In this document: positions 1-64,000 of the stretch, piece after piece
Layout of the letters: the number at the start of each line of letters is the position of its first letter
How positions within the stretch are numbered: the first letter of the stretch is position 1
Assembly (NCBI GenBank): GCA_028820935.1
Contig: JAPPHZ010000029.1
Location: 151,437-215,436 of the forward strand
From: a bacterium
Lineage (GTDB): Bacteria; Actinomycetota; Acidimicrobiia; Spongiisociales; Spongiisociaceae
Reading direction: 5' to 3'
DNA: 64,000 nucleotides
The notes under the pieces: model-generated
Database searches by the model: none
What the model saw: the letters and a program-made list of their open reading frames with translations, nothing else
What the model was told of the DNA's origin: nothing
Position numbers and translations under genes: made by a program

Positions 1-268
1 AGGCGGCGCACTTTGGCCCTCGGGGTCTGGTCCACCCGGATGCCATCGAAGTCGACCTCACCTGAGGTCGGGTCTACGAGCCTGAGGATGCTGCGGGCCG
101 TGGTCGTCTTGCCGGAGCCGCTCTCACCGACCAACCCGACACTCTCGCCTATCCCGACCTGGAGGTCGATGTTGTCGACCGCGACGATGGTCTGGCGGCG
201 GGGCCAGAAACCGCGGTGGAAGTGCTTCGTGAGGCCTCGTACGGTGAGAAGGCTGGCGCCGTAGCCGG
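1..268 (-). CDS. Peptide ABC transporter ATP-binding protein (DppF/OppF-like). 3'-partial at the window start. N-terminus at 268 with a GTG start overlapping the upstream stop (GTGA).
   Basis: Minus-strand frame is open to position 1. Translation reads VTSGYGASLLTVRGLTKHF...VGLVGESGSGKTT (Walker A). It is the last gene of the dpp-like operon. Confidence 0.7.
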
Positions 269-271
269 ATG

Positions 272-1297
272 TCACTCCGGCTCTCCCTCCGCTCCGGCGC
301 CCTTGGTGATGTGGAGGGGTCCCGGCATTGAGTGATAGCGCTCGGCGAAGTGGCACATCGAGACATGGCCAGGCTCCACTTCGACCACCGGGGGAACGGT
401 CCGGCACACGTCCGCAGCTGACGGGCAGCGATCCTGGAAGAAGCATCCCTGCGGCAGGTTGCGGAGATCGGGCGGGGCGCCGGGGATGCTGTACAGGTCA
501 CCGACCCCTCCCTCCACGCTCTCCGTGGAGCGGAGGAGTTCACGGGTGTAGGGATTCGCCGGTCTCTCGAAGACCTGGCTGATGTCACCGAACTCCATGG
601 TCCGACCGGCATACATGACCGCCACGTTGTCGCAGAGTTCGCCGACCACACCCAGGTCGTGCGTGATCAGCAGCACCGTGAGGCCCATCGACTCGACCAG
701 ATCGCGGAGCATCGAGATGATCTCGGCCTGGACGGTCACATCGAGCCCGGTGGTCGGCTCGTCCAGGATCAGGAGGGTGGGGGGATGGATCACGGCCAGC
801 GCAACCATGACCCGCTGCGCCATACCGCCGCTCAGTTCGTGTGCATACTGGCGGATGGTGCGGTCCGGGTCGGTGATCTTGACCCGCTCCAGGATCCGGA
901 GGACCGCCTGCCTGGCTTCGTCCTTGGTGGCGTCCGTGTGGGTCCGTAGGGCACGACCGAGTTGCTCCCCGACAGTGAACACCGGGTTCAGGGCGGCCTT
1001 GGGGTCCTGGAATGCGATACCCACCCCGTCGCCGCGGAAGAGTTCCATCCGGTCCTCCGACCAGGAGAGAACATCCTCACCCCGGAAGAGCACCCGGCCG
1101 GACACGTAGCGGAAGTTCTCGGGCATGAGCCTGGGGATGTTGAGGGCGGTCATGGTCTTCCCCGAGCCGGTCTCTCCCACCAGACCGGTCACCTTTCCTT
1201 CCTCGATCACCACGTTGACGCTGTTGATAGCTCGGACATCACCGCCGATGGTGTCGAAGTAACCCTCGAGGTTTTGGATCTCTACCAGGGCGGCCAT
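272..1297 (-). CDS. Peptide/nickel ABC transporter ATP-binding protein (DppD/OppD-like).
   Basis: Walker A GETGSGKT and ABC signature LSGGMAQRV are present. A Cys-rich oligopeptide C-terminal domain (CFFQDRCPSAADVC) is present. Confidence 0.88.
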   Translation of the reverse strand: MAALVEIQNLEGYFDTIGGDVRAINSVNVVIEEGKVTGLVGETGSGKTMTALNIPRLMPENFRYVSGRVLFRGEDVLSWSEDRMELFRGDGVGIAFQDPKAALNPVFTVGEQLGRALRTHTDATKDEARQAVLRILERVKITDPDRTIRQYAHELSGGMAQRVMVALAVIHPPTLLILDEPTTGLDVTVQAEIISMLRDLVESMGLTVLLITHDLGVVGELCDNVAVMYAGRTMEFGDISQVFERPANPYTRELLRSTESVEGGVGDLYSIPGAPPDLRNLPQGCFFQDRCPSAADVCRTVPPVVEVEPGHVSMCHFAERYHSMPGPLHITKGAGAEGEPE

Positions 1298-1313
1298 CAG
1301 GGCTTCGCCGCTC

Positions 1314-2219
1314 TCACTTGCGGGACCTCGGGTCCATCACGTCGCGGACACCGTCTCCGAGCAGGTAGAACCCGGTCGTGAGGGTGAGGACGAACAATCC
1401 GGGGAACACCGACACCCACCACTCGCCGGTGATGATCTCCGTCTGGCCGCGGGCGATCATAGATCCCCACTCGGCGGTGCCCGGTTCGATGCCGATACCC
1501 AGGAATCCCAGGGCGGCGGTAACCAGCACCACCCACGCCGCATTGACCGAGGCGTAAGCCAATACGGGCGAGAGGCTGTTGGGCAACAGGTGGCGGAAGG
1601 CCACCCGTGTAGCCGATCCACCCACCATGCGGGCCGCCTCGGCGAACTCCCACGTGCGTTTGGTGAGGATCTCGGCCCGTACCAGACGGGCGTAGTAGGG
1701 CATGCCGATGAAAGCCATCACCACCACGACGTTGAGTTCACCGGGCCCGATCGCGACGACCACCATCATCGCCAGCAGCAACGTCGGGATCGACTGAAGG
1801 ATCTCGAGGAGGCGCAGGAGGATGAGGTCCACTATCCCGGCGTAGTAGCCGGCGATGGTACCGAGAGCCACCCCGGCCACCAGGGCTGACACCACCGCCG
1901 ACGCGGTGATCCGCAGATCGAGCGCGGTGGCCTCGATCGTCTTGGAGAAAACGTCCGAGCCCACCTTGTCGGTGCCGAACCAATGCTCGGCGCTGACACC
2001 GGTCAACGGATCCCCCACCAGTACCGCACTCGGGTCGTGGGTGGTGATGAACCTGGCGAATAGCGCGATCAGGATGAAGATTCCCACAAGGATGGTTCCG
2101 GCCGTCAGGCTCTTGCTCTGGCCGAACACGTACCTGATCTTCCCCCACCTGCTGCGTCCCGGCGCGATGACGTCGAGCGAACCGCCTTCCGGAGCATGGT
2201 CGGCTGTCATATCGATCAC
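1314..2219 (-). CDS. ABC transporter permease (DppC/OppC-like).
   Basis: Multi-TM hydrophobic protein. Carries an EAA-like motif (AARMVGGSATRVAFRHLLP). Sits in the permease position of the operon. Confidence 0.85.
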   Translation of the reverse strand: MIDMTADHAPEGGSLDVIAPGRSRWGKIRYVFGQSKSLTAGTILVGIFILIALFARFITTHDPSAVLVGDPLTGVSAEHWFGTDKVGSDVFSKTIEATALDLRITASAVVSALVAGVALGTIAGYYAGIVDLILLRLLEILQSIPTLLLAMMVVVAIGPGELNVVVVMAFIGMPYYARLVRAEILTKRTWEFAEAARMVGGSATRVAFRHLLPNSLSPVLAYASVNAAWVVLVTAALGFLGIGIEPGTAEWGSMIARGQTEIITGEWWVSVFPGLFVLTLTTGFYLLGDGVRDVMDPRSRK

Positions 2220-2229
2220 GACTTCCTCC

Positions 2230-3246
2230 TCATCTCGTCCTCGGGTCGATCAGCATGTAAACGATGTCCACCAGGAAGAACGCCACGATGTAGGTGACCG
2301 ACGCCACCACGACGAAGCCCTGGAGGGCGGTGAAATCCGACTTGAGGATGGCATCGAGCCCATACTTGCCCATTCCGGGCCAGTTGAAGACCGCTTCCAC
2401 CAGCACGGCGCCGGTGAAGACGAAACCCACGATCGTTCCGATCATGGTGACGATCGGGAGCAGGGCGTTCTTCAGGGCGTAACGGAAGTAGATGACCTGC
2501 TTGCGGATGCCCAACGCCTTGGGCGTACGGATGTACTCGGAGCGCATCACCTCCACCATCGAGGCGCGAGCCACCCTCGTTATGGGGGCCACGATGACCA
2601 CGCCGAGCGTCAAGCCGGGGAGTATGAGGTGGCGAACGGACTCCCACCAGAGCGTCAAGTCCCCCCGAATGAGGCTGTCGAGCGTATACAGCCCGGTGAT
2701 CTTCTCGGGCGCCTCCGCACCGAGGGGCAGCCGGCCTACCGGCCCGGGCAGCCAGCCGAGGATGACGAAGAAGATCAGGATGAGCACCAGACCGAGCCAG
2801 AAGGACGGAAGCGCCATCCCGATGAGGGTGATGCCTCGCACCGAGAAGTCCAAGGGACCGTCGCGCCTCGCCCCTGCCAGCACGCCCAAGGGGACGCCGA
2901 TCAAGATGGCAAAGGTGAGGGACACCAGGGCAAGCTCCACGGTCGCGGGAAGCCGGTCCCACAAGTCGCTCGTGACGGGCCGGCCGGTGATGGTCGATTC
3001 ACCCAGGTCGCCTTGGGCCAGGTCGGCCAGGAAGACCCCGTATTGCTCAGGGATCGACTTGTCCAGGCCCAACTCGACTCTGATCTTGTGGCGGAGTTCC
3101 TCGTCGGCCTGCGGGGGAATGTACAGCGCTACCGGGTCGGGCGCGAACACCCTCGCCACCAGGAAGGTGAGCGTCACGACGCCGAAGACTACCGGCGCTA
3201 CCAGCAGGAGCCGGGTGAACAGTTGGCGGGACAGCCCGGAGTCCAT
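2230..3246 (-). CDS. ABC transporter permease (DppB/OppB-like).
   Basis: Hydrophobic N-terminus and a binding-protein-dependent transport inner-membrane pattern. Adjacent to the DppC-like gene. Confidence 0.85.
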   Translation of the reverse strand: MDSGLSRQLFTRLLLVAPVVFGVVTLTFLVARVFAPDPVALYIPPQADEELRHKIRVELGLDKSIPEQYGVFLADLAQGDLGESTITGRPVTSDLWDRLPATVELALVSLTFAILIGVPLGVLAGARRDGPLDFSVRGITLIGMALPSFWLGLVLILIFFVILGWLPGPVGRLPLGAEAPEKITGLYTLDSLIRGDLTLWWESVRHLILPGLTLGVVIVAPITRVARASMVEVMRSEYIRTPKALGIRKQVIYFRYALKNALLPIVTMIGTIVGFVFTGAVLVEAVFNWPGMGKYGLDAILKSDFTALQGFVVVASVTYIVAFFLVDIVYMLIDPRTR

Positions 3247-3350
3247 CCCCGACCAGTCCTACAACGGGTCGCCCGGCCAGAGCCTGAGGGTTGCGACCGC
3301 GGCGTGATGGATCAACGCGCCGCGGTCACATGACCGGAGAGCCGCTCGGA

Positions 3351-5210
3351 TCACCCGGACGGCCTCAACAGGTACTGGCGCAGATGCGGGTCGGCAGTGA
3401 AGGCCACACCGGTGATCTCCGGATGCACGGCGCCGGGGAATCCGCGCACCGCAAGCATGATCATCGGGAGGTCGCGAGCCGCGATCCTCTGGGCCTCACG
3501 GTACGCCTCGGCCCGCGCTTCGAAGTCCGGGTTGAACCGGTTTTCGAAGTGCAACTTGTCGATCTCGATATTCGAGTAGTGGGTTGCGTTCGAGAATCCG
3601 CCCACACCGACCGGCCCCGGGAACCCGCGGGTTACCAGCCAGAGACCGACATTCGGATCGGCGTCGTCCAGCCAGATCAGCCCGCTGCGCATCTGGATGC
3701 CGGCCATCAACGTGTCATCGTCGTACCGGGCCGTTGTCTGCTCCTGGTATTCAGTCGTCGGTAGTGGCCGGAGAGCGACGTCGATCCCCACCTGCGAGAG
3801 GCTGGCCTGGAGGAACAGGGCGATGTCCTCCCACTCCTGCCGCTCTTGGGTGTAGAACAGCTCGGTGGAGAACCCGTCCGGGTAACCGGCCTCCGCCAGC
3901 AACTGGCGGGCCCTGTCAAGGTCGGTGTCGTAGTCCCACGCCGGTATGTACGAGGGCGATGCCGGATTGACGATCGAATAGGAGCGGGTCGCGTTGGTGA
4001 ACGCGTTCTCCACGATCGTGTCGTAGGGCACCGCGTGCGCGATCGCCTGGCGCACTGCCAGGTTGTCGAACGGCGGTGTGGTCAGCGGGAGGTCGAGGCG
4101 CCAGATATCGGGGATCTCGGCGTTGACGATGGTGAAGCCGGCCTCACCGAGGGCATTGAGCTCCCTGGTACCCAGAGCGAAGGCCACGTCCACCTCCCCC
4201 CCGAGCATTAGTGCCGTGATGTCCGCCGGGCTGCTGAGCGTCCGGTAGATCACCCGGTCGAAACCGTTGTAGGCCTCGCCGAGCTGGTTCTGGTCCCCCT
4301 CGGTCCAATGGCCCGGGACACGGCGCAGGATCATCTCGGTGCCGGGCGTCGCCGACTCGATCACGTACGGGCCCGACCCCTCGGGGTTCTCCTTGACCCA
4401 CTCGTGACCCCAGGGATCCTCGTCCGTGGCGCGGGCCTGTAACTCGACCGAGTCCACGATCCCGAAGATCGGGAACCTCATGCTCGGCAGCGAAGCCTTG
4501 AGAAGGAACGGGGTCCCGTCGGCCAACTCGTAGTCGAAACGGATCGTGTAGTCATCTATGACCGTGACCTGGCGAGACGGCTCGAAGATACCGGCCAGGT
4601 TGGAGTTGAACGTTCCGAAGCCCGGAACCTCGATCGCTCGCACGAAGGAGTACCGGATGTCGTGGGCAGTCAGGGGGTTACCGGTCTTGTTGAACGTCAC
4701 GCCCTGGCGGATCGTGAACGTCACCGATCCTCCGTCGATCTCCCAGCTCTCGGCCAGGCCCGGCGCCACGCCGAGGCCGTCCCACACGAAGGTGCCATCC
4801 TCGCGCTCGGTGAGCGAGTAGGTGAGGAGCCGGTCGTAAAGGCCTACGCCGGCCTCACGGTTGAAGTTGAGGAGGCTGTCCGGTGGATCGAGACTGTTGG
4901 GGTACCCGGTCCAGGCGATCACCACCGTCTCGGCGTCCTGCACGCGGTCCGGAGCCCGCATCACATCACCTTCATCGATCTGAGGCGGTTGGGTGGTAGG
5001 TGGTGTGGTGGTTGTCGCCTCTGCCGTCGTCGAAGCTTCTGTGTCAGCGGTCGTAGGCGCCGCGGTGGTGGTGGGTGCGGCTGTAGTGGTGGGTGCGGCT
5101 GTGGTGGCGGGTGCGGCTGTGGTCGCCGGCTCGTCGTCACCGCACGCGGCAGCCACGATTGCAAGAACCGCCATCAGTATGAATGGGTAGTAGAACCGCT
5201 TGCGAGTCAT
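3351..5210 (-). CDS. ABC transporter substrate-binding lipoprotein, family 5 (peptide/nickel), with a Thr/Ala/Pro-rich linker.
   Basis: Signal peptide plus lipobox (LAIVAAACG). TTAAPTTTAAP low-complexity linker. Size and domain order match a family-5 substrate-binding protein. An AAGGGAGG RBS sits upstream. Confidence 0.85.
   Translation of the reverse strand: MTRKRFYYPFILMAVLAIVAAACGDDEPATTAAPATTAAPTTTAAPTTTAAPTTADTEASTTAEATTTTPPTTQPPQIDEGDVMRAPDRVQDAETVVIAWTGYPNSLDPPDSLLNFNREAGVGLYDRLLTYSLTEREDGTFVWDGLGVAPGLAESWEIDGGSVTFTIRQGVTFNKTGNPLTAHDIRYSFVRAIEVPGFGTFNSNLAGIFEPSRQVTVIDDYTIRFDYELADGTPFLLKASLPSMRFPIFGIVDSVELQARATDEDPWGHEWVKENPEGSGPYVIESATPGTEMILRRVPGHWTEGDQNQLGEAYNGFDRVIYRTLSSPADITALMLGGEVDVAFALGTRELNALGEAGFTIVNAEIPDIWRLDLPLTTPPFDNLAVRQAIAHAVPYDTIVENAFTNATRSYSIVNPASPSYIPAWDYDTDLDRARQLLAEAGYPDGFSTELFYTQERQEWEDIALFLQASLSQVGIDVALRPLPTTEYQEQTTARYDDDTLMAGIQMRSGLIWLDDADPNVGLWLVTRGFPGPVGVGGFSNATHYSNIEIDKLHFENRFNPDFEARAEAYREAQRIAARDLPMIMLAVRGFPGAVHPEITGVAFTADPHLRQYLLRPSG
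5060..5140. repeat. 18-21-bp tandem repeats (about 4 units) encoding the TTAAP linker of the substrate-binding lipoprotein.
   Basis: Repeated ggtgggtgcggctgtRgtggt units are visible in the sequence. Confidence 0.6.
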
Positions 5211-5339
5211 TGTGCCTCCCTTTAGGGCGATTCGATGCTCAGCCCTCAGCCATTCGAACCGGGGCCGCGAAACCTCCGTGTTGCTGGATCATACCCATCG
5301 GCTTTGAGGCGCGTCACGCGAAAGCGCGACTAGATGGGT

Positions 5340-6002
5340 TTAGACCGGCCAGCTCCGCATGTGATAGGCGTCGTCCCAGAACATCCACTCGTAGCGCATG
5401 CCGAGGCGCCACTTCTCGAGGAGCCCATCGAGGTCGTCCTGTTCGAGGCCGACGGTAAGCCGGTCGACGGCGGCGCGGAAGTCGTCCATCAGGTCGTGGT
5501 GGATCTTGCTGCCGTAGTACTCCATCCAGGACTCGCGGCGCTCTTCGCCGATGTTCCCCGATACCTGCTCGCCGATGAGGTCGTATGTCCAGGGGCAGGC
5601 TACGAAACTGGCCAGCCAGTCAATCGTGCGCCCGTCGAGCGCGTTGTACCACATGTGGTACGTGTACCCCCTGCAGGCCGGCGCCATGGGCGGCAGGTTG
5701 TCCGGGTCGCCTCCGAAGCTCTTCAGCAGGTCGCCCTGCCGTTCGTCGCTCGGCTCGAGGTTCCAGTCGCGGGTGAGCAGGTCGAAAGTCTCCTTGTCGG
5801 GCGCCTTTGCCGCTGCAACCAGCCGGCACCTGTAAACGGCGTCGACATACTGGAGGTTCTGTTCGAAGCAGAAGCGGAGCACCTCGTCCGGGAGAGTCCC
5901 CGCTTCGAGTTCAACGAGGAAGGGATGGCTCAAGATGGCGTCCCAAACGTCGCCGGTGTTATCCCAAAACCACTGTGCCCGGCTTGATGCCTGATCACCC
6001 AT
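5340..6002 (-). CDS. tenA: TenA/THI-4/PqqC-family protein (thiaminase II-like aminopyrimidine aminohydrolase).
   Basis: C-terminal 220 aa of the long ORF: MGDQASSRAQWFWD...HPFLVELEAGTLPDEVLRFCFEQNLQYV. The N-terminal 247 aa of the ORF is antisense of the SDR gene and was trimmed to the ATG at 6002. Confidence 0.75.
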   Translation of the reverse strand: MGDQASSRAQWFWDNTGDVWDAILSHPFLVELEAGTLPDEVLRFCFEQNLQYVDAVYRCRLVAAAKAPDKETFDLLTRDWNLEPSDERQGDLLKSFGGDPDNLPPMAPACRGYTYHMWYNALDGRTIDWLASFVACPWTYDLIGEQVSGNIGEERRESWMEYYGSKIHHDLMDDFRAAVDRLTVGLEQDDLDGLLEKWRLGMRYEWMFWDDAYHMRSWPV

Positions 6003-6080
6003 GGGCCTCTCCTCTCGTGTACCCGGTGTGAATCGTAGCTGGTAGGTTGCCACGTTGAGAGTCAGGACGGGAGGGCTCGG

Positions 6081-6842
6081 ATGTCCGTGCTTCCGGGAAG
6101 GAGGGCGGTGGTCACCGGAGCCGCGTCGGGCATCGGTGCGGCGACAAGCCGACGGTTCGCCCGCGAGGGAGCCTCCGTTGCTCTGGTGGATCGCAATGTG
6201 GATGGCGTGGCTCGTGTAGCCGACGAGATTCGTTCGGCAGGGGCGACCGCTGTTCCCGTTCCAGCTGATCTGGCTGTGGACGCAGATGTGGACCGTGCGA
6301 TTGAGGAGTCGGTGCGCGGCCTCGGCGGGATCGACATCCTGGTGAACTGTGCCGGGGTGGGTCAGCATCCCAAGCCCATCGAGGAGACAGATGATGCCGA
6401 ATTCGACCTCATCTTCTCCGTGAATGTTCGGAGCGTGTTCCTCATGATCCGGGCGGCGCTTCCCCATCTGGCGCAGGCGAGCGAGGCGGTCATCGTCAAC
6501 ATCGCGTCGAACATCTCGATCCGGCCCCGTCCCGGATACGCGGCCTACACGGCGAGCAAGGGAGCGGTGGCGTCGCTCACCCGGAGCCTGGCACTCGAGC
6601 TCGCCCCAAGGAACATCCGGGTCGTGGCGCTGTGCCCGGCGGCTTCGGATACCCCGATGCTGGTGGAGTTCATGGGCGGTCAGAACACCACCGAGAGCCG
6701 GGAGGCGATCGCCGAGGCGATCCCGATGGGGCGCCTGGTGCAACCGGACGAGGTGGCCGCCGTGGCCGCGTGGGCGGCGTCGGAGGATGCCCGGATGGTC
6801 ACCGGAGAGCTGATCTCCGTGGACGGCGGCCGGGGCCTCTGA
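6081..6842 (+). CDS. SDR-family oxidoreductase (FabG-like).
   Basis: Glycine-rich NAD(P) motif VVTGAASGIGAA. Classical SDR length of 253 aa. Confidence 0.85.
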   Translation: MSVLPGRRAVVTGAASGIGAATSRRFAREGASVALVDRNVDGVARVADEIRSAGATAVPVPADLAVDADVDRAIEESVRGLGGIDILVNCAGVGQHPKPIEETDDAEFDLIFSVNVRSVFLMIRAALPHLAQASEAVIVNIASNISIRPRPGYAAYTASKGAVASLTRSLALELAPRNIRVVALCPAASDTPMLVEFMGGQNTTESREAIAEAIPMGRLVQPDEVAAVAAWAASEDARMVTGELISVDGGRGL

Positions 6843-7214
6843 CGACTAACCCAGTTGCGGCGCGCCGACCGAGTGAGGCGAACAGGCCACCCCCACGGTT
6901 GAGAAACCGCCCAGATCCACCGGGGGTCTTAGGGACCGTCCCGATCCTCCGCAGATACCAATCCATCGGGAGCCGCTCACGGCGCAAGCCTGGTTTCTCC
7001 ATGAGGCCGGGGCGACTCCCAAGCTGCATTCGGCGGATGGTGTCTTCCTGAAGGTCGTGGTCCGTTGGCAGGCGGTGCCGGTGTCAACGACCAACGCCGC
7101 CTCGGCATCGATCCCTCCGCGGTCCTCACCGTCCATGCGCGATGGGTTCCCGCGCCTGATGTGCTGGCCGGGCCGGCCGCCCGTGTTCGCCGGCCCGGAG
7201 CACGACCTCCGCCG

Positions 7215-8297
7215 CTACGACTCCCTATCGAACGTGATGACCGAGCGGGCCACGGTTCCGCGGTCGAGGTCGTCCATGGCGATCCCGATGTCCTCGAAGG
7301 GTCGGGTCCGTCCGACGAGTTCGTCCAGCTTGAGCATGCCCCGGCGGTAGAGGTCCAGGTACCTGGGAATGTCGGTCCGGGTCCGGGTCGATCCCATGTT
7401 CGAGCCCTTCACCGTCTTCTCGTATAGGAAGTCAACGCCCGGCAGTGAGATGTCGACTCCCTCGGGGATCATCCCGATCAGCACGGCCGTACCCCCGGGC
7501 CGCAGCGACGCGAACGCATGCTCGGCGGTCGTCTTCTGCCCTATGGCGTCGAACGCATAGTCGACGCCCCCGTGCGTGATCTCCATCAACTCGTCCATCG
7601 GGTCACGCGAGATGATCACGTCGGTGGCGCCGAACTTCCGGGCAAAGTCCGCCTTGTCCGGGAACACGTCGATGGCGACGATCCGGCTCGCTCGCGCGAC
7701 CGCGCTTCCCTGGATCACGTTCAGCCCGACCCCTCCGGCTCCTATCACCGCCACGGTGGCGCCGGGCGGCACGCCGGCGGTGCTAAAGACTGAGCCCAGG
7801 CCGGTGATCACCGCACAACCGACAATCGACGCGCTGAGCAAGGGTATGTCCCGATCGACCCTTGTCACGGCGTGTTCGTGGACGAGCATCATCTCCGCGA
7901 ATGCCCCCACACCCCAGTAGGCATGGATCTCCTCCCCGGACCGCGACAGGCGTGGGCGGCCGCCATCGCGCGTCGTGCCCTCCCGGGCGCAGAGAGCCAT
8001 CCTGCCGGTCAGGCACCACTCGCAATGTCCGCAGAAGACAATTAGGCAGGCCACGACATGATCCCCCGGAGCCACGTACCTCACGTCCTCACCGACGGCT
8101 TCCACGATCCCCGAAGCTTCGTGACCCATCACGGTGGGCAGCGGCGTCGTGTGGTGGCCCACGAGATAGTGGTGATCCGATCGACAGACACCGGCGGCGA
8201 CGGTCCTGACCAGTACCTCACGCGGAGCCGGGGTGTCGACCGCGACATCTTCAATTTCGAGCCGGCCCGGGATGGACCTGAGAACTGCTGCTTTCAC
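7215..8297 (-). CDS. Zn-dependent alcohol dehydrogenase.
   Basis: GVCRSDHH catalytic-Zn motif and structural-Zn cysteines (CGHCEWC). A GxGxxG Rossmann motif is present. Confidence 0.85.
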   Translation of the reverse strand: MKAAVLRSIPGRLEIEDVAVDTPAPREVLVRTVAAGVCRSDHHYLVGHHTTPLPTVMGHEASGIVEAVGEDVRYVAPGDHVVACLIVFCGHCEWCLTGRMALCAREGTTRDGGRPRLSRSGEEIHAYWGVGAFAEMMLVHEHAVTRVDRDIPLLSASIVGCAVITGLGSVFSTAGVPPGATVAVIGAGGVGLNVIQGSAVARASRIVAIDVFPDKADFARKFGATDVIISRDPMDELMEITHGGVDYAFDAIGQKTTAEHAFASLRPGGTAVLIGMIPEGVDISLPGVDFLYEKTVKGSNMGSTRTRTDIPRYLDLYRRGMLKLDELVGRTRPFEDIGIAMDDLDRGTVARSVITFDRES

Positions 8298-8315
8298 CGA
8301 TTCGTTCCTTTCGAG

Positions 8316-10685
8316 CTACGGCGCCCGCTTGCCCGCAGGGGGAGATGCGAGGTGGGCCACCAGGCCGGGGGTGAGAGGGAGGCGGTCGACTATCGGATGG
8401 CCGGGGAGGGCGTCGGCGACCGCATTGGCTATGGCCCCCGGCACGGCGATCATCCCCGATTCCCCCATCCCCTTCACGCCCAATACCGTGTTGGGCGAGG
8501 GAGACTCGATGTGGCCGATCCGGATGGTCGGCACCTCGGCACAAGTGGGGATCAGATAGTCCATGAGGCTGCTGGTCAGGATCTGCCCGTCGGCGCTGTA
8601 GGCCACTGTTTCGTGCAAGGTGTATCCCAGGGCCTGCGCCGCGGCGCCGTGAAGTTGGCCCTCCACGATCAATGGGTTGATCACCCGGCCGCAGTCCTCG
8701 ACCGCGACCAGGTCGACGACCGTTACGGCGCCGGTCTCCAGATCGAGTTCCACCGTGGCCACCACGCAGCCGTTCGAGTAGGTGGCGCCAGGGTCGTGGA
8801 AGCGTTGCGAGCTGAGCAGCGGCTCGGGTTCTACGACGCGCACCGCAGGGTCGAAATAGGCGGCCGCAGCCACGCGCTCCACGGCGATCCCGGCAGACGG
8901 GTCACCGGCCACGTGCACGATCCCATCACTGATGTCGAGATCGCGTGCGGACGCCTCCAGCAGATGGCCGGCGATCCGCAACAGCTTGGACCGCACGTCC
9001 TCAGATGCGAGCACCACCGCTCCGCCCGTTACGACGGCAGTGCGCGAGGCACGCGTGCCGGCGATGCTTGGTGGGGTGGCGTCGGTGTCGTCACTCCTTA
9101 CCTCGATGGTCTCCGGGGGGACACCCAGGGCGGCGGACGCCAGCTGGACCAGCGTCGTCTCGTGGCCCTGGCCCTGGGTGGGTGTCCCGACCGCCACGGT
9201 CACATGTCCGGTGGAGTCCATCGTGACGCGAGCGGCATCGTGGGAGGCGAAGACCCAGTGGGACTGGGCCGCGCCGGCGCTTCCCCATCCGTTAGGTTCG
9301 ACGTACGGGCTGATGCCGATCCCGCGCCGGCGCGGGTACATGTCGTTTTCCTGCTGCTGACGGAACGAGTGGTAGCAGGCCATCTCCAGGGCCTCGTGCA
9401 TGGATTCGAGAAACGATCCGCTGTCATAGACCATGCCCGTGACGTTGGTGTAGGGCGTCTCCTCCGATCGGATCATGTTCAGGCGCCGCAGCTCCGCCCG
9501 ATCCCGTCCTTCCTCGCGCGCTATGTGATCTATGAGGAGCTCGCGGGCGGTGTGGGAGGCGGTCCATCCCACCCCTCTGTACGGTGAGGCCGGCGCCTTG
9601 TTGGTGAGGACGGCCTGGATCTCGCACTCGAAGTGGTCGATCCTGTACAGGCTCGGGACGAGTAGCGCCGACAGGTACGGTTCGATGAGCGCGCTGGCGC
9701 TGTTGTGAGAGTAGGCGCCGGCGTCCCCGATGACCTTGGCGCGCATGGCCCGGAACCGGCCGGTCTCGTCGACGCTCATCTCCAGGGAGACGATCTGTTC
9801 CTTGGCCTGCGGGGCAGCGACCAGATTCTCCCGCCGGTCCTCGATCCACCTCACGGGGCGCTCGAGCGCCATCGACGCGAGAGCCACCGCAACCTCCTCC
9901 GGCGCCGCCGGGATCTTCTGGCCGAAGCCGCCTCCCACGTCGGGGACGATCACCCGCACTCTCGACTCGGGGAGGCCGGTGCTGACGGCCAGGCGACGGC
10001 GTAAGAGGTGATGCCCCTGGGTCGAGGACCACACGGTCAGCCGCCCCCGGTCGGCGTCGTAGGAGGCCAGGCAGCCGCGTGTCTCCACGGGAACCGCCGT
10101 TGCCCGTCCTCCATGGAACTCGGATCTGTACACCCGGTGGCCGGATGCGGGTTCCTTCGCCGGGTCCCCGAACCTCTTCACCTCGCTGAAGACGACGTTC
10201 GAGCCGAGTTCGGGGAAGAGGAGCGGAGCGCCGCTACGGGCTGCGGATCGCGCGTCGGTTACGGCAGGAAGCTCCTCGAAGTCGACGAAGACGAGGTCCG
10301 CGCCGTCCTCGGCGGCGTAGCGGTCGTCCGCAACGACGAGGGCGACCGGCTCACCGACGTAGCGGACCCGGTCCCCGGCTAGGGGTGGCTGCGGGGTCTT
10401 GGAGAGTCCTTCGATGGCGACGGCATCCACCAGCGGAGCGTGATCCGGGAGCGTGGCCGCCGTCAGCACGGCTCGAACGCCGTCCAGCCCGACCGCTCCC
10501 TGCGGATCGACCCCACGCCGGATGGCATGTGCGAACGGCGACCTCACGAAGGCTGCCTCGAGGGTCCCCGGGAGTCGAACATCGGCCAGGTACTCACCCG
10601 ATCCGGTGAGAAGACGAGGATCCTCTCTGCGGGTAAGCGGCGCGCCGATCAGGGAGGCCATCCGGTCCCGGTGGCCACCCATCAT
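8316..10685 (-). CDS. Molybdopterin-dependent oxidoreductase large subunit (xanthine dehydrogenase / CoxL / aldehyde oxidase family).
   Basis: 789 aa. N-terminus LTRREDPRLLTGSGEYLADV (a/b hammerhead). Length and internal motifs are typical of the Mo-binding subunit. Confidence 0.8.
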   Translation of the reverse strand: MMGGHRDRMASLIGAPLTRREDPRLLTGSGEYLADVRLPGTLEAAFVRSPFAHAIRRGVDPQGAVGLDGVRAVLTAATLPDHAPLVDAVAIEGLSKTPQPPLAGDRVRYVGEPVALVVADDRYAAEDGADLVFVDFEELPAVTDARSAARSGAPLLFPELGSNVVFSEVKRFGDPAKEPASGHRVYRSEFHGGRATAVPVETRGCLASYDADRGRLTVWSSTQGHHLLRRRLAVSTGLPESRVRVIVPDVGGGFGQKIPAAPEEVAVALASMALERPVRWIEDRRENLVAAPQAKEQIVSLEMSVDETGRFRAMRAKVIGDAGAYSHNSASALIEPYLSALLVPSLYRIDHFECEIQAVLTNKAPASPYRGVGWTASHTARELLIDHIAREEGRDRAELRRLNMIRSEETPYTNVTGMVYDSGSFLESMHEALEMACYHSFRQQQENDMYPRRRGIGISPYVEPNGWGSAGAAQSHWVFASHDAARVTMDSTGHVTVAVGTPTQGQGHETTLVQLASAALGVPPETIEVRSDDTDATPPSIAGTRASRTAVVTGGAVVLASEDVRSKLLRIAGHLLEASARDLDISDGIVHVAGDPSAGIAVERVAAAAYFDPAVRVVEPEPLLSSQRFHDPGATYSNGCVVATVELDLETGAVTVVDLVAVEDCGRVINPLIVEGQLHGAAAQALGYTLHETVAYSADGQILTSSLMDYLIPTCAEVPTIRIGHIESPSPNTVLGVKGMGESGMIAVPGAIANAVADALPGHPIVDRLPLTPGLVAHLASPPAGKRAP

Positions 10686-10860
10686 CGGCGTCCCGGGAAG
10701 CCGATCACTATGTGGTGCCGGCTGGGCCTGTGCGTCCGCTCCATCCGGAAGGTTGGTGACGGGCGTCGCGGCCGCGCTGGACGCGGCAAGTTAGGTTGCA
10801 GGCAGACCATCGCATAAACCCGCGCGGTGGGTAGTCGACCCCGATGGTACAGGGAGACAC

Positions 10861-10938
10861 ATGTCCCGGACCCTCATAGCGGGAAGCACCGTGCTGGCGA
10901 ACGGAGACCTGGGGACCATTACGGGCGGCGTCTACCTC
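10861..10938 (+). pseudogene. Relic of a TRZ/ATZ-type amidohydrolase N-terminus (about 26 codons).
   Basis: MSRTLIAGSTVLANGDLGTITGGVYL matches the N-termini of the intact paralogs (MSRYLIVGNPVVTLADEAFITDGALIV, MSDRIIIENAAIVTMNEE). The frame then degenerates. A GGGAG RBS sits upstream. Confidence 0.45.
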
Positions 10939-11078
10939 AGGTTTCGTTACCGATTAGCGGGCCAACTGGATATTCTTCAGCACACTCCTAGGTACACTGC
11001 GCGACCGACCGTTCATGTGACCCGCCGGCGCTGTCACACCCCGGCTTGTCACAGGCCGCGTCAGAGTGACGAGAGGGG

Positions 11079-12086
11079 ATGACCATGGAGCCGATCCGGT
11101 GCGCCCTGGTCGGGCACGGCATGATCGGCAGGGAACACGCTCGGATCATCGCCGCGCATCCGGCGGCGGAGTTGGTCGCCGTCTGCGATACCGACCCCGA
11201 TGCCGGCGCCACTGTCCCGGAGGGAACCCTCTTCACGACCGATCTGGATACTGCCCTGGGTGTCGAGGGCCTCGAAGCGCTGTGGGTATGCACGCCCCAG
11301 CACCTGCACCTGCCTGTCGTCGAGGCCGGTTTGACGCGCGGCCTGCATGTCTTCTGCGAGAAACCGTTCGCGTCCTCGCTGGATGACGCTGATCGCATGA
11401 TGGAGCTCGATGCATCGACCACCGGCGATCTGGTGATCGGCCATACATTGCGTTTCGACCCGAACTACGTCGCCATACACCAGGCCGTGACGGAAGGGCG
11501 GCTGGGTGACATAGTCCATATCTCGGCGCGCTGGAACGCGCCCGACTACGAGGGCAGGATCATCTCGGGCCGTACCACCATTCCCCAGGAAATGGCCATC
11601 CACGATCTCGATGTGATGCGCTGGATGGTCGGGGACATCGAACACGTCTACGCAGAGGCTGCCGCACACGCGGTGGTGGGACCGGGGCCGGATGCGGCGG
11701 TCGGCACCGTGCGGTTCCGGTCCGGCGCGGTCGGTGCCCTGGATCACAACTGGATTCTTCCCTTCGAATCCGGGCTGCGCTCTGACCACCGGTTGGCCGT
11801 CTTCGGAACCCGCGGGAGCGCGTATATCGAGACCCGCGACTCACCGGCGGTCGTCTTCAGCCTGGACGGTCTACAGCATGTTCATTCGGGCTACTACTCC
11901 TACCCGAACGACGTACCGTTCGGCGCCCTTCCCTCGGAGGACGCTTTCTTCCTCGGCCGGGTGCGCGACGGTCGGGACTGGCCCCTCACGCTGCACGACG
12001 CCCGGGCCGCTCTCGTGGCGGCCCTGGCGATGGACCGGTCGATAGCAGAGGGGCGCGTAGTCTCGATTGCCGAGGTCGGTGGCTGA
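11079..12086 (+). CDS. Gfo/Idh/MocA-family NAD(P)-dependent oxidoreductase.
   Basis: N-terminal Rossmann IRCALVGHGMIGREH and the EKP motif (VFCEKPFA). Paralog of 27659..28651. Confidence 0.85.
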   Translation: MTMEPIRCALVGHGMIGREHARIIAAHPAAELVAVCDTDPDAGATVPEGTLFTTDLDTALGVEGLEALWVCTPQHLHLPVVEAGLTRGLHVFCEKPFASSLDDADRMMELDASTTGDLVIGHTLRFDPNYVAIHQAVTEGRLGDIVHISARWNAPDYEGRIISGRTTIPQEMAIHDLDVMRWMVGDIEHVYAEAAAHAVVGPGPDAAVGTVRFRSGAVGALDHNWILPFESGLRSDHRLAVFGTRGSAYIETRDSPAVVFSLDGLQHVHSGYYSYPNDVPFGALPSEDAFFLGRVRDGRDWPLTLHDARAALVAALAMDRSIAEGRVVSIAEVGG

Positions 12087-12240
12087 CAACCGACGGGGTG
12101 ACGGCATCGCGTAGCCGGTAGCAGGCCTTCTCGGAGGGTGCGCGGATAGGTCCTCACCAGGGATACCTCCGGATCAAGCCAGCTGGCGGGAACGCCTCAC
12201 GGTATGGGGTTCCTTTGCCCGGAACCGGTACCATCCGGTC

Positions 12241-13152
12241 ATGCCCGACGAACTCGCCGGGGTCTTTCCCGTTTTCCAGACCCCCTTCCTGGACGACGAC
12301 ACGATCGATTGGGATTGCCTCGGAAACGAGATCCGCTGGATGCACGATCACGGCGTGGACGGCATCGTCATGGCCATGGTGTCCGAAACACTGAGGCTGT
12401 CCGGGAAGGAACGGCGGGACCTCGCGGAGGCGGCGGGCGAGATCGGCCTGGCGTACGGGCCGGTCATCGTCAGCGTCGGAGCGGAGAGCACGAATGTGGC
12501 TGTCGACTACGCGCTCCATGCCGAGCGTTCCGGGGCTTCCGCCCTCATGGCCATCCCACCAACGACCGTTCCAAGCCTCGACGACGAACTCGCCGTCTAC
12601 TACGGCGCGCTGCTGGATGCCACCGCCGCGCCGGTCGTGATCCAGGATGCCAGTGGTTACGTGGGCGCGCCGATGTCGATCGGCCTGCAGGCCCAACTTC
12701 TCCATGAATACCCGGGACGGGTCCTGTTCAAGCCGGAGGCAGAACCGATCGGCCCGCGGCTGACCGAACTGCAGGAGGCCACCGGGGGAGCGGCCCGCGT
12801 GTTCGAGGGTTCCGGAGGGATCGCACTGGTGGATAGCTACCGCCGGGGCGTCGTCAGGACCATGCCGGGAGCCGAGGTCTGCTGGGCTCTGGTCGCCCTG
12901 TGGGATGCGCTCGCGCGTGACGATCGGCCGCGGATCGACGCGATCAACGGACCGCTCACGGCCCTGATCTCCTTGCAGACCGGGCTGGACGGCTTCATCG
13001 CCGTCGAGAAGCACCTGCTGGTCCGGCAAGGTGTTTTCAGGAGCGCCCGGGTCCGCCGGCCGGTGGGCTACCGGCTCGACCCGGAAACCCGGCTCGAGGT
13101 GGACCGTCGCTTCGACCTGCTTCGTGAAGCGGTCGGCGGCCCGCTCTTGTAA
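12241..13152 (+). CDS. Dihydrodipicolinate synthase / N-acetylneuraminate lyase family aldolase (DapA-like).
   Basis: VFPVFQTPFLDDDTIDWD...GVDGIVMAMVSETLRLS and a class I aldolase lysine region. Confidence 0.8.
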   Translation: MPDELAGVFPVFQTPFLDDDTIDWDCLGNEIRWMHDHGVDGIVMAMVSETLRLSGKERRDLAEAAGEIGLAYGPVIVSVGAESTNVAVDYALHAERSGASALMAIPPTTVPSLDDELAVYYGALLDATAAPVVIQDASGYVGAPMSIGLQAQLLHEYPGRVLFKPEAEPIGPRLTELQEATGGAARVFEGSGGIALVDSYRRGVVRTMPGAEVCWALVALWDALARDDRPRIDAINGPLTALISLQTGLDGFIAVEKHLLVRQGVFRSARVRRPVGYRLDPETRLEVDRRFDLLREAVGGPLL

Positions 13153-13246
13153 CGACGCTCCCATGGGTTCACGCCGGTACCAACCGACGGAGCAGACGCT
13201 GGTCACGGACGCGGTTCACGATCGCGATCGAAGCCGGGAGAACCAA

Positions 13247-14359
13247 ATGCAGATAATTGACCTGGTGGTGGATATCGTCGAGTGGGACGTGGCGACCATC
13301 CCGGTAGTCGACGAACGTGGTTACATCGGCGGCCGGCTCCGCTACGGGGTAGTTCGCGTACGGACCGACCCGGACCTCGGTGCCACCGGGCTGATCGGCC
13401 CGCTCGACGGTGAACTTGCACCGTGCCTGGCGCAACTAACCGACGTGATCAAGCCCCGGCTGGTGGGTCGCCGACTCACCGAACCGGACCAGATCTGGAC
13501 CCGATTGGACCGATGGGCAGGGCACGGGTTCCCCCTCCAACCTGCGATGGCGGCCGTCGACATCGCTCTCTGGGATGCTGTCGCCAGAGCGAGGGGCCTA
13601 CCTCTCTTCGCACTGCTGGGAGGGCACAGCCGGGAGATTCCCGCGGTGGCCACCTCTCCTCCAGTGCACGCGCGGCCGGAGTTGGTGGTCGAGCAGGTCC
13701 TCGAGGCTGTCGAGAGGGGTTTCCGGGCCTACAAGATCCATCCCGGCGCGGTGCCCGAGTCCGACGCCATCCGGCTGGCCGGCATGGCGCGTGAAGCGGT
13801 CGGGTCGACCGTCGCCTTGGTGTTCGACCCCAACAATTCCTACGACCTGACCAAGGCTCTGGCCGTCGGCATGGCGCTCGACGAGGCCGGATTCGCGTGG
13901 TACGAGGACCCGGTTGCGCCGGACGACTGGACCGGCATCCTACGGCTGGCCGATGCGCTCCGGACGCCCCTCGCGATGAGCGATGCGATCGGGTTCCTCG
14001 CTCACCAAGCCCGCCTGGCCTTACGGTTGGGAGCGCCCCAGATCGTCCGGGTGAGTGCCCGCAAACTGGGCGTCACCGGGTTGAAGGAGCTCTGTGACGA
14101 ACTCTCGGCGGCCGGGATGCCGTTCGAGATCGGGTTCGGGGGCAACCCGCTGGCCAACGCGGCCAACCTGCACGTCGCTTCCAGCGTTGCGGGGCGCACC
14201 TACTATGAACACATGCTCCCGGCCGGGTACCACGAGACAGGCGTGTTATCGCCGGTCCAGGTGAACAACGGCGCCGCCCTAGCCTCGCCGCGGCCCGGGC
14301 TTGGTGTCGAGCTGGATCCGGACCTGGTCGCCCGGCACACGATCACGAGGCTCGGCTGA
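13247..14359 (+). CDS. Enolase-superfamily enzyme (mandelate racemase / muconate lactonizing family).
   Basis: MQIIDLVV... start with a GGGAG RBS 6 nt upstream. MR/MLE N- and C-domain pattern (AAVDIALWDAVARARGLPLFALLGG). The upstream 72 codons of the long ORF overlap the DapA-like gene and were trimmed. Confidence 0.8.
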   Translation: MQIIDLVVDIVEWDVATIPVVDERGYIGGRLRYGVVRVRTDPDLGATGLIGPLDGELAPCLAQLTDVIKPRLVGRRLTEPDQIWTRLDRWAGHGFPLQPAMAAVDIALWDAVARARGLPLFALLGGHSREIPAVATSPPVHARPELVVEQVLEAVERGFRAYKIHPGAVPESDAIRLAGMAREAVGSTVALVFDPNNSYDLTKALAVGMALDEAGFAWYEDPVAPDDWTGILRLADALRTPLAMSDAIGFLAHQARLALRLGAPQIVRVSARKLGVTGLKELCDELSAAGMPFEIGFGGNPLANAANLHVASSVAGRTYYEHMLPAGYHETGVLSPVQVNNGAALASPRPGLGVELDPDLVARHTITRLG

Positions 14360-14386
14360 GAGGCTGGTCGAGAAGGAGGGCACGGA

Positions 14387-15256
14387 ATGAGAGCCGGCGT
14401 GCTGGTCCCGCAGGGGTGGTTGGGCGAGTACTCGGGGTGGGCGACGCCGAGAGCCTTCCGGCGAGCCATCGAGGTGGCAACCCGGGCCGAGGAACTGGGA
14501 TTCGAATCGGTCTGGGTCAACGATCATCTCACGCCCGAGGAACCCCTCCGCCAAGCTTCGCTCCTCGAGTCCTTCGTACTGCTCGCCGGTGTGGCATCCG
14601 CCACGAGGACCATCCGGATGGGCCACCTGGTCCTCTGCGCCGGGTATCGCAATCCGGGCATGATGCTGAAGATGATCACCACCCTGGACGCCGCCAGCGG
14701 GGGCCGGGTGGACCTCGGGCTTGGCGCCGGTTGGAAACGCGAAGATTGGGTCGACTACGGCTACGGGGATCCGGGCGTCCGGGCCCGTCTGCGGATTCTC
14801 GAAAGTCATCTGGAGATGGCGGTGGCGCTCCGCGGGCCTCCGCCCGGCGAGGAGCCCGCTCGCGGCCTTGTTCGGTCCAATCCGGCTCCGGCGCAGGAGG
14901 CAATACCGATCATCGTGGGGGGCAACGGAACCGAGGTCACATGGAGGCTGGCGGCCAGGTACGCCGACGAGCTGAACGTCGACGGGCTGCTGCCTCATGA
15001 GCTGGAGCCCCTGCTCCCGGTGGTCCGATCGAGATGCGAGGAGGTCGGGCGTGACCCCGACTCGCTGCGAGTTTCGGCTCATTACTGGTACGGGAACGCC
15101 GCACCACCCGGGCCGGAGCGTGTCGAGCACCTGGCCGCCTACCGGGCTCTGGGTGTCCACCGCGTGATGACCCTTCCCCTGGGCGCGGCGCTCGCCGACG
15201 AGCCCTTGGAGGCGTACGCCGACGACGCACGGTCGGCGGGCGTCGAGTTGGGCTGA
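14387..15256 (+). CDS. LLM-class flavin/F420-dependent oxidoreductase (luciferase-like monooxygenase).
   Basis: LGFESVWVNDHL and a TIM-barrel LLM pattern. 289 aa. Confidence 0.8.
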   Translation: MRAGVLVPQGWLGEYSGWATPRAFRRAIEVATRAEELGFESVWVNDHLTPEEPLRQASLLESFVLLAGVASATRTIRMGHLVLCAGYRNPGMMLKMITTLDAASGGRVDLGLGAGWKREDWVDYGYGDPGVRARLRILESHLEMAVALRGPPPGEEPARGLVRSNPAPAQEAIPIIVGGNGTEVTWRLAARYADELNVDGLLPHELEPLLPVVRSRCEEVGRDPDSLRVSAHYWYGNAAPPGPERVEHLAAYRALGVHRVMTLPLGAALADEPLEAYADDARSAGVELG

Positions 15257-15278
15257 GCACGTCGGCACCGCCGTCGGG

Positions 15279-16184
15279 CTATGCGGGAACGATCCCCAGT
15301 GATCGCGGCATCTCGAGCCGCAGGGTCATTTCCATGGCCCCGAAGGCTTGGCCGATCCGGAGGTTCCCTGCCACCGAGATCAGGGCGATGGCGTCCCCCG
15401 GCTCCAATCCCAGTTGCGTCTCCAGTACTTGCAGCATCTCTTCGACCGCTTCTTCGCGGGCACGCTCGAACTCGAGATGCGCGGTCATGACCATCACGGC
15501 GTCCTCGGTCACAGCCCAGGGCCATCGGAGCAGGGCTCCCTTCCAGAGGTCAACCTTCACGGTCACCTCAGCCGGGATCTCCACACCGACGCCGGACAAC
15601 TCCCCGTCGCCCTGAGTGGCGTGGACGTCGCCCAGATAGAGCAGGGCGCTCTTCGAGAAGACCGGAAGCATGACGGTGGTTCCCTCGGCGATCACCGGGT
15701 GGTCGAGATTGCCGCCGTGCCGTCCTGGAATCCCGGCCTGGGGAGCGTCGCCCGGGACGGCGGTGCCGATGCAGCCAACCATCGGTTCCACCGGTAGGAG
15801 CACGCCGTCCGAATACCGGATGGCACCTTCCTCGATCGCGCATACCCGGCCCACCGGACGCGGAACGCGACCCTCGGGGAACGGTCCGACATGGGCGTGG
15901 CCGCCGCACCAACCGGGGGAGAGGCACTCGATGCGATCGATACGGACCACGAGGGCGTCGCCCGGCTCGGCTCCGCGCACCGCGAGCGGCCCGGTCAGGG
16001 GGTTGCCGCGGCCGGGAGTCGGCCGGGGTAACTCGAAGGGGATGCCCGGCGGGCGGTCGAGCAAGGCGCCCGCCCTGGCGTCCCAGGTCTCGAAGATCAC
16101 TGTCTCGCCGGGCGGGACATCGAGCCGCGGGGGATCGGCGACCTCGTAGTAGTAGGAGACGATGTCGCGGGTGATGCGCCGCAT
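15279..16184 (-). CDS. Acetamidase/formamidase-family protein (FmdA/AmdA).
   Basis: NPLTGPLAVRGAEPGDALVV...HGGNLD...LYLGDVHATQGDGE, characteristic of the FmdA_AmdA family. Confidence 0.8.
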   Translation of the reverse strand: MRRITRDIVSYYYEVADPPRLDVPPGETVIFETWDARAGALLDRPPGIPFELPRPTPGRGNPLTGPLAVRGAEPGDALVVRIDRIECLSPGWCGGHAHVGPFPEGRVPRPVGRVCAIEEGAIRYSDGVLLPVEPMVGCIGTAVPGDAPQAGIPGRHGGNLDHPVIAEGTTVMLPVFSKSALLYLGDVHATQGDGELSGVGVEIPAEVTVKVDLWKGALLRWPWAVTEDAVMVMTAHLEFERAREEAVEEMLQVLETQLGLEPGDAIALISVAGNLRIGQAFGAMEMTLRLEMPRSLGIVPA

Positions 16185-16192
16185 GGAGCCTG

Positions 16193-17335
16193 CTACGTGG
16201 TCGGGGCTTCGACGGGATCCCGGTCGCTGAGGGGGAACGCCGCGTCTACTCCCCAGGTCACCGCTACTTCCAGGCCGGGCGTGATAAGGGTCGCCTCCTC
16301 GTTGCTCACCCTCTGGCTGACAACCCGCCCGAGCATTCCCGTGTCGACGAGGTACTGGGTGAACGGTCCCATGTAGATGACGTCCTGAACCCGGCCGAGG
16401 AGTCTGTTGCCGAGTTGACTGGAGTCGGCTTCCTCGGCACGAGGGGTTACGAGTATCCGCTCCGGTCGGACCGCTATCCGGAGGGTGTCTCCCGCCCTGC
16501 AGGAGTGACCGGCCATCACGACGATCCGGTCGCCGTCGCCGTTCTCCGCCACCGCCAGGTCACCATCCGTGCGGGTCACGGTGACGGCGAAGTCGTTGAG
16601 CGTACCCACGAAGTCCGCCACGAACTCGTTCCTGGGTTGTTCGTAGATGGAGCGCGGCGCCCCGATCTGCAAGAGGCGTCCGTGGTCCATGATCCCTACC
16701 CGATCCGACATCAGCAGCGCCTCCTCCTGATCGTGGGTCACGTAGACGAACGTGGTCCCGAGCGAGTGCTGGATCGACTTCAGTTCGAGCTGCATTCGCT
16801 TGCGGAGCTTGACGTCCAGAGCGCTGAGCGGTTCGTCGAGAAGCAGCACTGCCGGCCGGTTGATGAGGGCCCGGGCGAGGGCTACGCGCTGCTGCTGGCC
16901 TCCCGACAACTGGTCCGCCGCCCTGGCGCCGAGACCCCCGACCCCGACCACCTCGAGCATCTCGTTCACCCGCTGCTCGATCTCGTTCCTGGGTACCTTC
17001 TTCAGCTTGAGGCCGTATGCCACGTTGTTGAACACCGTCATGTGCGGGAACAACTCGTAGTTCTGGAAGACCATGTTGGTGGCCCGCTTGTTGGGTTGCA
17101 CCAGCGTCACGTCCTCGCCCCGGAGGTATACAGACCCGTCGTCGGGCGTCTCGAAGCCGGCCAGCATCCTCAACAGCGTGGTCTTCCCACAGCCACTGGG
17201 CCCTAGGAGGGAGAAGAACTCGCCCTCCTCCACAGCCAGCGTCACGTTGTCGACTGCCACGACGCTGCCGAAGCGCTTGGTGACACCTTCCAAGAGGATG
17301 GCGGGCTGGAAGTGTTGTCCGGAACCGTCGGTCAT
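16193..17335 (-). CDS. Spermidine/putrescine-type ABC transporter ATP-binding protein (PotA-like).
   Basis: Walker A GPSGCGKTT, LSGGQQQRVALARAL, and a C-terminal TOBE-like domain. Confidence 0.85.
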   Translation of the reverse strand: MTDGSGQHFQPAILLEGVTKRFGSVVAVDNVTLAVEEGEFFSLLGPSGCGKTTLLRMLAGFETPDDGSVYLRGEDVTLVQPNKRATNMVFQNYELFPHMTVFNNVAYGLKLKKVPRNEIEQRVNEMLEVVGVGGLGARAADQLSGGQQQRVALARALINRPAVLLLDEPLSALDVKLRKRMQLELKSIQHSLGTTFVYVTHDQEEALLMSDRVGIMDHGRLLQIGAPRSIYEQPRNEFVADFVGTLNDFAVTVTRTDGDLAVAENGDGDRIVVMAGHSCRAGDTLRIAVRPERILVTPRAEEADSSQLGNRLLGRVQDVIYMGPFTQYLVDTGMLGRVVSQRVSNEEATLITPGLEVAVTWGVDAAFPLSDRDPVEAPTT

Positions 17336-18144
17336 CGTTCGCCAATCGTGGTTCTGCTGGCGGCCATGAAGGCCAGACTCGTCGTAAGTATCAGCATCAC
17401 TGTACCGATAGCGTTCAGCGTCGGGTCGATGCCTTTCAGCACCCTTCCGTACATCACGAGCGGCAACGTCTTGTCCTGCCCGGCTGTGAAGAAGGCGATC
17501 ACGAAGTCATCCACCGAGATCGCCGCCGCCAGGAGCATGGCGCCTATGACGGCCGGCAGGATCAGGGGGAGCGTGACGGTACGGAACGCGTACCAGCGTG
17601 TGGCCCCGAGGTCCTGGGCCGCTTCCAGAAGGCCGAACCGGAAGCGTTCGAGAGAGGCGCCGATGATCAGGAATACGAACGGCAGCGCGATGAGAGCATG
17701 GCCGAGGTTGGCGCTCCAGATGGAACGCCCCACGCCGATTTGCCTGTAGAAGACCGCCAGCCCGATCGCGTAGAGCAGTCCCGGGATGGCGAGCGGGCCC
17801 AGGGCCGTGGTGAGGAAAACGGTCCTCCAGCGGGCCGCCACCTTCAGTATTCCCAGGGCGGCGAGGAGTCCGAGCACTCCGGTGATGCCGGCGGTCACCA
17901 CCGCCGCCTGGACGCTGCGTCGGAAAGCCCTCAATACCAGGGTGTCGGTGAAGATCTCCTGGTACCAGCGGATCGAGATTCCGGCGAATGGGAAGCTCAG
18001 GCGGGGAGATGAGTTGAAGGAGAACGCGACCATGACCACCAGCGGCGAGAACAGGAAGACGAACACCAGCACCATGAAGGCGGCCGATCCCAGAGGACGC
18101 CGCCGCAAGCGCACCAACGTCCGGCGCCAATCCGGCGCGGTCAT
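17332..18144 (-). CDS. ABC transporter permease (PotC-like).
   Basis: Hydrophobic multi-TM protein. Start trimmed to MTAPDWRR... (ATGA overlap with the upstream permease stop). Confidence 0.75.
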   Translation of the reverse strand: MTAPDWRRTLVRLRRRPLGSAAFMVLVFVFLFSPLVVMVAFSFNSSPRLSFPFAGISIRWYQEIFTDTLVLRAFRRSVQAAVVTAGITGVLGLLAALGILKVAARWRTVFLTTALGPLAIPGLLYAIGLAVFYRQIGVGRSIWSANLGHALIALPFVFLIIGASLERFRFGLLEAAQDLGATRWYAFRTVTLPLILPAVIGAMLLAAAISVDDFVIAFFTAGQDKTLPLVMYGRVLKGIDPTLNAIGTVMLILTTSLAFMAASRTTIGER

Positions 18145-19067
18145 CGCGTGAGCCGCTTCATCAGCGAGATGATGATGTAGGCGAACACGCCCATCGCCAC
18201 CATCAAGGTCATGGCCAGGGCCGCTCCCTGCGGCCATTCCAGGCTCTGGCCGAAGTAGAACTCGATCCGGTTACCTATCAGCAGGTCCTTGGTCCCGCCG
18301 AGAAGCCGCGGCGTCACCCATTCACCCAGTGTTGCTATGAAAACGAACGCAGTGGCCGCCCGCACCCCCCGCATCGACAGCGGCAGGACGATCTGGCGGG
18401 CCGCCCGGATTCTCGAAGCGCCCAGGTCCCGAGCCGCCTCGATCACGTGCGGTGACACGTTCTGCATCGCCGCATAGATCGGGAGCACACCCAGGGGAAT
18501 CAGGAAGTTCACGAGCGAGGCCCCCACCGCGAACATGCTGTTCAGGAGGTAGCGGATCGGCTCCTCGATGATGCCCATCCCGATGAGGGTCTGATTGATG
18601 ACGCCCTGGCGGCCCAGGATGCTCCGCCAGGCGTAGATGCGAACGATGTAGCCGCCGAAGAGGCTTACAAGGATCAGAAAGTAGAGGAGCTGTCGCTTCG
18701 CCCGGAAGACGAAGTTGAGGACGTAGGCACACGGGAAGCTGACGAGGAGAACGATGACCGTCAGGATGCCCGCCACCTGGATGGTCCGCAGTCCGAGCCG
18801 GGCGTGGATGGAGGTTGTCAGGACTTCGGCGTAGTTCGACAGCACGAAAGCGGGCACCGGATCGAAGTCGACCAGCCGGAAGAAGCTCATGGCCAGCAGG
18901 CCGGCCAGGGGAACGAGGAACAGCAGCGCGAAGTACGCTGACCCCGGGAACAGCTGCAACCAGGCGGCCACTCTCCGGCGGCGATCGATCGCGACGAGGA
19001 CCTCGCCGGATGTTCCCCGTCGGGAACGCTTCCTGCGAGGTCCTCGCCTCGTGACGCTCTCCGTCAT
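18141..19067 (-). CDS. ABC transporter permease (PotB-like).
   Basis: Multi-TM protein with an EAA-type loop (IEAARDLGASRIRAARQIVLP). Confidence 0.8.
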   Translation of the reverse strand: MTESVTRRGPRRKRSRRGTSGEVLVAIDRRRRVAAWLQLFPGSAYFALLFLVPLAGLLAMSFFRLVDFDPVPAFVLSNYAEVLTTSIHARLGLRTIQVAGILTVIVLLVSFPCAYVLNFVFRAKRQLLYFLILVSLFGGYIVRIYAWRSILGRQGVINQTLIGMGIIEEPIRYLLNSMFAVGASLVNFLIPLGVLPIYAAMQNVSPHVIEAARDLGASRIRAARQIVLPLSMRGVRAATAFVFIATLGEWVTPRLLGGTKDLLIGNRIEFYFGQSLEWPQGAALAMTLMVAMGVFAYIIISLMKRLTR

Positions 19068-19103
19068 CCTTTGCCGCTGGGCGATGCCGTCAGGCGCTGA
19101 CCC

Positions 19104-20300
19104 TTATGCCTCGGCCTTGATCTCCTCCCAGGCGTCAAGCCAGTCGGAGATCGAGGTGATTCCCTCGGGCGCCTCGTCATCTTCCGGTGGCTGAGCATTG
19201 CGGAAGGAGACGGCCGAAGTATCGGTGCGGACCAGGTCGTAGTCGTATATCTGAGCGCCCGGACCGGCTATCTCCGCCGAGTTGGAATTGACCACGCCGG
19301 ACACCAGGTTCTCGCCCACTTGGGCGTTGATCTCGTCCGAGATCATCAGGTCGATGTACTCGTAGGCGCAGTCCACGTCGTCGGCCGTGACCGGGATGGC
19401 GAGTCCGTCCCACCAGCCGCCGCCGCCCGACTCCTCGAAGAAGGCGAAGTCCAGGGTTTCGCCCTGCTCCTCTGCCCAGGTGAGCATGGCCTCCCAGCCG
19501 TTGACGTTCAGGTCCGAGTCACCCGCCACCATGATGTCGGTAGCGTCCCGGTAGCCGTTGGCGAACGCCGATGCGTTGCGGAGGATCTGCAGTGCCTGAT
19601 CCTTCACCACCTCGAGTTGATCGGCGTTTATGTTGGTGCGGTCGCCCACGCCGTCATCGAACCCGTTCGCAATCGCCAGCATCGAGAAGACGAGAGTCGG
19701 CGAGTCGAAGATGGTGAAGCGGCCCTCCCACTCCGGCTCCATGAGCTCGGTGATGGACTTGGGGGGGTTGGCCACCCGTCCGGGATGGTAGATGTAGGGC
19801 CCGTCACCCCAGGCGATCGGCACGCCATACACCTGCCCGTCGGCACCCCTCAGCGAGGAGTTCTCCCTGAGACCCGGGAACATCTTGTCCCAGTTCTCCA
19901 GCCTCGAAGTGTCGATCGGCTGGAAGAGGCCTGCCTCGATGTGCCGGGGACCGACGTGGTAGGCGATCGTGGCTAGGTCGTATACGTCACCCACCTTGAT
20001 GGCCGCGACGAACTGGGGCCAGCTACCCGGCCAGTTGGTTTCCAGAGCGACGCCGTTCTCGTCGCGCCAGGCCTGAAGTTCCGTTTCGCCCGCTTCGCCG
20101 TCGAGACCGATGAAGCTCAGGGTTGCGCCCTCACAAGCGCTCATGGCCTCGGCCATTGCTTCCGTGGTCGTGGGTGCCGCGGTCGTGGGCGCGGCCGTGG
20201 TGGCAGCCGCGGTCGTCGCTGCAGGCTCGTCCTCGCCGCAGGCCGCCACCATAAGGGCGAGCGCCGCGAGCGTGACCAAAACGCGTCCTCGAATAGTCAT
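19104..20300 (-). CDS. Polyamine-type ABC transporter substrate-binding lipoprotein (PotD/PotF family) with a Thr/Ala-rich linker.
   Basis: MTIRGRVLVTLAALALMVAACG lipobox and AATTAAATTAAPTTAAPTTT linker. A GGAGGAGG RBS precedes the ATG at 20300. Confidence 0.75.
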   Translation of the reverse strand: MTIRGRVLVTLAALALMVAACGEDEPAATTAAATTAAPTTAAPTTTEAMAEAMSACEGATLSFIGLDGEAGETELQAWRDENGVALETNWPGSWPQFVAAIKVGDVYDLATIAYHVGPRHIEAGLFQPIDTSRLENWDKMFPGLRENSSLRGADGQVYGVPIAWGDGPYIYHPGRVANPPKSITELMEPEWEGRFTIFDSPTLVFSMLAIANGFDDGVGDRTNINADQLEVVKDQALQILRNASAFANGYRDATDIMVAGDSDLNVNGWEAMLTWAEEQGETLDFAFFEESGGGGWWDGLAIPVTADDVDCAYEYIDLMISDEINAQVGENLVSGVVNSNSAEIAGPGAQIYDYDLVRTDTSAVSFRNAQPPEDDEAPEGITSISDWLDAWEEIKAEA

Positions 20301-20343
20301 CGAGTCCTCCTCCGTGAAGGGTTCCGTCTCCACATGGTCAACT

Positions 20344-20375
20344 CCGTTGCGTTCTGCGCAACGGTCTTGCGTTGC
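20344..20375. promoter_or_regulatory. Palindromic candidate operator CCGTTGCG-ttctg-CGCAACGG followed by TCTTGCGTTGC, in the divergent iclR / pot-like promoter region.
   Basis: Perfect 8-bp inverted repeat with a 5-bp spacer. The same composite motif recurs at 27516-27545. Confidence 0.5.
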
Positions 20376-20489
20376 TGATTCTGGTGCCCCCCTCTCGAAC
20401 GTGTCAAGTGGTTACGCAGGTCGCCGCGGCGGGGTTTTCCCCGGCGATTCCATCGGTTACTGTTCTGGATTCGTTGTCGGGGAGGAACA

Positions 20490-21272
20490 GTGGTCTTGAT
20501 GGAGACGGTGGCGCGCGCTGTCCGTACGGTCGAGTTCGTGGCCCGGGAAGGCAGCGTGAGGCTCGACGACGTGGCATCGGAAATCGGCGTCCACAAGTCC
20601 AACGCCCTGCGGCTGCTGAACACCCTGTGCGAGCTTGACTGGATCGTGCTCGACGACCGGCGGTCGTACACGGTCAGTCCCCATCTCGTTGCACTCGGGC
20701 AGGCCGCCGCGGCGGGCACGTCGTTCCGGCAGGCGCTCCAGCTTGCCGAGACACTCCGTGACCTGTCGGGGGAGACGGTGCATGTCGCGGTACCGCATCG
20801 CCGTCGAATGCTCATCGTCGGACGCGTGGACAGCCGCGACCCGCTGCGCGTTTCCTGCCAGTTGGGAACCCAGGACGCCCTGCATACCTCGGCGCTCGGT
20901 AAGGCCTACCTAGCGGTCCTTTCCGAGCCTGAGGCGGAATCCTTGATAACCGACCTCGATCTGGTGGGTCTGACGCCGTTCTCCATCACGTCCCGCAGCA
21001 CCCTGGCGGCCGAGGTGCGCCGCACTCGGGACCGCGGATACAGCCTTGATTTCGAGGAGGGCCGGCTGGGCGTCTGCTGCATGGGCTTCGCCCTCCGTCT
21101 CGGGAGCAACCTGGACCCGGTAGCCATCTCGATCACCGGGCCGTCCGATCGCTGGACCAAGGACAGGATGAGCGGGCTGGCGCCACGACTGCTCGAACAT
21201 GTCCGGGCGTTCAAAGCGGTCCCGCTCGCCGGGAGCGCCCCGGGTCAGACCGCGCCGTCCGGGATCCGGTAA
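20490..21272 (+). CDS. IclR-family transcriptional regulator.
   Basis: N-terminal HTH (VASEIGVHKSNALRLLNTL) and a C-terminal IclR effector domain. 260 aa. Confidence 0.85.
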   Translation: MVLMETVARAVRTVEFVAREGSVRLDDVASEIGVHKSNALRLLNTLCELDWIVLDDRRSYTVSPHLVALGQAAAAGTSFRQALQLAETLRDLSGETVHVAVPHRRRMLIVGRVDSRDPLRVSCQLGTQDALHTSALGKAYLAVLSEPEAESLITDLDLVGLTPFSITSRSTLAAEVRRTRDRGYSLDFEEGRLGVCCMGFALRLGSNLDPVAISITGPSDRWTKDRMSGLAPRLLEHVRAFKAVPLAGSAPGQTAPSGIR

Positions 21273-22369
21273 GCGTCCAGAGCCCCCCGGTCGAGCCGCA
21301 CGCCGAGGCCGGCGCCCGGCGGGACCGTGGCTGATCGCCACCCCACGAAACGGGCGTTCTCGACCATGGTCGCCTCGAAGTAGAGGGGCCCGATCAGGTC
21401 GCTCGGCACCGTCGGGCTCAGATACTTCGTGGCTGCCGCCGTATGGGCCATCGCCGCCGCGCCGACGCCGAGTTCGAGGTTCGAGCCGAACGACACGGCC
21501 AGCCCGACGGCACGGGCCAGACCGGCCATCCTGATAGTCCGCCTCAGCCCACCGCACTTACCTGGGTAGAGGTTGACGGTATCGAAGGAGCGGTGACGGG
21601 CCGCCTCGACCACATCTGCGGCGGTCCAGATCGACTCGTCACCCATGACCGCCATCGACGTCGACCGGAGGAGGGTGGCCGATGCTGCGGCTGACATCCT
21701 CGGGAGCGGCTGCTCGACCGCAACCACGCCGAGTGCCGCCAACCCCTCGAACGCGGTTGCCGCCTCCTCGGGGTTCCATCCCTCGTTGGCGTCGACGGTG
21801 ATCTGGACATCCGGTCCGGCGGCGCTGCGGACCGTGGCCACCCGGGCAATGTCCTCTTCAACCCCGAGCCCCACCTTCACCTTCAGCGTGGTGGCTCCCA
21901 GGCCGGCGGCGTCGGCCGCCATGGCCCCCACGGTCTCGACGTCCCGCGCCGGGAGCACCAGCTTGGTGGTGATCCCCGTGCGGTAAGCGCCCCCCAGGAA
22001 GGCATGGGCGGGTATTCCGAAGTGGCGTCCGGCCACATCCAGGCAGGCCATCTCGACAGCCGCCCGGAGAAATGGCCGGTTGCTGACCACCCCGTCGATC
22101 CGGGCGGATACGTCGGCCCACTGGAGGGGATCGGCGCCGAGGAGGGCCTCTCCCAGAGGACCTCTCAGCAACCTGGAGGTCTCCAGCGCTTCCTCCCCGT
22201 TCCATCGTGGGTCGCAGGTGATCTCGCCGAGTCCCGTCCTTCCCGGACTGCACTCGATCTCGAGCACGACATAGCGGCTCGCCTTCACCGATCCGTGCGC
22301 GGTCCTGGGCAGGAAGCGGGCCAGCCGGGGAACCTCGACGGGCGTGGCTGTGATCCCGGTTATGCGCAA
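21245..22369 (-). CDS. Enolase-superfamily enzyme (MR/MLE family). Probable TTG start at 22369. The longest ORF extends to a GTG at 22450, overlapping the upstream gene by 50 nt.
   Basis: N-terminus LRITGITATPVEVP aligns with MRIERIRSTAVAVP of the adjacent paralog. Confidence 0.65.
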   Translation of the reverse strand: MRITGITATPVEVPRLARFLPRTAHGSVKASRYVVLEIECSPGRTGLGEITCDPRWNGEEALETSRLLRGPLGEALLGADPLQWADVSARIDGVVSNRPFLRAAVEMACLDVAGRHFGIPAHAFLGGAYRTGITTKLVLPARDVETVGAMAADAAGLGATTLKVKVGLGVEEDIARVATVRSAAGPDVQITVDANEGWNPEEAATAFEGLAALGVVAVEQPLPRMSAAASATLLRSTSMAVMGDESIWTAADVVEAARHRSFDTVNLYPGKCGGLRRTIRMAGLARAVGLAVSFGSNLELGVGAAAMAHTAAATKYLSPTVPSDLIGPLYFEATMVENARFVGWRSATVPPGAGLGVRLDRGALDAYRIPDGAV

Positions 22370-22400
22370 GAAACCAGCTGTCCGATCCGCTCCGGCGGGC

Positions 22401-23519
22401 TCAACCGGTGTCTTTGTAACGTTCCAGGGCGTCCCGATCCAGGCGCACACCCAGCCCGGGGCCTTCAGGTGCCACAGCGACGCCCGCTCTCACGTCGAGA
22501 GGCTCGGCAATCACATCACCCTCGTAATAGAAGGGGCTGAGGATGTCCGCCGGTACGCGCCGGTCGAATCCGGGGGTCGAGGCTGCGATGTGGATGTGGG
22601 CCGCCAGCGCTATGCCGAGTTCCAGGTTGGATCCGATGGTCCACCCGAGACCGAATGACGTGGCCACGGCCGCCACCCGCCTGGCGGCGGCTATCCCGCC
22701 GGCCATACCGACATAAACGGACAGGATGTCGCATGACTCGTTCAGCGCGAGCAGCGCCGCGTCCTCCGGTGTACCGGCGGACTCGTCGGCGACCACCGGC
22801 ATCCTGACCTGCCGCCTTACCTCGGCCATGCCTGCCAGGTCCCGCGCCGGTACCGGCTGTTCCATGAACGAGACGCCCAGCGGGGCGATCTGACCGCCGG
22901 CCTGGATGGCCTCGCCGCGGTTCCACCCCCCGTTCGCGTCCACACCCAGTACCACGTCGTCACCGATCGCCGCCCGCACCGCCGCCACCCGGGCCACGTC
23001 AGCTCCGACACCGCCCCGCCCGACCTTGACCTTCATGGCCGTGAAGCCCTGCTCCACCGCCCAGGAGGCGACCTCGGCCGCGTGGTCCGGCTCTCGACCG
23101 GTCACCGAGAACTTGGTCGGAATCCGGGGCATGACCGGCCCGCCCAGCAACCGATGGACGGGTAGCCCTGCCGCCTTGCCGGCAATGTCCCACAGCGCCA
23201 TCTCGACCCCGGCTTTGGTGAAGTGATGGCCCGCTATGGCGCCGTCGATCACCGGGTGGAGCGCCTCTGGCGACCGGGGATCGAGGCCGGTGACCGCCGG
23301 TCCTATATATGTCTCGATCACGTGCCGGGCGGTTGACGAGTCCTCGCCGCTCCAGACCGGGGTGCAGGACACTTCTCCCAGCCCCACCAGGCCCTCGTCG
23401 GTCTCCACCTCGAGGATAAGGAAAGGCGAACGCTGGTGAGTCCCGCTGGCGCCGGCGATTATCCGCTCCTCGACCATAGGCACGGCCACCGCCGTGGAAC
23501 GTATCCGCTCGATTCTCAT
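22401..23519 (-). CDS. Enolase-superfamily enzyme (MR/MLE family).
   Basis: MRIERIRSTAVAVPMVEE...LILEVETDEGLVGLGE and the conserved metal-binding region. Confidence 0.8.
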   Translation of the reverse strand: MRIERIRSTAVAVPMVEERIIAGASGTHQRSPFLILEVETDEGLVGLGEVSCTPVWSGEDSSTARHVIETYIGPAVTGLDPRSPEALHPVIDGAIAGHHFTKAGVEMALWDIAGKAAGLPVHRLLGGPVMPRIPTKFSVTGREPDHAAEVASWAVEQGFTAMKVKVGRGGVGADVARVAAVRAAIGDDVVLGVDANGGWNRGEAIQAGGQIAPLGVSFMEQPVPARDLAGMAEVRRQVRMPVVADESAGTPEDAALLALNESCDILSVYVGMAGGIAAARRVAAVATSFGLGWTIGSNLELGIALAAHIHIAASTPGFDRRVPADILSPFYYEGDVIAEPLDVRAGVAVAPEGPGLGVRLDRDALERYKDTG

Positions 23520-24379
23520 ACAACGGCCTCCTGGTTCGACTCGTCCTCGAGCCCCAGCACCTGTAGCGCCGGGCGCCGGATGATCCCTTCGATGACCTCC
23601 TGAGGGATCGGTGGCCAGCCTGTTCCCGCCGAATCGTTGACCGCACGCAACGCCTCGGCGGTGCCGGACGGCGTGGCGAAAGGGAAGTCGCTTCCGAATA
23701 GGAGCTTGCCGGTGACCCGGTACTCCATCGCGGACCGCAACGCCATATACAGTTGGAAGGGCCTGGTGTGCAGGGCGGAGATATCAGCGTACAGGTTGGG
23801 GTGCTTGCGGATCACCGCCATCGTCTCCTCGCACCACGGGTGGCCGAGATGGGCGATGAACAGCCGCAGATCCGGACAGGCGCGGGCAACATCGTCTATC
23901 AGGAAAGGTCTGGCCCAACGCAGCGGCGCATCCGAGACGAAGGTGGTGCCCTGGTGGCACAGCACCGGCAGTTCGAGCTTCTCGGCGTGACGGAACAGGG
24001 CTATGGCTTGGGGGGAGGTGGGATCGAAGTGCTGGTATATGGGTCCCACCTTGAGACCTCTGAGACCCAGTTCCGAGACCGCGAAGGTCAACCGGTCCAA
24101 GGCGTCGGGCCGGTTGGGATCGACGCTTGCGAACCCGATCAGCTTGCCCGGCTGGGACGCCACGTACTCGCTGACGTACCGATCGGGCACCACCATCCCC
24201 ACCGCCGGGGCATCCATCGCCACCACTATCGCCCGGTCGACGTGTTCCATGGCCACCCGGTGCGCATCCAGGTCGTCCTGCGGCCAATTCATCTCGCCCC
24301 AGGCCCGGACCATCTCAGCCACGAATCTGGGGCTGAAGTGATCGCGGGAACCGACGTGGGTATGGGCGTCGACGATCAT
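23516..24379 (-). CDS. Amidohydrolase-2 family metal-dependent hydrolase (PF04909-like; ACMSD/LigI-type).
   Basis: MIVDAHTHVG start motif and HLGHPW...LFGSDFP C-terminal motifs. Paralog of 29503, 45417, 46468 and 49765. Confidence 0.8.
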   Translation of the reverse strand: MIVDAHTHVGSRDHFSPRFVAEMVRAWGEMNWPQDDLDAHRVAMEHVDRAIVVAMDAPAVGMVVPDRYVSEYVASQPGKLIGFASVDPNRPDALDRLTFAVSELGLRGLKVGPIYQHFDPTSPQAIALFRHAEKLELPVLCHQGTTFVSDAPLRWARPFLIDDVARACPDLRLFIAHLGHPWCEETMAVIRKHPNLYADISALHTRPFQLYMALRSAMEYRVTGKLLFGSDFPFATPSGTAEALRAVNDSAGTGWPPIPQEVIEGIIRRPALQVLGLEDESNQEAVV

Positions 24380-24431
24380 GTTGGGCGGACCTCAGGCAAG
24401 CGCGCCACGCCGTGCGGTCACGTATCTGCTC

Positions 24432-24538
24432 GGAGGGTGCTGAAAAAGGCGGGGATGGACCCTCGATGGCCCGTGGTGCCCTGGCATGCGGTCTTGTTGC
24501 CGAGTTTCGGGCCAACCGGACATTTTTCAGTACCCTCC
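24432..24538. repeat. Intergenic element copy C1: arms GGAGGGTGCTGAAAAAG(GCGGGGATGG) and GGACATTTTTCAGTACCCTCC, inverted around a 69-nt spacer.
   Basis: The right arm is identical over 21 of 21 nt and the left arm over 24 of 25 nt to copy C2 at 40755-40855, while the spacers have diverged. Confidence 0.6.
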
Positions 24539-25696
24539 CAGTGTCGCCGCCACGGCCAGGTACACGCGGGCGGAACCGGCCAGATGGTCGATCCAGACCC
24601 ACTCGTCCGGGGCGTAGTACCAGGCGCCCACGCCGTAGACGACCGTTTCCAATCCGGCCGCCGCCAGATCCGCCGCGTCGGTGACGAACGCCTGGCCGGG
24701 CAGTTCGTTGGTCACTCGCGGGGCATGGCCGACGATGGCGGTCTGCGCGGCCGATATGGCATCTACCAAGGCACCCGACGTGGCTCCCAGGAAAGGCTGG
24801 TGTAAACCGATGATCCGTACCCGGTGGCCTACGTCGTCCGGCACCACGCTCTGGACGATGTCCAGGATCTCCTGCCTGACCGTGGTCCGGTCCATCCCCG
24901 GGACATACCGGAGATCGCCGGTGATGGTCGCCGACTCTGCCACGGCCGCAGGCGAACTGCCGGCCTTGAGTTCCCCGATCAGCAGGCGGGGCAGGTCAGG
25001 TAGCCGGGGTTCCGGTTGGTGCGCGAACTCGTGGTCGACGAGCTTGTCGTAAATTGCCGCCGCAGGGCGGAGGGTATCGACGGCCGACTCCATGCGGGAC
25101 ACGTGCGCGGGAGACCCCGTCAGGGTAATCTCGAACTTGAATGCCCCCCCGTTGGCGGTGTGGATGTTCAGATCCGAGGGCTCCCCGCAGATGCCGTAAC
25201 CCTCGCCGGGTCCTTCGGTGGCCAGCGCGTACTTCGCGCCGAGCCCGATGCCGTCGTGATACATCGTCGCGTGCAGGATCAGGTCACCCGGAAGTCGGCG
25301 GAATCCGGCGGCGGCTTCCACGGCAGCCACCATCGCCGCTACCCCTCCGAGCATGTCCGTGATGCCTCCGCCGTACAACCTCCCGCCGGATTCCCAGGGG
25401 CTGTGGGCGCTGTGGGTCCAGTCGGAGGGGTACACCCCGGCATCGATGTGACCCTGCAAGACGAGAGGTGGCCTTCTCCCCTCGCCCCTTACCCGCGCTA
25501 TCACGTTGGGTCGGCCGGCTACGACATCCGCCACGTGAACGTCCGCCCCGGCGCGCTCGAGGGTCTCGGCGATGATCTCGGCTCGCGGACCCTCGGCCTG
25601 GGGATCATCCGACGGGACGCTGCACAGTGCTCGAGCGATCTCGACCACCCGCCGCGTCTCGACGGCGGCGGCGGCGCGTTCGAACCGGTGGTTCAT
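24527..25696 (-). CDS. M20-family metallopeptidase / deacylase (ArgE/DapE-like).
   Basis: M20 pattern: HID metal site (LVLQGHIDAGV) and a dimerisation domain. 389 aa. Confidence 0.75.
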   Translation of the reverse strand: MNHRFERAAAAVETRRVVEIARALCSVPSDDPQAEGPRAEIIAETLERAGADVHVADVVAGRPNVIARVRGEGRRPPLVLQGHIDAGVYPSDWTHSAHSPWESGGRLYGGGITDMLGGVAAMVAAVEAAAGFRRLPGDLILHATMYHDGIGLGAKYALATEGPGEGYGICGEPSDLNIHTANGGAFKFEITLTGSPAHVSRMESAVDTLRPAAAIYDKLVDHEFAHQPEPRLPDLPRLLIGELKAGSSPAAVAESATITGDLRYVPGMDRTTVRQEILDIVQSVVPDDVGHRVRIIGLHQPFLGATSGALVDAISAAQTAIVGHAPRVTNELPGQAFVTDAADLAAAGLETVVYGVGAWYYAPDEWVWIDHLAGSARVYLAVAATLGGY

Positions 25697-26484
25697 GTTC
25701 TCTCCCTTTCGTCCGGAGCGCTTGGCGCGCTCGGCGAGCCCTCGTAGAAGTCGATCATGGCAGCGGCCACCGCCTCGGTTCCGACCTTCAGGAATGTGTG
25801 GCCCAACTCCTCGGATGCGGCGGCCGGGCTGTCGGTGAATCCCTCGGTCTCCTGCCAGCTTCCCGGACGTTCGACCCGCACCGGCACGTCAATGGAGCCG
25901 ATCGAGGAGACCCAACCAGGCCGATGGGGTCGGGGTTCCCGCACCAGGGAAGGATCCAATGCCAGCATCAGCGACGTCTCGAAGGCGCCCGCATGGCCCG
26001 GCAGGCGTCCGATGTCGCGGGCGCCCGCCGCCGCGAGCTCCTCAGCCGCCAGCTGCCACCACGAGCACGCCGCCACTTCCATGCCCTCCTCCAGTGCGAG
26101 ATCGCGAGCGGCCAGACCGATTACCTCGTGGTTCCCGCCGTGGCCGTTGACTATGAAGAGGCGGCGGAAGGATGCGTGGGCGATGGACCGCCCGATGTCC
26201 ATAAGGACTGACAGGAATGTGGATGCCGTGAGCGACAGGGTGCCGCCGAACGGTATGTGGTGGGGAGAGGATCCGTACCAGAGGGTAGGGGCCACCGACA
26301 CGGGGAACCGGTCCGCCACCATCGCCGCCGCCGAGCGGGCCACGTATTCGGCGCCCATCGAGTCCGTGCCGACCGGCAGGTGTGGTCCGTGCTGCTCGGT
26401 GGCGCCCACCGGCAGGACCAGCACACCGTCCCGGGCAATCGTCCGCGACTCGACACGCGTCAACTCGGCGAAGAGCAGTTTCAC
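25693..26484 (-). CDS. Creatininase-family amidohydrolase (creatinine amidohydrolase / ArfB / MftE family).
   Basis: VLPVGATEQHGPHLPVGTD...FIVNGHGGN...GHAGAFETS, the signature of the family. Confidence 0.8.
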   Translation of the reverse strand: MKLLFAELTRVESRTIARDGVLVLPVGATEQHGPHLPVGTDSMGAEYVARSAAAMVADRFPVSVAPTLWYGSSPHHIPFGGTLSLTASTFLSVLMDIGRSIAHASFRRLFIVNGHGGNHEVIGLAARDLALEEGMEVAACSWWQLAAEELAAAGARDIGRLPGHAGAFETSLMLALDPSLVREPRPHRPGWVSSIGSIDVPVRVERPGSWQETEGFTDSPAAASEELGHTFLKVGTEAVAAAMIDFYEGSPSAPSAPDERERT

Positions 26485-26575
26485 CGGGAACTCTTAGCTT
26501 GGATGGTCAACGTTCGCACCGCTGCCACCCGGAATACTCGGAACGGGTGCATGCCCATCGACCTGGAGCACGCAC

Positions 26576-27499
26576 TCACGACACGACCGGGATACCGAGC
26601 CCGGCCGCATGAGGCTTCGACTGGACCGAGGCCGGTCTCTCCCGTTGTAGCCACTCCAGGGCGATGGCAGCCCGGCGTACCTTCTCGCGAGCGTTGGCGA
26701 TGGCGGTGCCCACGGTATGACCTCCGGATGGGTAGACGCCGCCGGCGTTGGCCAGGCCCATCTTTGCATGCAGCGGAGCCCCTACGGCCACGAAGTCGGC
26801 GATCTCGTGCCCGCGGACAACGGGTCCCATGCTGTCCGGGGTCTCTAGATAGAGGTCGATCGGTATGGATGCAGCCGACCTGATTTCCCAGAGTTGCTCC
26901 AGCGTCACGTCGGCGGGGATGTTGACCGACCCGGCGCCGATCTCCTCGAGCATGCGGATGGATGCCGGATTCGAGACTCCCATGTAGGCCGAGATCTTCC
27001 ATACCGTCTCGCTCGGGAGGTCGCCATCACGCTGCATCCGGGTGAGGACCGCCAGCAGGCCCAGGTCACCCACTAGAAAGCTGCGGATCCCGGCTTCGGT
27101 AGCCCTGAAGATGTCCGCCGCCGCGTACCGAAGCTGGCGCATGCCTCTGATCTGGGCGAACTGGCTGCGCCCGTCCTCCGACCGGCTGAAGGCCCCCACG
27201 TCATAGCCGGCTTTGGGTCCGGTGAACAGGCACACCTCGAGGCCCGTCTCGGCGCCGATTGCGGCCATTTCCCGGATTTCGCCCTCCTCCAGCAGCATGC
27301 CCCCGCTGCCCTGAGAGACGCGGTTGACGGTGAGGTCGTAGCGATCGGCCTGTTCAACGACTGCCGCTAGCACCCTGGGGCCCTCGACGCTCGGGATCTC
27401 GATCCGATACTCGGCGCCGTCGGGGAAACGGCGGTCACTGTCCACCGGCTTCCGTGCGGCGACCAGTCCCTGCCGGCGGAGCGCTTCTTGTATCTTCAT
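26576..27499 (-). CDS. Conserved hypothetical protein (307 aa), first gene of the creatininase/M20 operon.
   Basis: Long ORF with native codon bias and no clear motif. Only a possible TIM-barrel-like alternation is seen. Confidence 0.5.
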   Translation of the reverse strand: MKIQEALRRQGLVAARKPVDSDRRFPDGAEYRIEIPSVEGPRVLAAVVEQADRYDLTVNRVSQGSGGMLLEEGEIREMAAIGAETGLEVCLFTGPKAGYDVGAFSRSEDGRSQFAQIRGMRQLRYAAADIFRATEAGIRSFLVGDLGLLAVLTRMQRDGDLPSETVWKISAYMGVSNPASIRMLEEIGAGSVNIPADVTLEQLWEIRSAASIPIDLYLETPDSMGPVVRGHEIADFVAVGAPLHAKMGLANAGGVYPSGGHTVGTAIANAREKVRRAAIALEWLQRERPASVQSKPHAAGLGIPVVS

Positions 27500-27515
27500 T
27501 CAACCCTCCACAGGT

Positions 27516-27545
27516 GTTGCGCGCGTCGCAACGGCGTTGCGTGGC
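27516..27545. promoter_or_regulatory. Palindromic candidate operator GTTGCG-cgcgt-CGCAACGG followed by CGTTGCGTGGC in a divergent promoter region.
   Basis: Same composite motif as 20344-20375 (GTTGCG N5 CGCAACGG NN TTGCGT). Confidence 0.5.
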
Positions 27546-27658
27546 ATGATTATTGGAGAATTGCCTGGTGGCGTCAACCAGGCGCTTGTGAGGCATGCAC
27601 AGCACCCAACCGCCCGAGGCGTCTCAGGCGGAAGCGGCATGCCCGGAAGGAGGTACAC

Positions 27659-28651
27659 GTGGAGCCCGTCCGCTGTGGCGTGGTGGGTGTCGGGATGATG
27701 GGCTCGGTTCATGTCCAGGTCCTCGACGCGCTGCCCGACGCAGATCTGGTCGCATGTTGCGACCTGGATCCGGGCGTTACCGACAGGTTGCCTTCCGGGG
27801 TGCGTTTCTACACCGATCTGGATCATCTGCTGGGAGGCGAGAGTCTCGAAGCGGTCTTCGTCTGCACCCCTCAGGAGCATCACCTCGCGGTGGTAGGCCG
27901 CTGCCTGGAGGCCGGACTTCCGGTTTTCTGCGAGAAGCCGATCGCTCATGACCTGAACGACGCCGATGCCATAATCGGGATTGCCCGGAAGGCGGGCGGA
28001 CGGCTGGCGGTGGGACACACGATGCGTTTCGAGCCCGACTACGTCGCTCTGGCCAGGAGCGTGCACAGAGGGGACATCGGGGATCCGGTCAGCTTGAGCG
28101 CCCGGCGCAACGTGCCGGCATTCGAGGGGCGCCTCCTGGCACACCGGACGACGCTGCCCGTCGAGGTGGGCGTCCATGACCTCGACCTGCTCCGGTGGCT
28201 GGCGGGGGACATCGCTCGGGTTCAGGCCATGCCGGCGTCCACCGCCTCGCTGGGGGAGGGCGCGGTGGACGCGGTCGTGGCAACCCTGCGTTTCGCGGGC
28301 GGAGCGGTCGGGTCGGTGGAGTTCAACTGGGTCATGAACCACCGCTCCGGGCTGGCGGGGGACTACCGGCTGGCCGTCTTCGGCACACGCGGGGCCGGAT
28401 ACGTCGAGATGCGCGATCCGGTGACCAGGGTCTATTCCCTCGAGGAGAATAGGTGGCTCAGGACGCACGGTGCGTTCGACGTGGGTGGCACCGTGGCGGG
28501 TTCGGTCGCCATCGAAGACCGCCACTTCCTGGGCTGGGCCCGGGGCATCCGGGAGTGGCCGGTGTCCTTGGAGGACGCCAGGGCGGCGCTGGAGGTAGCA
28601 CTGGCGTTGGACGAGTCTTCACGGAGCGGTGAGCCGGTGGATGTTTCGTAA
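27659..28651 (+). CDS. Gfo/Idh/MocA-family oxidoreductase (paralog of 11079).
   Basis: GTG start with an AAGGAGG RBS 5 nt upstream. VRCGVVGVGMMGSVH Rossmann and VFCEKPIA motifs. The upstream 57 codons of the ORF were trimmed. Confidence 0.75.
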   Translation: MEPVRCGVVGVGMMGSVHVQVLDALPDADLVACCDLDPGVTDRLPSGVRFYTDLDHLLGGESLEAVFVCTPQEHHLAVVGRCLEAGLPVFCEKPIAHDLNDADAIIGIARKAGGRLAVGHTMRFEPDYVALARSVHRGDIGDPVSLSARRNVPAFEGRLLAHRTTLPVEVGVHDLDLLRWLAGDIARVQAMPASTASLGEGAVDAVVATLRFAGGAVGSVEFNWVMNHRSGLAGDYRLAVFGTRGAGYVEMRDPVTRVYSLEENRWLRTHGAFDVGGTVAGSVAIEDRHFLGWARGIREWPVSLEDARAALEVALALDESSRSGEPVDVS

Positions 28652-28676
28652 CAGTCGTCCCTGAAAGGAGAAAGCT

Positions 28677-29462
28677 GTGAACTACTCGGTGAGGGTCCTG
28701 AGCGTGGGCGAGTCGCTGATCGCGGGACCCGAGGTCTTCTGGATGAGCCACTGGGACAAGATGTACCCGCTGGGGTTCAACGTGACCTTGATACAAGGGG
28801 GAGGGATAACAGCTCTCGTCAACACATCGCCTCCGGACGACACCACGATGGTCGAGGAAGGTTGGCCGAAGATGCGGTACCTCCACGACGCTCCGAAGGG
28901 TGATCTGAAGAGGCAGCCGGAGCACTACATGACCGGTGCCCTCAAGACGGTCGGCCTGACGCCCGATGACATCACCCACGTCTTGCTGACCCCGTTGGAG
29001 CTCTATACCACCGGGACTCTCCACAAGTTCAGATCGGCCCGGATCTGCATCGCCAAGCGGGGCTGGATCCACTTCCACACCACCCATGACCACCCCCACG
29101 ACGACCGCTGGCGGTCGATTCCCAGGGACACCCTGGTGGATCTCGTGACCGACAGTTGGGACCGGGTGCGCCTGCTGGAGGACGAGGACCAGCTCGCTCC
29201 GGGCCTGCGCACCTGGTGGTCGGGGGCCCATCACCGGGAGTCGATCGTGGTGGAGGTGGACACGGCGGTCGGAATGGTCGCCATCTCCGACTCGTACTTC
29301 TTCTACGAGAACGTGGAGGATGGCGAGATGCTGGGGTTGAGCGAGAACATGTACGAGGCGCTCGACTGCTACGCGAGGGTCCGGGCGACGGCTCGGCACA
29401 TCGTCCCTATCCACGATGTGAAAGTCTTCGACCGCTATCCGGGCGGGGTGATCGCGCCATGA
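28677..29462 (+). CDS. Hypothetical protein (261 aa), possibly a metal-dependent hydrolase (His-rich HFHTTHDHPHDD segment).
   Basis: ORF with native composition in operon context. No confident family assignment. Confidence 0.45.
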   Translation: MNYSVRVLSVGESLIAGPEVFWMSHWDKMYPLGFNVTLIQGGGITALVNTSPPDDTTMVEEGWPKMRYLHDAPKGDLKRQPEHYMTGALKTVGLTPDDITHVLLTPLELYTTGTLHKFRSARICIAKRGWIHFHTTHDHPHDDRWRSIPRDTLVDLVTDSWDRVRLLEDEDQLAPGLRTWWSGAHHRESIVVEVDTAVGMVAISDSYFFYENVEDGEMLGLSENMYEALDCYARVRATARHIVPIHDVKVFDRYPGGVIAP

Positions 29463-29502
29463 ACCCGCCGACGTCCCGGCCGTTACACGGCATGGACCAT
29501 GG

Positions 29503-30417
29503 TTGATCGCAAGAGGAGGTGATTCCGTGATAGTCGATGTCCACACCCACATAGGCTGGTACCCGGATCACTGGTCGGAGGAGGCGGCCCAGGAGGCCCT
29601 GGCATCCAAGCTGGTCAAGATGAAGCAGTCCGGGGGTGAGGTCCACAGCGCCCACCTCGACCTGCATTCCTACGATTCGCGGCCCGCGGACCATTGGGAG
29701 GCTGCGGGACCGGCCGACAAGGTAGTGGTGTTCGGGATACAGGCGGAGCCCACGGGGATCGTCGTCCCCAACCGGCTGATCGCCGAATACGTGGCGACCC
29801 ATCCGGACAAGTTGATCGGCTGGGCGTCCGTGAACCCGACCGCGCCGGACGCCATCGACCAGTTGACCCACTGCGTGGAGGACCTAGGTTTGGAAGGCCT
29901 GAAGCTCGGTCCCACCTACCAGCATTTCGATCCGACCGATCGCGCCTACTGGGACTTCTTCCGCAAGTGTGCGGGATACGGCATCCCGATCATATGGCAT
30001 CAGGGCACTACCTTTCCCAGCCGCGCCAGGCTCCGTTGGGCCTTGCCCCTTCAGCTGGAGGACGTGGCCATGGCGTTTCCCGAACTGAGGATGATCATCG
30101 CCCATCTCGGCCATCCTTGGGAGGAGGATGTCGTCGCCCTGATCCGCAAGTCGCCCAACATGTACGCGGACATCTCGGCTGTCCACTACCGGCCGTGGCG
30201 TTACTGGCAGGCGATGGTCACCGCCATGGAGTACGGAGTCGACCACAAGCTGCTACTTGCCTCCGATTACCCCTCCGGCACCATCAACAACGTGATCAAC
30301 GGCCTCAGACATATCAACGACATCGTCGAAGGCACCCGGCTCCCGACCATTCCCGAGGAGATCCAGGACGCGATCATCTACGAGAACTGGCGACGGCCCT
30401 TCCCGGACTGGGAGTGA
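29503..30417 (+). CDS. Amidohydrolase-2 family metal-dependent hydrolase.
   Basis: VIVDVHTHIG, IIAHLGHPWEED and LLASDYP motifs. Paralog of 23516..24379. Confidence 0.8.
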   Translation: MIARGGDSVIVDVHTHIGWYPDHWSEEAAQEALASKLVKMKQSGGEVHSAHLDLHSYDSRPADHWEAAGPADKVVVFGIQAEPTGIVVPNRLIAEYVATHPDKLIGWASVNPTAPDAIDQLTHCVEDLGLEGLKLGPTYQHFDPTDRAYWDFFRKCAGYGIPIIWHQGTTFPSRARLRWALPLQLEDVAMAFPELRMIIAHLGHPWEEDVVALIRKSPNMYADISAVHYRPWRYWQAMVTAMEYGVDHKLLLASDYPSGTINNVINGLRHINDIVEGTRLPTIPEEIQDAIIYENWRRPFPDWE

Positions 30418-30435
30418 CCGGCCCGAAGGCCGGAT

Positions 30436-32454
30436 TCAACCTTCTGCCGCTGGGGTATCGAGGATCGAGAAGTCGTACATGCCGACCTGGGCATCCTTGA
30501 CGTCCCTCGGTATCTGGTAGTGCGAGGGTGGGTTCCCGTCCCGCTCCATGGTTCCGGGATCCCGGCCCAGGAAGTCGTGCAGGACGCCGCCCGAACTATG
30601 GCGGGGTGGGGGGATGCCGAGCACGTGCGCGATGGTCGGGGCGATGTCCTTGAGCCAGGCGGGACCCAACAGATCCGGATCCCTCCGGTACCCGCGGCCG
30701 GCGGGACCTCCCACCATCGCCAGGATCGCCATGTTCGACGAAAGAGAAGTGGAGGCGGTGGGGAGGACGTGGCCGTGGGCGGCGGTCTCCGGTGGGGGAT
30801 GGTCCGAGAACACCGGCGATGGCGCGTCGCCGTGCCAGTGGGGCGCCACGTCGCTCTCTATCGCCGCGTCGATGATCTCGGAGTCGATGTGGGCTTCCGT
30901 GTCCCATACGTAGCCGGATTCCAGGATGACCAGGATGTCACCCGCGTCGGGACCGTACCACCCGAGCAGCGCGGCCTCCCGCTTCGGTAGCGCCAGCGCG
31001 ATCGGGGTCTTGCCGGTACCGGGATCGACCAGGGTGCGAAGATCCCGGATCACCTCTGCCATCACCGCCCCGGCCTGCTCGGGCTCAAGCGCCGGGTTGA
31101 GGCGTATCTCCGGTGCGTTGAGGCGGTCGGGGACGTAGACCTGGGTCCGGTCCCAGTCAGTGTTGCCCTCGTCGATGGAGCCATCCGCGTCCACGAGCAC
31201 CGTCCGTCCGGTCTCCACGAAGTAGCGGCGGAAGTTGATCATCCGGTCCACGGGCAGGTTGCCGTGGTCGGCAACCAGGATGAGCAGGTCGTCGCCTTGG
31301 AGGCCTTCGAGGACGATGCCGAGCGCCTCGTCGATCATGTCCAGAGCGTCGTGGATCACCTCCAGGTGTTCTTCCGCTCCGTCTGCCCGGTAGTGGGGCC
31401 ACTCGGGGTCCACGTGCCCGAGGTGCAGGTGGTTGACCCAGTCCAGCCAGTGCCAGTGGAATCCCACCAGCGAGCACCCGTGGCGGTCCAGCAGCTCGAG
31501 CATGGCGCGGGCGAACCAGCGGATCTGGTAGCGGGCCTCGTCGGCCATGGTTTCGTAGTCGGCCGCGCCCCCGAGCGCGGCGATCTCGCTGACGTGTTCC
31601 TGGTAGGGCCCGAGCTGCCGGGTGAGGGCGTCGAGAATCCAACCGGGTTCGGAAGGTCCGTTGACCGGCAGCACCTGGCTGCGCCACAGGTGGAACTCTC
31701 CGGTGCGTGGGTCGCAGCGGATCAGCCGTATCCGCGTCCGTCCGTCAACGGAGGCGACCGGGACCACGAACCAGTCGCTCCATTCTCCCGCGGAGGTGGC
31801 GGCCAGCAGGTCGTTCCCGTCGCGGGAGAGGCTGAGCACGATGCGGTCGTACCGGTCATCGCCGGTGACGGCGAACGGCACCTCGGTGACGGCGGCGCCC
31901 ACCTTGGCGACTATCTCCAGCGTGCCGGTCCGGGGCTCCAGACCGCCTCCGAGATTGGTCCATCGGGACTGGGACTCGAAATCGACCCGGCGGGAGATGG
32001 GGAGGTAGGCGTCGGTGCAGTATCCCTGACCCGACACCAGTTCGAAGGGGGTCTGGCCGTAGTCGGGCAAAGCGCAGCCGTCGATCACGAAGCCGTTCTC
32101 CAGGCGGGACGGCCACGATGCCGGGTAGTGCACCAGCCCGACCTTCAAGCCGGCCCGGTCGGCGGCCTCCCACAAGGTCTCGCTCTTCAGCGCCGAGGAG
32201 TGGAAGCTGGTAAGCCATCGGCCATCGGGCAGGGACACCTCCCAGCTGATCACTCCGTGCGCGCCGGGATCCGCCCCAGTGGCGATGGTGGCCCAATTGG
32301 TGGGTGTCCAGGCGGGCCAGCAGGGGATGGCTTCTGACACCGCACCTTCACCGTGGAGGACCCGCTCCAGGTTCGGGTAGGTACGCAGGCCCATCAAGTG
32401 CTCGGTGAGGGGCAGGATCATCTGGTCGATCCCGAAGAGCAGCACCCGCGTCAT
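30436..32454 (-). CDS. Alkaline-phosphatase-superfamily protein (type I phosphodiesterase / nucleotide pyrophosphatase-like).
   Basis: N-terminal LLFGIDQM...AWTPTNWATIATGADPGAHGV resembles the NPP metal-site region. 672 aa. Confidence 0.55.
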   Translation of the reverse strand: MTRVLLFGIDQMILPLTEHLMGLRTYPNLERVLHGEGAVSEAIPCWPAWTPTNWATIATGADPGAHGVISWEVSLPDGRWLTSFHSSALKSETLWEAADRAGLKVGLVHYPASWPSRLENGFVIDGCALPDYGQTPFELVSGQGYCTDAYLPISRRVDFESQSRWTNLGGGLEPRTGTLEIVAKVGAAVTEVPFAVTGDDRYDRIVLSLSRDGNDLLAATSAGEWSDWFVVPVASVDGRTRIRLIRCDPRTGEFHLWRSQVLPVNGPSEPGWILDALTRQLGPYQEHVSEIAALGGAADYETMADEARYQIRWFARAMLELLDRHGCSLVGFHWHWLDWVNHLHLGHVDPEWPHYRADGAEEHLEVIHDALDMIDEALGIVLEGLQGDDLLILVADHGNLPVDRMINFRRYFVETGRTVLVDADGSIDEGNTDWDRTQVYVPDRLNAPEIRLNPALEPEQAGAVMAEVIRDLRTLVDPGTGKTPIALALPKREAALLGWYGPDAGDILVILESGYVWDTEAHIDSEIIDAAIESDVAPHWHGDAPSPVFSDHPPPETAAHGHVLPTASTSLSSNMAILAMVGGPAGRGYRRDPDLLGPAWLKDIAPTIAHVLGIPPPRHSSGGVLHDFLGRDPGTMERDGNPPSHYQIPRDVKDAQVGMYDFSILDTPAAEG

Positions 32455-32485
32455 CGCACGGCCCGGCGGGCGCGGGAAGGTGAGG

Positions 32486-34072
32486 TCACGAGAGGAGCCG
32501 TTCGAGGACGTTCCGGGTCACCTTCGAGACCTGGTCGTCGACCGCGATCGAGCAGGTGTAGGAGATCGAACCCACCGAGAAGACCTCCCCACCGCTCGCC
32601 GTCCGATGATGGACCATCTCCGCTCCGCCGCCGTCGGGATTGGTTCCCTTGGCGATCAGCCTGATTCCGGGCGGGGACGAGGGTGTCCGCTTGTCGGTCT
32701 CGTGCCCGGACGCGCCGCCGGGCGCCCGCCGGTCGAGCGACTCCGTGCCGAAAAGGTCACCTTCGGCGAGGCCGGTACCTGCCAGGGCCCAGTGCGACGG
32801 GTCGATCACCTGGTAGGGGGCGCCCGTCTCGTAGCCCGTGTGGGTGGTCACCACGCCGGTCAGGTGGGCTTCTGACTCGTGCCGGGTCCCGAACCGGCTC
32901 TCGTAACCGGGCGGGCGCTTGCGGTGGTCGTTGTTCCGCACGGTGATCGTTGTCCGGTCCAGGAACTCCACCTCGCAATTGAGGCTGTTGCCCCCCAGCA
33001 CCATCAGCTTCCCGCCGCCGTCAAACACCCACGACTTCACCTGGTAGTACATCTTGGCCGACCAGTACTCGGGATGGGTGCTGACGATCAGCACCTCGTA
33101 ATCCTCAAGGGGCATCTCGTCGAAATGCAGCTGCGTCTCGGCGTAGTAGTCGTAGCCGAACCCTTCCCGCTCGAGCCATCCGAGCAGGCGCCATTCGGCG
33201 GGCGCGACGTGTTCCTCGCCCCGGCGTTCCATGGGATCGGTGATGGAACCGTGCTCGGATGTCATGTTGAGCGGCTCCGGGCGGTCGAACGACAGCGGGT
33301 CGTACTCATCCGCTATCCACGGCTGGAGGGCAGGGTCCGTGTAGTACACCTCCTCCTGGCGGAAGTTGTAGTGAGGCCGGGGAGAGAGCTTGATGGCGGA
33401 TACGTAGTTGCTGCGCCCGCCGTAGTGGTTGTAGCAGTTCCAGTTGATGTTGGACGCGAGGACGGCGAGCGGGTGCCGCGGTTTCCGGGGGGCCACTATC
33501 CACGGGAACGAGAAGAAGGCGCCGGTCGCGTCCTTGGCGTGGAAGTAGTAGAGACCCGATCGCTCGGGCGCCTCCACGTACACCCTGGGGTCGACCTCGG
33601 GGAACGAGTAACCGTGGTCGCTCCACTTCACGCCCTTCTGGGTCAGGTCGCCGTCCGGGAGTATCTGGGCATAGGCGCCGCGAGGCTCGTCATCGAAGTG
33701 ACCCAGCTTCGAGATGAACTCACGCTCCCACCCGTACCGCCAGAGGCTCACCACCGAGTTGTACGGCGAGTGGAGGCGGACCTGACCCACCTCCCCGGAT
33801 CTCGTCCACTTGGGCCACACGTAACCGCTGAGGTTGTCCGACAGCAGCCGGAAGTGGTGGATCCGGCCCTCCACGACCTCCATGTCGACCCACTTGGGTG
33901 TGAAGCCCGGGCAGGTCAGGTAGACGCGGTAGGCGCCGGGTTCCACGCCGGCATGAATCGATCCGGATGCGCGGGAGCGGGCCCTGACCGAGGTCTTACC
34001 CCTCGTGAACTCCACATCGACGTTCGGGATCGCGACGTAGAACTCGTCGCTCACGTATCCGACCAGCACCAT
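32486..34072 (-). CDS. Hypothetical protein (528 aa), possibly N,N-dimethylformamidase large-subunit-like.
   Basis: Long ORF with native composition. Only a weak recollection of the DMFase beta-subunit family supports the call. Confidence 0.35.
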   Translation of the reverse strand: MVLVGYVSDEFYVAIPNVDVEFTRGKTSVRARSRASGSIHAGVEPGAYRVYLTCPGFTPKWVDMEVVEGRIHHFRLLSDNLSGYVWPKWTRSGEVGQVRLHSPYNSVVSLWRYGWEREFISKLGHFDDEPRGAYAQILPDGDLTQKGVKWSDHGYSFPEVDPRVYVEAPERSGLYYFHAKDATGAFFSFPWIVAPRKPRHPLAVLASNINWNCYNHYGGRSNYVSAIKLSPRPHYNFRQEEVYYTDPALQPWIADEYDPLSFDRPEPLNMTSEHGSITDPMERRGEEHVAPAEWRLLGWLEREGFGYDYYAETQLHFDEMPLEDYEVLIVSTHPEYWSAKMYYQVKSWVFDGGGKLMVLGGNSLNCEVEFLDRTTITVRNNDHRKRPPGYESRFGTRHESEAHLTGVVTTHTGYETGAPYQVIDPSHWALAGTGLAEGDLFGTESLDRRAPGGASGHETDKRTPSSPPGIRLIAKGTNPDGGGAEMVHHRTASGGEVFSVGSISYTCSIAVDDQVSKVTRNVLERLLS

Positions 34073-34164
34073 CCACCTCCGCGGCTCCCACCGGAGCGCC
34101 GGCTCCGAGCCCTTCTCATTATGGCGGACAGCGCGCCGGCGGACCCGTCCGGAACGGTCCGGTA

Positions 34165-35220
34165 TTACTGGACAGCTTCGTGTTTCCTGGTCAGGAGTCG
34201 GGCCGGGTTGGTGACCAGCAGCTTGTCGATCAACTGGTCGCCGACCTCGTAGGTCAGCTTCATCCTCGGTACGACCCGGGCGAGGACGTGGTTGTAGCCG
34301 AACCCGCCATAGCGGAGCAGGTAATGCTTCTTATGCATGTCCTGGGCCATGATCAACTGATCCTCGAAACCGTCCTCGGCCAGGGCGAGCATGGTCTCGA
34401 GCTTGGCCTGGTCGCTCTTGGACTTCCAAGTGGGTTCGAAGTAGCCGTCCTGGCCGAAACTGTCGAACCCCACCAGCGGTCCGCGCTCCAAGACGGCCCT
34501 GTGGTAGTCGAGATCGGTGATCTCGTCGAGGTGGGAGAGAGAGGTCCGGTCGAGGGGTTGCCCCTCCTCCTCGAGTATGTCGAGGATGCGCAGCACGACC
34601 TCCAGCGCAGGAGGGTGGCAGTGCACGTTGATCGCCGTGTCCGTCTCGACCGCGACGCGGGCGGAAGCCCGCAGGACCCGCTCCTCCACGTCGAACAGCG
34701 TCTCCGACGTGCCTATCTCTCCGATGATTCCCGGACGGATCGATGTACCTCCTATGCCTTCTGTCACCTCGCGCCGGAGGAACTCGGTCAGGTCGGACAC
34801 GCTCATATTCTCCACCCACGGGGGATGCAGTGCTCGGACATAGAAGCCGGTACCGGCCACGATGTGGAGATCGAGGTCGGCGGACAACCGGGCCAGGGCC
34901 TCGGGCGCCGGGCTGAGGCCGATGGTCGTCAACTCCACGATCGTGCCACCACCCGCCCGCACGTACTCACCGACCTCCTCGGAGATCAACTCGTAGTCGT
35001 CATCGGGGCTCTGGACCAGATTCTGCCGGTAGGCCGACTGGTTCCAGCGGCTGATCCCGGCCAGACGCACCTCGAAGGGCCGGTCGGCGGCCTCGGAATC
35101 GATTATTTCAGGGGACGGACTCCAGGCATGGCGGGAGTCGACGAAGATGTGCTCGTGGGTCATGGTCGGGCCCAGCCCCGACGGGCTGATGGGCCCCCGG
35201 ACTGTCATCACGTGCGGCAT
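34165..35220 (-). CDS. Phosphotriesterase-family protein (PTE homology; amidohydrolase superfamily).
   Basis: GPTMTHEHIF signature and TIM-barrel metal ligands. Start set at MPHVMTV because a GGAGG RBS sits 5 nt upstream. Confidence 0.75.
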   Translation of the reverse strand: MPHVMTVRGPISPSGLGPTMTHEHIFVDSRHAWSPSPEIIDSEAADRPFEVRLAGISRWNQSAYRQNLVQSPDDDYELISEEVGEYVRAGGGTIVELTTIGLSPAPEALARLSADLDLHIVAGTGFYVRALHPPWVENMSVSDLTEFLRREVTEGIGGTSIRPGIIGEIGTSETLFDVEERVLRASARVAVETDTAINVHCHPPALEVVLRILDILEEEGQPLDRTSLSHLDEITDLDYHRAVLERGPLVGFDSFGQDGYFEPTWKSKSDQAKLETMLALAEDGFEDQLIMAQDMHKKHYLLRYGGFGYNHVLARVVPRMKLTYEVGDQLIDKLLVTNPARLLTRKHEAVQ

Positions 35221-35369
35221 GGGCACCTCCGACACGGCCATCGTCCGCGCCATCCTATCCGGGGGCGCTCCATCTATGCCGAGGACGATCCTGTCCCGTG
35301 GATCGGCGGGCCCGGACATCCGAGCCTCTCAACTCGCGGAGGGTGATGTGAACCCGATGACCGTCCTAG

Positions 35370-36473
35370 CTAGTAGCGGACCAGGCTCCGGATGCCTTCT
35401 CCGATTTCGAACTGGTGGAGAGCGCCGTTGATGTCCTCCTGGTCGATCTCGGCGGTGATCAGTTCGTCCAGCAGGAGTTTGCCGGCCTTGTACAACTCGA
35501 CATAGCGGGGGATGTCGAAGGCGGGCCGCAGCGAGCCGTAGTAGCAGCCCAAGAGCTTGCGCTCGTCGATCAGAAGGCCCATGTCGACGGTGAGTTCGGA
35601 CCCGTACGGTGCGACGCCCACCTGCACGGCCGTGCCTCCCCGGCAGAGCGAACGGACCGCAGTGGCCACGGTCTCGGGATCGCCGATCGCCTCCACCGCC
35701 AGGTCCACCCCGAGTCCGCCGGTCATGGCGATGAGGGTCTCGGCCGTCTCCACTTCGGAGGCGTTCACCGTATGGGTGGCGCCGAAGCGTCGGGCGGCTT
35801 CGAGCTTGTGCTCGGCGATGTCGACTCCGATTATCTTCCCGGCGCCCCGCAGCCGCGCTCCCTGGATGGCGTTGAGTCCGATGCCCCCGCAGCCGATGAC
35901 GGCGACGCTGTCGCCGAGTTGCACGTTGCCCGTGTTGACGACAGCTCCGACCCCGGTGGAGACGGCGCAGCCGATCACGGCGAGGGGCTCGAGGGGAACA
36001 CCGTCCGGGACCGGGATCGCTGCCGGAGCCGGCACGGTCACCTCCCGAGAGTAGGTGGACAACATCATGCTGTGGCTGATCGTCTCGCCGTTGCTGCCCG
36101 TGAACCGGCTGGTCCAGTCTTGCAACCGCCCCTCCCAGGAGGGTCCGATCGCGGTCATGCACAGCGCAGGGCGTCCTGTGGCGCAGTACCTGCATGTGCC
36201 GCACGGCGCAACCCACGAAAGGACCACACGGTCGCCGACCTGGACGGTCGAGGGGCCGGGTCCGACGGCGGCCACGATGCCGGCTCCCTCGTGGCCGCAG
36301 ATGAGCGGCAGGTTGACGGGAATGTGACCCTGCACCAGATGCAGATCGCTGTGGCACACGCCGCTTGACACCATCCGGACGAGAACCTCGTTGGCCTTGG
36401 GTTCTTCCAGTTCGACCTCTTCGACGACCAGCGGAGTGTTGAACTCGCGCAGCACCGCTGCTCTTGTCCTCAT
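35370..36473 (-). CDS. Zn-dependent alcohol dehydrogenase (copy 1 of a tandem pair).
   Basis: GVCHSDLH motif and structural-Zn cysteines (CGTCRYC). About 88% amino-acid identity to 37098..38201. Confidence 0.85.
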   Translation of the reverse strand: MRTRAAVLREFNTPLVVEEVELEEPKANEVLVRMVSSGVCHSDLHLVQGHIPVNLPLICGHEGAGIVAAVGPGPSTVQVGDRVVLSWVAPCGTCRYCATGRPALCMTAIGPSWEGRLQDWTSRFTGSNGETISHSMMLSTYSREVTVPAPAAIPVPDGVPLEPLAVIGCAVSTGVGAVVNTGNVQLGDSVAVIGCGGIGLNAIQGARLRGAGKIIGVDIAEHKLEAARRFGATHTVNASEVETAETLIAMTGGLGVDLAVEAIGDPETVATAVRSLCRGGTAVQVGVAPYGSELTVDMGLLIDERKLLGCYYGSLRPAFDIPRYVELYKAGKLLLDELITAEIDQEDINGALHQFEIGEGIRSLVRY

Positions 36474-36753
36474 CCAGATCCTCCTTGCACGGAGCGCTGC
36501 CTGGGGCGTACCTCACGCCGCTGCTTGCGGACCTGAGTGGTCTGTCTGGCAAACGACTTGGCGTGCTCTGCTTGCCATCGACGTCCCTCGCTGCGTTCCG
36601 CCTCCTTGACGTACCGCTGCGGGTACGCCTTCGTCGGCGGGCCTTGCGAGGAACGCCGCTGCCGTCGCATTTCGCGCCGCCGCTCACCCGGCAGACCACC
36701 GGATAGCCTCCCGCAAGCGTAGGCGATGTCGCATAGCGAGGGAGGACTACTGA

Positions 36754-36855
36754 ATGAGATACGGGATCGGCGCCGTCAACTCACTCCTGATCGATGACTC
36801 CACCGCCATGCCCGACATCTACCGGCTGCGGAAGACCGCGGCTACGACTTGCTGA
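36754..36855 (+). pseudogene. Truncated relic of an LLM-oxidoreductase 5' end (MRYGIGAVNSLLIDDSTAM...), duplicated from 38286.
   Basis: About 85% nt identity to the start of the intact LLM gene. An internal deletion creates a premature stop. Confidence 0.6.
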
Positions 36856-37097
36856 CCCTGATCGATCACGTCCTGCTCGCCGACCCGGCCGCTAGCCCCG
36901 ATTATTCATGGATGGGGGTTTGTGGGGGAGCTCGGAATGGGTGCTTCGTGGTCCTGACCGGGGGCTATAGCCATTTGACAGCCCCATCTTCCGGCCGGGT
37001 GTGGAATCAACCGCCGGGTGAAGGGTGGCTGCTCGCGAACGATGTCGTTGAAGTGGCCTGAATCGGGTTGGTGTGCTGGGAACAGGAATAATCAGGA

Positions 37098-38201
37098 CTA
37101 GTAAAGGACCAGGCTCCGGATGCCTTCTCCACGGTCGAACTGGTTGAGCGCGTCGTTGATGCCGTCCTGGCCGATCTCGGCGGTGATCAGTTCGTCTACC
37201 AGGAGTTTGCCGGCCTGGTACAACTCGACATAGCGGGGGATGTCGAAGGTAGGCCGCAGCGAGCCGTAGTAGCACCCGAGGAGCTTGCGCTCGTCGAGCA
37301 GCAGGGTCATGTCGACGGAGACCTCGGTTCCGTATGGCGCTATCCCGACCTGCACGGCCGTGCCGCCCCGGCGAAGCGAACGGACCGCAGTGGCCACGGT
37401 CTCGGGATGGCCGATCGCCTCTACCGCCAGGTCCACCCCGAGTCCGCCGGTCATGGCGATGAGCGTTTCCGAGGCCTCCACCTCCGAAGCGTTCACGGTA
37501 TGGGTGGCGCCGAAACGTCGGGCCGCTTCGAGCTTTTCCTCGCTGATGTCGACTCCGATTATCTTCCCGGCGCCCCGCAGCCGCGCTCCCTGGATGGCGT
37601 TGAGTCCGACACCCCCGCAGCCGATGACGGCAACGCTGTCGCCGAGTTGCACATCGCCGGTGTTGACGACAGCTCCGACCCCGGTGGAGACGGCGCATCC
37701 GATCACGGCGAGGGGCTCCAGCGGAACATCGTCCGGAACCCTGATCGCGGCCGAAGCCGGCACGGTCACCTCCCGGGAGAAGGTCGACAGCATCAGGTGG
37801 TGGCTGATGGTTGTCCCGTCGGGGGCTGTGAAGCGGCTCGTTCCGTCGTAGAGTTGGCCCTCGTAGGAGGGTCCGATGGCGGTCATGCACAGGGCCGGGT
37901 TTCCTGTGGCGCAATAGTTGCAGTTGCCGCACGGCGAGACCCAGGAGAGGACCACCCGGTCGCCGACCTGCACGGTGGACGGTCCGGGCCCTACCGCGGT
38001 CACGATCCCGGCGCCCTCGTGGCCGCAAATGATCGGCAGGTTCACGGGGATATGGCCCTGCACGATATGCAGATCACTGTGGCATACCCCGCTCGACACC
38101 ATCTCCACCGAGACCTCGTTGGCCTTGGGTGCTTGCAGCTCGACCTCCTCGACCACCAACGGGGTGTTGAACTCGTGAAGTACCGCCGCTCTCGTTCTCA
38201 T
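37098..38201 (-). CDS. Zn-dependent alcohol dehydrogenase (copy 2).
   Basis: Same motifs as copy 1. Confidence 0.85.
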   Translation of the reverse strand: MRTRAAVLHEFNTPLVVEEVELQAPKANEVSVEMVSSGVCHSDLHIVQGHIPVNLPIICGHEGAGIVTAVGPGPSTVQVGDRVVLSWVSPCGNCNYCATGNPALCMTAIGPSYEGQLYDGTSRFTAPDGTTISHHLMLSTFSREVTVPASAAIRVPDDVPLEPLAVIGCAVSTGVGAVVNTGDVQLGDSVAVIGCGGVGLNAIQGARLRGAGKIIGVDISEEKLEAARRFGATHTVNASEVEASETLIAMTGGLGVDLAVEAIGHPETVATAVRSLRRGGTAVQVGIAPYGTEVSVDMTLLLDERKLLGCYYGSLRPTFDIPRYVELYQAGKLLVDELITAEIGQDGINDALNQFDRGEGIRSLVLY

Positions 38202-38285
38202 TCCCGATCCTCCGTCTCCAGTGGTACCCGTACCGGAAGGTAGCCTCCTTAAGGCTACGGGATGCGGACTGGAGGAGCATGCAAA

Positions 38286-39182
38286 ATGAAGTACGGGATA
38301 GGCGCCGTCAACTCACTTCTCATCGACGATCCCACCGCCATGCGTGATGTCGCCCAGGCAGCCGAAGGTCTCGGCTACGACTTCCTTACGCTGATCGATC
38401 ACGTCCTGCTCGCTTACCCGGCCGCGGACGGGACGCCCCGGGCGCACTATCCGGCCCGGACCCCCTACCACGACATCCTGGTTGCTCTCGGGTATCTAGG
38501 GGGTGTCACGACCCGGATCGCGCTGCGTTCCGCAGTGGTGATCATGCCTCAGCGGGGTCCCGCGGTCGTCGCCAAGCAGGCGGCCGCTGCGGACAGCCTC
38601 TCCGGAGGGCGTCTCGAGCTGGGGCTCGGGATCGGATGGCACCTGGAGGAATACGACGCCCTGGAGGTTCCCTTCACGGAGCGGGGCCGGCGGATGGACG
38701 AGGGAATCGAGTTGATGAAGCTGCTCTGGACCCGGGACCGGGTCGACTTCGACGGGCGCTTCTACCGGGTTGACGGCATGGGAATGGAGCCGAAGCCGGT
38801 GACCCGGCCTCACCCGCCGTTGTGGTTCGGCGGCACGACCCCACCGGTTTTCCGGCGGGTCGTGGATCACGGTGTGGGCTGGTTGTCGAGGCCTGTCCAG
38901 ACGGTGGAGGAGATCGGCGCCTGCTGGAAGGAGATCCGGCGTCTCGCCGGCGAGGCGGGTCGGGACGCGGACGCGCTCCGCCTCCACGTCTCGGTGGGCC
39001 TGGGTCCGGAGGAGACCACCGATCAGATAGTCGGCAACGTGCGCAGGATGATCTCGGTGGGAGCGACGGATGTCTCGTTCTTCACCAGCTACATGCCCGG
39101 CATCGAGTCCGCCGGTGACCACATCGCTCAGCTTGAGCGGGCCATGTCCGACGTTGTGCCGGCGGTGGACGCCGGCCCGTAG
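38286..39182 (+). CDS. LLM-class flavin/F420-dependent oxidoreductase.
   Basis: MKYGIGAV start with a GGAGGAG RBS upstream. LGYDFLTLIDHV and LLM barrel motifs. The 3' end converges on and overlaps hyuB by 55 nt. Confidence 0.75.
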   Translation: MKYGIGAVNSLLIDDPTAMRDVAQAAEGLGYDFLTLIDHVLLAYPAADGTPRAHYPARTPYHDILVALGYLGGVTTRIALRSAVVIMPQRGPAVVAKQAAAADSLSGGRLELGLGIGWHLEEYDALEVPFTERGRRMDEGIELMKLLWTRDRVDFDGRFYRVDGMGMEPKPVTRPHPPLWFGGTTPPVFRRVVDHGVGWLSRPVQTVEEIGACWKEIRRLAGEAGRDADALRLHVSVGLGPEETTDQIVGNVRRMISVGATDVSFFTSYMPGIESAGDHIAQLERAMSDVVPAVDAGP

Positions 39183-40777
39183 CCGCCTCCTCCACTGGTC
39201 TCCACCCTGATGATCGACCCGGGTTCCAGAGAGGAGGAGGTCTTCGAGGCTGTCGATACGACCTGCCCATCGGGCCCGAGGATCGTCACCCTGGTGGGGC
39301 GGGCGTCATCGCCCCCTCCCACCCCCTCCGGCCGGTGCTCCTCGATGGCCTGCTCGCAGTAGAGGGTGGCGATCTGGGGGACGTCGAGGATCTGGTACTC
39401 GCGACAGATCCCCAGGCCGCCGGGCAGCAGGCCCTCTCCGGACGAGTCCTCGACGAGTTCGCTCTTGAGTATGCGGACCGAGTACTCGGTCTCGGCCACC
39501 TCGACCGGTAGCAGCGCCACGTTGGACATGTAGGTGTCCACCCCGTCGATTCCCCTTCCGTGGTCATGCGCGCCGGTCCCGCCGCCCACCACCTCCATGA
39601 GCACCGCGGTCTCGCCGGTCTGGGGGGATCTGCTGCCGATCTGCAAGCCGAAGAAGGTGACGCTGCTGCTGGCCACTGCCCGGGCCGGCCACAGATCCGA
39701 GGCTGTCCGGATGAGGGTGTCGGCGACCACCTGGCAGGTGTTGTGCCGCACGGAGACCGCCGCTGGGAACCGCGGATTCAGGATGGTTCCCGACGGGCAC
39801 GTGATGGTGACGGGCGCCAGCAAGCCGTCGTTGGAGGGGATGTCCAACCCCACCATGGTGCGGACCAGGTAGGCCACGCATGCCCGGGTGCTAGCCCAGG
39901 GCACGTTGAGCGCGCCGTCCACCTGGGGGGACGACCCGGTGAAATCCACGTGCAGCGCCCGGCCGGTCTTGGCGAGCCGCACGCGGATCGGTACGGGGGC
40001 GCTGCCGAGTCCGTCATCGTCGAGATGGCCGGTGCGTACGGCTTCTCCATCGTCGAGGTCAGCCAAGGCAGAGGCGGTCTGCCGGGCGGTCCGGTCGAGA
40101 ATCTCGGCGAACGCGGCGCCCACCTGGTCGGGTCCGTACCGTTCCATCGTGCGCAATAGCGCCCTCTCTCCTGTGAGACAGGAGGCGTGCTGGGCCCGCA
40201 GGTCGGCCACCAACCCGCGGGGTTCCCGCACGTTGGCGGCGATCATCCGGACCAGGTCCCGGTTCTCCTCGCCCCCTTGGTAGAGCTTGATGGGCGGGAA
40301 GATCAGACCCTCGGCGAACAATTCCCGGTGGTGGGGCGCCAGCGTGCCGGGTGTGGGGCCGCCCAGGTCGACGTGGTGGGCCGTCGATCCGGCCCACCCG
40401 ACCACCCGGCCGTCCGAGAAGACCGGCATGACCAGGTTCAGGTCCGGCGTATGCATGCATCCCATGTACGGATGGTTGAGCAGGAAGGCGTCGCCCGGCT
40501 GCACGTCGCCGGGGTCCGGATACTCGGCTCTGCAGGTCTGGACGGCTAGCGACATCGCTCCCAACTGGGCGGGAATCCGCTCGTCCTGAGCCACCGATTC
40601 GCCTCCGGGAGCGAAGATGGCGCAGCTGAAGTCCTCCATCTCCCTGATGATGGGGCTGTGGCTGGAACGCTTGAGGATCATCGCCATCTCGCGAGCGGCG
40701 TGGCGGAGCCGGCTGTGGATCAACTCGTAGGTGACCGGATCGAGGTTCTTGCTAGGAGGGTACTGAAAAATGTCCAT
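39128..40777 (-). CDS. hyuB: Hydantoinase B / oxoprolinase-family protein (HyuB).
   Basis: MDIFQYPPSKNLDPVTYELIHSRL N-terminus and the conserved HyuB core. 549 aa. Confidence 0.85.
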   Translation of the reverse strand: MDIFQYPPSKNLDPVTYELIHSRLRHAAREMAMILKRSSHSPIIREMEDFSCAIFAPGGESVAQDERIPAQLGAMSLAVQTCRAEYPDPGDVQPGDAFLLNHPYMGCMHTPDLNLVMPVFSDGRVVGWAGSTAHHVDLGGPTPGTLAPHHRELFAEGLIFPPIKLYQGGEENRDLVRMIAANVREPRGLVADLRAQHASCLTGERALLRTMERYGPDQVGAAFAEILDRTARQTASALADLDDGEAVRTGHLDDDGLGSAPVPIRVRLAKTGRALHVDFTGSSPQVDGALNVPWASTRACVAYLVRTMVGLDIPSNDGLLAPVTITCPSGTILNPRFPAAVSVRHNTCQVVADTLIRTASDLWPARAVASSSVTFFGLQIGSRSPQTGETAVLMEVVGGGTGAHDHGRGIDGVDTYMSNVALLPVEVAETEYSVRILKSELVEDSSGEGLLPGGLGICREYQILDVPQIATLYCEQAIEEHRPEGVGGGDDARPTRVTILGPDGQVVSTASKTSSSLEPGSIIRVETSGGGGYGPASTAGTTSDMARSS

Positions 40778-40855
40778 CTGGCCTGATAGTAGGTAATGAA
40801 GACCCAGTTCAGGGGATCACGCGCCAACCTATCCCCGTCTTTTTCAGCACCCTCC
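40755..40855. repeat. Intergenic element copy C2 at the hyuA-hyuB junction.
   Basis: In the minus-strand mRNA, the arms GGAGGGUGCUGAAAAAG and CAUUUUUCAGUACCCUCC pair over about 15 bp (one G-U wobble). The 3' arm encodes hyuB codons 2-8. hyuB has no evident Shine-Dalgarno sequence. Confidence 0.6.
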
Positions 40856-42885
40856 TAATCGGCCGCCTCCCGGATGATCAGGTTCTGGTATCGGTCCACG
40901 CGGGTGGACTGCCCGTCGAGCACGACGGTCGTGGCGTCCGGTTGCTCGACTACGCACGGCCCCGCCAGCCGGGCGCCGGGACCTAGATCATCGCGCCGGT
41001 AGACGGGAACTTCGGCGGGACGAGGCATCTCGCGCAGCTTCATAAGGCGTTTCGCGACCGGCGTGGGGCTGCGGAAGGACTCGCCGGTGGGCCGGTCGGC
41101 GCCGACGGCGAGGGATCCGAAGGCGGACATCCGCAGGGTCACGGCCACCACGGGCTCATCCGATGTATGGCCATAAAGCGAGCCGTGGATGTTACGGAAC
41201 TCCGCGCACACCCCTTCGGGGCTGAGCTCGGTGGACGCGACCGGGACGTTCAACTCGAAGCCCTGCCCCCGGTAGCGGCAGTCGATGGATGGCTCCACGC
41301 GGACTTGACGGTCCTCTATCCCGTCCGCCCGGAGCCGGGCACGTAGTGACTCCCCGGTCGTTTCGAACCACCGGGCGATGTCACCGATGGAGGAATTGTC
41401 GACGGTGGTCAGCACCGTGGCCGACTCGTCGATCCTGAGGTCCGTCGCCAGCAGGCCCGCCGCGGAGAAGAGGCCGGGGTGCCGTGGGATGACCGCCTCC
41501 GGCATGGACAGGTCCCTGATCAGCCGGCCGGCATGGAGCGGCCCGGCCCCGCCGAATGCCACCAGGGCGTACCGCCTGGGATCCTCACCTCGATCTATCG
41601 AAACTCTCCGGATGGCGGCCTCGAGATGGGCATTGGCGATGGCCAGCACGCCTTCGGCCGTGGCCTGCGGGTTCAGCCCCAGACCGGCGCCCACTCCGGC
41701 GATCGCATCGAGGGCCGCTCCCCGGTCCAGGGTGAGGCTGCCGCCCAGAGCGGTCAGCTCGCCGAGGGTGCCGGCCACCAGGTGCGCGTCGGTGAGGGTG
41801 GCGTTCCGACCCCCTCGCCCGTACGCGGCAGGTCCGGGATCCGCTCCGGCGCTCGCCGGACCGACCTTGAGGGCGCCCGACCGGTCGACCGCGACGATGC
41901 TCCCGCCTCCGGCTCCAGCCGAATGGATGTCGAGGGACGGGGACAGTATCGGGTGGGATTCGATGTGCCGCATCGGGGACACGGAAGCCAGCCCGTTCCG
42001 GATCAGGCAGACATCCGCCGACGTACCACCGATGTCGAGGGACAGCAGGTGCGTCCGCCCGGTGGCCGCTCCCAGGGCCACCGCTCCCGCGACGCCGGCC
42101 GCAGGTCCGGAGACCAGGAGCTTGTGAGCCTCGCCCTCCGCCCGCGCCGCCGGCACGCCTCCCCCGTTGGACTGCATAACCAGGAAAGTCCCGGGGATTC
42201 CGAGGTCCCGTATCCCATCCTCGGCTCGCTGCAGGTAGTCCCGGACCACCGGACGGAGCCCGGCGTTGACGGCCGTCGTTACGGTCCGGGGATACTCCCG
42301 GAACTCGTTTGCCACCTCGGAGGATCGGGAGACCGCCAGGCCCGGACACGCGGCCTCGAGGGCGTCGGCGAGCGTGCGCTCGTGGCTGTCGTCCAGGTAG
42401 CTGAACAGGAAGGAGATGGCGACCGCCTCCGGATCCCGTGACGCGACCTCGTTGACGGCTCTGCCGGTCTCCGATGCCGTGAGGGCCCGGACGGTTCCGG
42501 TTGCGGTGACACGTTCGTCCACCTCGATCCGATCACCGCGCGGAATGAACTCCCTCGGGCGGCTCTGGCGCAGGTCGTACGCGTCGGGACGGGAACCCGA
42601 GCGATAGGTCAATATGTCGCGGAATCCCTTGGTCGTGAGGAGGACAACCCGGGCCAGCATGTCGTTGATGACCGCGTTGGTGGCGATGGTGGTGCCGTGG
42701 AACACCAGGGACACCTCCTCGAACGCCATCCCGCGACGGCCGAGAGCCGAGAGGGCGTCGAGCAGGCCCAGTGCCGGATCGGCGGGGACGGTGGGCACCT
42801 TGGCCGTGAGCCGCTGCCCGATCCCGTCGTCTGCGACCACGTCGGTGAATGTGCCACCGATGTCGATGGCGACGGTCCATGTCAT
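40855..42885 (-). CDS. hyuA: Hydantoinase A / oxoprolinase-family protein (HyuA).
   Basis: MTWTVAIDIGGTFTDVV N-terminal motif. 676 aa, typical of HyuA. Confidence 0.85.
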   Translation of the reverse strand: MTWTVAIDIGGTFTDVVADDGIGQRLTAKVPTVPADPALGLLDALSALGRRGMAFEEVSLVFHGTTIATNAVINDMLARVVLLTTKGFRDILTYRSGSRPDAYDLRQSRPREFIPRGDRIEVDERVTATGTVRALTASETGRAVNEVASRDPEAVAISFLFSYLDDSHERTLADALEAACPGLAVSRSSEVANEFREYPRTVTTAVNAGLRPVVRDYLQRAEDGIRDLGIPGTFLVMQSNGGGVPAARAEGEAHKLLVSGPAAGVAGAVALGAATGRTHLLSLDIGGTSADVCLIRNGLASVSPMRHIESHPILSPSLDIHSAGAGGGSIVAVDRSGALKVGPASAGADPGPAAYGRGGRNATLTDAHLVAGTLGELTALGGSLTLDRGAALDAIAGVGAGLGLNPQATAEGVLAIANAHLEAAIRRVSIDRGEDPRRYALVAFGGAGPLHAGRLIRDLSMPEAVIPRHPGLFSAAGLLATDLRIDESATVLTTVDNSSIGDIARWFETTGESLRARLRADGIEDRQVRVEPSIDCRYRGQGFELNVPVASTELSPEGVCAEFRNIHGSLYGHTSDEPVVAVTLRMSAFGSLAVGADRPTGESFRSPTPVAKRLMKLREMPRPAEVPVYRRDDLGPGARLAGPCVVEQPDATTVVLDGQSTRVDRYQNLIIREAAD

Positions 42886-42895
42886 CCGCAGGAAC

Positions 42896-43564
42896 TCAGA
42901 CCGGCCAGGCCCTCTCGTTGTAGGCCATGTCCCAGAACATCTGCTCCAGGCGGCTGCTGGTGCGGAAGATGTCCTCGATCCTTGCCAGGTCCGAACTGCT
43001 CATGCCCTCGCAGAGTCGTTCGAGCTTGTCCTTGACCTCTTCGAGCGTGTCCCAGTACTCCTGCCCTCCGAAGAACTCGATCCAGGTGCGGTAGACCTGG
43101 TGATCCGGAGCATCGGCCAGCCGTTCCCTGCCGATCTCCCCGTAGCTCCAGGCGCAGGGTGTCAGCGAGGCCATGATGTCGGCGGCTCGACCCTCGTAGG
43201 CCACGGTCAGCAGGTGGCGGGTGTAGGCCAACGTCCCGGGCTCCATCACCACCTCTTCGGTCGCCCCCGGAACCATCTGGCGGACCTCGTCGAGCAGCTG
43301 GCGGTTCTTGGGTAGCTCGAAGTCGACGATGTTGCTCACGATGGCGGCGAAGTCCCGCATGGTGTCCTCATCATCGGCCTTCGCCACACCGAGGGCCATC
43401 GCCCTCGCCAGCTCCCTGAGGAAGACGATGTTCTGGCCGATGTAGAAGGCGAACTTCCGCTCCGGAAGGGTGCCGGCGGTCAGTTCATCCACGAACGGAT
43501 GGCTGTGCAGCTCGTGCCAGATGTCCCTGCAGCTGTCTCGGAGCTTTTCGCAAACGCTGCTCAT
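42896..43564 (-). CDS. tenA: TenA/THI-4/PqqC-family protein (second paralog).
   Basis: MSSVCEKLRDSCRDIWHELHSHPFVDELTAGTLPERKFAFYIGQN. Start trimmed to 43564 (ATGA overlap with the upstream stop). Confidence 0.75.
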   Translation of the reverse strand: MSSVCEKLRDSCRDIWHELHSHPFVDELTAGTLPERKFAFYIGQNIVFLRELARAMALGVAKADDEDTMRDFAAIVSNIVDFELPKNRQLLDEVRQMVPGATEEVVMEPGTLAYTRHLLTVAYEGRAADIMASLTPCAWSYGEIGRERLADAPDHQVYRTWIEFFGGQEYWDTLEEVKDKLERLCEGMSSSDLARIEDIFRTSSRLEQMFWDMAYNERAWPV

Positions 43565-45159
43565 CGACCGGCACCTCCTCCGATGCGCCGGCCGCCGCCG
43601 AAGCCTGCCGGACCGGTCGTGGTGTTGTACTCGTATCCAAGGGCCATGGGCTCCTCCGCCCACGGGCGGTAGAAGTCGAACAGGTACGGCTCGACCTCGA
43701 ACGCCAACTCGGCCCACCGGGCCCATGGCTCCTCCAGATCGAACAGCCCCCTCGCTATCGCCTCGTTGTACTCGTCCCGGATCTGCTGCTCGTTGATCGT
43801 GGTAATCACGCCGTTGTCGAGGACCACCTTCCCGGCGACCAGCACCGTCTCGATGTCCGTGCCGTCGGCCCGGTCCAGGATCACGTCGAGCACCGGGCTC
43901 ACGTAGAACCGCGCCGGTCTCTCGAACACCCGCTTGCGGTCGAGGATGAGCAGGTCGGCGTCCTTACCCACCGCCAGGCTGCCGATGCGGTCCTCGGCGC
44001 GGGCGGCCCGCGCCCCGGACGTGGCCGCGGATCGCAGGAGCGCCTCGGAGTTGAGCCGGCCGTGCTCGGGTTCCGGCCCTCGGGGCAGCCGCTGGAGATA
44101 AGCGCCCAGGCGAACCTCCTGGAGCATGTCGTCCCGCTCGGAGAAGGAGATGGCATCGGTACCGAACGCCAGCCCTCCACCTGCGTCAAGGATGTCGCGG
44201 ACGCGGCACACCCCGGTGCTCAGCCGGAGGTTCGAGCCGGGGTTGCTCGCCGCCACGGCGCCGCTGTCGGCCAGGATCTCGATGTCACGGTCGGTGGCCC
44301 ACACGAAGTGTGATAGCGACACATCCGGCCCGAGGAGGCCGATGTCATCCAGCCGTTGCATGGCCGTGACGCCGAAGCGCCGGATGTTGTACTGCATCTC
44401 CGACCGGGTCTCCAGGCAATGGGTCATGATCCCCGTGTCGTAGTCGGTGGCGATGGCCCGGCAACGGCGGTAGAGGTCGTCGGACACCGCCGGGGTCCAG
44501 TCCGGCGCCAGCAGGACGCGAAGCCTGTCGTCCCGGCGGTCCCAGGTCGCGGCTGCATCCTCATAAGCGGCTATGACGTCGTCGCTCGGCAGGGCGTAAC
44601 CCATCGGTGAGTTACGCACCTCCTCGGCCAGCCCTTCGGGCAGTCGGGCCAGGAAGTCGTCGTTGGCCTCGTGGACGTAGAGGTTCTCATCGCGCAGGGT
44701 GATCCCGAGCCCGGTACGCATTCCCAGGTCCTCGTACGCCTGCAGGGCGTTGTCCATGCCGAAGTTCTTAGGACCGGGGCGGCCGTAGAAGGCATCGACC
44801 GTGGTCGTGATTCCTCCCCGGACCGCGGTCATGAGCGTGACAAGGATCGCCTTGTACATGATTTCCTCGTCCATCGGCTTGAAGACCGGATGGACGTAGA
44901 TGTTGGCCCGCTCGAAGAGCATCTCCCAGAGCCCGGGGCCCAGCGCCGACTCGGAGTGGTAGTGGGAGGCCACGAAGCCGGGCATCACGAAGTGGTCCTG
45001 CGAGCCGAGGATGCGGTCGAACGGCCCCTTGGTCTCGAGTTCGGCCCTCGGTCCGGACTCCACGATCTTCTTGCCCTCGACGATCAATGCGCCATCGGTG
45101 ATGAACGCTTCGTCGGCCAGCGTGACCACCGGGTTGCCCACGATGAGATATCGCGACAT
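43561..45159 (-). CDS. TRZ/ATZ-type amidohydrolase (amidohydrolase-1 superfamily; chlorohydrolase / aminohydrolase-like).
   Basis: PGFVASHYHSE metal-binding HxH region. 532 aa. Confidence 0.75.
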   Translation of the reverse strand: MSRYLIVGNPVVTLADEAFITDGALIVEGKKIVESGPRAELETKGPFDRILGSQDHFVMPGFVASHYHSESALGPGLWEMLFERANIYVHPVFKPMDEEIMYKAILVTLMTAVRGGITTTVDAFYGRPGPKNFGMDNALQAYEDLGMRTGLGITLRDENLYVHEANDDFLARLPEGLAEEVRNSPMGYALPSDDVIAAYEDAAATWDRRDDRLRVLLAPDWTPAVSDDLYRRCRAIATDYDTGIMTHCLETRSEMQYNIRRFGVTAMQRLDDIGLLGPDVSLSHFVWATDRDIEILADSGAVAASNPGSNLRLSTGVCRVRDILDAGGGLAFGTDAISFSERDDMLQEVRLGAYLQRLPRGPEPEHGRLNSEALLRSAATSGARAARAEDRIGSLAVGKDADLLILDRKRVFERPARFYVSPVLDVILDRADGTDIETVLVAGKVVLDNGVITTINEQQIRDEYNEAIARGLFDLEEPWARWAELAFEVEPYLFDFYRPWAEEPMALGYEYNTTTGPAGFGGGRRIGGGAGR

Positions 45160-45283
45160 ATGTCCCGTCCTTTCGGCTCGTGCCTCCCCGGGCCTGCACC
45201 GGTGAAGCGCTGACGTCTCTCCCGGACCTGCCGATATGGTCCGTCATGGCGAGCTTACTTCGGGCTTGGGAACGGCGTCTTGA

Positions 45284-45370
45284 GGAGGGTGCCGGAAAAG
45301 ACGAGCAGGGGTTGGCCCGCGATCCCGCGACCTGGGTTTCGTTGCCGGTGTCGGGCATGGCGGACGGTGC
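45284..45370. repeat. Diverged third copy (C3) of the intergenic element (GGAGGGTGCCGGAAAAGACGAGCAGGGGTTGGCCCGCGATCCCGCGACCTGGGT...).
   Basis: About 75% identity to the left arm plus spacer of C2. The right arm is not recognisable. Confidence 0.45.
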
Positions 45371-45416
45371 TCGGGTTAGGGTATCGACGTTGCCCGGAGT
45401 CCAGAGGAGGGCGCCA

Positions 45417-46418
45417 ATGCAGATCGATATGCACACCCATGTGCTCGCATTGGCGGCCGATCCCGAGTTCTCGGTGGAATACGGCCGGGAGGGTTCGCTC
45501 TGCATATACCGCAGTGCGGGGTCCGTGCCGGCGCATCGCATGCCCACGGAGGACGAGTGGGAGGAGAGTGGCTTCTCCCGAAAGGGTTGGCCGATCATCG
45601 GTGGCGCCGAATCCATGCGGGACCACCCCGGATTCGACAGGATCGTCCTGCTGTCCGTGTCGCCGCAGTGGCTCGACGGCCGTTTGATAGGAACGGTCGA
45701 CCCGACGGGCATCAGCGGCGTCGAGGGTCCGCCTCACCCCGAGAAGTGCAACGACTACATAGCCGGGCTCGTGCGGCAGGACCCGGAGACCCTGGTCGGC
45801 TTCGCTTCGGTGAACCCCGCCTACCAGGGACCGGAGGCGGCGGTGGAGGAACTCACGCGGGCGGTCCGCGAGCTGGGATTGTCCGGAGTGAAGCTCTACC
45901 CGATGTACCAGCACTGGTCGCCCGACGATCGCGAGCTGGCATTTCCCGTCTACCAGTGCGCTCTCGACCTGGGGATCCCGGTGATGTTCCACCAGGCCGG
46001 ATCAACGCGTATCGACGCCTCCCTCGGCCTGGGGCGGCCCGCGCTCCTCGACGATGTCGGCCGGGAGTTCCGCGACCTGGTGGTGATAATCGCCCACATG
46101 GGAATCCCGTGGCAGGACGAGGCGCTCTTCCTGCTCACCAAGCACCCCAACTTCTACGGCGAGCTCTCCTACCTGATCGCGGCCCTCAGCCCGAGGGAGC
46201 TGTTCACGTTCCTACACAAGGCAGAGCCCTTCTTCGTTCCCCTGGAGAAGCTGTTCTTCGGATCGGACTATCCCGGGTTCCTCTACGACCCGGTGGTACT
46301 GCGCGACAAGCTCCTCACCATCAACGACCATGCCGAACCGCTGGGACTCGATCCCATACCCCGGTACAAGCTCGAGGGCATCATGGGAGACCACGCGGCC
46401 GCAGTCCTCGGCTGGTGA
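45417..46418 (+). CDS. Amidohydrolase-2 family metal-dependent hydrolase.
   Basis: MQIDMHTHV start with a GAGGAGG RBS 7 nt upstream. IIAHMGIPWQDE and FFGSDYP motifs. 79 upstream codons were trimmed. Confidence 0.75.
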   Translation: MQIDMHTHVLALAADPEFSVEYGREGSLCIYRSAGSVPAHRMPTEDEWEESGFSRKGWPIIGGAESMRDHPGFDRIVLLSVSPQWLDGRLIGTVDPTGISGVEGPPHPEKCNDYIAGLVRQDPETLVGFASVNPAYQGPEAAVEELTRAVRELGLSGVKLYPMYQHWSPDDRELAFPVYQCALDLGIPVMFHQAGSTRIDASLGLGRPALLDDVGREFRDLVVIIAHMGIPWQDEALFLLTKHPNFYGELSYLIAALSPRELFTFLHKAEPFFVPLEKLFFGSDYPGFLYDPVVLRDKLLTINDHAEPLGLDPIPRYKLEGIMGDHAAAVLGW

Positions 46419-46467
46419 CGCAGCAGGTACAGCCGGTGGCTCCTCCTGGTTCCTGGCCGTCCGCCGG

Positions 46468-47442
46468 CTACTTGCTACTGGGTCGGTGGTGGTGTAGTCG
46501 GTAGACGCGGCGGGTGTTCTCTCCGAGTATTTGGTCGATTTCGTGTTGGGGGATGCGGTAGCCCAGTTGTTTGGCCCATTCGGGGAGCATGCGGAATTGG
46601 TCTACCCATTGTTTGAGGGTTAGGGAGACTTCTATGCCGGCCATGTCGGAGCCGAAGAGGATGCGGTCGGGTCCGATGCGGTCTCTCATCCATACGATTT
46701 TGCGGACTAGTTCGTCGGGGGAGATCCAGTGTTGCCATAGGCTCATGTCGAGGTGGACGTTGGTTTTGTAGATGGCGACGGAGATGGCTTCATGCGCCCA
46801 GGTTTCGTAGCGGGCGGAGTGGCCGAGGATGAAGCGTAGGTCGGGGAAGTCGGCGGCGGCTGAGTCGACGTAGATGGGGTGTCCGTATTTTGATTTGTGT
46901 CGTCCTGCGGAGTGTCCTTGGTGGAGGAGTACGGGTAGGTCTCTTTCGAGGAGGAACCGGTAGAGGGGGTAGACGACGTTTTCGTCGTCGGGGTAGAAGC
47001 CGTTGGTGGGATACAGTTTGAGGCCTATGGCGCCCCATTGGTCTACTGCGGTGGTGAGTATTTCGAGGGCGTCGGGGCGTCGGGGGTCTACTCCGCAGAA
47101 GGTGTAGAGGCGTCCGGGGTGTCTTTTGGTGGCTTCGGCGCAGAGCCGGTTCTTTTCTGCGATGGGGATGACGCCTTCTTCGCCCAGGCCGACACCGTGG
47201 TCCATGGGCATCATCACCGACGCGTCGACCCCGGCCTCGTCCATGCGAGCAACCGCCTTATCACCCGTGATGTCCGTAGCCTCCGCAACCCTCGCATGCA
47301 GGTAGGAGGGATCCGACTTGGGCGGGTCGTACCAGCGCACCTGCCTCGCCCATGAGGCATCCATGCCGGACCTCAGGTTGACAGGGTTCCAATCATCACC
47401 CCGGATGTGCATGTGGCAATCCACCACGAGAGCCCCGCTCAT
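46468..47442 (-). CDS. Amidohydrolase-2 family hydrolase (copy A). The C-terminal 260 aa are encoded by an identical 783-bp block shared with copy B.
   Basis: VVDCHMHI motif. ATGA overlap with the upstream SDR stop. Confidence 0.75.
   Translation of the reverse strand: MSGALVVDCHMHIRGDDWNPVNLRSGMDASWARQVRWYDPPKSDPSYLHARVAEATDITGDKAVARMDEAGVDASVMMPMDHGVGLGEEGVIPIAEKNRLCAEATKRHPGRLYTFCGVDPRRPDALEILTTAVDQWGAIGLKLYPTNGFYPDDENVVYPLYRFLLERDLPVLLHQGHSAGRHKSKYGHPIYVDSAAADFPDLRFILGHSARYETWAHEAISVAIYKTNVHLDMSLWQHWISPDELVRKIVWMRDRIGPDRILFGSDMAGIEVSLTLKQWVDQFRMLPEWAKQLGYRIPQHEIDQILGENTRRVYRLHHHRPSSK
46483..47265. repeat. 783-bp block that is 100% identical to 49780..50562 (direct repeat, offset 3297 bp).
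   Basis: Line-by-line identity was checked at several points. The block has lower GC and A/T-ending codons. Confidence 0.85.
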
Positions 47443-48215
47443 GCTGTCCATCCACCGTCGACGAGGAGGTTCTGCCCGGTCAGGTAGGAACTCATACCCG
47501 ATACGAGGAACAGGGCCGCGCCGACCATCTCCTCCGGCCGGGCGATGCGTCCCATGGGCGTCCGCTGGAGGATGGCCGACACGTTGTCCTCGACGGCGAG
47601 ATAGTCACGGGTCATTTCGGTTCTCACCCAAGCAGGACTGATGCAGTTGAGCCGCACCTTGGGCGCCCAATGGTCGGCGAGCACGGCGCTCATGTGGATC
47701 ATGGCCGCCTTGCTCGCGCTGTAGGCGACCTGGGCGCCGTCGCTCACCACCCCTGACAGCGATGCAATGTTGACGATCGAGCCTCCATTCCCATCCAGCA
47801 TGCGGCGACCGACCTCCCTGGTCAGGAAGAAGGCGCCCCGGAGGTTCACGTCGAACAACGCATCCCATTCCGCCGGACTGATCTCCAGCGCGGAGGAGCG
47901 GTTCGTGGCCCCGGCGGAGTTGACCAGGCTGTCCAGCCCGCCCTTCCACCGCCACGCCGCCGCTACCGCCGCCGCCGTGGCCTCGAGATCGGCGATGTCC
48001 GCAACGAGCGGAAGAAACTCGCCCCCTCCGGCGCGTATCTCGTCCCCGAGATCGTCAAGGGCGTCGGCGGAGCGGGCCAGGCCCACCACAGAGGCGCCGG
48101 CCGCGGCCAGACCGATGGCTATGGATCGCCCGATTCCCCTGCTGGCGCCGGCCACCAGCGAGGTGGCCCCCGCTTGATCGGGCCGCAGGGTCTCGAATTG
48201 CCCCCAATCCGCCAC
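47439..48215 (-). CDS. SDR-family oxidoreductase.
   Basis: LVAGASRGIGRSIA glycine motif and a YxxxK region (YSASK). Confidence 0.85.
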   Translation of the reverse strand: MADWGQFETLRPDQAGATSLVAGASRGIGRSIAIGLAAAGASVVGLARSADALDDLGDEIRAGGGEFLPLVADIADLEATAAAVAAAWRWKGGLDSLVNSAGATNRSSALEISPAEWDALFDVNLRGAFFLTREVGRRMLDGNGGSIVNIASLSGVVSDGAQVAYSASKAAMIHMSAVLADHWAPKVRLNCISPAWVRTEMTRDYLAVEDNVSAILQRTPMGRIARPEEMVGAALFLVSGMSSYLTGQNLLVDGGWTA

Positions 48216-48276
48216 GAGCGCCCTCCCTGACCTCCGATAAGCTGGGATCGGATCTCAACCAGCGAGGAAAACCCTA

Positions 48277-49719
48277 ATGGCCTTGTTCGACGAGTATGAA
48301 GACTACGACGCGCTCGGCCTGGCCGCCCTCATCCGCGACCGCCGGACCACGCCCGGAGAGTTGCTCGACGTGGCGCTGGATCGGGTAGCGACCAGGAATC
48401 CCGGCGTCAACGCGGTCATACACCTCATGGAGGACGCGGCCAGGGAGACCATCTCCCGCGGACTTCCTCCCGGGCCGGTATCGGGGGTTCCCTTCATGCT
48501 CAAGGATCTTCACGCGCTCTGCGCCGGCGAACCCACTAGCAACGGATCCCGCCTCTACCAGGGGAACGTCGCGGACCATGACAGCACCATCATCGCCCGG
48601 TACCGAGAGGCCGGCCTACTCCTCTTCGCCAAGACCAACACGCCCGAGGTCGGGATCAGCGGCACCACCGAGCCGGTTCTGCACGGGCCGACGCTAAACC
48701 CATGGGACAGGTCCCGCAGCGCCGGAGGGTCGAGCGGCGGAGGCGCGGCGGCGGTGATCACCGGCATGGTGCCCGTCGCGCAGGCAACCGACGGGGGCGG
48801 CTCGATCCGCAGTCCGGCCGCCAACTGCGGGCTGTTCGGTCTGAAACCGACCAAAGCACGGACACCGGCCGGTCCCGACGCGGGGGAGGGATGGAGCGGC
48901 CTTGCCACGTACCATGTCGTCTCCCGCACGGTGCGGGACAGTGCCGCCTTCCTCGACGTGGCCCACGGACCGGAACCCGGCGACCCCTACACCGCGCCCG
49001 TACCCGATCGCGACTTCCTGGCCGAGGTCGGCAGGGACCCGGGCAGGCTCCGCATCGCTCTGTGGACCGAGGGCCTCTGCGGGGAACCCGTCGACCCGGA
49101 GTGCGTGCTGGCTACGGAACGGGTCGCCGGCCAGCTGGCGGAACTCGGTCACACGGTCACCCCCGCCGTGCCTCCGGTCTCGGGGGCCGAATCCCGCCGA
49201 GCGATAACCACGATCCTCGTGGGGCATACCGCCAACCACGTCACGCTACGGCTGAATGCGCTGGGCCGTGCCCTCCGGAGCGACGATCTGGAGAACATAA
49301 CCCGGCTGGCCGCCGAGGAGGGGAACCGTCTGTCGGCGCGTGACTACGCCAACGCCTTGGTGATGGCTCATCGCACCGGCCGTCAGATGGCCGGGTTCTT
49401 CGACGAGTACGACATCATCCTGAGCCCCACCCTCGCCGATCCCCCCCTCCCGCTCCGCGGCCTCGACATGATGGGGGACGATCTGGACGTCTACATGGAC
49501 AGGCTGTGGGGGCACATGGCCTTCACCCCGCTCTACAACCTGAGCGGTTGCCCCGCCGCGAGCCTTCCGATGCATATGACACCTGACGGTCTCCCCGTAG
49601 GCGTCCAGATCGGCGCCGCCTTCGGCAACGAGGCCCTACTGTTCCGCCTCGCCGCCCAACTCGAAGAGGCCGACCCGTGGTGGGATCGCCGGCCCCCACC
49701 GCTGAACACGGAAAACTGA
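48277..49719 (+). CDS. Amidase-signature-family amidase (GatA/AtzE/AtzF-like).
   Basis: The GGSSGG amidase-signature motif and the Ser-cisSer-Lys region are present. 480 aa. Confidence 0.85.
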   Translation: MALFDEYEDYDALGLAALIRDRRTTPGELLDVALDRVATRNPGVNAVIHLMEDAARETISRGLPPGPVSGVPFMLKDLHALCAGEPTSNGSRLYQGNVADHDSTIIARYREAGLLLFAKTNTPEVGISGTTEPVLHGPTLNPWDRSRSAGGSSGGGAAAVITGMVPVAQATDGGGSIRSPAANCGLFGLKPTKARTPAGPDAGEGWSGLATYHVVSRTVRDSAAFLDVAHGPEPGDPYTAPVPDRDFLAEVGRDPGRLRIALWTEGLCGEPVDPECVLATERVAGQLAELGHTVTPAVPPVSGAESRRAITTILVGHTANHVTLRLNALGRALRSDDLENITRLAAEEGNRLSARDYANALVMAHRTGRQMAGFFDEYDIILSPTLADPPLPLRGLDMMGDDLDVYMDRLWGHMAFTPLYNLSGCPAASLPMHMTPDGLPVGVQIGAAFGNEALLFRLAAQLEEADPWWDRRPPPLNTEN

Positions 49720-49764
49720 CTCTCCGATCACGGGTAGCCGGTTCTCACCGGCCACCGTTTCTGG

Positions 49765-50733
49765 TCACCGTCCGCTGTTTCGGTGGTGGTGTAGTCGGTA
49801 GACGCGGCGGGTGTTCTCTCCGAGTATTTGGTCGATTTCGTGTTGGGGGATGCGGTAGCCCAGTTGTTTGGCCCATTCGGGGAGCATGCGGAATTGGTCT
49901 ACCCATTGTTTGAGGGTTAGGGAGACTTCTATGCCGGCCATGTCGGAGCCGAAGAGGATGCGGTCGGGTCCGATGCGGTCTCTCATCCATACGATTTTGC
50001 GGACTAGTTCGTCGGGGGAGATCCAGTGTTGCCATAGGCTCATGTCGAGGTGGACGTTGGTTTTGTAGATGGCGACGGAGATGGCTTCATGCGCCCAGGT
50101 TTCGTAGCGGGCGGAGTGGCCGAGGATGAAGCGTAGGTCGGGGAAGTCGGCGGCGGCTGAGTCGACGTAGATGGGGTGTCCGTATTTTGATTTGTGTCGT
50201 CCTGCGGAGTGTCCTTGGTGGAGGAGTACGGGTAGGTCTCTTTCGAGGAGGAACCGGTAGAGGGGGTAGACGACGTTTTCGTCGTCGGGGTAGAAGCCGT
50301 TGGTGGGATACAGTTTGAGGCCTATGGCGCCCCATTGGTCTACTGCGGTGGTGAGTATTTCGAGGGCGTCGGGGCGTCGGGGGTCTACTCCGCAGAAGGT
50401 GTAGAGGCGTCCGGGGTGTCTTTTGGTGGCTTCGGCGCAGAGCCGGTTCTTTTCTGCGATGGGGATGACGCCTTCTTCGCCCAGGCCGACACCGTGGTCC
50501 ATGGGCATCATCACCGACGCGTCGACCCCGGCCTCGTCCATGCGAGCAACCGCCTTATCACCGTTACCGTCGGCGGCCACACTCCAAGCCTTCGCGAAGT
50601 ACTCGGGGTCGGACTTGGGAGGGTCGTACCAGCGCACCTGCCTAGCCCAGGATTCGGCCATACCCGAGGACACGTTCATCGGGTTCCAATCGGGTTCCAT
50701 GATGTGCATATGGCAGTCCACCACCAAGGGCAT
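49765..50733 (-). CDS. Amidohydrolase-2 family hydrolase (copy B).
   Basis: MPLVVDCHMHI start with an AGAGGAG RBS upstream. The C-terminal 260 aa are identical to copy A. Confidence 0.75.
   Translation of the reverse strand: MPLVVDCHMHIMEPDWNPMNVSSGMAESWARQVRWYDPPKSDPEYFAKAWSVAADGNGDKAVARMDEAGVDASVMMPMDHGVGLGEEGVIPIAEKNRLCAEATKRHPGRLYTFCGVDPRRPDALEILTTAVDQWGAIGLKLYPTNGFYPDDENVVYPLYRFLLERDLPVLLHQGHSAGRHKSKYGHPIYVDSAAADFPDLRFILGHSARYETWAHEAISVAIYKTNVHLDMSLWQHWISPDELVRKIVWMRDRIGPDRILFGSDMAGIEVSLTLKQWVDQFRMLPEWAKQLGYRIPQHEIDQILGENTRRVYRLHHHRNSGR
49780..50562. repeat. Second copy of the identical 783-bp block.
   Basis: See 46483..47265. Confidence 0.85.
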
Positions 50734-50735
50734 GG

Positions 50736-52292
50736 TCACTCCTCTCTTGAACCGCTCCCCGTCAGGGGCGGATGCTTGGCGTTGTATACGGCCGCCGGCT
50801 CCAACGGTGTCCGGGCCCACGGGCGGTAGAAGTCGAGGACGTAGGGGTCCACCTCCCATCCCAGGCGCACCGACTCCGGGTCTGGGTCGCCTCCCATGAT
50901 GCGCGCAGCCGCTTCGGTGACGTAGTCATGCACCCGGCTGTGCGGAATGCGGGTGAACTCGCCGTCGTCGAACACGATCTCTCCGGCGACCATGACCGAG
51001 GCCACGTCGGCGGAAGAGGCTCGGTCGAGGATCACGTCCAGGGGCGGGGTGGACGCGTAGCGTTCCTCCGGCCAGAACAAGCGGTCGCGGCTCAATACGA
51101 CCAGGTCGGCTTCCTTGCCGACGCCGAGCGAGCCGAGTTCGGACTCGAAGCGGATCGCCCGGGCGCCGTTCTCCGCCGCGGCTCGCAGGACGGCTTCCGA
51201 ATCGAGGCGCCCGACCTCGAGCAATCCCGGCGTTCTCTGCAGGTAGGCGGCGAGGCGGAGCTCCTGCAAGAAGTCGCCGGAGTCGGAGAAGGAGATGTTG
51301 TCGGTGCCGAAGCACACCCGCCCGCCGCGGTCCATGATGTCCCTCACCCGCGCTATCCCGGTGCTGAGCCGGAGGTTGGAGCCGGGATTGTTGACGGCCA
51401 CCGCTCCCGTATCGGCGAGTATCGAGATGTCCTCGTCGGTCGCCCAGACGAAATGGGAACACGACACGTCGGGCCCCAGCACCCCGAGATCCGCCAGGCG
51501 GCGCATGGCGGTCTTGCCGTCGCTCTCCAGCGCGTACATCATCTCGGAGCGGGTCTCGAGCACGTGCGTCATGATCCCCGTTCCGAACTCATCGGCGAGG
51601 CGGCGGTTCCGGACGTAGAGCTCGTCCGAGCACGCCGGCGTCCAGTCCGGGGCGAGCAGTATCCGGATGCGGCCGTCCCGGTGATCCCACCGCGAGACCA
51701 GGTCCCGGTAGGTGGCGAACACCTCTCCGGTCGGCCACGCATAACCCATCGCCGATGCGCGCACGCGGGCAGCCAGATCCTCCGGGAGCATGGCGAGGAA
51801 CGACTCGTCGTCGGCGTGGACCAGGGTGTTCCGGTCCCTCGTCACCACACCGAGGGCCACCCGAACTCCGAGGTCCCGGTAGGCGGCCAGTATGGCGTCG
51901 TACCCGAAGTTGGGCAGACCGGACCGGCCGTAGTTGAGGTCGACGAACCCGGTCTGGCCTCCCCGCACGTCGTTCATGACGTTGGCCAGCACCGCGTGGT
52001 AGAGGTCCTCCTCGGTGACAGGGGTCCACATGCCATGCAAGTGGACGTTGGCCCGCTCGAAGATGTACTGGGCCATGCCCCTGCTCAGGGCCGAGCCCGA
52101 GTGATAATGACCGTTGATGAAGCCCGGAAGGACGGCATGGCGGGGCGATCCGACCCGCCGGTCGAAGGGACCGAGGCCCTCCAGATCGCGCCTCTTCCCG
52201 ATCCCTACGACGGTCCGATCCTCGACGACGAGCGCGCCGTCCCGGACATAACCCGGGGAAGCATCACCGAGGACGACGAGGGGATCTCCCAT
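50736..52292 (-). CDS. TRZ/ATZ-type amidohydrolase (paralog of 43561..45159).
   Basis: LPGFINGHYHSGS. Start trimmed to MGDPLVVLG (52292) by alignment to the paralog N-terminus. Confidence 0.7.
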   Translation of the reverse strand: MGDPLVVLGDASPGYVRDGALVVEDRTVVGIGKRRDLEGLGPFDRRVGSPRHAVLPGFINGHYHSGSALSRGMAQYIFERANVHLHGMWTPVTEEDLYHAVLANVMNDVRGGQTGFVDLNYGRSGLPNFGYDAILAAYRDLGVRVALGVVTRDRNTLVHADDESFLAMLPEDLAARVRASAMGYAWPTGEVFATYRDLVSRWDHRDGRIRILLAPDWTPACSDELYVRNRRLADEFGTGIMTHVLETRSEMMYALESDGKTAMRRLADLGVLGPDVSCSHFVWATDEDISILADTGAVAVNNPGSNLRLSTGIARVRDIMDRGGRVCFGTDNISFSDSGDFLQELRLAAYLQRTPGLLEVGRLDSEAVLRAAAENGARAIRFESELGSLGVGKEADLVVLSRDRLFWPEERYASTPPLDVILDRASSADVASVMVAGEIVFDDGEFTRIPHSRVHDYVTEAAARIMGGDPDPESVRLGWEVDPYVLDFYRPWARTPLEPAAVYNAKHPPLTGSGSREE

Positions 52293-52364
52293 CACCAGCG
52301 TCCGGCTCACCGTGGTCCTCCCACCCTGGTCCTCCTTGGGTGACCTGACCATAATGCCACCAGA

Positions 52365-53513
52365 GTGAGGTTGCTGGAACACGAGTCCAAGGCCCGCCTG
52401 GCCAGGGCCGGGGTGAGGGTTCCACGGGGCGCCGTCGCCACCACCCCGGAACAGGCCGGGTCTGCCGCGCCGGCTCTGGGCCGCGAGGTCTTCGTCAAGG
52501 CGTTGGTCCCGGCGAACCGGCGGTCGAAGAACAACGGCGTGATCGGCCCCATCGGGCCGGACGGCGTGGCGCGAGCGGCGCATGAGCTGCTCGCCTCCCG
52601 GATCCTGGGCCATCGGTGCCGGTCGGTATACGTGGAGGAGGCTGTCGCCGTGGCCGGAGAGCTCTATGCCGCCTTCTCGTGGAGTCCTCGCGGCCCCAGG
52701 GCCACCGCATCCGCCGCAGGAGGTGTGGACATCGAGAACTCGGGCGGTGCGATGGTCCATCTTGACCTGGAGGGGTTGGCGGACCTACCCCGAGGCGGGG
52801 CGGAGCGTCTCTGGGGGCGGGCGCTGGGCGACTCCCGGGTCCCGACTGCGCTGGTCGACCTGACCGTGTCCGCAGCCGGCGTCTTCTTCGACGACGCGCT
52901 GCTGGTGGAGCTGAACCCGCTGGCCAGGTCGGCCGACGGGTCGTTCACCGCAGTCGGCGCGCTGATCGAAATGGACGGCAGCGCCCTCTTCAGGCATCCG
53001 GAACTCCGATGGCGTCCCGACGGACTCAGCGAGCGGGAGGCCGTCGTGGCAGAGGCCGACCGCCGGCTTCCGGGCGCCTCGGTACGTTACGTGGAGCTCG
53101 ACGGTGATACGGGGCTGCTGGTGGGCGGCGGCGGCGCCGGGCTGTACCAGCACGATCTGCTGGTCCGAGCGGGGGTGCGACCGGCCAACCACAGCGACCT
53201 GGGCGCCGGGGTATCGGCCGAGAAGCTGGACGTGCTGATCGGGGCCGTGCTCGGCCACCCGAACCTCTCGCGCCTGCTGGTCAGCTTCAACATCCTCCAG
53301 CTGGCCCCGTGCGACCTCATCATGGAGAGACTCCTGGCGGGCCTGGACAGGATGCGAGGCCGGGACGGCCCGATCCCGGTGGTGGTCCGGCTCGAGGGCC
53401 TCAACGCCGAGCGGGCCCGGAGGCTGGCGGCAGGACGCGCCGGTTTGCGGTACCTTCCCTCCGGAGCGAGCCTGGGAGAGGCCGTGGACACCCTGGTCAG
53501 GATCAGCCGGTGA
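52365..53513 (+). CDS. Succinyl-CoA synthetase beta-subunit-like ADP-forming CoA ligase (ATP-grasp plus ligase-CoA domain).
   Basis: LLEHESKARLARAG, LVELNPLARSADGSFTAVGALIEMDGSALFRHPEL and VVVRLEGLNAERARRLA align with SucC. Confidence 0.75.
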   Translation: MRLLEHESKARLARAGVRVPRGAVATTPEQAGSAAPALGREVFVKALVPANRRSKNNGVIGPIGPDGVARAAHELLASRILGHRCRSVYVEEAVAVAGELYAAFSWSPRGPRATASAAGGVDIENSGGAMVHLDLEGLADLPRGGAERLWGRALGDSRVPTALVDLTVSAAGVFFDDALLVELNPLARSADGSFTAVGALIEMDGSALFRHPELRWRPDGLSEREAVVAEADRRLPGASVRYVELDGDTGLLVGGGGAGLYQHDLLVRAGVRPANHSDLGAGVSAEKLDVLIGAVLGHPNLSRLLVSFNILQLAPCDLIMERLLAGLDRMRGRDGPIPVVVRLEGLNAERARRLAAGRAGLRYLPSGASLGEAVDTLVRISR

Positions 53514-53728
53514 TCGTCCGAGCCGACATGGCGTCGATCGTCTGGCGGATAACCGTCGGCGAAGGCGAACGGGTGCGAGCCGGGCAGGAGCTCCTCATCC
53601 TCGAGTCGATGAAGATGGAGATGCCCGTCCTCGCTCCGGTGGCCGGGATGGTGGCCGATATCCCGGTGGCTGAGGGCGACGTCATCGAGGCCGGTGACGA
53701 GCTGGTGCGGATCGAACGCAGCCGGTGA
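53510..53728 (+). CDS. Small biotinyl-domain carrier protein (BCCP / 1.3S-like, about 72 aa).
   Basis: ITVGEGERVRAGQELLILESMKMEMPVLAPVAGMVADIPVAEGDVIEAGDELVRIE: a biotin-attachment MKM hammerhead. GTGA overlaps at both ends. Confidence 0.7.
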   Translation: MIVRADMASIVWRITVGEGERVRAGQELLILESMKMEMPVLAPVAGMVADIPVAEGDVIEAGDELVRIERSR

Positions 53729-54621
53729 GCATCCTGGTCGACGAGCGGACCCGGATCCTGGTCCAGGGCATAACCGGCTCCGTAGGCCGGGTGGATACCC
53801 GGCTATGCCTCGACTACGGATCCCGGATCGTGGCCGGCGTCACGCCCGGACGGGGTGGGGAATCGGTCTCGGGGGTTCCGGTCTTCGATACGGTGGCCGA
53901 AGCAGTCGAGCGGACCGGGGCCACCGCGGCGGTTCAGTACGTGCCGGCCCGCCATGCGGCCGACGCGGTGGTGGAGGCGGCCGCATCCGGCCTGTCGCCG
54001 ATCGTGGCCATTGCGGAGAACCTGCCCCGGCATGATGCCTGGCGGGCCGCCGTGGCCGCCAGGGGCGCCGGTTCGGTCCTGATCGGGTTCAATACCAACG
54101 GCATCATCTCACCGGGAAGGACGAAGCTGGGGGGTATCGGCGGGCCGAGGCCCGACGACCTGTTCCGCGCCGGAACCGTGGGTGTCTGCTCCCGGTCGGG
54201 GGGAATGTCCGCCGAGATCGCCCGCTCGCTGGCCAGGGCCGGCAGCGGCGTCTCGACCTGCGTCTCGATGGGAGGGGAGTCGATCACCGGAAGAACCATG
54301 GCCGAGTACGCCCGCTGGTTCGAGGCGGACGAAGCCACCCGCAGCATCGTGGTCTTCGGAGAGCCGGGATCGGAGCATGAGGCACTGCTGGCCGCGGCCA
54401 TGGAGCGCGGCGAGGTCACCAAACCGGTCGTGGCGATGATCGTGGGCCAGTTCCAGGATGCCTACCCGGCCGGATCCTCGTTCGGCCATCTATCGGCGAT
54501 GGTGCGGCTCGAGACCGACCGTGCGGTGGTGAAGCGTGACATGCTGGCCGCTGCCGGAGCGCTTATAGCGGAGCGCGTCGAGGACATCCCCGACCTGATT
54601 ACCGTCATGGATGCGGGATGA
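53725..54621 (+). CDS. Succinyl-CoA synthetase alpha-subunit-like CoA-binding protein.
   Basis: MSILVDERTRILVQGITGSVG...GVTPGRGG...PVFDTVAEAV...VCSRSGGMS...FGH aligns along the full length with SucD. Confidence 0.75.
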   Translation: MSILVDERTRILVQGITGSVGRVDTRLCLDYGSRIVAGVTPGRGGESVSGVPVFDTVAEAVERTGATAAVQYVPARHAADAVVEAAASGLSPIVAIAENLPRHDAWRAAVAARGAGSVLIGFNTNGIISPGRTKLGGIGGPRPDDLFRAGTVGVCSRSGGMSAEIARSLARAGSGVSTCVSMGGESITGRTMAEYARWFEADEATRSIVVFGEPGSEHEALLAAAMERGEVTKPVVAMIVGQFQDAYPAGSSFGHLSAMVRLETDRAVVKRDMLAAAGALIAERVEDIPDLITVMDAG

Positions 54622-56174
54622 TCTGGGACCCAGAACTCGAGGAGATGGAGCGCCGGAAGGCGTTCGCGCTCTCGATGGGCGGGGACGAGGCCGTGGCGCG
54701 CCAGCACGACGCCGGCCGGCTCACCGCCAGGGACAGGATCGCTCTCCTGCTCGACGAGGGCACCTGGCAGGAGATCGGGACCTACACCGGTGCGGCCACC
54801 TATGACGCGGAGGGCCGGCTCGTCAGCGTGAAGCCGGCCAACACCATCATCGGAACAGGCCGGGTCCGCGGCCGTCGGGTGGCCGTCGAAGCCGACGATT
54901 ACACGATCAGGGGAGGCTCGACGGAAGCGCAGATCTCGGAGAAGTGGGAGTTCATCAACCGGTACGCGCTGGAGATGCGGATGCCGATGATCCGTCTCGT
55001 GGAGAACGTCGGGGGAAGTGTCCGCCTGCTCGAGAAGATGGGGCGGACCAAGATCCCCGGATACCGCATGTGGCCCCTCGCCGGGATGCTCGGCTACGTG
55101 CCCGTAGTGGCCTTGGTGCTGGGTCCGTCAGCGGGTCTCGGTCCTATGAAGGCCGCCAGCAGCCACTTCTCGGTGATGGTCCGCGGTACCAGCCAGGTGT
55201 TCGCCGCCGGCCCTCCGGTGGCGCGGGTCGCCCTGGGCAGGGACATCGACAAGGAGGAGCTGGGAGGCGCCCACATCCACACCGAGCAGAGCGGAGTGAT
55301 CGACAACGCGGCCGACTCGGAGGAGGAGGCGATCTGCCTGGCGCGCCGGTTCCTGTCCTACCTTCCGCAGAGCGTGTTCGAGATGCCTCTCCACCGCCCG
55401 TCCGACGATGCGCCCGACCGCGCCGAGGAGGAGTTGGCTTCGATCATCCCGCGTAACCAGCGCCGGGTCTACGACTCGCGGAGGCTCCTGGCGCTGGTCT
55501 TCGACCGTGGCACGCTCTTCGAGATCGCGCCGGCCTACGGTCCCTCATCTATCACGATGCTGGCCCGCCTCAACGGTTACCCGGTTGGGGTGATCGCCAA
55601 CGATCCCTACCGGTTCGGGGGCGGTCTGACCCGCGCCGCCGCCGAGAAGGTCGAGACGTTCGTGGATCTGTGCGACACCTTCCACGTTCCGATCGTGAAC
55701 TTCGTGGACCAGCCCGGCACCGTGATCGGGCTGGAAGCCGAGCGCGAAGGAGCTGTGCGGGGGACCATCCGCCTCATCTCCGCCATCGAGCAGTCGAGGG
55801 TTCCGTGGTGCGGCATGATCGTGCGGCGGCTCTTCGGTCTGGCGGGCACCAGCTACGGCCGGCTGCAGGGGCTGAACCTTCACTATGCCTGGCCGTCTGC
55901 CCGGTGGGGTTCGATCCCGATCCAGGGAGGGGTGAGAGCCGCCTTCCGCCGGGAACTCGACGCCCTGCCCCCCGACGAGGCGGCGGAAAGGCTGGCACGG
56001 CTGGAGGAGCAATACGACGGGCTGTCGTCACCCTTCCGGACGGCGGAGGCCTTCGGGGTTCCGGAGATCATCGATCCCCGCCGGACCAGACCCGTCCTGT
56101 GCCAGTGGATCGAGGACGCCTATGCCGTGCTCCCCGAGCAACTGGGGCCGACAGCCCGTACCATGCGCAGGTAG
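54618..56174 (+). CDS. Acyl-CoA carboxylase carboxyltransferase subunit (PccB/AccD-like; methylmalonyl-CoA decarboxylase alpha-like).
   Basis: Carboxyl-transferase-domain architecture. 518 aa. ATGA overlap with the upstream gene. Confidence 0.75.
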   Translation: MIWDPELEEMERRKAFALSMGGDEAVARQHDAGRLTARDRIALLLDEGTWQEIGTYTGAATYDAEGRLVSVKPANTIIGTGRVRGRRVAVEADDYTIRGGSTEAQISEKWEFINRYALEMRMPMIRLVENVGGSVRLLEKMGRTKIPGYRMWPLAGMLGYVPVVALVLGPSAGLGPMKAASSHFSVMVRGTSQVFAAGPPVARVALGRDIDKEELGGAHIHTEQSGVIDNAADSEEEAICLARRFLSYLPQSVFEMPLHRPSDDAPDRAEEELASIIPRNQRRVYDSRRLLALVFDRGTLFEIAPAYGPSSITMLARLNGYPVGVIANDPYRFGGGLTRAAAEKVETFVDLCDTFHVPIVNFVDQPGTVIGLEAEREGAVRGTIRLISAIEQSRVPWCGMIVRRLFGLAGTSYGRLQGLNLHYAWPSARWGSIPIQGGVRAAFRRELDALPPDEAAERLARLEEQYDGLSSPFRTAEAFGVPEIIDPRRTRPVLCQWIEDAYAVLPEQLGPTARTMRR

Positions 56175-56261
56175 CCGGAACGAGGAGATGCTCCGGCGCC
56201 GACCGCGCCATCCACCGATTACCCGAGACCTGGAAGCGCCCACTGCGAAAGCGAGGAGAAA

Positions 56262-57611
56262 GTGTCTGATCGGATCATCATCGAGAACGCTGCCATCGTG
56301 ACGATGAACGAAGAGGACGATGTGATCTTCGACGGGTCGATGGTCATCGAGGGCAACCGGATCGTCGCCGTCGGGGGCTCGGAGGCGGTGTCCGGATACG
56401 ACCGCGCCGGTGCGAAGGTCATCGACGCCGGCGGGAAGGCGGCCCTACCGGGGTTCGTCGACCTCCACTACCACACCGCCATAGGTAAGGGATACTGCGA
56501 CCATCTGGATCTGTGGGAGATCCTGCAGGCGTTCTGGTATCCGATGATCCGGGCCCTCAATCCCGAAGAGGCCTACTGGGCGGCCATGGCCAGCTACAGC
56601 GAGTCGTTGAAGGCCGGCGTCACCACCGCCAACGACATGTTCCGCCAACTCCCGGCCCTGGCGCGGGCGGCGGTCGACAGCGGGATCCGGGTGGTTCTCT
56701 CCAACGACATAGCCGACCCGGAGCACGATCTCGACCTGATCGAGGACAACGAGTCGGCCTACCACGAGTGCCACGGGATGGGCGACGGGCGGGTGGAGGT
56801 CTACGTGGGTATCGAGTGGCTACCCCTCGCCTCCGAGCAACTGCTGGTGGACTGCCGGGCGCTGGCCGACCAGTTGGGGACCGGTATCCACATCCACCTG
56901 AACGAGTCCCTCGGCGAGGTCGAGATATCTAAGCAGGCCTTCGGCGGGCGTCGGCCCACCGAGGTGGCTTACGACACCGGGATCCTGGGACCTGATTGCG
57001 TGGCCGCCCACTGCGTGCATCTGTCGGACCGGGAGATCGGGCTCATGAGCGAGACAGGAACCCACATCTCCCACAATCCCACCTCCAACGCCAAGCTCGG
57101 CAACGGTATCGCCCGGCTGCCCGAGATTCTGGAGGCGGGGATCAATGTCGGTCTGGGCCATGACTCGGCGGAAGGAACCAACAGCTGCGACCTGTTCCAG
57201 GTGATGAAGTGGGCGTCGCTGGTGCATCGGGCCGAGCGCAAGGACGCCACGATCCTTCAGGCGCCAACCATCCTGCGAATGGCGACCAGGAACGGCGCGC
57301 GTGCCCTAGGCCACGAGACGGGCGAGTTGAGCGTCGGGAAGGTGGCGGACGTGATCCTGGTCAACCTCCAGAACCACCATTTCACTCCTTTCGTGCCGGG
57401 TAACAAGATCCATCTCATGTCACATCTGGTCTACAGCGCGGAGAGCGCCGCGGTCGACACCACCATCGTGGACGGCACGATCGTGATGGAAGGGCGCGAG
57501 TTCGTGGCCTTCGACGAGGAGGAAGTGCTGGCGAAGGCGACCGAGAGCTTCTTCACCTGCACCGACCGGATGGAGGTCCCCGAGGAATACGCCGGGCTTC
57601 TCGACCGCTAG
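56262..57611 (+). CDS. TRZ/ATZ-type amidohydrolase (third paralog).
   Basis: PGFVDLHYHTA HxH motif. GTG start with a GAGGAG RBS upstream. Confidence 0.75.
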   Translation: MSDRIIIENAAIVTMNEEDDVIFDGSMVIEGNRIVAVGGSEAVSGYDRAGAKVIDAGGKAALPGFVDLHYHTAIGKGYCDHLDLWEILQAFWYPMIRALNPEEAYWAAMASYSESLKAGVTTANDMFRQLPALARAAVDSGIRVVLSNDIADPEHDLDLIEDNESAYHECHGMGDGRVEVYVGIEWLPLASEQLLVDCRALADQLGTGIHIHLNESLGEVEISKQAFGGRRPTEVAYDTGILGPDCVAAHCVHLSDREIGLMSETGTHISHNPTSNAKLGNGIARLPEILEAGINVGLGHDSAEGTNSCDLFQVMKWASLVHRAERKDATILQAPTILRMATRNGARALGHETGELSVGKVADVILVNLQNHHFTPFVPGNKIHLMSHLVYSAESAAVDTTIVDGTIVMEGREFVAFDEEEVLAKATESFFTCTDRMEVPEEYAGLLDR

Positions 57612-57616
57612 GTCAT

Positions 57617-57650
57617 TAGTTGCTAGTTGCTAGTTGCTAGTTGCTAGTTG
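57617..57650. repeat. Tandem 7-bp repeat TAGTTGC, about 4.9 copies, in a convergent intergenic region.
   Basis: The tagttgctagttgctagttgctagttgctagttg run is read directly from the sequence. Confidence 0.9.
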
Positions 57651-57683
57651 TATTGGGTGATCATTGACAACAAACCCTTGGAA

Positions 57684-58115
57684 CTAGCTATCTCGCGTCT
57701 CCACGAGTTCTACGAGCAGGCCGTCGAACTCGCGGGGATGGACGAATGCGATCATGGTGCCCATCCCGCCGGGGCGGGGCTGCTCGTCGATGAGTTGAAC
57801 GCCCAGGCTGCGGAGCCGCCGGAGATACTCCCCGATGTCCTGCACCTCGAAGGCGATGTGGTGTAGGGCCGAGCCACGCTTGTCCACGAACTTGCCGACC
57901 ACCCCGGGTCCGGTCGCCTCGAGGGTCTGGACGAAGCCGTCCCCGACAGGGAGCATCCTCTCGGTGAATCCCGGTCCGCCCTCCTCGTGGCAGACCGGGA
58001 CGCCCAGCAACTCGGCGAACCGGTCGTGCGGCGCGGACGTAGGGGTATGCGCGAAGGCGACGTGGTGGATCCTGAGCGGGGGTGGCCACGCGGGAGGGAT
58101 CGGTTCCTGGACCAT
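57684..58115 (-). CDS. Methylmalonyl-CoA epimerase-like VOC-family protein.
   Basis: ALHHIAFEVQDIGEYLRRLRSLGVQLIDEQPRPGGMGTMIAFVHPREFDGLLVELVE closely matches the MCE C-terminal half. TAATG overlap with the upstream LLM stop. Confidence 0.7.
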   Translation of the reverse strand: MVQEPIPPAWPPPLRIHHVAFAHTPTSAPHDRFAELLGVPVCHEEGGPGFTERMLPVGDGFVQTLEATGPGVVGKFVDKRGSALHHIAFEVQDIGEYLRRLRSLGVQLIDEQPRPGGMGTMIAFVHPREFDGLLVELVETRDS

Positions 58116-59098
58116 TACAGACGGGAGAAGACCCTCGCGAACGCCTCGACCGTTTCCCGGCGCCGGGAACCGAGCGGGAACACGGTCACCGAATCCACTC
58201 CCAGATCGGCCAGGGTCCGGAGATGGGCCAGGGCTTGGTCGCTGTCGCCGGCGAAGGCCATCTTCTCCACGAACTCCCTGGGCATGATCGAGGCCGCGGC
58301 GAGTGCCTCCTGGAACTCGCCTCCCGCGTAACGAGCCTTGACGTCGGCCGAAATGGCGGGGTCCAGGCCGGCCAGTTCGCAGTAGACCGGCGCGGTCTGC
58401 GGAAACCAGGCGGCGATGGAGCGGGCGGCCTGCAAGGCGCCGGCGGGATCATCGTCGTCGATCACGCCGTAGCCGAACACCGACACGTGGGGGCGGGACC
58501 GCCCTGCCCGCTCGGCGCCCCGGTCGATGTGCTCCAACCCGTAGGCGACCCCGTCCCGGAACAGGCCGCCCAGGAAAATGACCCCGTCCGCTATCTCGCC
58601 GGCCAACTCCAGGGTCTTGGGCCCGCTCGCCGAGATGAACACGGGAATCCGGTAGGAGGCTTCGAACCGCAGATGGGCGTCGTCCATCGTGAATCCTGCC
58701 CCTTCGTAGGTCACATGTTCGCCAGCAAGTAGCCGCCTGATCACCTCTATCGACTGCCGCATCTCCAGGAGCCGGGCCGGCCGCAGGCCGAGCGAGCGGA
58801 GCGGACGATCACCGGCGCCGATACCGAGAACGGTCCTTCCGGGCGCCAGCTCCTCGAGGCTGGCCGCGTTGACGGCGACGATGCCGGGATGGCGGGTCTG
58901 CGGGTTGGTCACCGCGGTTCCCAGCACCATGCGGGTGGTCAACCGGGCGGCCAGGGTGAGGTGCATGTAGGGGTTCCGGGTGTGGAGGGAGGAGTCGGTG
59001 AGCCAGAGGTAGTCGTACCCGCACCGGTCCACCACCCGGACCATGTCCTCGAATACGTGGGGAGGGTAACGACCCTGTAGGGCTACACCGGTCTGCAT
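58115..59098 (-). CDS. LLM-class flavin/F420-dependent oxidoreductase.
   Basis: CGYDYLWLTDS and LLM barrel pattern. Start trimmed to MQTGVALQ (59098). Confidence 0.7.
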   Translation of the reverse strand: MQTGVALQGRYPPHVFEDMVRVVDRCGYDYLWLTDSSLHTRNPYMHLTLAARLTTRMVLGTAVTNPQTRHPGIVAVNAASLEELAPGRTVLGIGAGDRPLRSLGLRPARLLEMRQSIEVIRRLLAGEHVTYEGAGFTMDDAHLRFEASYRIPVFISASGPKTLELAGEIADGVIFLGGLFRDGVAYGLEHIDRGAERAGRSRPHVSVFGYGVIDDDDPAGALQAARSIAAWFPQTAPVYCELAGLDPAISADVKARYAGGEFQEALAAASIMPREFVEKMAFAGDSDQALAHLRTLADLGVDSVTVFPLGSRRRETVEAFARVFSRL

Positions 59099-59102
59099 AC
59101 GA

Positions 59103-60191
59103 TCATCCTGCCTTCCTGTCGTACCGGACGATGGTATCGGCCAGGGCTGCGAGCCCGGTTCCGATCGGTTCGGTCTCAATCCATTCCCCGGGGGTGTGCT
59201 CGCCGGATCCGAAGGTGATGCCGATAGTGACCGCCGGGATCCCCGCCGCGTAGGCGGCGTTGGCGTCGGTACTGGCTGCGACGTGTTCCGGATCGATCCC
59301 GACGGCGGCCAGGGCGGCGTCGGCGGCCGCCACCAGAGGATGCGTCTCCGCGATCGATCCCGCAGGTCGCTTGCCCAGTTCCTTGCAGGTGGTCGCCAGT
59401 TGTGTTTCGGAGTCCACCACGCGGCGCGCCGCGGAATCGAGATCGACGAGGACCGTCGGGTCGGCGGACCGGATGTCGACCCGAAGGGCGGCGCGGCGGG
59501 CGCGGGCGTTGATCGACTCGCCGCCCTCGATGTGTCCTACGTTGAGGGAACACCGCGCCCGGCTCCTGGCGCCCGGTAGCAGGCGTTCCAGACCCACGAT
59601 GATCCTCGCCAGGTCGTGGATGGCGCTGGGAGCGTCGGCGGCCTCCCAGGAGTGCCCTCCCGGACCCTCGAGCTCGACCAGGTGGCGGACCGATCCGACA
59701 CCGACGGTCACCACCCGTCCGAGGTAGTTGCCCTCCAGGGCGATGAGAGCGCCCATCCCGGCGGGAGGATGCTCCACTAGGTGGAGCGCTCCGGCGAGGT
59801 TGCCCAGGCCCTCCTCGGCGGTGGTGGCCGCTATCCACACCGGCCGCGACAGGTCCTTCGGAAGGAGGCGGTCGAGCAGGGACAGGGCTGCGACGGCCAC
59901 GGTGTTATCACCGACCCCGACGCCATAGAGCCGGCCGCCCCGCTGCTCGGTTCCATGGGGGATGTCCCGGCCGAAGACCGTGTCGAGGTGGGCGGCTACG
60001 AACGTTGCCGGACCTTCGCCCATCCGGAGCCGGGCGACAACGTTCCCCACCCCGTCAACCCGCGGTCGCAGCCCGTCCGCGCGCCACCATCCGGCCACGA
60101 CCTCCGCCCGGTCGGCCTCGTCGAGGGGAGGCGCCGGGACCGCCGCCAACTCGACGGTACGCGCTAGCACGACCGCAGCTGCATCGGTCAT
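59103..60191 (-). CDS. M20-family metallopeptidase / deacylase.
   Basis: FVAAHLDTV and GVGDNTVAVA M20 motifs. Start trimmed to MTDAAAVV (ATGA overlap with the upstream stop). Confidence 0.7.
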   Translation of the reverse strand: MTDAAAVVLARTVELAAVPAPPLDEADRAEVVAGWWRADGLRPRVDGVGNVVARLRMGEGPATFVAAHLDTVFGRDIPHGTEQRGGRLYGVGVGDNTVAVAALSLLDRLLPKDLSRPVWIAATTAEEGLGNLAGALHLVEHPPAGMGALIALEGNYLGRVVTVGVGSVRHLVELEGPGGHSWEAADAPSAIHDLARIIVGLERLLPGARSRARCSLNVGHIEGGESINARARRAALRVDIRSADPTVLVDLDSAARRVVDSETQLATTCKELGKRPAGSIAETHPLVAAADAALAAVGIDPEHVAASTDANAAYAAGIPAVTIGITFGSGEHTPGEWIETEPIGTGLAALADTIVRYDRKAG

Positions 60192-61396
60192 CCCGGCTCG
60201 GCCGCTATCCCGCCTGCGATGAGGGCATCGACGTCGGCCGGCTCCATTCCGGCCTGGAGGAGCGAATCCCGCGTGTGCTGGCCGAGGAGGGGCGCAGGCC
60301 CGGGGATCGGCAGGGGTTCGCGGTCGATCCGGAGCGGCAGGCCGATCGCAGGGTAGGCGCCCGCCAAGTCGTGCACCAGCGTCTGGACCGAGCCGAGCGC
60401 CCGCGCCTGGGACCCGTCCAGCACTCCGCCGATGTCGTTGATGCGGTCCGCGGGCACCTGAGCTTCTGCGAACAGGGCCAGCCACTCCGCGACGTCCTTC
60501 CGGGTGGTGATCGACTCGATCTCGGCGGTCAGTTCATCACGAGCCGCCACCCGGGAGGCGTTGTCGGCGAAGCGGGGGTCTTCTAGCAGGTGCGCGGCAC
60601 CGAGCGTCTCGCAGAAGCGGCGCCACAGCGCCTCCGATCCGGCGCCGGCTGCCACGAAGTGTCCGTCGCGGGCACGGAATGCTCCGTAGGGAGCGAAGGT
60701 GGGGGAGTGGCTGCCCAGCAGGCCCGGCAGCTCGCCGTTCACGAGGTACGCCGTCGCAACCGTGGCCAGCGCGGCCAGCGAGAACTCGAGCAGCGACGTG
60801 GAGACCTGGCGCCCGCGGCCGGTTCGTTCCCGTTCCGCCAGCGCGGCGAGCACCCCGACGACGCAGGCGAGACCGGCGCCGATGTCGGTGACCGGGACCC
60901 CGATCTTGGCGGGGCCGGTGGATTGATGGCCGGTGACGCTCATCAGGCCGCCGGACGCCTGGAGAATGAGATCGAACCCACCCTTCCCGGCGTCGGGACC
61001 CACGTCCCCGAAGCCGGAGACCGACCCGTAGACGAGGGAGGGGAAACGGGCGTGGACAGATGGGTAGTCGAGCCCGTACTTGGCGAGGCTGCCCGGCCGT
61101 CCGTTCTCCAGCAGGACATCCGCGGAGGCCAGCAGCGCATCCATGGCGGGCCGGGCATCCTCCGCCCGGAAGTCGAGAGCGATGCTCTTCTTGGCGCTGT
61201 TGAGGGTCATGAACAGCACCGACTCGTCCCCCACGCGTGCCGTTCCCTGGTTCCGGTAGGGGTCGCCCCCGGACGGGCCCTCGATCTTGAGAACCTCCGC
61301 GCCCAGGGTCGCCAGGATGAAGGAGGCGTACGCCCCCGAGACGAATCTGGTCAGGTCCACCACCCGGAGACCGTCCAGCATGCCCCCTCCGCTCAC
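60188..61396 (-). CDS. CoA-transferase family III protein (CaiB/BaiF/Frc-like).
   Basis: LDGLRVVDLTRFVSGAYASFILATLGAEVLKIE N-terminal signature. 402 aa. Confidence 0.8.
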   Translation of the reverse strand: MSGGGMLDGLRVVDLTRFVSGAYASFILATLGAEVLKIEGPSGGDPYRNQGTARVGDESVLFMTLNSAKKSIALDFRAEDARPAMDALLASADVLLENGRPGSLAKYGLDYPSVHARFPSLVYGSVSGFGDVGPDAGKGGFDLILQASGGLMSVTGHQSTGPAKIGVPVTDIGAGLACVVGVLAALAERERTGRGRQVSTSLLEFSLAALATVATAYLVNGELPGLLGSHSPTFAPYGAFRARDGHFVAAGAGSEALWRRFCETLGAAHLLEDPRFADNASRVAARDELTAEIESITTRKDVAEWLALFAEAQVPADRINDIGGVLDGSQARALGSVQTLVHDLAGAYPAIGLPLRIDREPLPIPGPAPLLGQHTRDSLLQAGMEPADVDALIAGGIAAEPG

Positions 61397-62985
61397 CAGG
61401 GGCTCGGTTCCCGGAACTCGCCGAACTCGTCCCGCATCACGTCGCTCATCTCACCCAGCGTCACTCCGCCCCGCGCGCAGTCCAAGATCGGGGGCATGAC
61501 GTTGGTTCCATTGCGCAGAGCCTTCCGCAGGGCCGCGAGCGTCGCCGCGGCCGCCGGCTCGTCCCGGGCGGCCTTTCTCCGTTCCGTCCGAGCGATCTGG
61601 AGATCCCCGATCTCGGGATCCAGCGTGAACAGGCGGGGCTCGTGCTGTGTCTGCGAGTCGTCCACGTAACGGTTCACGCCCACCCGTACCCTGGATCCGT
61701 CGGCGATCTCCCTCTCCGTCCGGTAGGCCTCCGCCGCTATCCACCGTTGGGGTGTTCCCGACTCCAGTGCCTTGACCGCTCCTCCCAGTTGCTCGACGGC
61801 CGTCATGACCTCGCGGGCGCGGCGCTCCACCTCGTCGGTGAGAGACTCGACGTAATAGGAACCCGCCAAGGCGTCGACCGTATCGGCGACACCGGACTCG
61901 TGCGCCACGATCTGCTGCGTCCGCAGGGAGAGCGTGACGGCCTCCTCGGTGGGTAGTTCGTAGGCCTCGTCATAGCCCATCACGTGTATGGACTGGGCGC
62001 CCCCCAGCACCGCGCCCAGGCATTGGATGGTCGAGCGGATGATGTTGTTGAGAGGCTGCGCGGCGGTGAGAGTGGTACCCGAGTTCCCGGAGAAGAAGCG
62101 AAGCCGTGCCGAGCGGGGGTCCGTGGCGCCGAAGCGGATGGTGGCCGTGTCGTGCCAGAGTCGCCGGGCCGCCCTCAGCTTGGCGACTTCCTCGAACAGG
62201 TTCATGGTGGTGGCGAAGTGGAACGAGAACCGGGGCGCGAAGGAGTCGAACGGGAGTCCTCGGGCCTGCAGTTCCTCGGCGTAGGCGATGGCGGATGACA
62301 TGGTCAGGCCCAGTTCCTGGACGGCATTGCAACCGGCCTCCCTGGCGTGATACCCGGTCACGGAGATCGGGTTGAAGCGGGGCAGGTGTTCGGACGACCA
62401 TTCGACGATGTCCGCCACCAGGCGCATGGACGCTGCCGGTGGAAAGATGAATGCCTTGCGGGCCAGGAACTCCTTGAGCAGGTCGTTCTGGAGCGTTCCC
62501 GACAGGTCCGCATAGGATGCGCCCTGGCGCTCGGCCGTCACCAGGTAGAAGGCCAGGATGATCGGCGCCGTGGCGTTGATGGTGAAGTTCACCGAGAGCT
62601 TGTCGAGGGGCAGACCTTCGAACAACCCCGCCATGTCGTCGGCGGTGTCGATGGCCACTCCCACCCGGCCGACCTCGGCGCGGGCCATGGGATGCGAGGA
62701 GTCGTAGCCGAGTTGGGTCGGGAGGTCGAAGGCGACCGAGAGCGCGGTCTGGCCCTGTTCCAGCAGGAAGCGGAAGCGATCGTTGGCGTCCTCGGCGCTG
62801 CCGTAGCCGGCGAACTGGCGCATCGTCCAGAGGCGCCCCCGGTACATCGTCTCGTACGGCCCCCTGGTGAAGGGCGGGTGGCCCGGGAGCCCCAGATGTT
62901 CACCGGGCCGGAATCCCTCCAGATCGTCCTGCGTGTAGACGGGAGCGACCGGGATGCCCGAGTCGGTACGGCGCTCGCCTGTCAT
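61393..62985 (-). CDS. Acyl-CoA mutase large (substrate-binding TIM-barrel) subunit, methylmalonyl-/isobutyryl-CoA mutase family, split type.
   Basis: GHPPFTRGPYETMYRGRLWTMRQFAGYGSAEDANDRFRFLLEQGQTALSVAFDLPTQ, a classical mutase motif run. 530 aa with no B12 domain. Confidence 0.85.
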   Translation of the reverse strand: MTGERRTDSGIPVAPVYTQDDLEGFRPGEHLGLPGHPPFTRGPYETMYRGRLWTMRQFAGYGSAEDANDRFRFLLEQGQTALSVAFDLPTQLGYDSSHPMARAEVGRVGVAIDTADDMAGLFEGLPLDKLSVNFTINATAPIILAFYLVTAERQGASYADLSGTLQNDLLKEFLARKAFIFPPAASMRLVADIVEWSSEHLPRFNPISVTGYHAREAGCNAVQELGLTMSSAIAYAEELQARGLPFDSFAPRFSFHFATTMNLFEEVAKLRAARRLWHDTATIRFGATDPRSARLRFFSGNSGTTLTAAQPLNNIIRSTIQCLGAVLGGAQSIHVMGYDEAYELPTEEAVTLSLRTQQIVAHESGVADTVDALAGSYYVESLTDEVERRAREVMTAVEQLGGAVKALESGTPQRWIAAEAYRTEREIADGSRVRVGVNRYVDDSQTQHEPRLFTLDPEIGDLQIARTERRKAARDEPAAAATLAALRKALRNGTNVMPPILDCARGGVTLGEMSDVMRDEFGEFREPSPW

Positions 62986-63386
62986 GGCGCGACGGCGGCG
63001 GAGGCCTCGCGGAATATCCCGTCCACCACCTCATCCAGGGGGGATCCGACCGGGAAGACCCGGGAGATCCCGATCTCCCTCAGGGCGTCGGCGTCGGCCT
63101 CGGGAATGGTCCCGCCGATGACGATCGGGACATCAGCAAAGCCGGCCTTGCCTCGTTCCTCCACCAGCTGGCGGCCTAGAGCGAGGTGGGCTCCGGAGAG
63201 CACCGAGATGCCGATTACGTCGGCGCTCTCCTCGATCGCCGCGGTGATAATCCGCTCCGGTGATTGCCGGAGGCCGAGAAAGATCACCTCGGCGCCGGCA
63301 TCCCGGAGGGCCATCGCGATGACCTTCACGCCGCGGTCGTGGCCGTCGAGACCGGGCTTGGCCAGGAGGATCCGGGGCCGGCTCAT
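62982..63386 (-). CDS. Cobalamin (B12)-binding small subunit of the split acyl-CoA mutase.
   Basis: ILLAKPGLDGHDRGVKV (DxHxxG B12 motif). Start trimmed to MSRPRILLAK. ATGA overlaps on both sides. Confidence 0.8.
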   Translation of the reverse strand: MSRPRILLAKPGLDGHDRGVKVIAMALRDAGAEVIFLGLRQSPERIITAAIEESADVIGISVLSGAHLALGRQLVEERGKAGFADVPIVIGGTIPEADADALREIGISRVFPVGSPLDEVVDGIFREASAAVAP

Positions 63387-64000
63387 CCCGGCAACTCTCC
63401 ATCGCTGATCACCACCTCGCCGTCGATCTCGAGTGTGGCGGCGGCCATCACGCAGTCCAGATGGGCGGTTGCGTCGACCGTCCCCCCGTAGGCGATGGAG
63501 TTGCCGAGGGCAATGTGGGCCGTCCCCAGCGCCGACTCGGTCTCCATGGGGACCCCGCAAATGGTTCCCAGCGGGTTGAGACCCATGGACACCTCGGCCA
63601 GGTTGCTCATCCGGTCGTCGTCACAGCGGGCGATCATCTCGAGGAGCCGGTTCCTGTGGGTGCCGTCGGTGCCCACCATCCGTCCGTTCTCGAAGTGCAT
63701 CACGACCGGCTCGGGGAGGGGTCCCCTGCCCATGAAGAGCAGGTCACCGTCGATCACGGCGGTTCCCGAGGTGGTCTCCTCGACCGGCGCGGTGCCGGCC
63801 TCGATGTCGGGCGGCGCCATGTACTGGCCGTCGGCCCTGGCTATCCCGTCCAGCACCCGCCCGGCCCGGTTCTCGATCGAGCCTTGCAGATCGGTCCCGG
63901 CAGGGCTGGTGAGCCTGAACCCGGAACCGCGGTCCCAAGCGGTTCCCACCTTGACGGCGACGGCGCGCTGGGAGTCGAAGTCGACCGTTAGGGGGCCACC
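63383..64000 (-). CDS. Possible M29-type aminopeptidase-like protein, C-terminal part (5'-partial; the frame is open to the window end).
   Basis: GTAHIALGNSIAYGGTVDATAHLDCV resembles the aminopeptidase T/S C-terminus. No stop in frame up to 64000. Confidence 0.35.
   Translation of the reverse strand, partial: GGPLTVDFDSQRAVAVKVGTAWDRGSGFRLTSPAGTDLQGSIENRAGRVLDGIARADGQYMAPPDIEAGTAPVEETTSGTAVIDGDLLFMGRGPLPEPVVMHFENGRMVGTDGTHRNRLLEMIARCDDDRMSNLAEVSMGLNPLGTICGVPMETESALGTAHIALGNSIAYGGTVDATAHLDCVMAAATLEIDGEVVISDGELPG

Follow-up and report, generated by a model that had tools for sequence, protein, structure and literature searches.

The window analysed here, a stretch of 64,000 nucleotides, carries on its minus strand a Peptidase_M20 gene (24527-25696) followed by an Amidohydro_2 gene (23516-24379). 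At the junction of the two genes lies a 107-nt repeat with inverted arms, which we designate copy A. The M20/amidohydrolase operon runs along the minus strand, so that in its mRNA the R end of copy A comes first. Genes identical to the M20 gene of the window occur on ENA and Logan sponge-metagenome contigs. The features of the locus, in order of their coordinates, are as follows.

24377-24379, minus strand: ATG of the Amidohydro_2 gene, 53 nt beyond copy A and outside the element
24418-24429, minus strand: relic of the pre-insertion 3' end of the M20 gene, GCA GAT ACG TGA (A D T stop), directly behind copy A
24432-24538, plus strand: copy A of the putative MITE, 107 nt, with the family arms (filled orthologue L052:6180-6285; empty orthologues L123 and L125)
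24432 and 24538: the 'L' end of copy A (GGAGGGTGCTGAAAAAG) and its 'R' end (reverse complement GGAGGGTACTGAAAAAT), respectively
24432-24447, plus strand: left terminal inverted repeat of copy A, 16-nt core
24465-24473, plus strand: inner subterminal block GATGGCCCG (family consensus GTTGGCCCG), complementary to 24508-24516
24508-24516, plus strand: inner subterminal block CGGGCCAAC
24523-24538, minus strand: right terminal inverted repeat of copy A, 16-nt core
24527-24529, minus strand: present stop codon TGA of the M20 gene, from element nt 10-12

The right terminal inverted repeat of copy A has A at position 8, not the G of the left one, as is also the case in most members of the family described below.

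A second copy, copy B, lies at the hyuA/hyuB junction of the same window. Aligned with the reverse complement of 40755-40855, copy A was identical at 24 of 25 positions of the left arm and at 21 of 21 of the right arm, confirming an earlier note on this DNA, which had reported a copy with such arms at 24432-24538 between the M20 and amidohydrolase genes. The same note had placed the M20 stop in the right arm and an arm about 50 nt upstream of the amidohydrolase start, and both placements hold: the M20 ORF ends in GGA GGG TAC TGA within the right arm, and the left arm lies 53 nt before the ATG at 24379. Its figure of a 69-nt spacer with about 65% similarity is approximate. With arms of 25 and 21 nt, copy A has a spacer of 61 nt and copy B one of 55 nt, and the interiors match at 32 of 55 aligned positions (58%; 52% with the 6-nt gap counted). 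The flanks of the two copies are unrelated (6/20 and 5/20 matches). With up to 3 mismatches allowed, the window contained 6 occurrences of the arm 17-mer where 0.07 were expected, and a count of 6 was reached in 0 of 100 shuffles. The further copies and the empty site in the window are listed here.

8317-8318: empty target site, a single TA within the stop codon of a 789-aa ORF at 8316-10685 (minus strand)
10934-10988, plus strand: copy D, right half, consensus positions 47-101 at 82% identity, TA on the right, left half eroded
40755-40855, minus strand: copy B, 101 nt, hyuA/hyuB junction, TA on both flanks
45284-45356, plus strand: copy C, decayed or truncated, consensus positions 1-75 at 85% identity, right arm lost

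Longer direct repeats, 1.5-3.3 kb apart, are also present in the window (46478-46777 and 49775-50074, 99%; 35370-35669 and 37098-37397, 87%; 36753-36892 and 38285-38425, 86%). These are probably recently duplicated or paralogous genes, unrelated to the MITE.

Genomes, one per species, were scanned with a pattern for one arm only, GGAGGGTRCTGAAAAAKRYSS, giving at least 120 loci (L-numbers denote fetched loci). The loci on genome contigs yielded at least 89 complete elements of 96-117 nt, and the same pattern applied to metagenome contigs yielded 54 more with a median of 101 nt, giving a total of at least 143 complete copies, 96-121 nt in size with a median of 101 nt. Among the matches listed, nearly all real ones came from MAGs of Acidimicrobiia or Candidatus Spongiisocius, many of them named as sponge-derived, and in each of two single MAGs a perfect arm was present in at least 15-16 loci. 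Complete MAG chromosomes with members of the family include OZ241858.1, OZ219922.1/OZ219923.1, OY760694.1 and OZ246890.1. Matches in Paraprevotella, Chryseobacterium, Syntrophobacteraceae, Pirellulaceae and others were rejected as single chance arms with no second arm. BLAST of the consensus against plasmids gave chance-level matches only, and a scan of viral contigs gave one chance match and no element.

The family consensus, GGAGGGTGCTGAAAAAGACGGGGATGGGTTGGCCCGCGATGCCTTGACCTGGGGTTTCGTTGCCGGCTATCGGGCCAACTGGACATTTTTCAGTACCCTCC, is about 101 nt long and is bounded by 16-nt terminal inverted repeats (GGAGGGTRCTGAAAAA), the two ends differing at position 8. The pair 8/137 is G-U in 73 of the 89 listed copies. 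An inner complementary pair, GTTGGCCCG/CGGGCCAAC, forms subterminal blocks that are conserved at 70-90%. One subfamily, beginning GGAGCATG... and ending ...CACACTCC, is found in several genomes (L050:2685-2784, L051:1435-1535, L080:2520-2620, L081:1941-2043). Both of its arms are altered at positions 5-6 in a non-complementary manner, so that pairing is broken.

Variants of the element were observed in the Actinomycetota soil MAG SMAG_U2847, which belongs to a different lineage. These are 111-113 nt long, with the same 17-nt arms at both ends and TA flanks but an unrelated interior, and are located as follows.

L015:399-509
L020:2402-2514
L064:6945-7056
L075:6580-6691

A nested pair with the variant arms AGAGGGTGCTGAAAAA was present in an unrelated metagenome (L198:900-1200). 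The SMAG_U2847 and AGAGGGTGCTGAAAAA elements suggest a wider group sharing one end type, and the occurrence of the same arms on unrelated interiors, together with the AGAGGGTGCTGAAAAA variant, is compatible with the arms being a recognised module.

Several unusual arrangements were also observed. A 300-nt copy at L072:7532-7833 and L165:8569-8868 contains a middle section of about 200 nt with lower GC (51%). Orthology of these loci (94% identity, shared flanks) makes this copy a single event; it was considered as a longer derivative of the parent and rejected, having no ORF and no Rfam match. At L214:704-902, two head-to-tail copies form a tandem dimer with one TA between them. Another MITE-like family, unrelated to the first, has elements of about 165 nt with arms CTAGTGGTCTGTCTG... 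and was encountered at L002:5155-5322, in L123 and at 36536 in the window, its arm occurring 45 times in 27 fetched sources. In two related contigs this second family sits between the amidohydrolase and MR_MLE genes, and it is absent from that position in the window and in L001. Several copies of the element studied here are inserted at the terminal ..ACCACTA/G of the second family (flanks of L055, L104 and L111).

The flanks of the copies bear the mark of insertion at TA. Among the 89 listed genome copies, 36 had TA on both sides, 49 had it on the left and 58 had it on the right, against a background of 2.5% in the same flanks; in the independent metagenome copies it was present on both sides in 33 of 54. 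A BLAST search of the flanks of every element against all other loci and the window gave five orthologous filled/empty comparisons, in each of which the flanks abut at the empty site with one shared TA.

L027 (filled) and window 8317-8318 (empty): the filled orthologue, L027:4264-4364, is a 101-nt copy with TA on both sides
L018 and L086
L080:2520 and L058/L085/L042
L108 and L021
L080:4429 and L042

These differences in presence and absence, with the duplication of TA, identify the element as mobile DNA. At one TA site, the element occurs in opposite orientations in L080:4429-4532 and L085:5765-5865, and the site is empty in L042:110-165, reflecting either two independent insertions there or an inversion. 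The reconstructed target is C-TA-G, with C before TA in 42/69 and G after TA in 46/69 cases and CTAG as the commonest form (23/69), counts to be read with the caveat that in a GC-rich genome TA itself is enriched in TAG/CTA at stop codons. Elements of the IS630 family target TA and duplicate it, IS630 itself preferring CTAG (PMC2170065). The element thus combines the properties of a MITE (small size, no transposase gene, terminal inverted repeats, TA duplication and many dispersed copies with insertion differences) with the target properties of the IS630/Tc1-mariner group (insertion at TA, a 2-bp duplication and CTAG as the commonest target).

The consequences of insertion can be followed where the M20 gene ends. 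Close M20 homologues, at 79-94% identity, have a length of 390 aa and end in ..LGADT* or ..LGADS*, whereas the protein predicted from the window ends in ..LGGY*. Two element-free orthologous contigs (L123, L125) read ..CTG GGC GCT GAT ACG TGA, and the window and the filled orthologue L052 read ..CTG (element) GA GCA GAT ACG TGA. Written out, the orthologous empty sites are CTGGGCGCTGATACGTGA and the window is CTG, 107 nt of element and GAGCAGATACGTGA; the old codons for A D T stop therefore persist behind copy A. Both states, filled and empty, occur within one metagenome series (L002 against L123). On this comparison of orthologous sequences, copy A is shown to have interrupted the last codons of the M20 gene, with the element providing a predicted Gly-Tyr-stop as replacement. 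The insertion is older than the split from MAG CO36387bin_10 (locus L052), in which the flanks are 93-96% identical. Copy A itself is not flanked by TA (TC and CA on the plus strand), and no TA is present at that spot in the two empty orthologues, from which its TA target is not reconstructable. Later substitutions, a 3-nt or other small deletion, or a non-canonical insertion are therefore required. For ISY100 in vitro, non-canonical flanks were found in 5/39 insertions, about 13% (PMC2170065).

Copy B has a different relationship to its neighbours. Its insertion point is the TA of an overlapping hyuA stop and hyuB start, and the empty hyuA/hyuB junctions at L127:536-660 and L128:536-660 read GCGATGGCTAGCCGG, with a single TA where copy B of the window has TA on each side. 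The present hyuA stop, TAG, consists of the target TA and the first G of the element. In the window, the original ATG of hyuB has been lost (CGATTA), and the addition of 103 bases puts the frame out of register; the start of an intact 549-aa hyuB is therefore confined to an ATG inside copy B, and the longest hyuB ORF begins at this ATG (40775-40777, minus strand). For a hyuB that is otherwise intact, copy B thus appears to be the sole source of a usable start codon. The predicted N-terminus is MDIFQYPPSKN-LDPVT in the window and MASRK-LDPVT in homologues. The internal ATG belongs to a family variant, CAGATGG, the consensus being CAACTGG.

Termination of an incoming gene by the element is common in the family. 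Using a crude gene caller based on GC3, the incoming predicted gene was found to stop at or in the element in 33 of the 89 listed copies, with 22 TAG stops (target TA plus the first G of the element) and 11 TGA stops (element nt 10-12, as in copy A). Read from the consensus, the third frame stops after 12-17 codons. The overlap of copy A with the M20 stop is therefore a generic by-product of the element ends and not a design feature. Genes neighbouring the family copies are unrelated, with no association with one gene class, and the insertion sites also include convergent intergenic regions and positions inside or beside copies of the second repeat family. Copies do not maintain the reading frame across the element, and coding capacity is absent. 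A candidate peptide or translational-coupling ORF, starting at an ATG 15 nt inside the R end after GGAGG, was rejected because its frame is scrambled by indels; it is open in 43 of the 67 copies with the ATG, similar to the best-open of the other frames.

Conservation along the element was compared as identity to the family consensus, with the remainder of the element as reference. Because the sample was ascertained on one arm, only the far arm was measured.

Copies seeded on arm L (n=64): far 16-mer 90.3%, rest 77%, difference +0.13 (95% CI 0.10-0.16), far arm perfect in 30/64
Copies seeded on arm R (n=63): far 16-mer 91.9%, rest 80%, difference +0.12 (95% CI 0.09-0.15), far arm perfect in 33/63

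In each seeded set, 8 copies, about 13%, had a far arm with 4-10 mismatches. The centre has changed more than the arms, yet these are not perfectly conserved, and the subterminal blocks have been retained as well. The view in the earlier note that the repeat is more than a passive duplication relic, and that its arms matter more than its middle, is upheld; far-arm identities are 90-92% against 77-80% for the rest. Its description of the arms as perfectly conserved does not extend to the family, in which only about half of the copies have a perfect far arm, nor is conservation restricted to the arms, since the whole element of about 101 nt has a consensus that includes the subterminal blocks. 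The picture of a decaying repeat, which had been set against selection on the arms, is partly borne out by the decayed arms in about 13% of copies and by the two decayed copies in the window.

Pairing between the arms was then considered in the 89 listed copies. The 16-nt arms are paired in 96.3% of cells, and pairing was 91.6% against 90.9% in shuffles. No compensatory changes in the arms were detected: covariation was 0.072 against 0.070 when shuffled, a value reached by 152/500 shuffles, and the proposal that selection acts on the stem was accordingly not upheld. Departures from pairing are mostly broken pairs, both sides being changed in only 13 cells. In eight orthologous filled pairs, the un-ascertained arm differed at 4/168 positions (2.4%) and the interior at 28/470 (6.0%), with p=0.10, and the mostly coding flanks differed at about 8%. 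The slower divergence of the arm is a trend (p=0.10), from which post-insertion constraint would be an unproven reading. An old insertion at one orthologous site in at least 5 MAGs (L011, L042, L058, L091, L092) exemplifies decay after insertion. It is seen as a solo R arm with flanks ccatgtccta ... tactcggcctcgtgg, in which one arm is intact and the other eroded (CTCCAGCACCCGCC).

We consider it very likely that copy A is one copy of a MITE family of about 101 nt, probably mobilised in trans by an IS630-type transposase. As part of such a family, its conserved arms would be transposon ends and not a purpose-built control site. In the mechanism we propose, the element is non-coding, with 16-nt terminal inverted repeats, a second inner complementary block and a variable centre. 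A DDE transposase of IS630/Tc1-mariner type, encoded elsewhere, would bind the arms and move the element by cut and paste, with insertion at TA, most often CTAG, and duplication of the TA. Only copies with intact arms would found new copies, leaving the centre free to differ between source lineages, and the arms would seem better conserved than the centre for this reason. Selection at the level of transposition is the simplest reading of arm conservation. Each inserted copy would then decay. The end of the element, TA followed by GGAGGGTRCTGA, would shut an incoming frame immediately (TAG) or after four codons (TGA), so that insertions at gene ends would be tolerated, and the whole element would form a long hairpin in the operon mRNA.

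The fetched loci, about 1.5 Mb in all (~0.9 Mb genome, 0.66 Mb metagenome), were searched for the source of mobilisation. No transposase with matching ends was found in them, and a regular expression for the IS630-like motif YSPxLNPxE gave no match in their six-frame translations. The IS630 assignment is thus drawn only from the TA/CTAG target and the 2-bp duplication. Pairs of arms at a distance of 130-3500 nt were considered as a possible parent transposon and rejected as two separate MITEs beside ordinary genes, and the genes enclosed by pairs at 0.8-3 kb are ordinary ones. 'Solo' arms considered as IS ends were found to be decayed or truncated MITEs instead.

Several other explanations of the conserved arms were weighed against the MITE reading. 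The arms could pair in the mRNA as a host cis-regulatory hairpin controlling processing, stability or translational coupling of the M20 and amidohydrolase genes, with selection on the stem. Such a role is consistent with the folding of both strands of copies A and B (a 16-bp terminal stem, z-scores -2.5 to -3.8), with the location of elements within operons, with the proposal that MITE hairpins in Neisseria mRNAs are RNase III targets (PMC2229807), and with the lower divergence of the arm than the interior in orthologous pairs, which is not significant. It is nevertheless improbable, given that the arms show no compensatory variation and mostly broken pairs, that copies A and B are oppositely oriented relative to their operons (for the listed family copies between co-directional genes the orientations number 14 vs 7, not significant), and that the same element lies at unrelated genes, in convergent regions and in the second repeat family while missing from otherwise intact orthologous operons. 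No sigma-70-like promoter was found, the sole match resembling a terminator is weak and lies antisense to the operon, and Rfam gave 0 matches at the gathering threshold for the window as a whole and at E<=1 for the surroundings of copy A and of the 300-nt variant. Individual copies may have been secondarily co-opted by the host. A broader version of this idea, in which the hairpin serves as intercistronic punctuation in sponge-symbiont operon mRNAs (processing, stability, re-initiation) and is maintained by selection after insertion, is suggested by the gene-closing ends, the hyuB start in copy B and the arm divergence of 2.4% against 6.0% (p=0.10), and we regard it as unlikely.

Two near-identical inverted arms around a variable spacer also resemble an operator at which a dimeric DNA-binding protein of the host would use each arm as a half-site, the spacer having no role. 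This is very improbable: dimeric regulators do not typically have half-sites separated by about 70 nt, many copies per genome lie at functionally unrelated loci, decayed copies are frequent, and TA duplication and empty orthologous sites point elsewhere. A transposase is the simpler candidate for a protein bound to the arms, and the earlier suggestion of a protein-binding site is near the truth if so understood, though not as the site of a dimeric host regulator. There is scarcely any likelihood that the element is a REP/BIME-type repeat moved by a RAYT (an IS200/IS605-like tyrosine transposase) and not a transposon with terminal inverted repeats. It shares with REPs the character of a short, abundant, palindromic repeat found mostly outside genes, but REPs are about 20-40 nt long and lack target duplication, whereas the present element is about 101 nt long, with 16-nt terminal inverted repeats and a TA duplication checked against empty sites.

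On the MITE reading, these copies represent a previously undescribed and abundant family, of a known type of element, in uncultured sponge-associated Acidimicrobiia; a literature search turned up no paper describing it, nor any on MITEs of sponge Acidimicrobiia. The analysis sets right a tempting misreading, in that conserved arms around a variable spacer in an operon are here no evidence of a regulatory site. The family is of practical use in MAG annotation, in which its repeats cause assembly breaks and displaced gene calls, and the filled and empty sites can be used as a strain marker. The two complete copies in the window illustrate how gene ends are rewritten, the M20 C-terminus being replaced and the hyuB start codon apparently so. 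Existing knowledge of how such elements work is unchanged, and the findings describe ordinary biology in a poorly studied lineage.

Among known systems, the element resembles RUP of Streptococcus pneumoniae, a MITE of 107 bp for which IS630-Spn1 is the presumed source of mobilisation. Common to them are a length of about 100-107 bp, terminal inverted repeats, insertion at TA with TA bordering both termini, dispersal in many copies and the lack of an encoded protein (PMC2229807). The two differ in host (low-GC Firmicutes for RUP, high-GC Acidimicrobiia here), in the parent IS, which is known for RUP while none was found here in about 1.5 Mb of fetched loci, and in reading frames, RUP having stops in all six while this element is often open in one or two. 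The Correia/NEMIS elements of Neisseria are similar in size (about 107 bp), in having long terminal inverted repeats, in TA duplication and in insertion at gene ends and in operons, and likewise form long transcript hairpins and may be joined in frame to adjacent ORFs; their terminal inverted repeats are 24-26 bp, compared with 16 plus an inner block here (PMC2229807). Correia elements further differ in phylum and in carrying an IHF site and attributed promoter and RNase III effects, whereas no promoter-like site was found here. The likeness to both systems is one of description, as we know of no sequence similarity between the element and RUP or Correia repeats, and since their hosts belong to other phyla, membership of these families is not claimed. 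With IS630 and ISY100, bacterial relatives of Tc1-mariner and the presumed transposase class, the element shares insertion at TA and a 2-bp duplication, and with IS630 also CTAG; both are autonomous, measure about 1 kb or more and carry a transposase gene, which this element lacks. Stowaway-type plant MITEs, derived from Tc1/mariner, are short and non-autonomous, with terminal inverted repeats and TA duplication, and are mobilised in trans. They are eukaryotic and unrelated in sequence, and follow the same logic as the element described here.

Follow-up and report, generated by a model that had tools for sequence, protein, structure and literature searches.

The genes between positions 39128 and 57611, together with those at 57.7–64 kb and 0.3–6 kb of the window (the whole stretch of 64,000 nucleotides that was analysed), may well be the sponge-associated Acidimicrobiia version of a conserved actinobacterial system which catabolises, rather than salvages, thiamin-derived or similar 5-substituted aminopyrimidines; we infer both the substrate and the order of the steps. 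The system is built around a triad of a variant TenA, a COG0402 amidohydrolase (AH1_A/B, AH1_C) and an Amidohydro_2 protein related to ACMSD (AH2_a or AH2_b/c).

Family assignment of the window genes with Pfam and NCBIfam gives 14 genes between 39128 and 57611 (Table 1). The preliminary description of this DNA saw here a dense amidohydrolase island, which is confirmed in part. Three Amidohydro_1 genes, HyuA/B and an amidase do lie in the region. Its tally of five Amidohydro_2 genes, two TenA genes and a creatininase holds for the whole window, but the region itself contains three, one and none, respectively. Absent from that description were four genes of the region (SDR, the SucC-like and SucD-like genes of a SucCD-like ligase, and carboxyltransferase) as well as the CoA-ester/B12-mutase half and, at the left window end, the copy with a linked transporter. 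The functional unit reaches past the region, to the window end at 64000 at least. Since the GC content is uniform over the window and no mobile-element genes were seen in it, "island" is a descriptive term only.

Table 1 Genes of the window belonging to, or discussed together with, the proposed pyrimidine system
Gene	Position	Strand	Remarks
ABC importer, ATPase	272-1297	-	left-hand importer; Pfam
ABC importer, permease	1314-2219	-	left-hand importer; Pfam
ABC importer, permease	2230-3246	-	left-hand importer; Pfam
ABC importer, solute-binding protein	3351-5210	-	left-hand importer, family 5; Pfam
TenA2	5340-6002	-	outside 39128-57611
Amidohydro_2	23516-24379	-	outside 39128-57611
Creatininase-family gene	25693-26484	-	different operon
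Amidohydro_2	29503-30417	+	outside 39128-57611
Zn-alcohol dehydrogenase (ADH)	35370-36473	-	tandem pair; Pfam
Zn-alcohol dehydrogenase (ADH)	37098-38201	-	tandem pair; Pfam
LLM2	38262-39182	+	F420-dependent luciferase-like oxidoreductase; convergent with HyuB, position conserved
HyuB	39128-40777	-	
HyuA	40855-42885	-	
TenA1	42896-43564	-	
AH1_A	43561-45159	-	Amidohydro_1
AH2_a	45417-46418	+	Amidohydro_2
AH2_b	46468-47451	-	Amidohydro_2
SDR	47439-48215	-	
Amidase	48277-49719	+	
AH2_c	49765-50733	-	Amidohydro_2
AH1_B	50736-52310	-	Amidohydro_1
SucC-like	52365-53513	+	
SucD-like	53725-54621	+	
Carboxyltransferase	54618-56174	+	
AH1_C	56262-57611	+	Amidohydro_1
Epimerase-like glyoxalase	57684-58115	-	
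LLM3	58115-59098	-	
M20 deacylase	59103-60191	-	
CoA-transferase III	60188-61396	-	
Acyl-CoA mutase	61393-62985	-	
B12-binding subunit	62982-63386	-	
NicX-like	63383 to beyond 64000	-	runs past the window end

The triad recurs in other genomes. We compared 56 loci (species level, 12 kb or longer) from other species, centred on AH1_A/B homologues. Within 10 kb of AH1_A/B, 50 of them contain an Amidohydro_2 gene and 48 contain a TenA-like gene, so the clustering is real and not due to chance. AH1_C is present in 37 of these loci, an ADH in 33, a GntR regulator in 29, LLM3 in 26, a CoA-transferase in 23 and the mutase in 21. Tight coupling is conserved as well, with 4-nt overlaps and with TenA no more than 70 nt from AH1 in 20 loci; in the window the two genes are translationally coupled, as the stop codon of AH1_A and the start codon of TenA1 share the sequence ATGA, and the earlier statement that a TenA gene is coupled directly downstream of a TRZ/ATZ-type gene is thus correct. 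Core pairs and orders are kept between classes and also beyond the phylum, in Dormibacterota (locus L020); the gene order was read out in loci L081, L017 and L052. In the reciprocal test, made with metagenome TenA loci spanning 5 kb or more, AH1/AH2 neighbours were found at five of eight loci of the Asn44 type compared with one of 37 of the Asp44 type (Fisher p = 2.6e-4).

Around the triad, ADH/ALDH, GMC oxidase, F420/FMN luciferase-like oxidoreductases, a GntR/FCD regulator, an M20 deacylase and a module of NicX-like protein, B12 acyl-CoA mutase, CoA-transferase and epimerase are found. In relatives, a canonical TenA with Asp44 also belongs to the operons, together with an importer, either a ThiY-like ABC system or an NCS1 permease. 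Herbiconiux sp. P15 shows the order NtaA-type LLM, TenA(Asn), AH2_a orthologue, GMC oxidase, AH1_C orthologue, NMT1 binding protein, TenA(Asp), permease and ATPase, and its binding protein resembles the formylaminopyrimidine-binding ThiY (3ix1, E = 1e-32; THI5 weaker). Homologues of NMT1 occur in 12 genome loci; two loci (L104 and L125) have the order TenA(Asp), ABC, NMT1, M20, NicX-like, B12, mutase, and in another (L149) an NCS1 permease of the cytosine/uracil/thiamine type replaces the ABC system. Around these genes the transporter is swapped. Cultured carriers of the cluster are Herbiconiux sp. P15 and Parafrankia sp. EUN1f.

TenA1 is a variant thiaminase-II-like protein with the residues Asn44, Phe47, Tyr112, Cys135, Phe163, Glu205 and Phe208, and it passes the NCBIfam model for thiaminase II (TIGR04306; 162.5 bits, cut-off 130). 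TenA2, the first gene of the left-hand importer operon, fails it (72.6 bits); Asn stands in place of Asp44 there, and Tyr112, Cys135, Tyr163 and Glu205 are retained. In general, the variant TenA of the triad keeps the nucleophile Cys135 and Glu205, whereas the amino-group-binding Asp44 is replaced by Asn and often Tyr163 by Phe. Asn44 is present in 60 of 69 cluster-associated TenA-like ORFs and in 72 of the best 74 TenA1 homologues; the matches in Bacillus and related Firmicutes that bear the name thiaminase II have Asp44/Tyr163. Asn44 marks a coherent TenA clade. The residue equivalent to Asp44 is hydrogen-bonded to the amino groups on bound HMP-P, and the D44A variant of B. subtilis TenA is crippled (PMC5623701). 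The systematic exchange in the cluster is consistent with a changed substrate recognition, in line with the earlier suggestion that TenA may have been recruited for a different substrate. Asn can pair with a 4-amino or a 4-oxo pyrimidine alike, and the exchange is therefore no proof that deamination comes first. A context outside thiamin biosynthesis and the lack of a TPP riboswitch were also proposed correctly; Rfam gave no match at the gathering score, and hence no TPP riboswitch, in the whole window.

AH1_A, a COG0402-type Amidohydro_1 protein of 532 amino acids, carries the metal/catalytic residues H66, H68, H247, E250, H284 and D335, which are invariant in the family; the AH1 proteins retain the metal ligands HxH, H, H and D and the HxxE motif. 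AH1_B is 54 % identical to AH1_A and adjoins AH2_c on the same strand with a gap of 2 nt. AH1_C belongs to a second COG0402 orthogroup (58–70 % identity across Actinomycetota) and forms one operon with the SucC-like, SucD-like and carboxyltransferase genes (52365-57611, plus strand). AH2_a is related to ACMSD, with orthologues 64–73 % identical across Actinomycetota (65 % in Herbiconiux sp. P15). AH2_b, in one operon with SDR (46468-48215, minus strand), is of a type whose partners in other genomes are AH1_A/B and TenA. Nearly all characterised relatives of the AH2 proteins decarboxylate aromatic acids with an ortho-hydroxy or ortho-amino group non-oxidatively; isoorotate decarboxylase was absent among the AH2 matches, which gives no specific similarity to this enzyme, and the nearest solved structure is that of an uncharacterised protein.

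The two-subunit HyuAB, ATP-dependent and of the hydantoinase/oxoprolinase type according to Pfam, is encoded on the strand of TenA1, downstream of it, and follows an AH1_A/B gene in loci L052 and L064, too; its nearest NCBIfam models, caprolactamase alpha and beta, are far under cut-off. The amidase-signature enzyme is restricted to the sponge lineage, and in all relatives of this lineage that reach that far the ADH pair adjoins HyuB/LLM2. LLM2 scores 241.7 bits with TIGR03619 (cut-off 166.9), and the ALDH is closer to aryl/amino-aldehyde dehydrogenases than to methylmalonate-semialdehyde dehydrogenase. In the CoA-ester/mutase module (57684-64000) several gene junctions have a 4-nt overlap, and this gene order recurs in soil Actinomycetota, where it adjoins TenA and AH1 genes. 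The mutase retains the carboxylate-binding Arg207, the NicX-like protein is weakly related to NicX (28.6 bits), and the M20 proteins match generic ArgE/DapE models only, under cut-off. At the left end, the importer operon continues beyond the window edge with a second ATPase, Amidohydro_2, TenA and Amidohydro_1 (contig context L082), an arrangement repeated in nine sister loci.

From these parts the following route can be proposed. Formylamino-HMP, amino-HMP or HMP, i.e. a 5-(substituted-methyl)aminopyrimidine derived from thiamin or closely similar, would be imported and deacylated by the M20 enzyme, and TenA would then hydrolyse the C5-methylene substituent. The COG0402 deaminase may take off the C4 amino group, leaving a 4-oxo ring that would fit the Asn44 TenA. 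ADH/ALDH or GMC oxidase would convert the 5-hydroxymethyl group to a carboxylate, which the ACMSD-like enzyme could strip off. The resulting lactam ring would be opened by ATP-dependent HyuAB and the amidase in the sponge lineage, and elsewhere by LLM and NicX-like enzymes. Finally, the acid fragments might enter central metabolism as CoA esters via epimerase and B12 mutase, with release of ammonia and carbon.

Conserved synteny in other genomes speaks for a real N-heterocycle catabolic system, as first supposed, and among the compounds then considered the evidence favours a pyrimidine. With a lower probability, the same system might act not on thiamin fragments but on 5-hydroxymethyl- or 5-methyl-cytosine or -uracil, on hypermodified phage bases with 5-CH2-X or on antimetabolites such as bacimethrin, by deamination, side-chain hydrolysis and oxidation and ring opening, the 5-methyl skeleton leaving as methylmalonyl-CoA. 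4-Oxo (uracil-like) rings may fit the pocket with Asn44/Phe163, and the two COG0402 enzymes per cluster could strip two different substituents. A decarboxylated C3 ring fragment has no obvious need for a methylmalonyl-type mutase, so that thiamin fragments do not account for the mutase module. Arg207, the epimerase-like protein and the CoA-transferase agree with a product of the methylmalonate type, such as thymine-like rings would give. One contig of the source genome carries at least four AH1, three TenA and several AH2 genes. Thiamin fragments are trace compounds, and this number of paralogous triads suggests several related substrates or a more abundant or more varied set. The importer of the window has a family-5 (peptide/opine-type) binding protein, and no ThiY-like importer, NCS1 importer or Asp44 TenA is found within the window. 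Nevertheless, the importers and binding proteins of the relatives are of thiamin-pyrimidine types, canonical Asp44 TenA and M20 deacylase stand within the same operons there, and thymine hydroxylase or nucleoside-processing genes were not seen in the annotated neighbourhoods.

It is rather improbable that TenA and accessory hydrolases repair damaged pyrimidines to HMP for thiamin synthesis, although TenA1 exceeds the thiaminase II cut-off and relatives combine ThiY-like importers, canonical TenA and M20 as in the known salvage operon. Neither ThiD nor ThiE occurs in the Pfam-annotated neighbourhoods, the window has no TPP riboswitch, and TenA2 is under the cut-off and has lost Asp44; deaminases, decarboxylase-like enzymes, dehydrogenases, ATP-dependent lactamase-type enzymes and the mutase would destroy HMP instead of recovering it. 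GntR/FCD regulators, which are present, are typical of catabolic operons. Just as improbable is the lack of any single pathway, the window being a stretch of a symbiont genome rich in paralogues, in which unrelated hydrolases that act on miscellaneous organic nitrogen compounds have collected. The other operons of the window (PTE, DMFA2-like, FmdA/AmdA-like, two M20, creatininase-family, three enolase-superfamily and three LLM genes) and the recent duplications (ADH pair, 86 % identical; AH2_b/c, 93 %) would agree with it, but the conserved pairs, the tight coupling and the statistically strong link of TenA type with AH1/AH2 argue against it. An s-triazine/melamine pathway (Atz/Trz-like deamination with an AtzE/F-like amidase as last step) or a creatinine/N-methylhydantoin pathway (creatininase followed by ATP-dependent N-methylhydantoinase), both put forward in the preliminary description, is very improbable and was not upheld. 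The families (Amidohydro_1, which is "chlorohydrolase"-like, amidase signature, hydantoinase A/B, creatininase family) fit at superfamily level only, and neither the amidohydrolases nor the amidase come up to the cut-off of any model for Atz/Trz, guanine deaminase, AtzE or allophanate hydrolase. The three Amidohydro_1 proteins are far under the cut-offs of all Atz/Trz/chlorohydrolase and guanine deaminase models of NCBIfam (186–341 with N-ethylammeline chlorohydrolase, cut-off 609), match the AtzA and TrzN structures distantly (70–156 bits) and are not housekeeping guanine/cytosine deaminases; in related genomes, too, the genes stand in clusters. The amidase is neither AtzE (196, cut-off 461) nor allophanate hydrolase (114, cut-off 487), and genes for cyanuric acid hydrolase and biuret hydrolase were not found. 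The creatininase-family protein reaches 105 bits with the creatininase model (cut-off 235), and its gene, 13 kb outside the region in another operon, is missing from the conserved clusters of other genomes, in which TenA and importers of the pyrimidine type are the constant partners.

For the breakdown of vitamin-B1-type pyrimidines, no described genes were found in the literature. HMP 5-carboxylate is a known product of microbial thiamin breakdown, the onward fate of which is described as unknown (PMC11223231). The widespread and previously unstudied gene cluster reported here, as far as its gene content tells, most likely imports and degrades pyrimidines of this type.

Exact protein matches locate the window on contig JAPPLL010000062.1 of the metagenome-assembled genome GCA_028819445.1 and on two ENA metagenome scaffolds. 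The G+C content lies between 63 and 70 % across the whole window, and the nearest relatives of its genes, with 91–97 % amino-acid identity, come from metagenome-assembled genomes (MAGs) labelled Acidimicrobiia or 'Candidatus Spongiisociaceae', a family within the Acidimicrobiia. From the names of these related MAGs we infer a sponge origin of the source lineage. A horizontally acquired island was rejected in view of the even G+C content and the synteny kept among sister genomes. Open reading frames were chosen by third-position GC and typed with Pfam and NCBIfam, and their starts were refined by homology and ribosome-binding sites. The hydrolase-rich interval of the preliminary description comprises 14 genes, including HyuA/HyuB (a hydantoinase-type pair, HyuAB), the TenA-like protein TenA1, three Amidohydro_1 proteins (AH1_A, AH1_B and AH1_C), three Amidohydro_2 proteins (AH2_a, AH2_b and AH2_c) and one amidase-signature enzyme. 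Also located there, though unlisted before, are genes for an SDR, a carboxyltransferase and SucC-like and SucD-like proteins. Two of the five Amidohydro_2 paralogs counted for this interval, the second of two TenA proteins (TenA2) and the creatininase-family gene lie outside of it. The TenA directly downstream of a TRZ/ATZ-type gene was confirmed, with an ATGA overlap which couples TenA1 translationally to AH1_A. No known RNA of any kind was found in an Rfam search of the whole window; the TPP riboswitch is therefore indeed absent from it.

Coordinates of the features in the window
Feature	Position	Strand	Remarks
Left-end importer operon	272-6002		family-5 binding protein, two permeases, ATPase, TenA2
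Family-5 binding protein	3351-5210
TenA2	5340-6002	minus
Molybdopterin-binding large subunit	8316-10685		xanthine dehydrogenase / aldehyde oxidase family
Separate putative catabolic cluster	20490-26484		IclR regulator, two enolase-superfamily (MR/MLE) genes, Amidohydro_2, M20 deacylase, creatininase-family protein
Amidohydro_2	23516-24379
Creatininase-family protein	25693-26484
ORF	28677-29462		261 aa
Amidohydro_2	29503-30417
Gene run	30436-35319	minus	type I phosphodiesterase-like (672 aa), N,N-dimethylformamidase beta-subunit-like (528 aa), phosphotriesterase-family protein
Zn-alcohol dehydrogenase	35370-36473
Zn-alcohol dehydrogenase	37098-38201
Hydrolase-rich interval	39128-57611		14 genes
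TenA1	42896-43564	minus
AH1_A	43561-45159	minus
AH2_a	45417-46418	plus	ACMSD-related
AH2_b	46468-47451	minus	ACMSD-related
AH2_c	49765-50733	minus	ACMSD-related
AH1_B	50736-52310	minus
AH1_C	56262-57611	plus
CoA-ester/B12 mutase module	57684 to window end	minus	toward lower coordinates: NicX-like C-terminal part, B12-binding, mutase, CoA-transferase, M20, LLM3, epimerase-like
Mutase	61393-62985	minus
B12-binding subunit	62982-63386	minus

Some genes outside the interval deserve mention. The 261 aa ORF has a strong coding-type GC3 and is annotated as a gene in public assemblies; as a candidate for the second TenA it was rejected, since neither Pfam nor NCBIfam gives a family match for it and the true second TenA is TenA2. 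The molybdopterin-binding large subunit, whose nearest models are glyceraldehyde dehydrogenase and CODH-like, has no FAD or Fe-S subunit gene beside it. In sister genomes its gene is located directly downstream of the alcohol dehydrogenase (ADH) genes and beside the HyuAB operon, and the window is thus rearranged by ~27 kb relative to them. The two Zn-alcohol dehydrogenase genes stand in tandem, with ~620 bp between them and 86 % identity; at the corresponding site one to three copies occur in sister genomes. The gene run at 30436-35319 adjoins ADH genes in some sister genomes too.

One genome per GTDB species was scanned with the family alignment of AH1_A/B as query. The resulting 77 loci belong nearly all to Actinomycetota and one to Dormibacterota, the carriers being sponge Acidimicrobiia, soil Streptosporangiaceae, Thermoleophilia, Solirubrobacterales and Parafrankia sp. 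EUN1f. All window proteins were then mapped onto these loci, and neighbours within 10 kb were counted wherever a locus spans at least 12 kb (56 loci), some genomes giving more than one locus. An Amidohydro_2 neighbour is present at 50 of the 56 loci and a TenA-like one at 48, in 20 of these at most 70 nt from the AH1 gene. Less frequent are AH1_C (37/56), Zn-ADH (33/56), GntR (29/56), the luciferase-like oxidoreductase LLM3 (26/56), CoA-transferase (23/56), the mutase (21/56), ALDH (20/56), M20 (19/56) and HyuAB (10/56). The common order in Pfam-annotated soil loci is M20, NicX-like, B12-binding, mutase, CoA-transferase III, (M20), LLM, glyoxalase/epimerase-like, GntR/FCD, TenA-like, Zn-ADH, ALDH, AH1_C, AH1_A/B and AH2_a. 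The window shares AH1_C, AH1_A/B, AH2_a and TenA with this gene set as well as the module running from 57684 to its end; because this module matches the soil clusters, the functional unit is larger than the hydrolase-rich interval. Amidase, SDR, SucCD-like proteins and carboxyltransferase have been added in the sponge lineage only, and HyuAB follows the AH1_A/B gene in this lineage and independently at two further loci (L052 and L064).

AH1_A and AH1_B are 54 % identical, and AH1_C shares 25–27 % with either. H66, H68, H247, E250, H284 and D335 are invariant among 17 AH1_A/B sequences, AH1_C contains LHYH at residues 68–71 and HLNE at 212–215, and the full metal site (HxH, His, His, Asp) together with the HxxE motif of COG0402 deaminases is kept in both groups. 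None of the three reaches the cut-off of the NCBIfam equivalogs for chlorohydrolases, TRZ/ATZ hydrolases, guanine, 8-oxoguanine, MTA/SAH or 5'-deoxyadenosine deaminases or HutF. The best chlorohydrolase models give 186–341 versus cut-offs of 609–617, and the guanine deaminase model TIGR02967 (cut-off 375) gives 111, 95 and 147 for AH1_A, AH1_B and AH1_C; these proteins are not housekeeping deaminases. Compared to solved structures the AH1 proteins score 148–160 bits with MTA/SAH deaminase, 102–156 with AtzA, 70–77 with TrzN and 45–94 with guanine deaminases; against members of their own families they reach 600–1100 bits. A search with AH1_C returned 1807 proteins at E <= 1e-30, and its closest orthologues (65–70 % identical) are largely from soil metagenomes.

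The other candidates for N-heterocycle hydrolysis behave similarly. The amidase scores 196 versus a cut-off of 461 for AtzE and 114 versus 487 for allophanate hydrolase, the creatininase-family protein 105 versus 235 for creatininase and 131 versus 172 for MftE, and the best NCBIfam matches of HyuAB, caprolactamase alpha and beta, give 413 and 237 versus 1000. The creatininase-family gene belongs to another operon, and the conserved cluster is devoid of it. Cyanuric acid hydrolase, biuret hydrolase, AtzE and allophanate hydrolase were not found among the window genes. Since the amidohydrolases, the amidase, the creatininase-family protein and HyuAB all miss the NCBIfam cut-offs and the pathway genes are missing, neither the s-triazine nor the creatinine substrate proposed in the preliminary description is supported.

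Both TenA1 and TenA2 match PF03070 (Pfam); with TIGR04306 (cut-off 130) TenA1 lies above (162.5 bits) and TenA2 below (72.6 bits). Active-site residues were read from alignments to the TenA structures of H. pylori and B. subtilis and are numbered after the latter. Cys135, Glu205, Tyr112 and Phe208 are kept in both proteins, and the first three also in nearly all cluster-associated homologues. Position 44 is occupied by Asn, not Asp, in both, and TenA1 has Phe at 47 and 163. Asn44 is present in 60 of 69 TenA-like ORFs of the genome-scan loci; among the 74 homologues that match TenA1 best in the database 72 carry it, usually with Phe163. The combination Asp44/Tyr163 is that of thiaminase II-named matches from Bacillus and related Firmicutes. 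The equivalent Asp contacts the amino groups of bound HMP-P through hydrogen bonds, and the mutation D44A strongly impairs B. subtilis TenA (PMC5623701). Because of these frequencies and the published role of Asp44, the Asn44 proteins are, judged by their sequences, a coherent cluster-associated subclass with a predicted change in how the C4 side of the ring is recognised. This is consistent with a 4-oxo substrate produced by the adjacent deaminase, but is no proof of it because Asn can pair with an aminopyrimidine as well. The label 'thiaminase II' which the Asn44 proteins carry in the sources today is likely an over-annotation, as the residue shown to matter for activity is missing.

In a reciprocal metagenome scan seeded by TenA patterns that leave out position 44, 17 Asn44 and 62 Asp44 loci were obtained. 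Among loci of at least 5 kb, tallied by hand, AH1 or AH2 neighbours accompany five of eight Asn44 TenA proteins versus one of 37 with Asp44 (Fisher p = 2.6e-4). A TenA-like protein adjoining an NMT1 ABC importer at another locus (L085, 6659-7333) has Asn44, but Gly replaces the catalytic Cys; with this Cys missing the protein may be non-catalytic or act differently.

TenA2 is the first gene of the left-end importer operon. The operon extends beyond the left edge of the window, where genes follow for another ATPase, for Amidohydro_2, for the third TenA and the fourth Amidohydro_1 (517 aa), and finally for metallo-beta-lactamase-fold and SnoaL-like proteins. The importer and an AH2-TenA-AH1 triad thus form one physical unit, an arrangement repeated in nine sister loci. 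In the family-5 binding protein a signal-like segment is followed by a long Thr/Ala/Pro-rich repeat (TTAAPATTAAPTTTAAP...) at the N-terminus, which suggests a tethered lipoprotein linker. The window has no importer of the ThiXYZ type, with a ThiY-like binding protein (NMT1/THI5 fold), permease and ATPase.

Importers of this kind were found in relatives. The cultured Herbiconiux sp. P15 (GCA_041927395.1) possesses one operon with an NtaA/DmoA-type FMN monooxygenase, TenA(Asn44), an AH2_a orthologue (65 %), a GMC oxidoreductase, an AH1_C orthologue (58 %), an NMT1-family binding protein, TenA(Asp44), permease, ATPase and LLM. The best match of this binding protein is 4nmy, an uncharacterised ABC binding protein, followed by ThiY (3ix1, N-formyl-4-amino-5-aminomethyl-2-methylpyrimidine binding protein) with E = 1e-32 and the HMP-P synthase THI5. 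Homologues exist inside 12 genome loci, beside Asp44 TenA and AH1_C, and in further metagenome loci. Locus L085 comprises only GntR, two AH2-AH1-TenA triads, the NMT1 ABC importer and ADH, whilst L104 and L125 show the order HAD phosphatase, TenA(Asp44), ATPase, permease, NMT1, M20, NicX-like, B12-binding and mutase. In L149 an NCS1 permease instead of the ABC system is placed ahead of TenA, M20, NicX-like, B12, mutase, CoA-transferase and LLM. NCS1 permeases form the cytosine/purine/uracil/thiamine/allantoin family; hence two unrelated, pyrimidine- or thiamin-associated importer types are interchanged in front of the same enzymes. In two sister sponge genomes (L010 and L043) an extra block, absent from the window, separates AH2_b from AH2_a; it encodes an ABC ATPase with an NMT1-type binding protein, one more Asn44 TenA and an AH1_C-like protein (48 % identical).

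All Amidohydro_2 proteins of the window match PF04909 in Pfam, and H6, H8, H192, H227 and D284 are invariant in AH2_a. Profile searches of the PDB place AH2_a and AH2_b/c as distant members of the ACMSD clade, with matches to ACMSD, gamma-resorcylate, 2,3-dihydroxybenzoate, salicylate and 5-carboxyvanillate decarboxylases and LigJ hydratase. For nearly all characterised members of this clade the reaction is the decarboxylation of an aromatic acid at a position ortho to a hydroxyl or amino group. Homology to isoorotate decarboxylase (IDCase) was supported neither by single-sequence nor by profile PDB searches, IDCase not being among the profile matches at E <= 0.01. Plasmid-borne copies in cultured strains were looked for with AH2_a, which has 0 matches among 72,556 plasmids. 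AH2_b and AH2_c are 93 % identical at the protein level and 95 % at the DNA level over 949 bp ending at the gene ends, and sister species carry both copies; their likeness looks like gene conversion between paralogues, not recent duplication.

Among the redox enzymes, LLM2 exceeds the cut-off of an F420-dependent LLM model and LLM3 is nearest to F420-dependent Mer-type enzymes. The cluster ALDH is nearer to aryl/amino-aldehyde dehydrogenases (535 bits) than to methylmalonate-semialdehyde dehydrogenase (283 bits). In the module at the right end the mutase scores 511 bits with HcmA, 2-hydroxyisobutyryl-CoA mutase, versus 396–432 with human and Propionibacterium MCM. It lies above the cut-off of the domain model TIGR00641 and reaches 565 versus 876 with NF006944. 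Arg207 (carboxylate-binding) is kept in all cluster homologues; position 89 is Phe in the window and Phe or Tyr in the homologues, with Phe in about half. The epimerase-like glyoxalase attains 90.5 bits versus a cut-off of 115. The NicX-like gene runs off the window end, and a true 2,5-dihydroxypyridine dioxygenase was rejected for it (28.6 bits, one aligned metal ligand differs), as was a recognised formylaminopyrimidine deformylase for M20, with generic ArgE/DapE matches below cut-off.

A catabolic route for thiamin-type pyrimidines can be sketched from these genes. The pyrimidine would be imported, deacylated by M20, hydrolysed at its C5-methylene substituent by TenA and relieved of its C4 amino group by AH1. 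The 5-hydroxymethyl group would be oxidised to the carboxylate via ADH/ALDH or GMC oxidase, and AH2 would decarboxylate the oxidised product. Opening of the lactam ring would involve HyuAB, ATP and amidase in the sponge lineage, with a pyrimidin-4-one lactam as the proposed HyuAB substrate, and elsewhere LLM and NicX-like proteins. The acid products would finally proceed as CoA esters via epimerase and mutase. The mutase is the weakest link of this proposal: a decarboxylated ring fragment needs no mutase, so that either some route retains the C5 branch or the module handles another product.

A serious alternative is that the substrates are other 5-substituted pyrimidines, namely 5-hydroxymethyl- or 5-methyl-cytosine or -uracil, modified phage bases or bacimethrin. 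It is strongest for the sponge genomes, with the ThiY-type importer missing and several paralogous triads. Catabolism of thiamin-type pyrimidines has in addition to be weighed against their salvage. In Bacillus thiamin pyrimidine salvage reportedly consists, after Jenkins and colleagues in 2007, of the ThiXYZ importer, the deformylase YlmB and the thiaminase II TenA. The clusters share the TenA fold with the Cys135/Glu205/Tyr112 set, some relatives combine a ThiY-like binding protein, canonical TenA and an adjacent M20 deacylase, and the pair TenA and M20 may be seen as an echo of TenA and YlmB. However, the window is without TPP riboswitch, the cluster-specific TenA has Asn instead of Asp44, and COG0402 deaminases, ACMSD-like enzymes, dehydrogenases, LLM, HyuAB and the B12 mutase module are added, which argues for ring destruction rather than reuse. 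Since moreover no ThiD or ThiE Pfam family occurs in the annotated neighbourhoods and the regulators are GntR/FCD, the evidence points to catabolism, not salvage. That the cluster is the first genetic basis of thiamin-pyrimidine catabolism, with two new activities, we regard as a rather improbable proposal: an Asn44/Phe163 TenA subclass for 4-oxo-pyrimidines supplied by a dedicated aminopyrimidine deaminase, and a B12 acyl-CoA mutase (closer to HcmA; Phe/Tyr89) rearranging a branched, possibly hydroxylated, malonyl-type CoA ester from ring C4-C5(-C7)-C6.

In the literature searched nothing relevant was found on a thiamin/HMP catabolic cluster, TenA with amidohydrolases or oxythiamin with TenA, and no paper describes genes for vitamin B1 breakdown. 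For the lineage itself the search led to a paper on an archaeon, in which the lineage does not figure. The component families are all known; this literature describes neither their combination nor the Asn44 TenA subclass nor a link to a B12 mutase. A paper of 2024 counts oxidised pyrimidine products among the microbial and urinary 'orphans' whose fate is unknown (PMC11223231). With a conserved and widespread actinobacterial cluster that joins pyrimidine importers and TenA to deaminases, decarboxylase-like enzymes and a B12 mutase, this fate would become directly testable, and at least Herbiconiux sp. P15 is at hand as a cultured carrier; an old open question thereby becomes a matter of experiments on available strains, which should interest specialists. 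Multiple copies on one sponge-symbiont contig suggest that, in the holobiont, nitrogen and carbon are obtained to a meaningful extent from vitamin-derived or related pyrimidines.

Further known systems resemble parts of the cluster. As in the Atz/Trz pathway (AtzA/B/C, TrzN, TriA, AtzD/E/F), metal amidohydrolases of one superfamily strip exocyclic substituents off an N-heterocycle and an amidase-signature enzyme is present, but the window AH1 proteins belong to separate orthogroups, cyanuric acid, biuret and allophanate hydrolases are missing, and the constant partners are TenA and Amidohydro_2. HyuAB has the two-subunit HyuA/HyuB architecture of ATP-dependent hydrolases such as N-methylhydantoinase, 5-oxoprolinase and caprolactamase; however, it scores far under cut-off and its genomic partners differ. 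The methylmalonyl-CoA pathway likewise has a mutase split into large and B12-binding subunits, Arg207, an epimerase-like glyoxalase and a family III CoA-transferase, whereas the window mutase is closer to HcmA than to MCM, has Phe for Tyr89 and is embedded with NicX-like, M20 and LLM genes beside TenA and importers. In thymidine salvage thymine is converted via 5-hydroxymethyl-, 5-formyl- and 5-carboxy-uracil to uracil, the last step being catalysed by isoorotate decarboxylase. Stepwise oxidation of a C5 one-carbon group followed by decarboxylation through an Amidohydro_2-family enzyme would, by analogy, be common to both routes; AH2_a and AH2_b/c are without specific similarity to isoorotate decarboxylase, and the oxidation here would be due to ADH/ALDH or GMC oxidase instead of a 2-oxoglutarate dioxygenase.

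Follow-up and report, generated by a model that had tools for sequence, protein, structure and literature searches.

Two neighbouring amidohydrolase genes, A and B, carry a perfectly identical block in the window (the whole 64,000-nt stretch of DNA analysed). With a probability of about 0.8, this identity is due to concerted evolution of two old paralogues, on which a strand-specific base bias is superimposed by a maintained directional force, perhaps as a footprint of recombination. Both genes belong to a catabolic gene cluster that is conserved in Acidimicrobiia (order Candidatus Spongiisociales and relatives), and the host actinobacterium is uncultured and probably sponge-associated.

Two amidohydrolase genes and their identical block

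Self-comparison of the window gave 783 nt without any mismatch between 46483-47265 and 49780-50562, at an offset of 3297, the next perfect run being only 23 nt long. The perfect direct repeats reported in an earlier note are thus borne out as an exact match inside two minus-strand Amidohydro_2 ORFs (Table 1). The block is in phase, since it opens at codon 63 of gene A and stops four codons short of the stop; 261 amino acids are common to A and B, and the final residues differ (PSSK-stop in A, NSGR-stop in B). On the N-terminal side ungapped identity is 62-64% over 186 nt, and beyond the block on the 3′ side it is 25-40%, that is, no similarity; the value of about 75% given previously for the sequence just outside the repeats needs correction, as only a 120-nt core of the N-terminal side attains 78%. 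Over 53 amino acids the N-terminal peptides share 68% identity. The identical C-terminal part and the diverged N-terminus described earlier both stand. The same is true of the different upstream partners: the start of gene A overlaps the stop of the SDR gene by 13 nt, and the start of gene B abuts the stop of TRZ_B, a TRZ/ATZ-type Amidohydro_1 gene. At their other ends, the stop of gene A lies 50 nt from that of the third Amidohydro_2 paralogue and the stop of gene B 46 nt from that of the amidase.

Table 1. Features of the A/B locus (window coordinates)
Feature	Position	Strand	Basis or remark
Repeat copy A, homogenised block, codons 63-323 of gene A	46483..47265	-	100% identical to 49780-50562
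Repeat copy B, homogenised block of gene B	49780..50562	-	100% identical to copy A; L001 contig ends exactly at 50562
Amidohydro_2 gene A, 327 aa, A-type N-terminus	46468..47451	-	PF04909, E = 2e-32
Amidohydro_2 gene B, 323 aa from MPLVVDC, B-type N-terminus	49765..50736	-	PF04909, E = 2e-34; homologue alignment
A-type N-terminal module, 62 codons, HxH motif CHMHI, not homogenised	47266..47451	-	In the tree, falls with the A type of other genomes rather than with own B
B-type N-terminal module, 58 codons, not homogenised	50563..50736	-	Homologue alignment, tree; 68% aa identity to A module
Strand-skewed part of block A, codons 90-323; coding strand A/C-rich, plus strand G/T-rich	46483..47182	-	Third-position composition, GC skew, segment scan
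Strand-skewed part of block B, sequence identical to that of A	49780..50479	-	Same composition scans
Opening ~83 nt of block, ordinary composition	47183..47265 (A), 50480-50562 (B)	-	Third-position counts
Short-chain dehydrogenase (SDR) between repeats, upstream partner of A	47439..48215	-	PF13561 and PF00106
Amidase between repeats, convergent with B	48277..49719	+	PF01425, E = 1e-91; exact protein on contigs L001-L004
Third, distant Amidohydro_2 paralogue, convergent with A, normal third positions	45420..46418	+	PF04909
TRZ/ATZ-type Amidohydro_1 gene B (TRZ_B), upstream partner of B	50736..52343	-	PF01979
TRZ/ATZ-type Amidohydro_1 gene A (TRZ_A), old paralogue of TRZ_B	43561..45159	-	PF01979
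TenA/PqqC-family gene, after TRZ_A, synteny conserved	42896-43573		PF03070

The PF04909 profile matched A with 113.5 bits and B with 120 bits (cut-off 26.4), covering profile positions 1-289. The stretch VVDCHMHI is present in both proteins and invariant across 14 homologues; its N-terminal HxH we take to be the metal-binding motif of the superfamily. The structure search returned no close characterised relative or known substrate for A and B, the best solved relative being the uncharacterised protein BB4693 (3IRS, E = 2e-11) and the match to LigW being weak. The AF2 model, with a pLDDT of 58, was of too low a quality to be relied on.

Concerted evolution among related genomes

The same A/B pair with a perfectly identical block is found in five genomes of related Acidimicrobiia, two of which are finished chromosomes or chromosome-scale contigs. 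The perfect block measures 802 nt in L006, 698 nt in L009, 869 nt in L012 (finished chromosome OZ253564.1) and 485 nt in L010/L022, where the copies lie 12.5 kb apart on one 4.39-Mb contig and the residual differences fall in a few 10-column bins, at most two in each, from alignment column ~190. Between genomes, blocks are 76-82% identical to those of the more distant L005, L006 and L007, and differences among the more distant genomes amount to 19-24%. In NJ trees the N-terminal part sorts by type, A or B, across genomes, while the block sorts by genome, and does so in six genomes, the unhomogenised pair L005/L033 included. The tracts begin at alignment columns 99, 186, 186, 297 and 477, and their 3′ ends fall 15 nt ahead of the stop or 1 or 20 nt beyond it. 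Since these ends differ between lineages, repeated independent events are indicated, and since the N-terminal parts keep their orthology by type, the duplication must be old; orthology within the A type and within the B type extends to genomes whose flanking four-fold sites are ~55-64% different.

A and B thus evolve in concert, with variable tract ends, and single-copy and deletion architectures exist beside the pair. Synteny of the cluster is conserved in relatives, and L009, the closest one, has the same gene order. In L007, TRZ_B is followed by a B-type N-terminus plus block and then by the gene that normally follows A, leaving a single B-type gene; L021 is without SDR and A, and in L020 gene A is a pseudogene. 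The arrangement of L007 matches the earlier proposal that the repeats are a substrate for loss of the intervening unit, and the comparison with relatives suggested at that time revealed both deletion architectures and variable conversion tracts. Gene conversion, likewise proposed, is supported by the identical block in five genomes, the varying ends and the N-terminal orthology by type; its recency does not hold, because conversion is ancient and recurrent, with blocks differing by up to 24% between genomes.

A single recent event, either tandem duplication followed by replacement of an N-terminus or exchange of a ready-made cassette, would account for the perfect identity and the sharp, in-phase boundary. 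It is very improbable in view of the N-terminal orthology at the divergence given above, of five genomes each having its own identical block with unlike ends, and of the clustering of blocks by genome. Moreover, no integrase or att-like feature was seen, blastn against 72,556 plasmids and 50,697 phages gave no match, and a domain search of ten neighbouring ORFs found no recombinase and no reverse transcriptase, only hydrolase, SDR, amidase, TenA, ATP-grasp and CoA-ligase domains. A mobile cassette, plasmid or phage element was rejected on the lack of such matches and of a recombinase at the locus; the cassette exchange considered earlier fails likewise, with no recombinase or site seen.

The other reading of the identity is an assembly artefact, one copy, or two slightly different ones, having been duplicated or collapsed by the assembler. 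Short-read assemblies of the same population do give a loop-shaped graph: L002 is a unique 2.5-kb segment flanked at both ends by 55 nt of repeat. These independent assemblies match the junctions at 100% identity, and their contigs terminate either 55 nt inside the repeat or where the repeat ends; in further MAGs, contigs stop 55 nt or ~141 nt inside the block. However, the intervening unit joins only repeat at both ends, which requires at least two copies on a linear chromosome; two copies with identical blocks are present in OZ253564.1, on the 4.39-Mb contig and in L006, and L009 shows the same order. An artefact is therefore hardly credible, and the caution voiced in the earlier note was right in that short-read MAG contigs do stop inside the block, but not as regards duplication, as finished chromosomes show two copies. 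Because small bubbles may be removed in de Bruijn assembly, the 100% of the window could hide a few real differences.

We propose that A and B arose by ancient duplication together with their TRZ/ATZ companions, TRZ_A and TRZ_B (now 54% identical in amino acids), and that recurrent homologous recombination between the direct repeats would keep the C-terminal 80% identical within each genome. Recombination, presumably RecA-dependent, could take the form of ectopic gene conversion, unequal crossing-over cycles or both, and tracts would end where homology runs out; the same direct repeats would permit loss of the SDR plus amidase unit. The absence of any difference over ~800 nt, repeated in five lineages, leads us to infer that conversion occurs at no less than ~1e-7 to 1e-6 per generation. 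Selection would act on a presumably specificity-determining N-terminal module; nevertheless the L012 tract reaches codon 33, so the N-terminal boundary is not strictly protected, which counts against strict selection on it.

Conversion between tufA and tufB in enterobacteria is the classic case of such homogenisation. Long-lasting, recurrent concerted evolution of prokaryotic paralogues has been described by Wang & Chen (2018, PMC6053082). As in those paralogues, copies within a genome resemble each other more than they resemble their orthologues elsewhere, many lineages show this over long periods, and the cause is taken to be recombination between copies, whether dispersed or adjacent. The A/B pair differs in that (i) homogenisation covers a part of the gene only and leaves the N-terminal ~60 codons as two distinct, orthologous types; (ii) it encodes an uncharacterised catabolic hydrolase rather than a core gene product, and (iii) the homogenised part has an extreme strand-specific base bias.

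Two further systems were considered. In Neisseria pilin antigenic variation, gene conversion from silent cassettes is initiated at a G-quadruplex (G4). There too, part of a gene is recurrently converted from a nearby homologous copy, but here two intact genes are homogenised rather than one diversified from silent cassettes, and no G4 motif (loops of 12 nt or less) occurs on either strand of 46400-47500 or 49700-50800; initiation of the pilE type was rejected on this absence in or beside the blocks. Diversity-generating retroelements also carry a gene segment twice within a few kb, with one of the copies closing an ORF at its 3′ end, but their repeats differ at adenines and are ~100-150 nt long, whereas these are identical and of 783 nt; such an element was rejected on this identity and on the lack of a reverse transcriptase among the ten neighbouring ORFs.

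A strand-specific base bias in the block

Over ~700 bases, the block has nearly no G or T at third codon positions of the coding strand (C.64-.65, A.26-.27, G.08, T.01), an extreme bias that the earlier note missed. Its four-fold sites hold C.72, A.24, G.04 and T 0 (n = 114), against C.46 and G.40 in eight flanking genes (n = 1841; Chi-square = 89, p = 4e-19), and A-ending codons make up 27 of its 29 Lys, Glu and Gln codons versus 45 of 284 in the flanking genes (p = 2e-17). The skew is limited to codons 90-323 of the 327-codon ORF and the opening 90 codons are normal; the first ~100 nt of the block (columns 186-290, slightly wider than the ~83-nt part of Table 1) have C.44, G.35 and T.15. Plus-strand GC skew peaks in the skewed parts at +0.46, the strongest of the window. 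When 296 ORFs were scanned for keto/amino (G+T vs A+C) segments, both signs being scored, the top 15 of the 592 scores all came from the A/B gene family, and no other family in the scan showed such a pattern.

Skew of the same sign is found throughout the clade of the window, although flanking four-fold sites have diverged by 38-52% (window vs L012) and 45-54% (vs L021), and a mirror-image G/T bias is found in L014, L037, L013 and L036. Keto-rich segments begin at codon ~60-64, and L007 looks mosaic, with a keto-rich stretch at codons 65-94 and an amino-rich one at codons 266-320. We regard the bias as real and as the product of a maintained directional force. No routine process explains so extreme a one-strand bias confined to the copied stretch, and our literature search found no report of such a strand bias in a homogenised block.

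Possible causes of the bias

Our preferred explanation, tentative and of less than even probability, is that the skew is a strand-asymmetric mutational footprint of recurrent recombination, in which one strand would be repeatedly single-stranded or resynthesised. Against a recombination origin, four-fold divergence of the block is not elevated, so the force works as a bias and not as hypermutation, and the clades supply only 2-3 independent observations. Also against it, L014 is strongly skewed with no second copy within 7 kb, and L013 is strongly skewed too, yet a short-read contig runs right through its gene, which is thus probably single-copy; L006 has two identical copies but mild skew only, and in L020 and L021 conversion has been lost (A vs B 88%) while skew remains. 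Mismatch repair by actinobacterial EndoMS/NucS is asymmetric, with cleavage at G/T, G/G and T/T mispairs and none at C/A (Takemoto et al. 2018, PMC6159521). As C/A is spared, uncorrected errors would enrich the resynthesised strand in A and C, which would be the direction of the coding-strand A/C richness seen here and may also cover the net G-to-C change. However, NucS acts in genome-wide repair, no local effect of it has been described, and an adequate size is doubtful.

A footprint of transcription is unlikely. Antisense read-through from the convergent gene, possibly with R-loops, would expose the plus strand in the clade of the window, and strong sense transcription would reverse this in L014-type genes. 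For both window copies, the stop of a convergent gene is indeed only ~50 nt away and the gap holds no terminator-like site, an antisense terminator-like hairpin lies near the edge of the skewed zone (47130-47159 and 50427-50456), and in most loci skew sign agrees with the orientation of the downstream gene. But L036 has a convergent amidase and positive skew, L005 is unskewed despite its convergent gene, no skew is seen in the convergent genes themselves, and the start of the keto-rich segments is away from the transcription start; the hairpin, moreover, has 5 bp only and lies within coding sequence (EKNRLCAE) conserved in all lineages.

Selection for optimal codons or unstructured mRNA in a highly expressed enzyme is decidedly unlikely. 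C-ending codons predominate, the A/C-rich mRNA is predicted to be far less folded (-24 vs -43 kcal/mol per 100 nt), and block four-fold divergence is below that of flanking genes. On the other hand, codons 1-90 of this very ORF show no bias, the normally rarest codons ATA, AGA, CTA, CGA and GGA are used freely, amino-acid replacements move in the direction of the base bias, and the mirror-image orthologues have normally folded sense mRNA.

A foreign segment, taken up from a compositionally odd donor and then carried into both copies through conversion, would fit the abrupt composition change within the block and the mosaic appearance of L007, but is quite improbable: no donor-like sequence was found, plasmid and phage matches are lacking, close relatives all belong to the same syntenic family, relatedness follows the same order in block and flanking genes, and the bias has not decayed though divergence at flanking four-fold sites is 38-54% within the clade.

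Replication-associated skew likewise enriches one strand in G+T and the other in A+C, and the sign of block skew agrees with the very weak flank skew in 11 of 15 rows (GC skew) or 13 of 15 (combined keto-amino index), the rows not being independent. It was rejected, since only 46483-47182 and 49780-50479 are skewed, with flanks at ~0.01: the skew is confined to ~700 bp within one ORF, leaving genes 50 nt away unaffected, and in strongly skewed loci is ~10-100 times that of most flanks (about 0.2-0.32 vs 0.003-0.04).

The repeat pair in the window and in other assemblies

Self-comparison of the window bears out the 783-nt identical repeats described in the earlier note: the two stretches, whose starts are 3297 nt apart, match at every one of their 783 positions, and the next-longest perfect in-register run is 23 nt. 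They lie in two paralogous amidohydrolase (amh2) genes, here called A and B. The block opens in frame with codon 63 of A and leaves out the last four codons and the stop; the two proteins share 261 identical residues followed by the tails PSSK in A and NSGR in B. Over the 186 nt of N-terminal coding sequence 5' of the block identity is 62-64% without gaps, with a 120-nt core at 78%, and the N-terminal peptides are 68% identical over 53 residues; no similarity between the two copies was found 3' of the block. By domain matches the neighbours are also those named in the earlier note, an SDR upstream of A and a TRZ/ATZ-type Amidohydro_1 protein (TRZ_B) upstream of B, with the SDR and an amidase between the repeats. 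The start-stop overlaps, 13 nt for the SDR and A and 1 nt for TRZ_B and B, suggest translational coupling of A to the SDR and of B to TRZ_B.

Features of the locus, with those of related loci named as such
Feature	Coordinates	Strand	Remarks
Gene A	46468-47451	minus	327 aa; Amidohydro_2 (PF04909) across the whole profile
Gene B	49765-50736	minus	323 aa; Amidohydro_2 (PF04909) across the whole profile
Block in A	46483-47265
Block in B	49780-50562
Skewed segment in A	46483-47182		codons 90-323; +2 frame of the minus strand nearly stop-free
Skewed segment in B	49780-50479		twin of that in A
SDR	47439-48215		between the repeats; overlaps the start of A
SDR/A overlap	47439-47451
Amidase	48277-49719		opposite orientation; between the repeats
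TRZ_B	50736-52343		abuts the start of B
TRZ_B/B overlap	50736
Hairpin with T-tract	47130-47159	plus	terminator-like; antisense to amh2
Hairpin with T-tract	50427-50456	plus	terminator-like; antisense to amh2
Distant family member	5343-5987
Distant family member	6096-6830
Distant family member	23552-24184
Distant family member	29707-30378
Distant family member	56262-57548
Locus L012, copy A	7001-7978		hybrid N-terminus
Locus L020, ORF pair	8598-11102		directly after the amh2-B stop
Locus L021, ORF pair	7973-10478		directly after the amh2-B stop
Locus L014, gene outside the amh2 family	10842-11915	minus	contains a keto/amino segment of 170 codons; mean -0.53

The N-terminal module carries an HxH motif, invariant among homologues, which serves in metal binding in the Amidohydro_2 superfamily. 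The loop following this motif may set substrate specificity and hence be kept distinct by selection. The closest solved structure to the A/B enzyme is the unannotated protein 3IRS; a predicted structure was set aside for placing the module at the active site (pLDDT 58, residues 1-95 below 50). Five more distant family members occur in the window (TenA-like, SDR-like, two Amidohydro_2-like and one Amidohydro_1-like), with 28-40% identity to the cluster proteins, and these suggest several related catabolic modules.

The amidase protein was found on four short contigs of other assemblies (NCBI GCA_028819445.1, two from ENA and one from Logan), all 100% identical to the window. One of them consists exactly of the unique inter-repeat segment plus 55 nt of repeat at each end, and another stops on the last base of the repeat. 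Such breaks are the output of a de Bruijn assembler at a true repeat, and perfect identity in a short-read assembly could therefore hide a few real differences. Contigs of further short-read MAGs stop 55 nt or ~141 nt after residue 62, which indicates that the same repeat is present there; sponge MAGs with contig ends at this place (L024-L031, our numbering of loci and contigs carrying homologous genes) include APA_bin_98, RHO1_bin_3, RHO1_bin_64, Arabian9_MAG_13 and CO36404bin_8. Proteins flanking the pair were matched only on contigs of 2-6 kb, and the exact A and B products are not on record. A warning that the block might trouble assemblers was thus well founded; the reading of the pair as an artefact is contradicted by identical blocks in relatives, among them a finished chromosome (OZ253564.1) and a 4.39-Mb contig. 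These relatives are the decisive evidence, and the two-copy identical block is real. A perfect intragenomic repeat of 0.8 kb breaks the short-read assemblies of these sponge symbionts at the catabolic locus, where fragmentation is systematic; given where the contigs end, gene inventories drawn from their MAGs will overlook these genes or get their number wrong.

Concerted evolution of part of a gene

A scan of one genome per species gave 25 loci, all from Acidimicrobiia or close relatives and several labelled Candidatus Spongiisociaceae; the finished chromosome (L012) and the 4.39-Mb contig (L010 and L022) belong to this set. With amh2 on the plus strand, the conserved order is TRZ_B, B, amidase (reverse), SDR, A, a third and distant Amidohydro_2 (reverse), TRZ_A and TenA, TRZ_A being a second TRZ/ATZ-type companion. 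Perfect A/B blocks measure 869 nt in L012, 802 nt in L006 (a 66-kb contig of another assembly), 698 nt in L009 and 485 nt in L010/L022, where the copies stand 12.5 kb apart and the other differences fall further 5', in a few 10-column bins with at most two each. Between genomes the blocks differ by up to 24% at the DNA level.

Neighbour-joining trees of two partitions disagree in the manner expected for concerted evolution. The N-terminal 186 nt fall into A-type and B-type groups that each span the genomes, and the block sequences cluster genome by genome without exception; this holds for L005/L033 as well, a pair that shows no homogenisation at present (81% identity, with 41 nt as the longest identical run). 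The duplication itself is old, TRZ_A and TRZ_B being 54% identical at the protein level. The tracts begin at alignment columns 99, 186, 186, 297 and 477 and end between 15 nt before and 20 nt past the stop. The genes have undergone gene conversion repeatedly, or unequal crossing-over in cycles, bounded by the extent of homology. The absence of any difference over ~800 nt, seen in five lineages separately, implies that homogenisation is rapid compared with mutation; under ordinary bacterial mutation rates, conversion would occur at a rate per generation of at least ~1e-7 to 1e-6. At its N-terminal end the boundary is not absolute, since the L012 tract extends to codon 33 and gives copy A a hybrid N-terminus, A-type to residue ~32 and B-type from there on.

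The earlier proposal of recent gene conversion holds as regards conversion, for which the tree conflict, the per-genome identical blocks and the varying tract ends all argue; a single recent event does not agree with tract ends that differ and blocks that diverge between genomes. Cassette exchange, named as an alternative, finds no counterpart in the locus, where neither a plasmid or phage match nor a recombinase was detected. Recurrent, long-lasting concerted evolution of bacterial paralogues has been documented (PMC6053082). The present case differs in that the gene is homogenised in part and bears a strand bias: the shared catalytic barrel has been homogenised for a very long time, and the short N-terminal module stays as two orthologous types.

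A strand bias bounded by the block

About 700 nt of the block have an extreme composition. On the coding strand, third positions in this segment are C.64-.65, A.26-.27, G.08 and T.01, the residual G being mostly in obligatory ATG and TGG codons; in neighbouring genes they are roughly C.44-.52, G.32-.42, A.05-.08 and T.06-.10. Four-fold sites are C.72, A.24, G.04 and T 0 in the block (n = 114) against C.46, G.40, A.08 and T.06 in eight flanking genes (n = 1841; chi-square 89, p = 4e-19), and Lys, Glu and Gln codons end in A in 27/29 cases against 45/284 (p = 2e-17). Plus-strand GC skew climbs to +0.46 in 200-nt windows and to +0.40 in 300-nt windows, against a mean of 0.015 (sd 0.086), and is the strongest excursion within the 64 kb. 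The ORF is of ordinary composition over its first 90 codons, the initial ~83 nt of the identical block among them; the near-total loss of silent-site G and T on one strand affects the homogenised segment alone. Owing to the almost complete lack of third-position T, the +2 frame has nearly no stops, and a frameshifted call recorded in a database as a 379-aa "protein" (P0017) reads this Arg/Pro-rich frame; gene callers can be misled at the skewed block.

The A/C bias is found throughout the window's clade (L008, L009, L012, L010, L022, L034, L043 and L054), is weaker in L020, L021, L011, L035 and L007, and appears as its mirror image, rich in G and T, in four relatives (L014, L037, L013 and L036). 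In L014 four-fold sites are G.81, C.10, T.08 and A.01, with A-ending Lys/Glu/Gln codons at 0/31 and C-ending two-fold pyrimidine codons at 28/52. Composition is normal in more distant homologues (60-66% amino acid identity) and in the unhomogenised L005/L033. When the best keto (G+T) or amino (A+C) segment was scored for the 296 ORFs of all loci gathered, the top 15 scores (24-113) all belonged to this amh2 family; the best other gene, in L014, reached 15.2 with the sole noticeable segment outside the family, and the 95th percentile was 10.5. In strongly skewed loci, L009, L012, L013, L014 and L022 among them, amh2 accounts for most, or even all, of the GC-skew windows of greatest size. The flanks show very weak skew of the same sign as the block in 11 of 15 rows by GC skew and 13 of 15 by a combined keto-amino index, rows that are not independent evidence.

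When maximal segments were sought in the third-position states of the gene, numbered by the codons of the window's gene A, a polarity emerged. The 3' limit of the block is the anchor of the amino-rich segments, which reach variably 5'-ward (90-324 in the window; from 82 in L008, L009, L012, L022 and L034; from 103 in L020 and L021; 266-320 only in L007). Keto-rich segments are anchored at its 5' limit, the A/B homology boundary at codon 60-64, and reach variably 3'-ward (60-291 in L014, 63-240 in L037, 52-258 in L013, 64-233 in L036, 61-226 in L006 and 65-94 in L007). L007 carries both types, and the general tendency of the coding strand is keto-rich in its left part and amino-rich in its right part. 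From this anchoring, the limits of the bias are those of the recombining block and not those of the ORF or operon. The bias is gene-specific, block-limited and mirror-imaged, which makes the finding more interesting than first presented; searches of the open-access literature gave no report of a bias this large that is limited to part of a single bacterial ORF and takes the mirror-image form in orthologues.

We propose, at odds of about one in five, that mutation has left the strand bias over a long time as a natural trace of recurrent A/B recombination, in which DNA is synthesised in one direction or a single strand is exposed. A break or gap inside the block, followed by outward resection and refilling, would yield the observed polarity; the 3'-overhang strand would be exposed to deamination and the resected strand resynthesised. 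In actinobacteria EndoMS/NucS replaces MutS/MutL and cleaves G/T, G/G and T/T mismatches, not C/A (PMC6159521). Uncorrected errors would push a repeatedly resynthesised strand toward A and C if C/C and A/A mismatches were missed too. NucS is not known to act on these two. A pure deamination (transition) signature was rejected, as outgroup four-fold G corresponds to C in the window 29 times and to A 10 times, saturation allowing multi-step paths; the commonest silent difference within the clade is A versus C. The NucS blind spot, if it extends to C/C and A/A, would also cover the net G-to-C change. Attractive as it is, the resection and NucS reading rests on two or three independent clades and needs a large effect size. 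Against a link to recombination stand L013 and L014, probably single-copy yet skewed, L006, with two identical copies and mild skew, and L020 and L021, which lack recent conversion and are still skewed. If the proposal is true, a single gene of an uncultured bacterium records where recombination initiates and in which direction, and local strand skew is a readable signature of repair synthesis.

Antisense read-through from a convergent downstream gene could instead cause the skew: in most loci the sign is the predicted one, and close to the skew edge stands a terminator-like hairpin. However, L036 has the sign opposite to the prediction, the convergent genes are themselves unskewed, and the keto-rich segments are anchored at codon ~63 and not at a transcription start. 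That the convergent gene sets the sign is contradicted by L036, and L005 has such a gene without skew. The hairpin, separated by ~20 nt from the 5' skew edge, is of 5 bp only and its sequence is coding (EKNRLCAE) and conserved in all lineages, and it carries little weight.

Selection for unfolded mRNA fits the predicted folding in the window's clade (-24 versus -43 kcal/mol per 100 nt), but the sense RNA of the mirror-image genes folds normally. Ordinary translational selection is rejected because the first 90 codons are spared, ATA, AGA, CTA, CGA and GGA are used freely, and replacements shift alike: at 42 codons with differing amino acids, keto bases at positions 1 and 2 number 26 in the window and 58 in L014. 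A selective cause, if true, would be an unusual silent-site constraint stopping sharply inside an ORF; a mutational one would make a strand-specific history of repair or recombination readable from sequence alone.

Hypermutation is excluded because four-fold sites of the block have diverged less than those of the flanking genes (.26 against.38-.52 versus L012;.13 against.15-.30 versus L008), about as the reduced alphabet predicts. A decaying historical accident is excluded as well, the bias being maintained where flanking four-fold sites differ by 38-54%. An overlapping or antisense ORF fails, since alternative frames are Arg/Pro-rich or stop-interrupted and no second ORF is conserved, and a mobile origin was dismissed for want of a plasmid or phage match. 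The blocks hold no G4 motif, with a G-run density ~1 sd above the window mean, and 45000-51500 gave no Rfam match at E up to 1.

Rearranged relatives and 3' flanks

The repeats had been regarded as substrates for deletion, and one relative has the matching arrangement: L007 carries TRZ_B, one gene with a B-type N-terminus and then the gene normally following A, which is the product to be expected of block-block recombination. L021 lacks the SDR and A, L006 lacks the amidase, and in L020 A is a pseudogene with an internal deletion and 88% identity to B. With these natural deletion and pseudogene variants, the locus offers a clean bacterial case of partial-gene concerted evolution. The pseudogene was discarded as a selection-free probe of the mutation spectrum, having too few informative changes and the internal deletion.

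The ORF pairs that follow B in L020 and L021 encode a 518-aa methylase-like and a ~314-aa endonuclease-like protein, the latter broken in L021; they look like a putative restriction-modification pair. Past the stop of A, L010 and L012 have other DNA inserted, and the 3' flanks of both genes look like an insertion hot spot.

P0001 was ruled out as a deletion hybrid, because its contig (L054, TARA_SAMEA6028956 scaffold_531021) has the ordinary order TRZ_B, B, amidase. This contig is 96% identical to the same stretch of the window, with the same skew, and comes from a Tara metagenome; the lineage is thus not confined to sponge samples.
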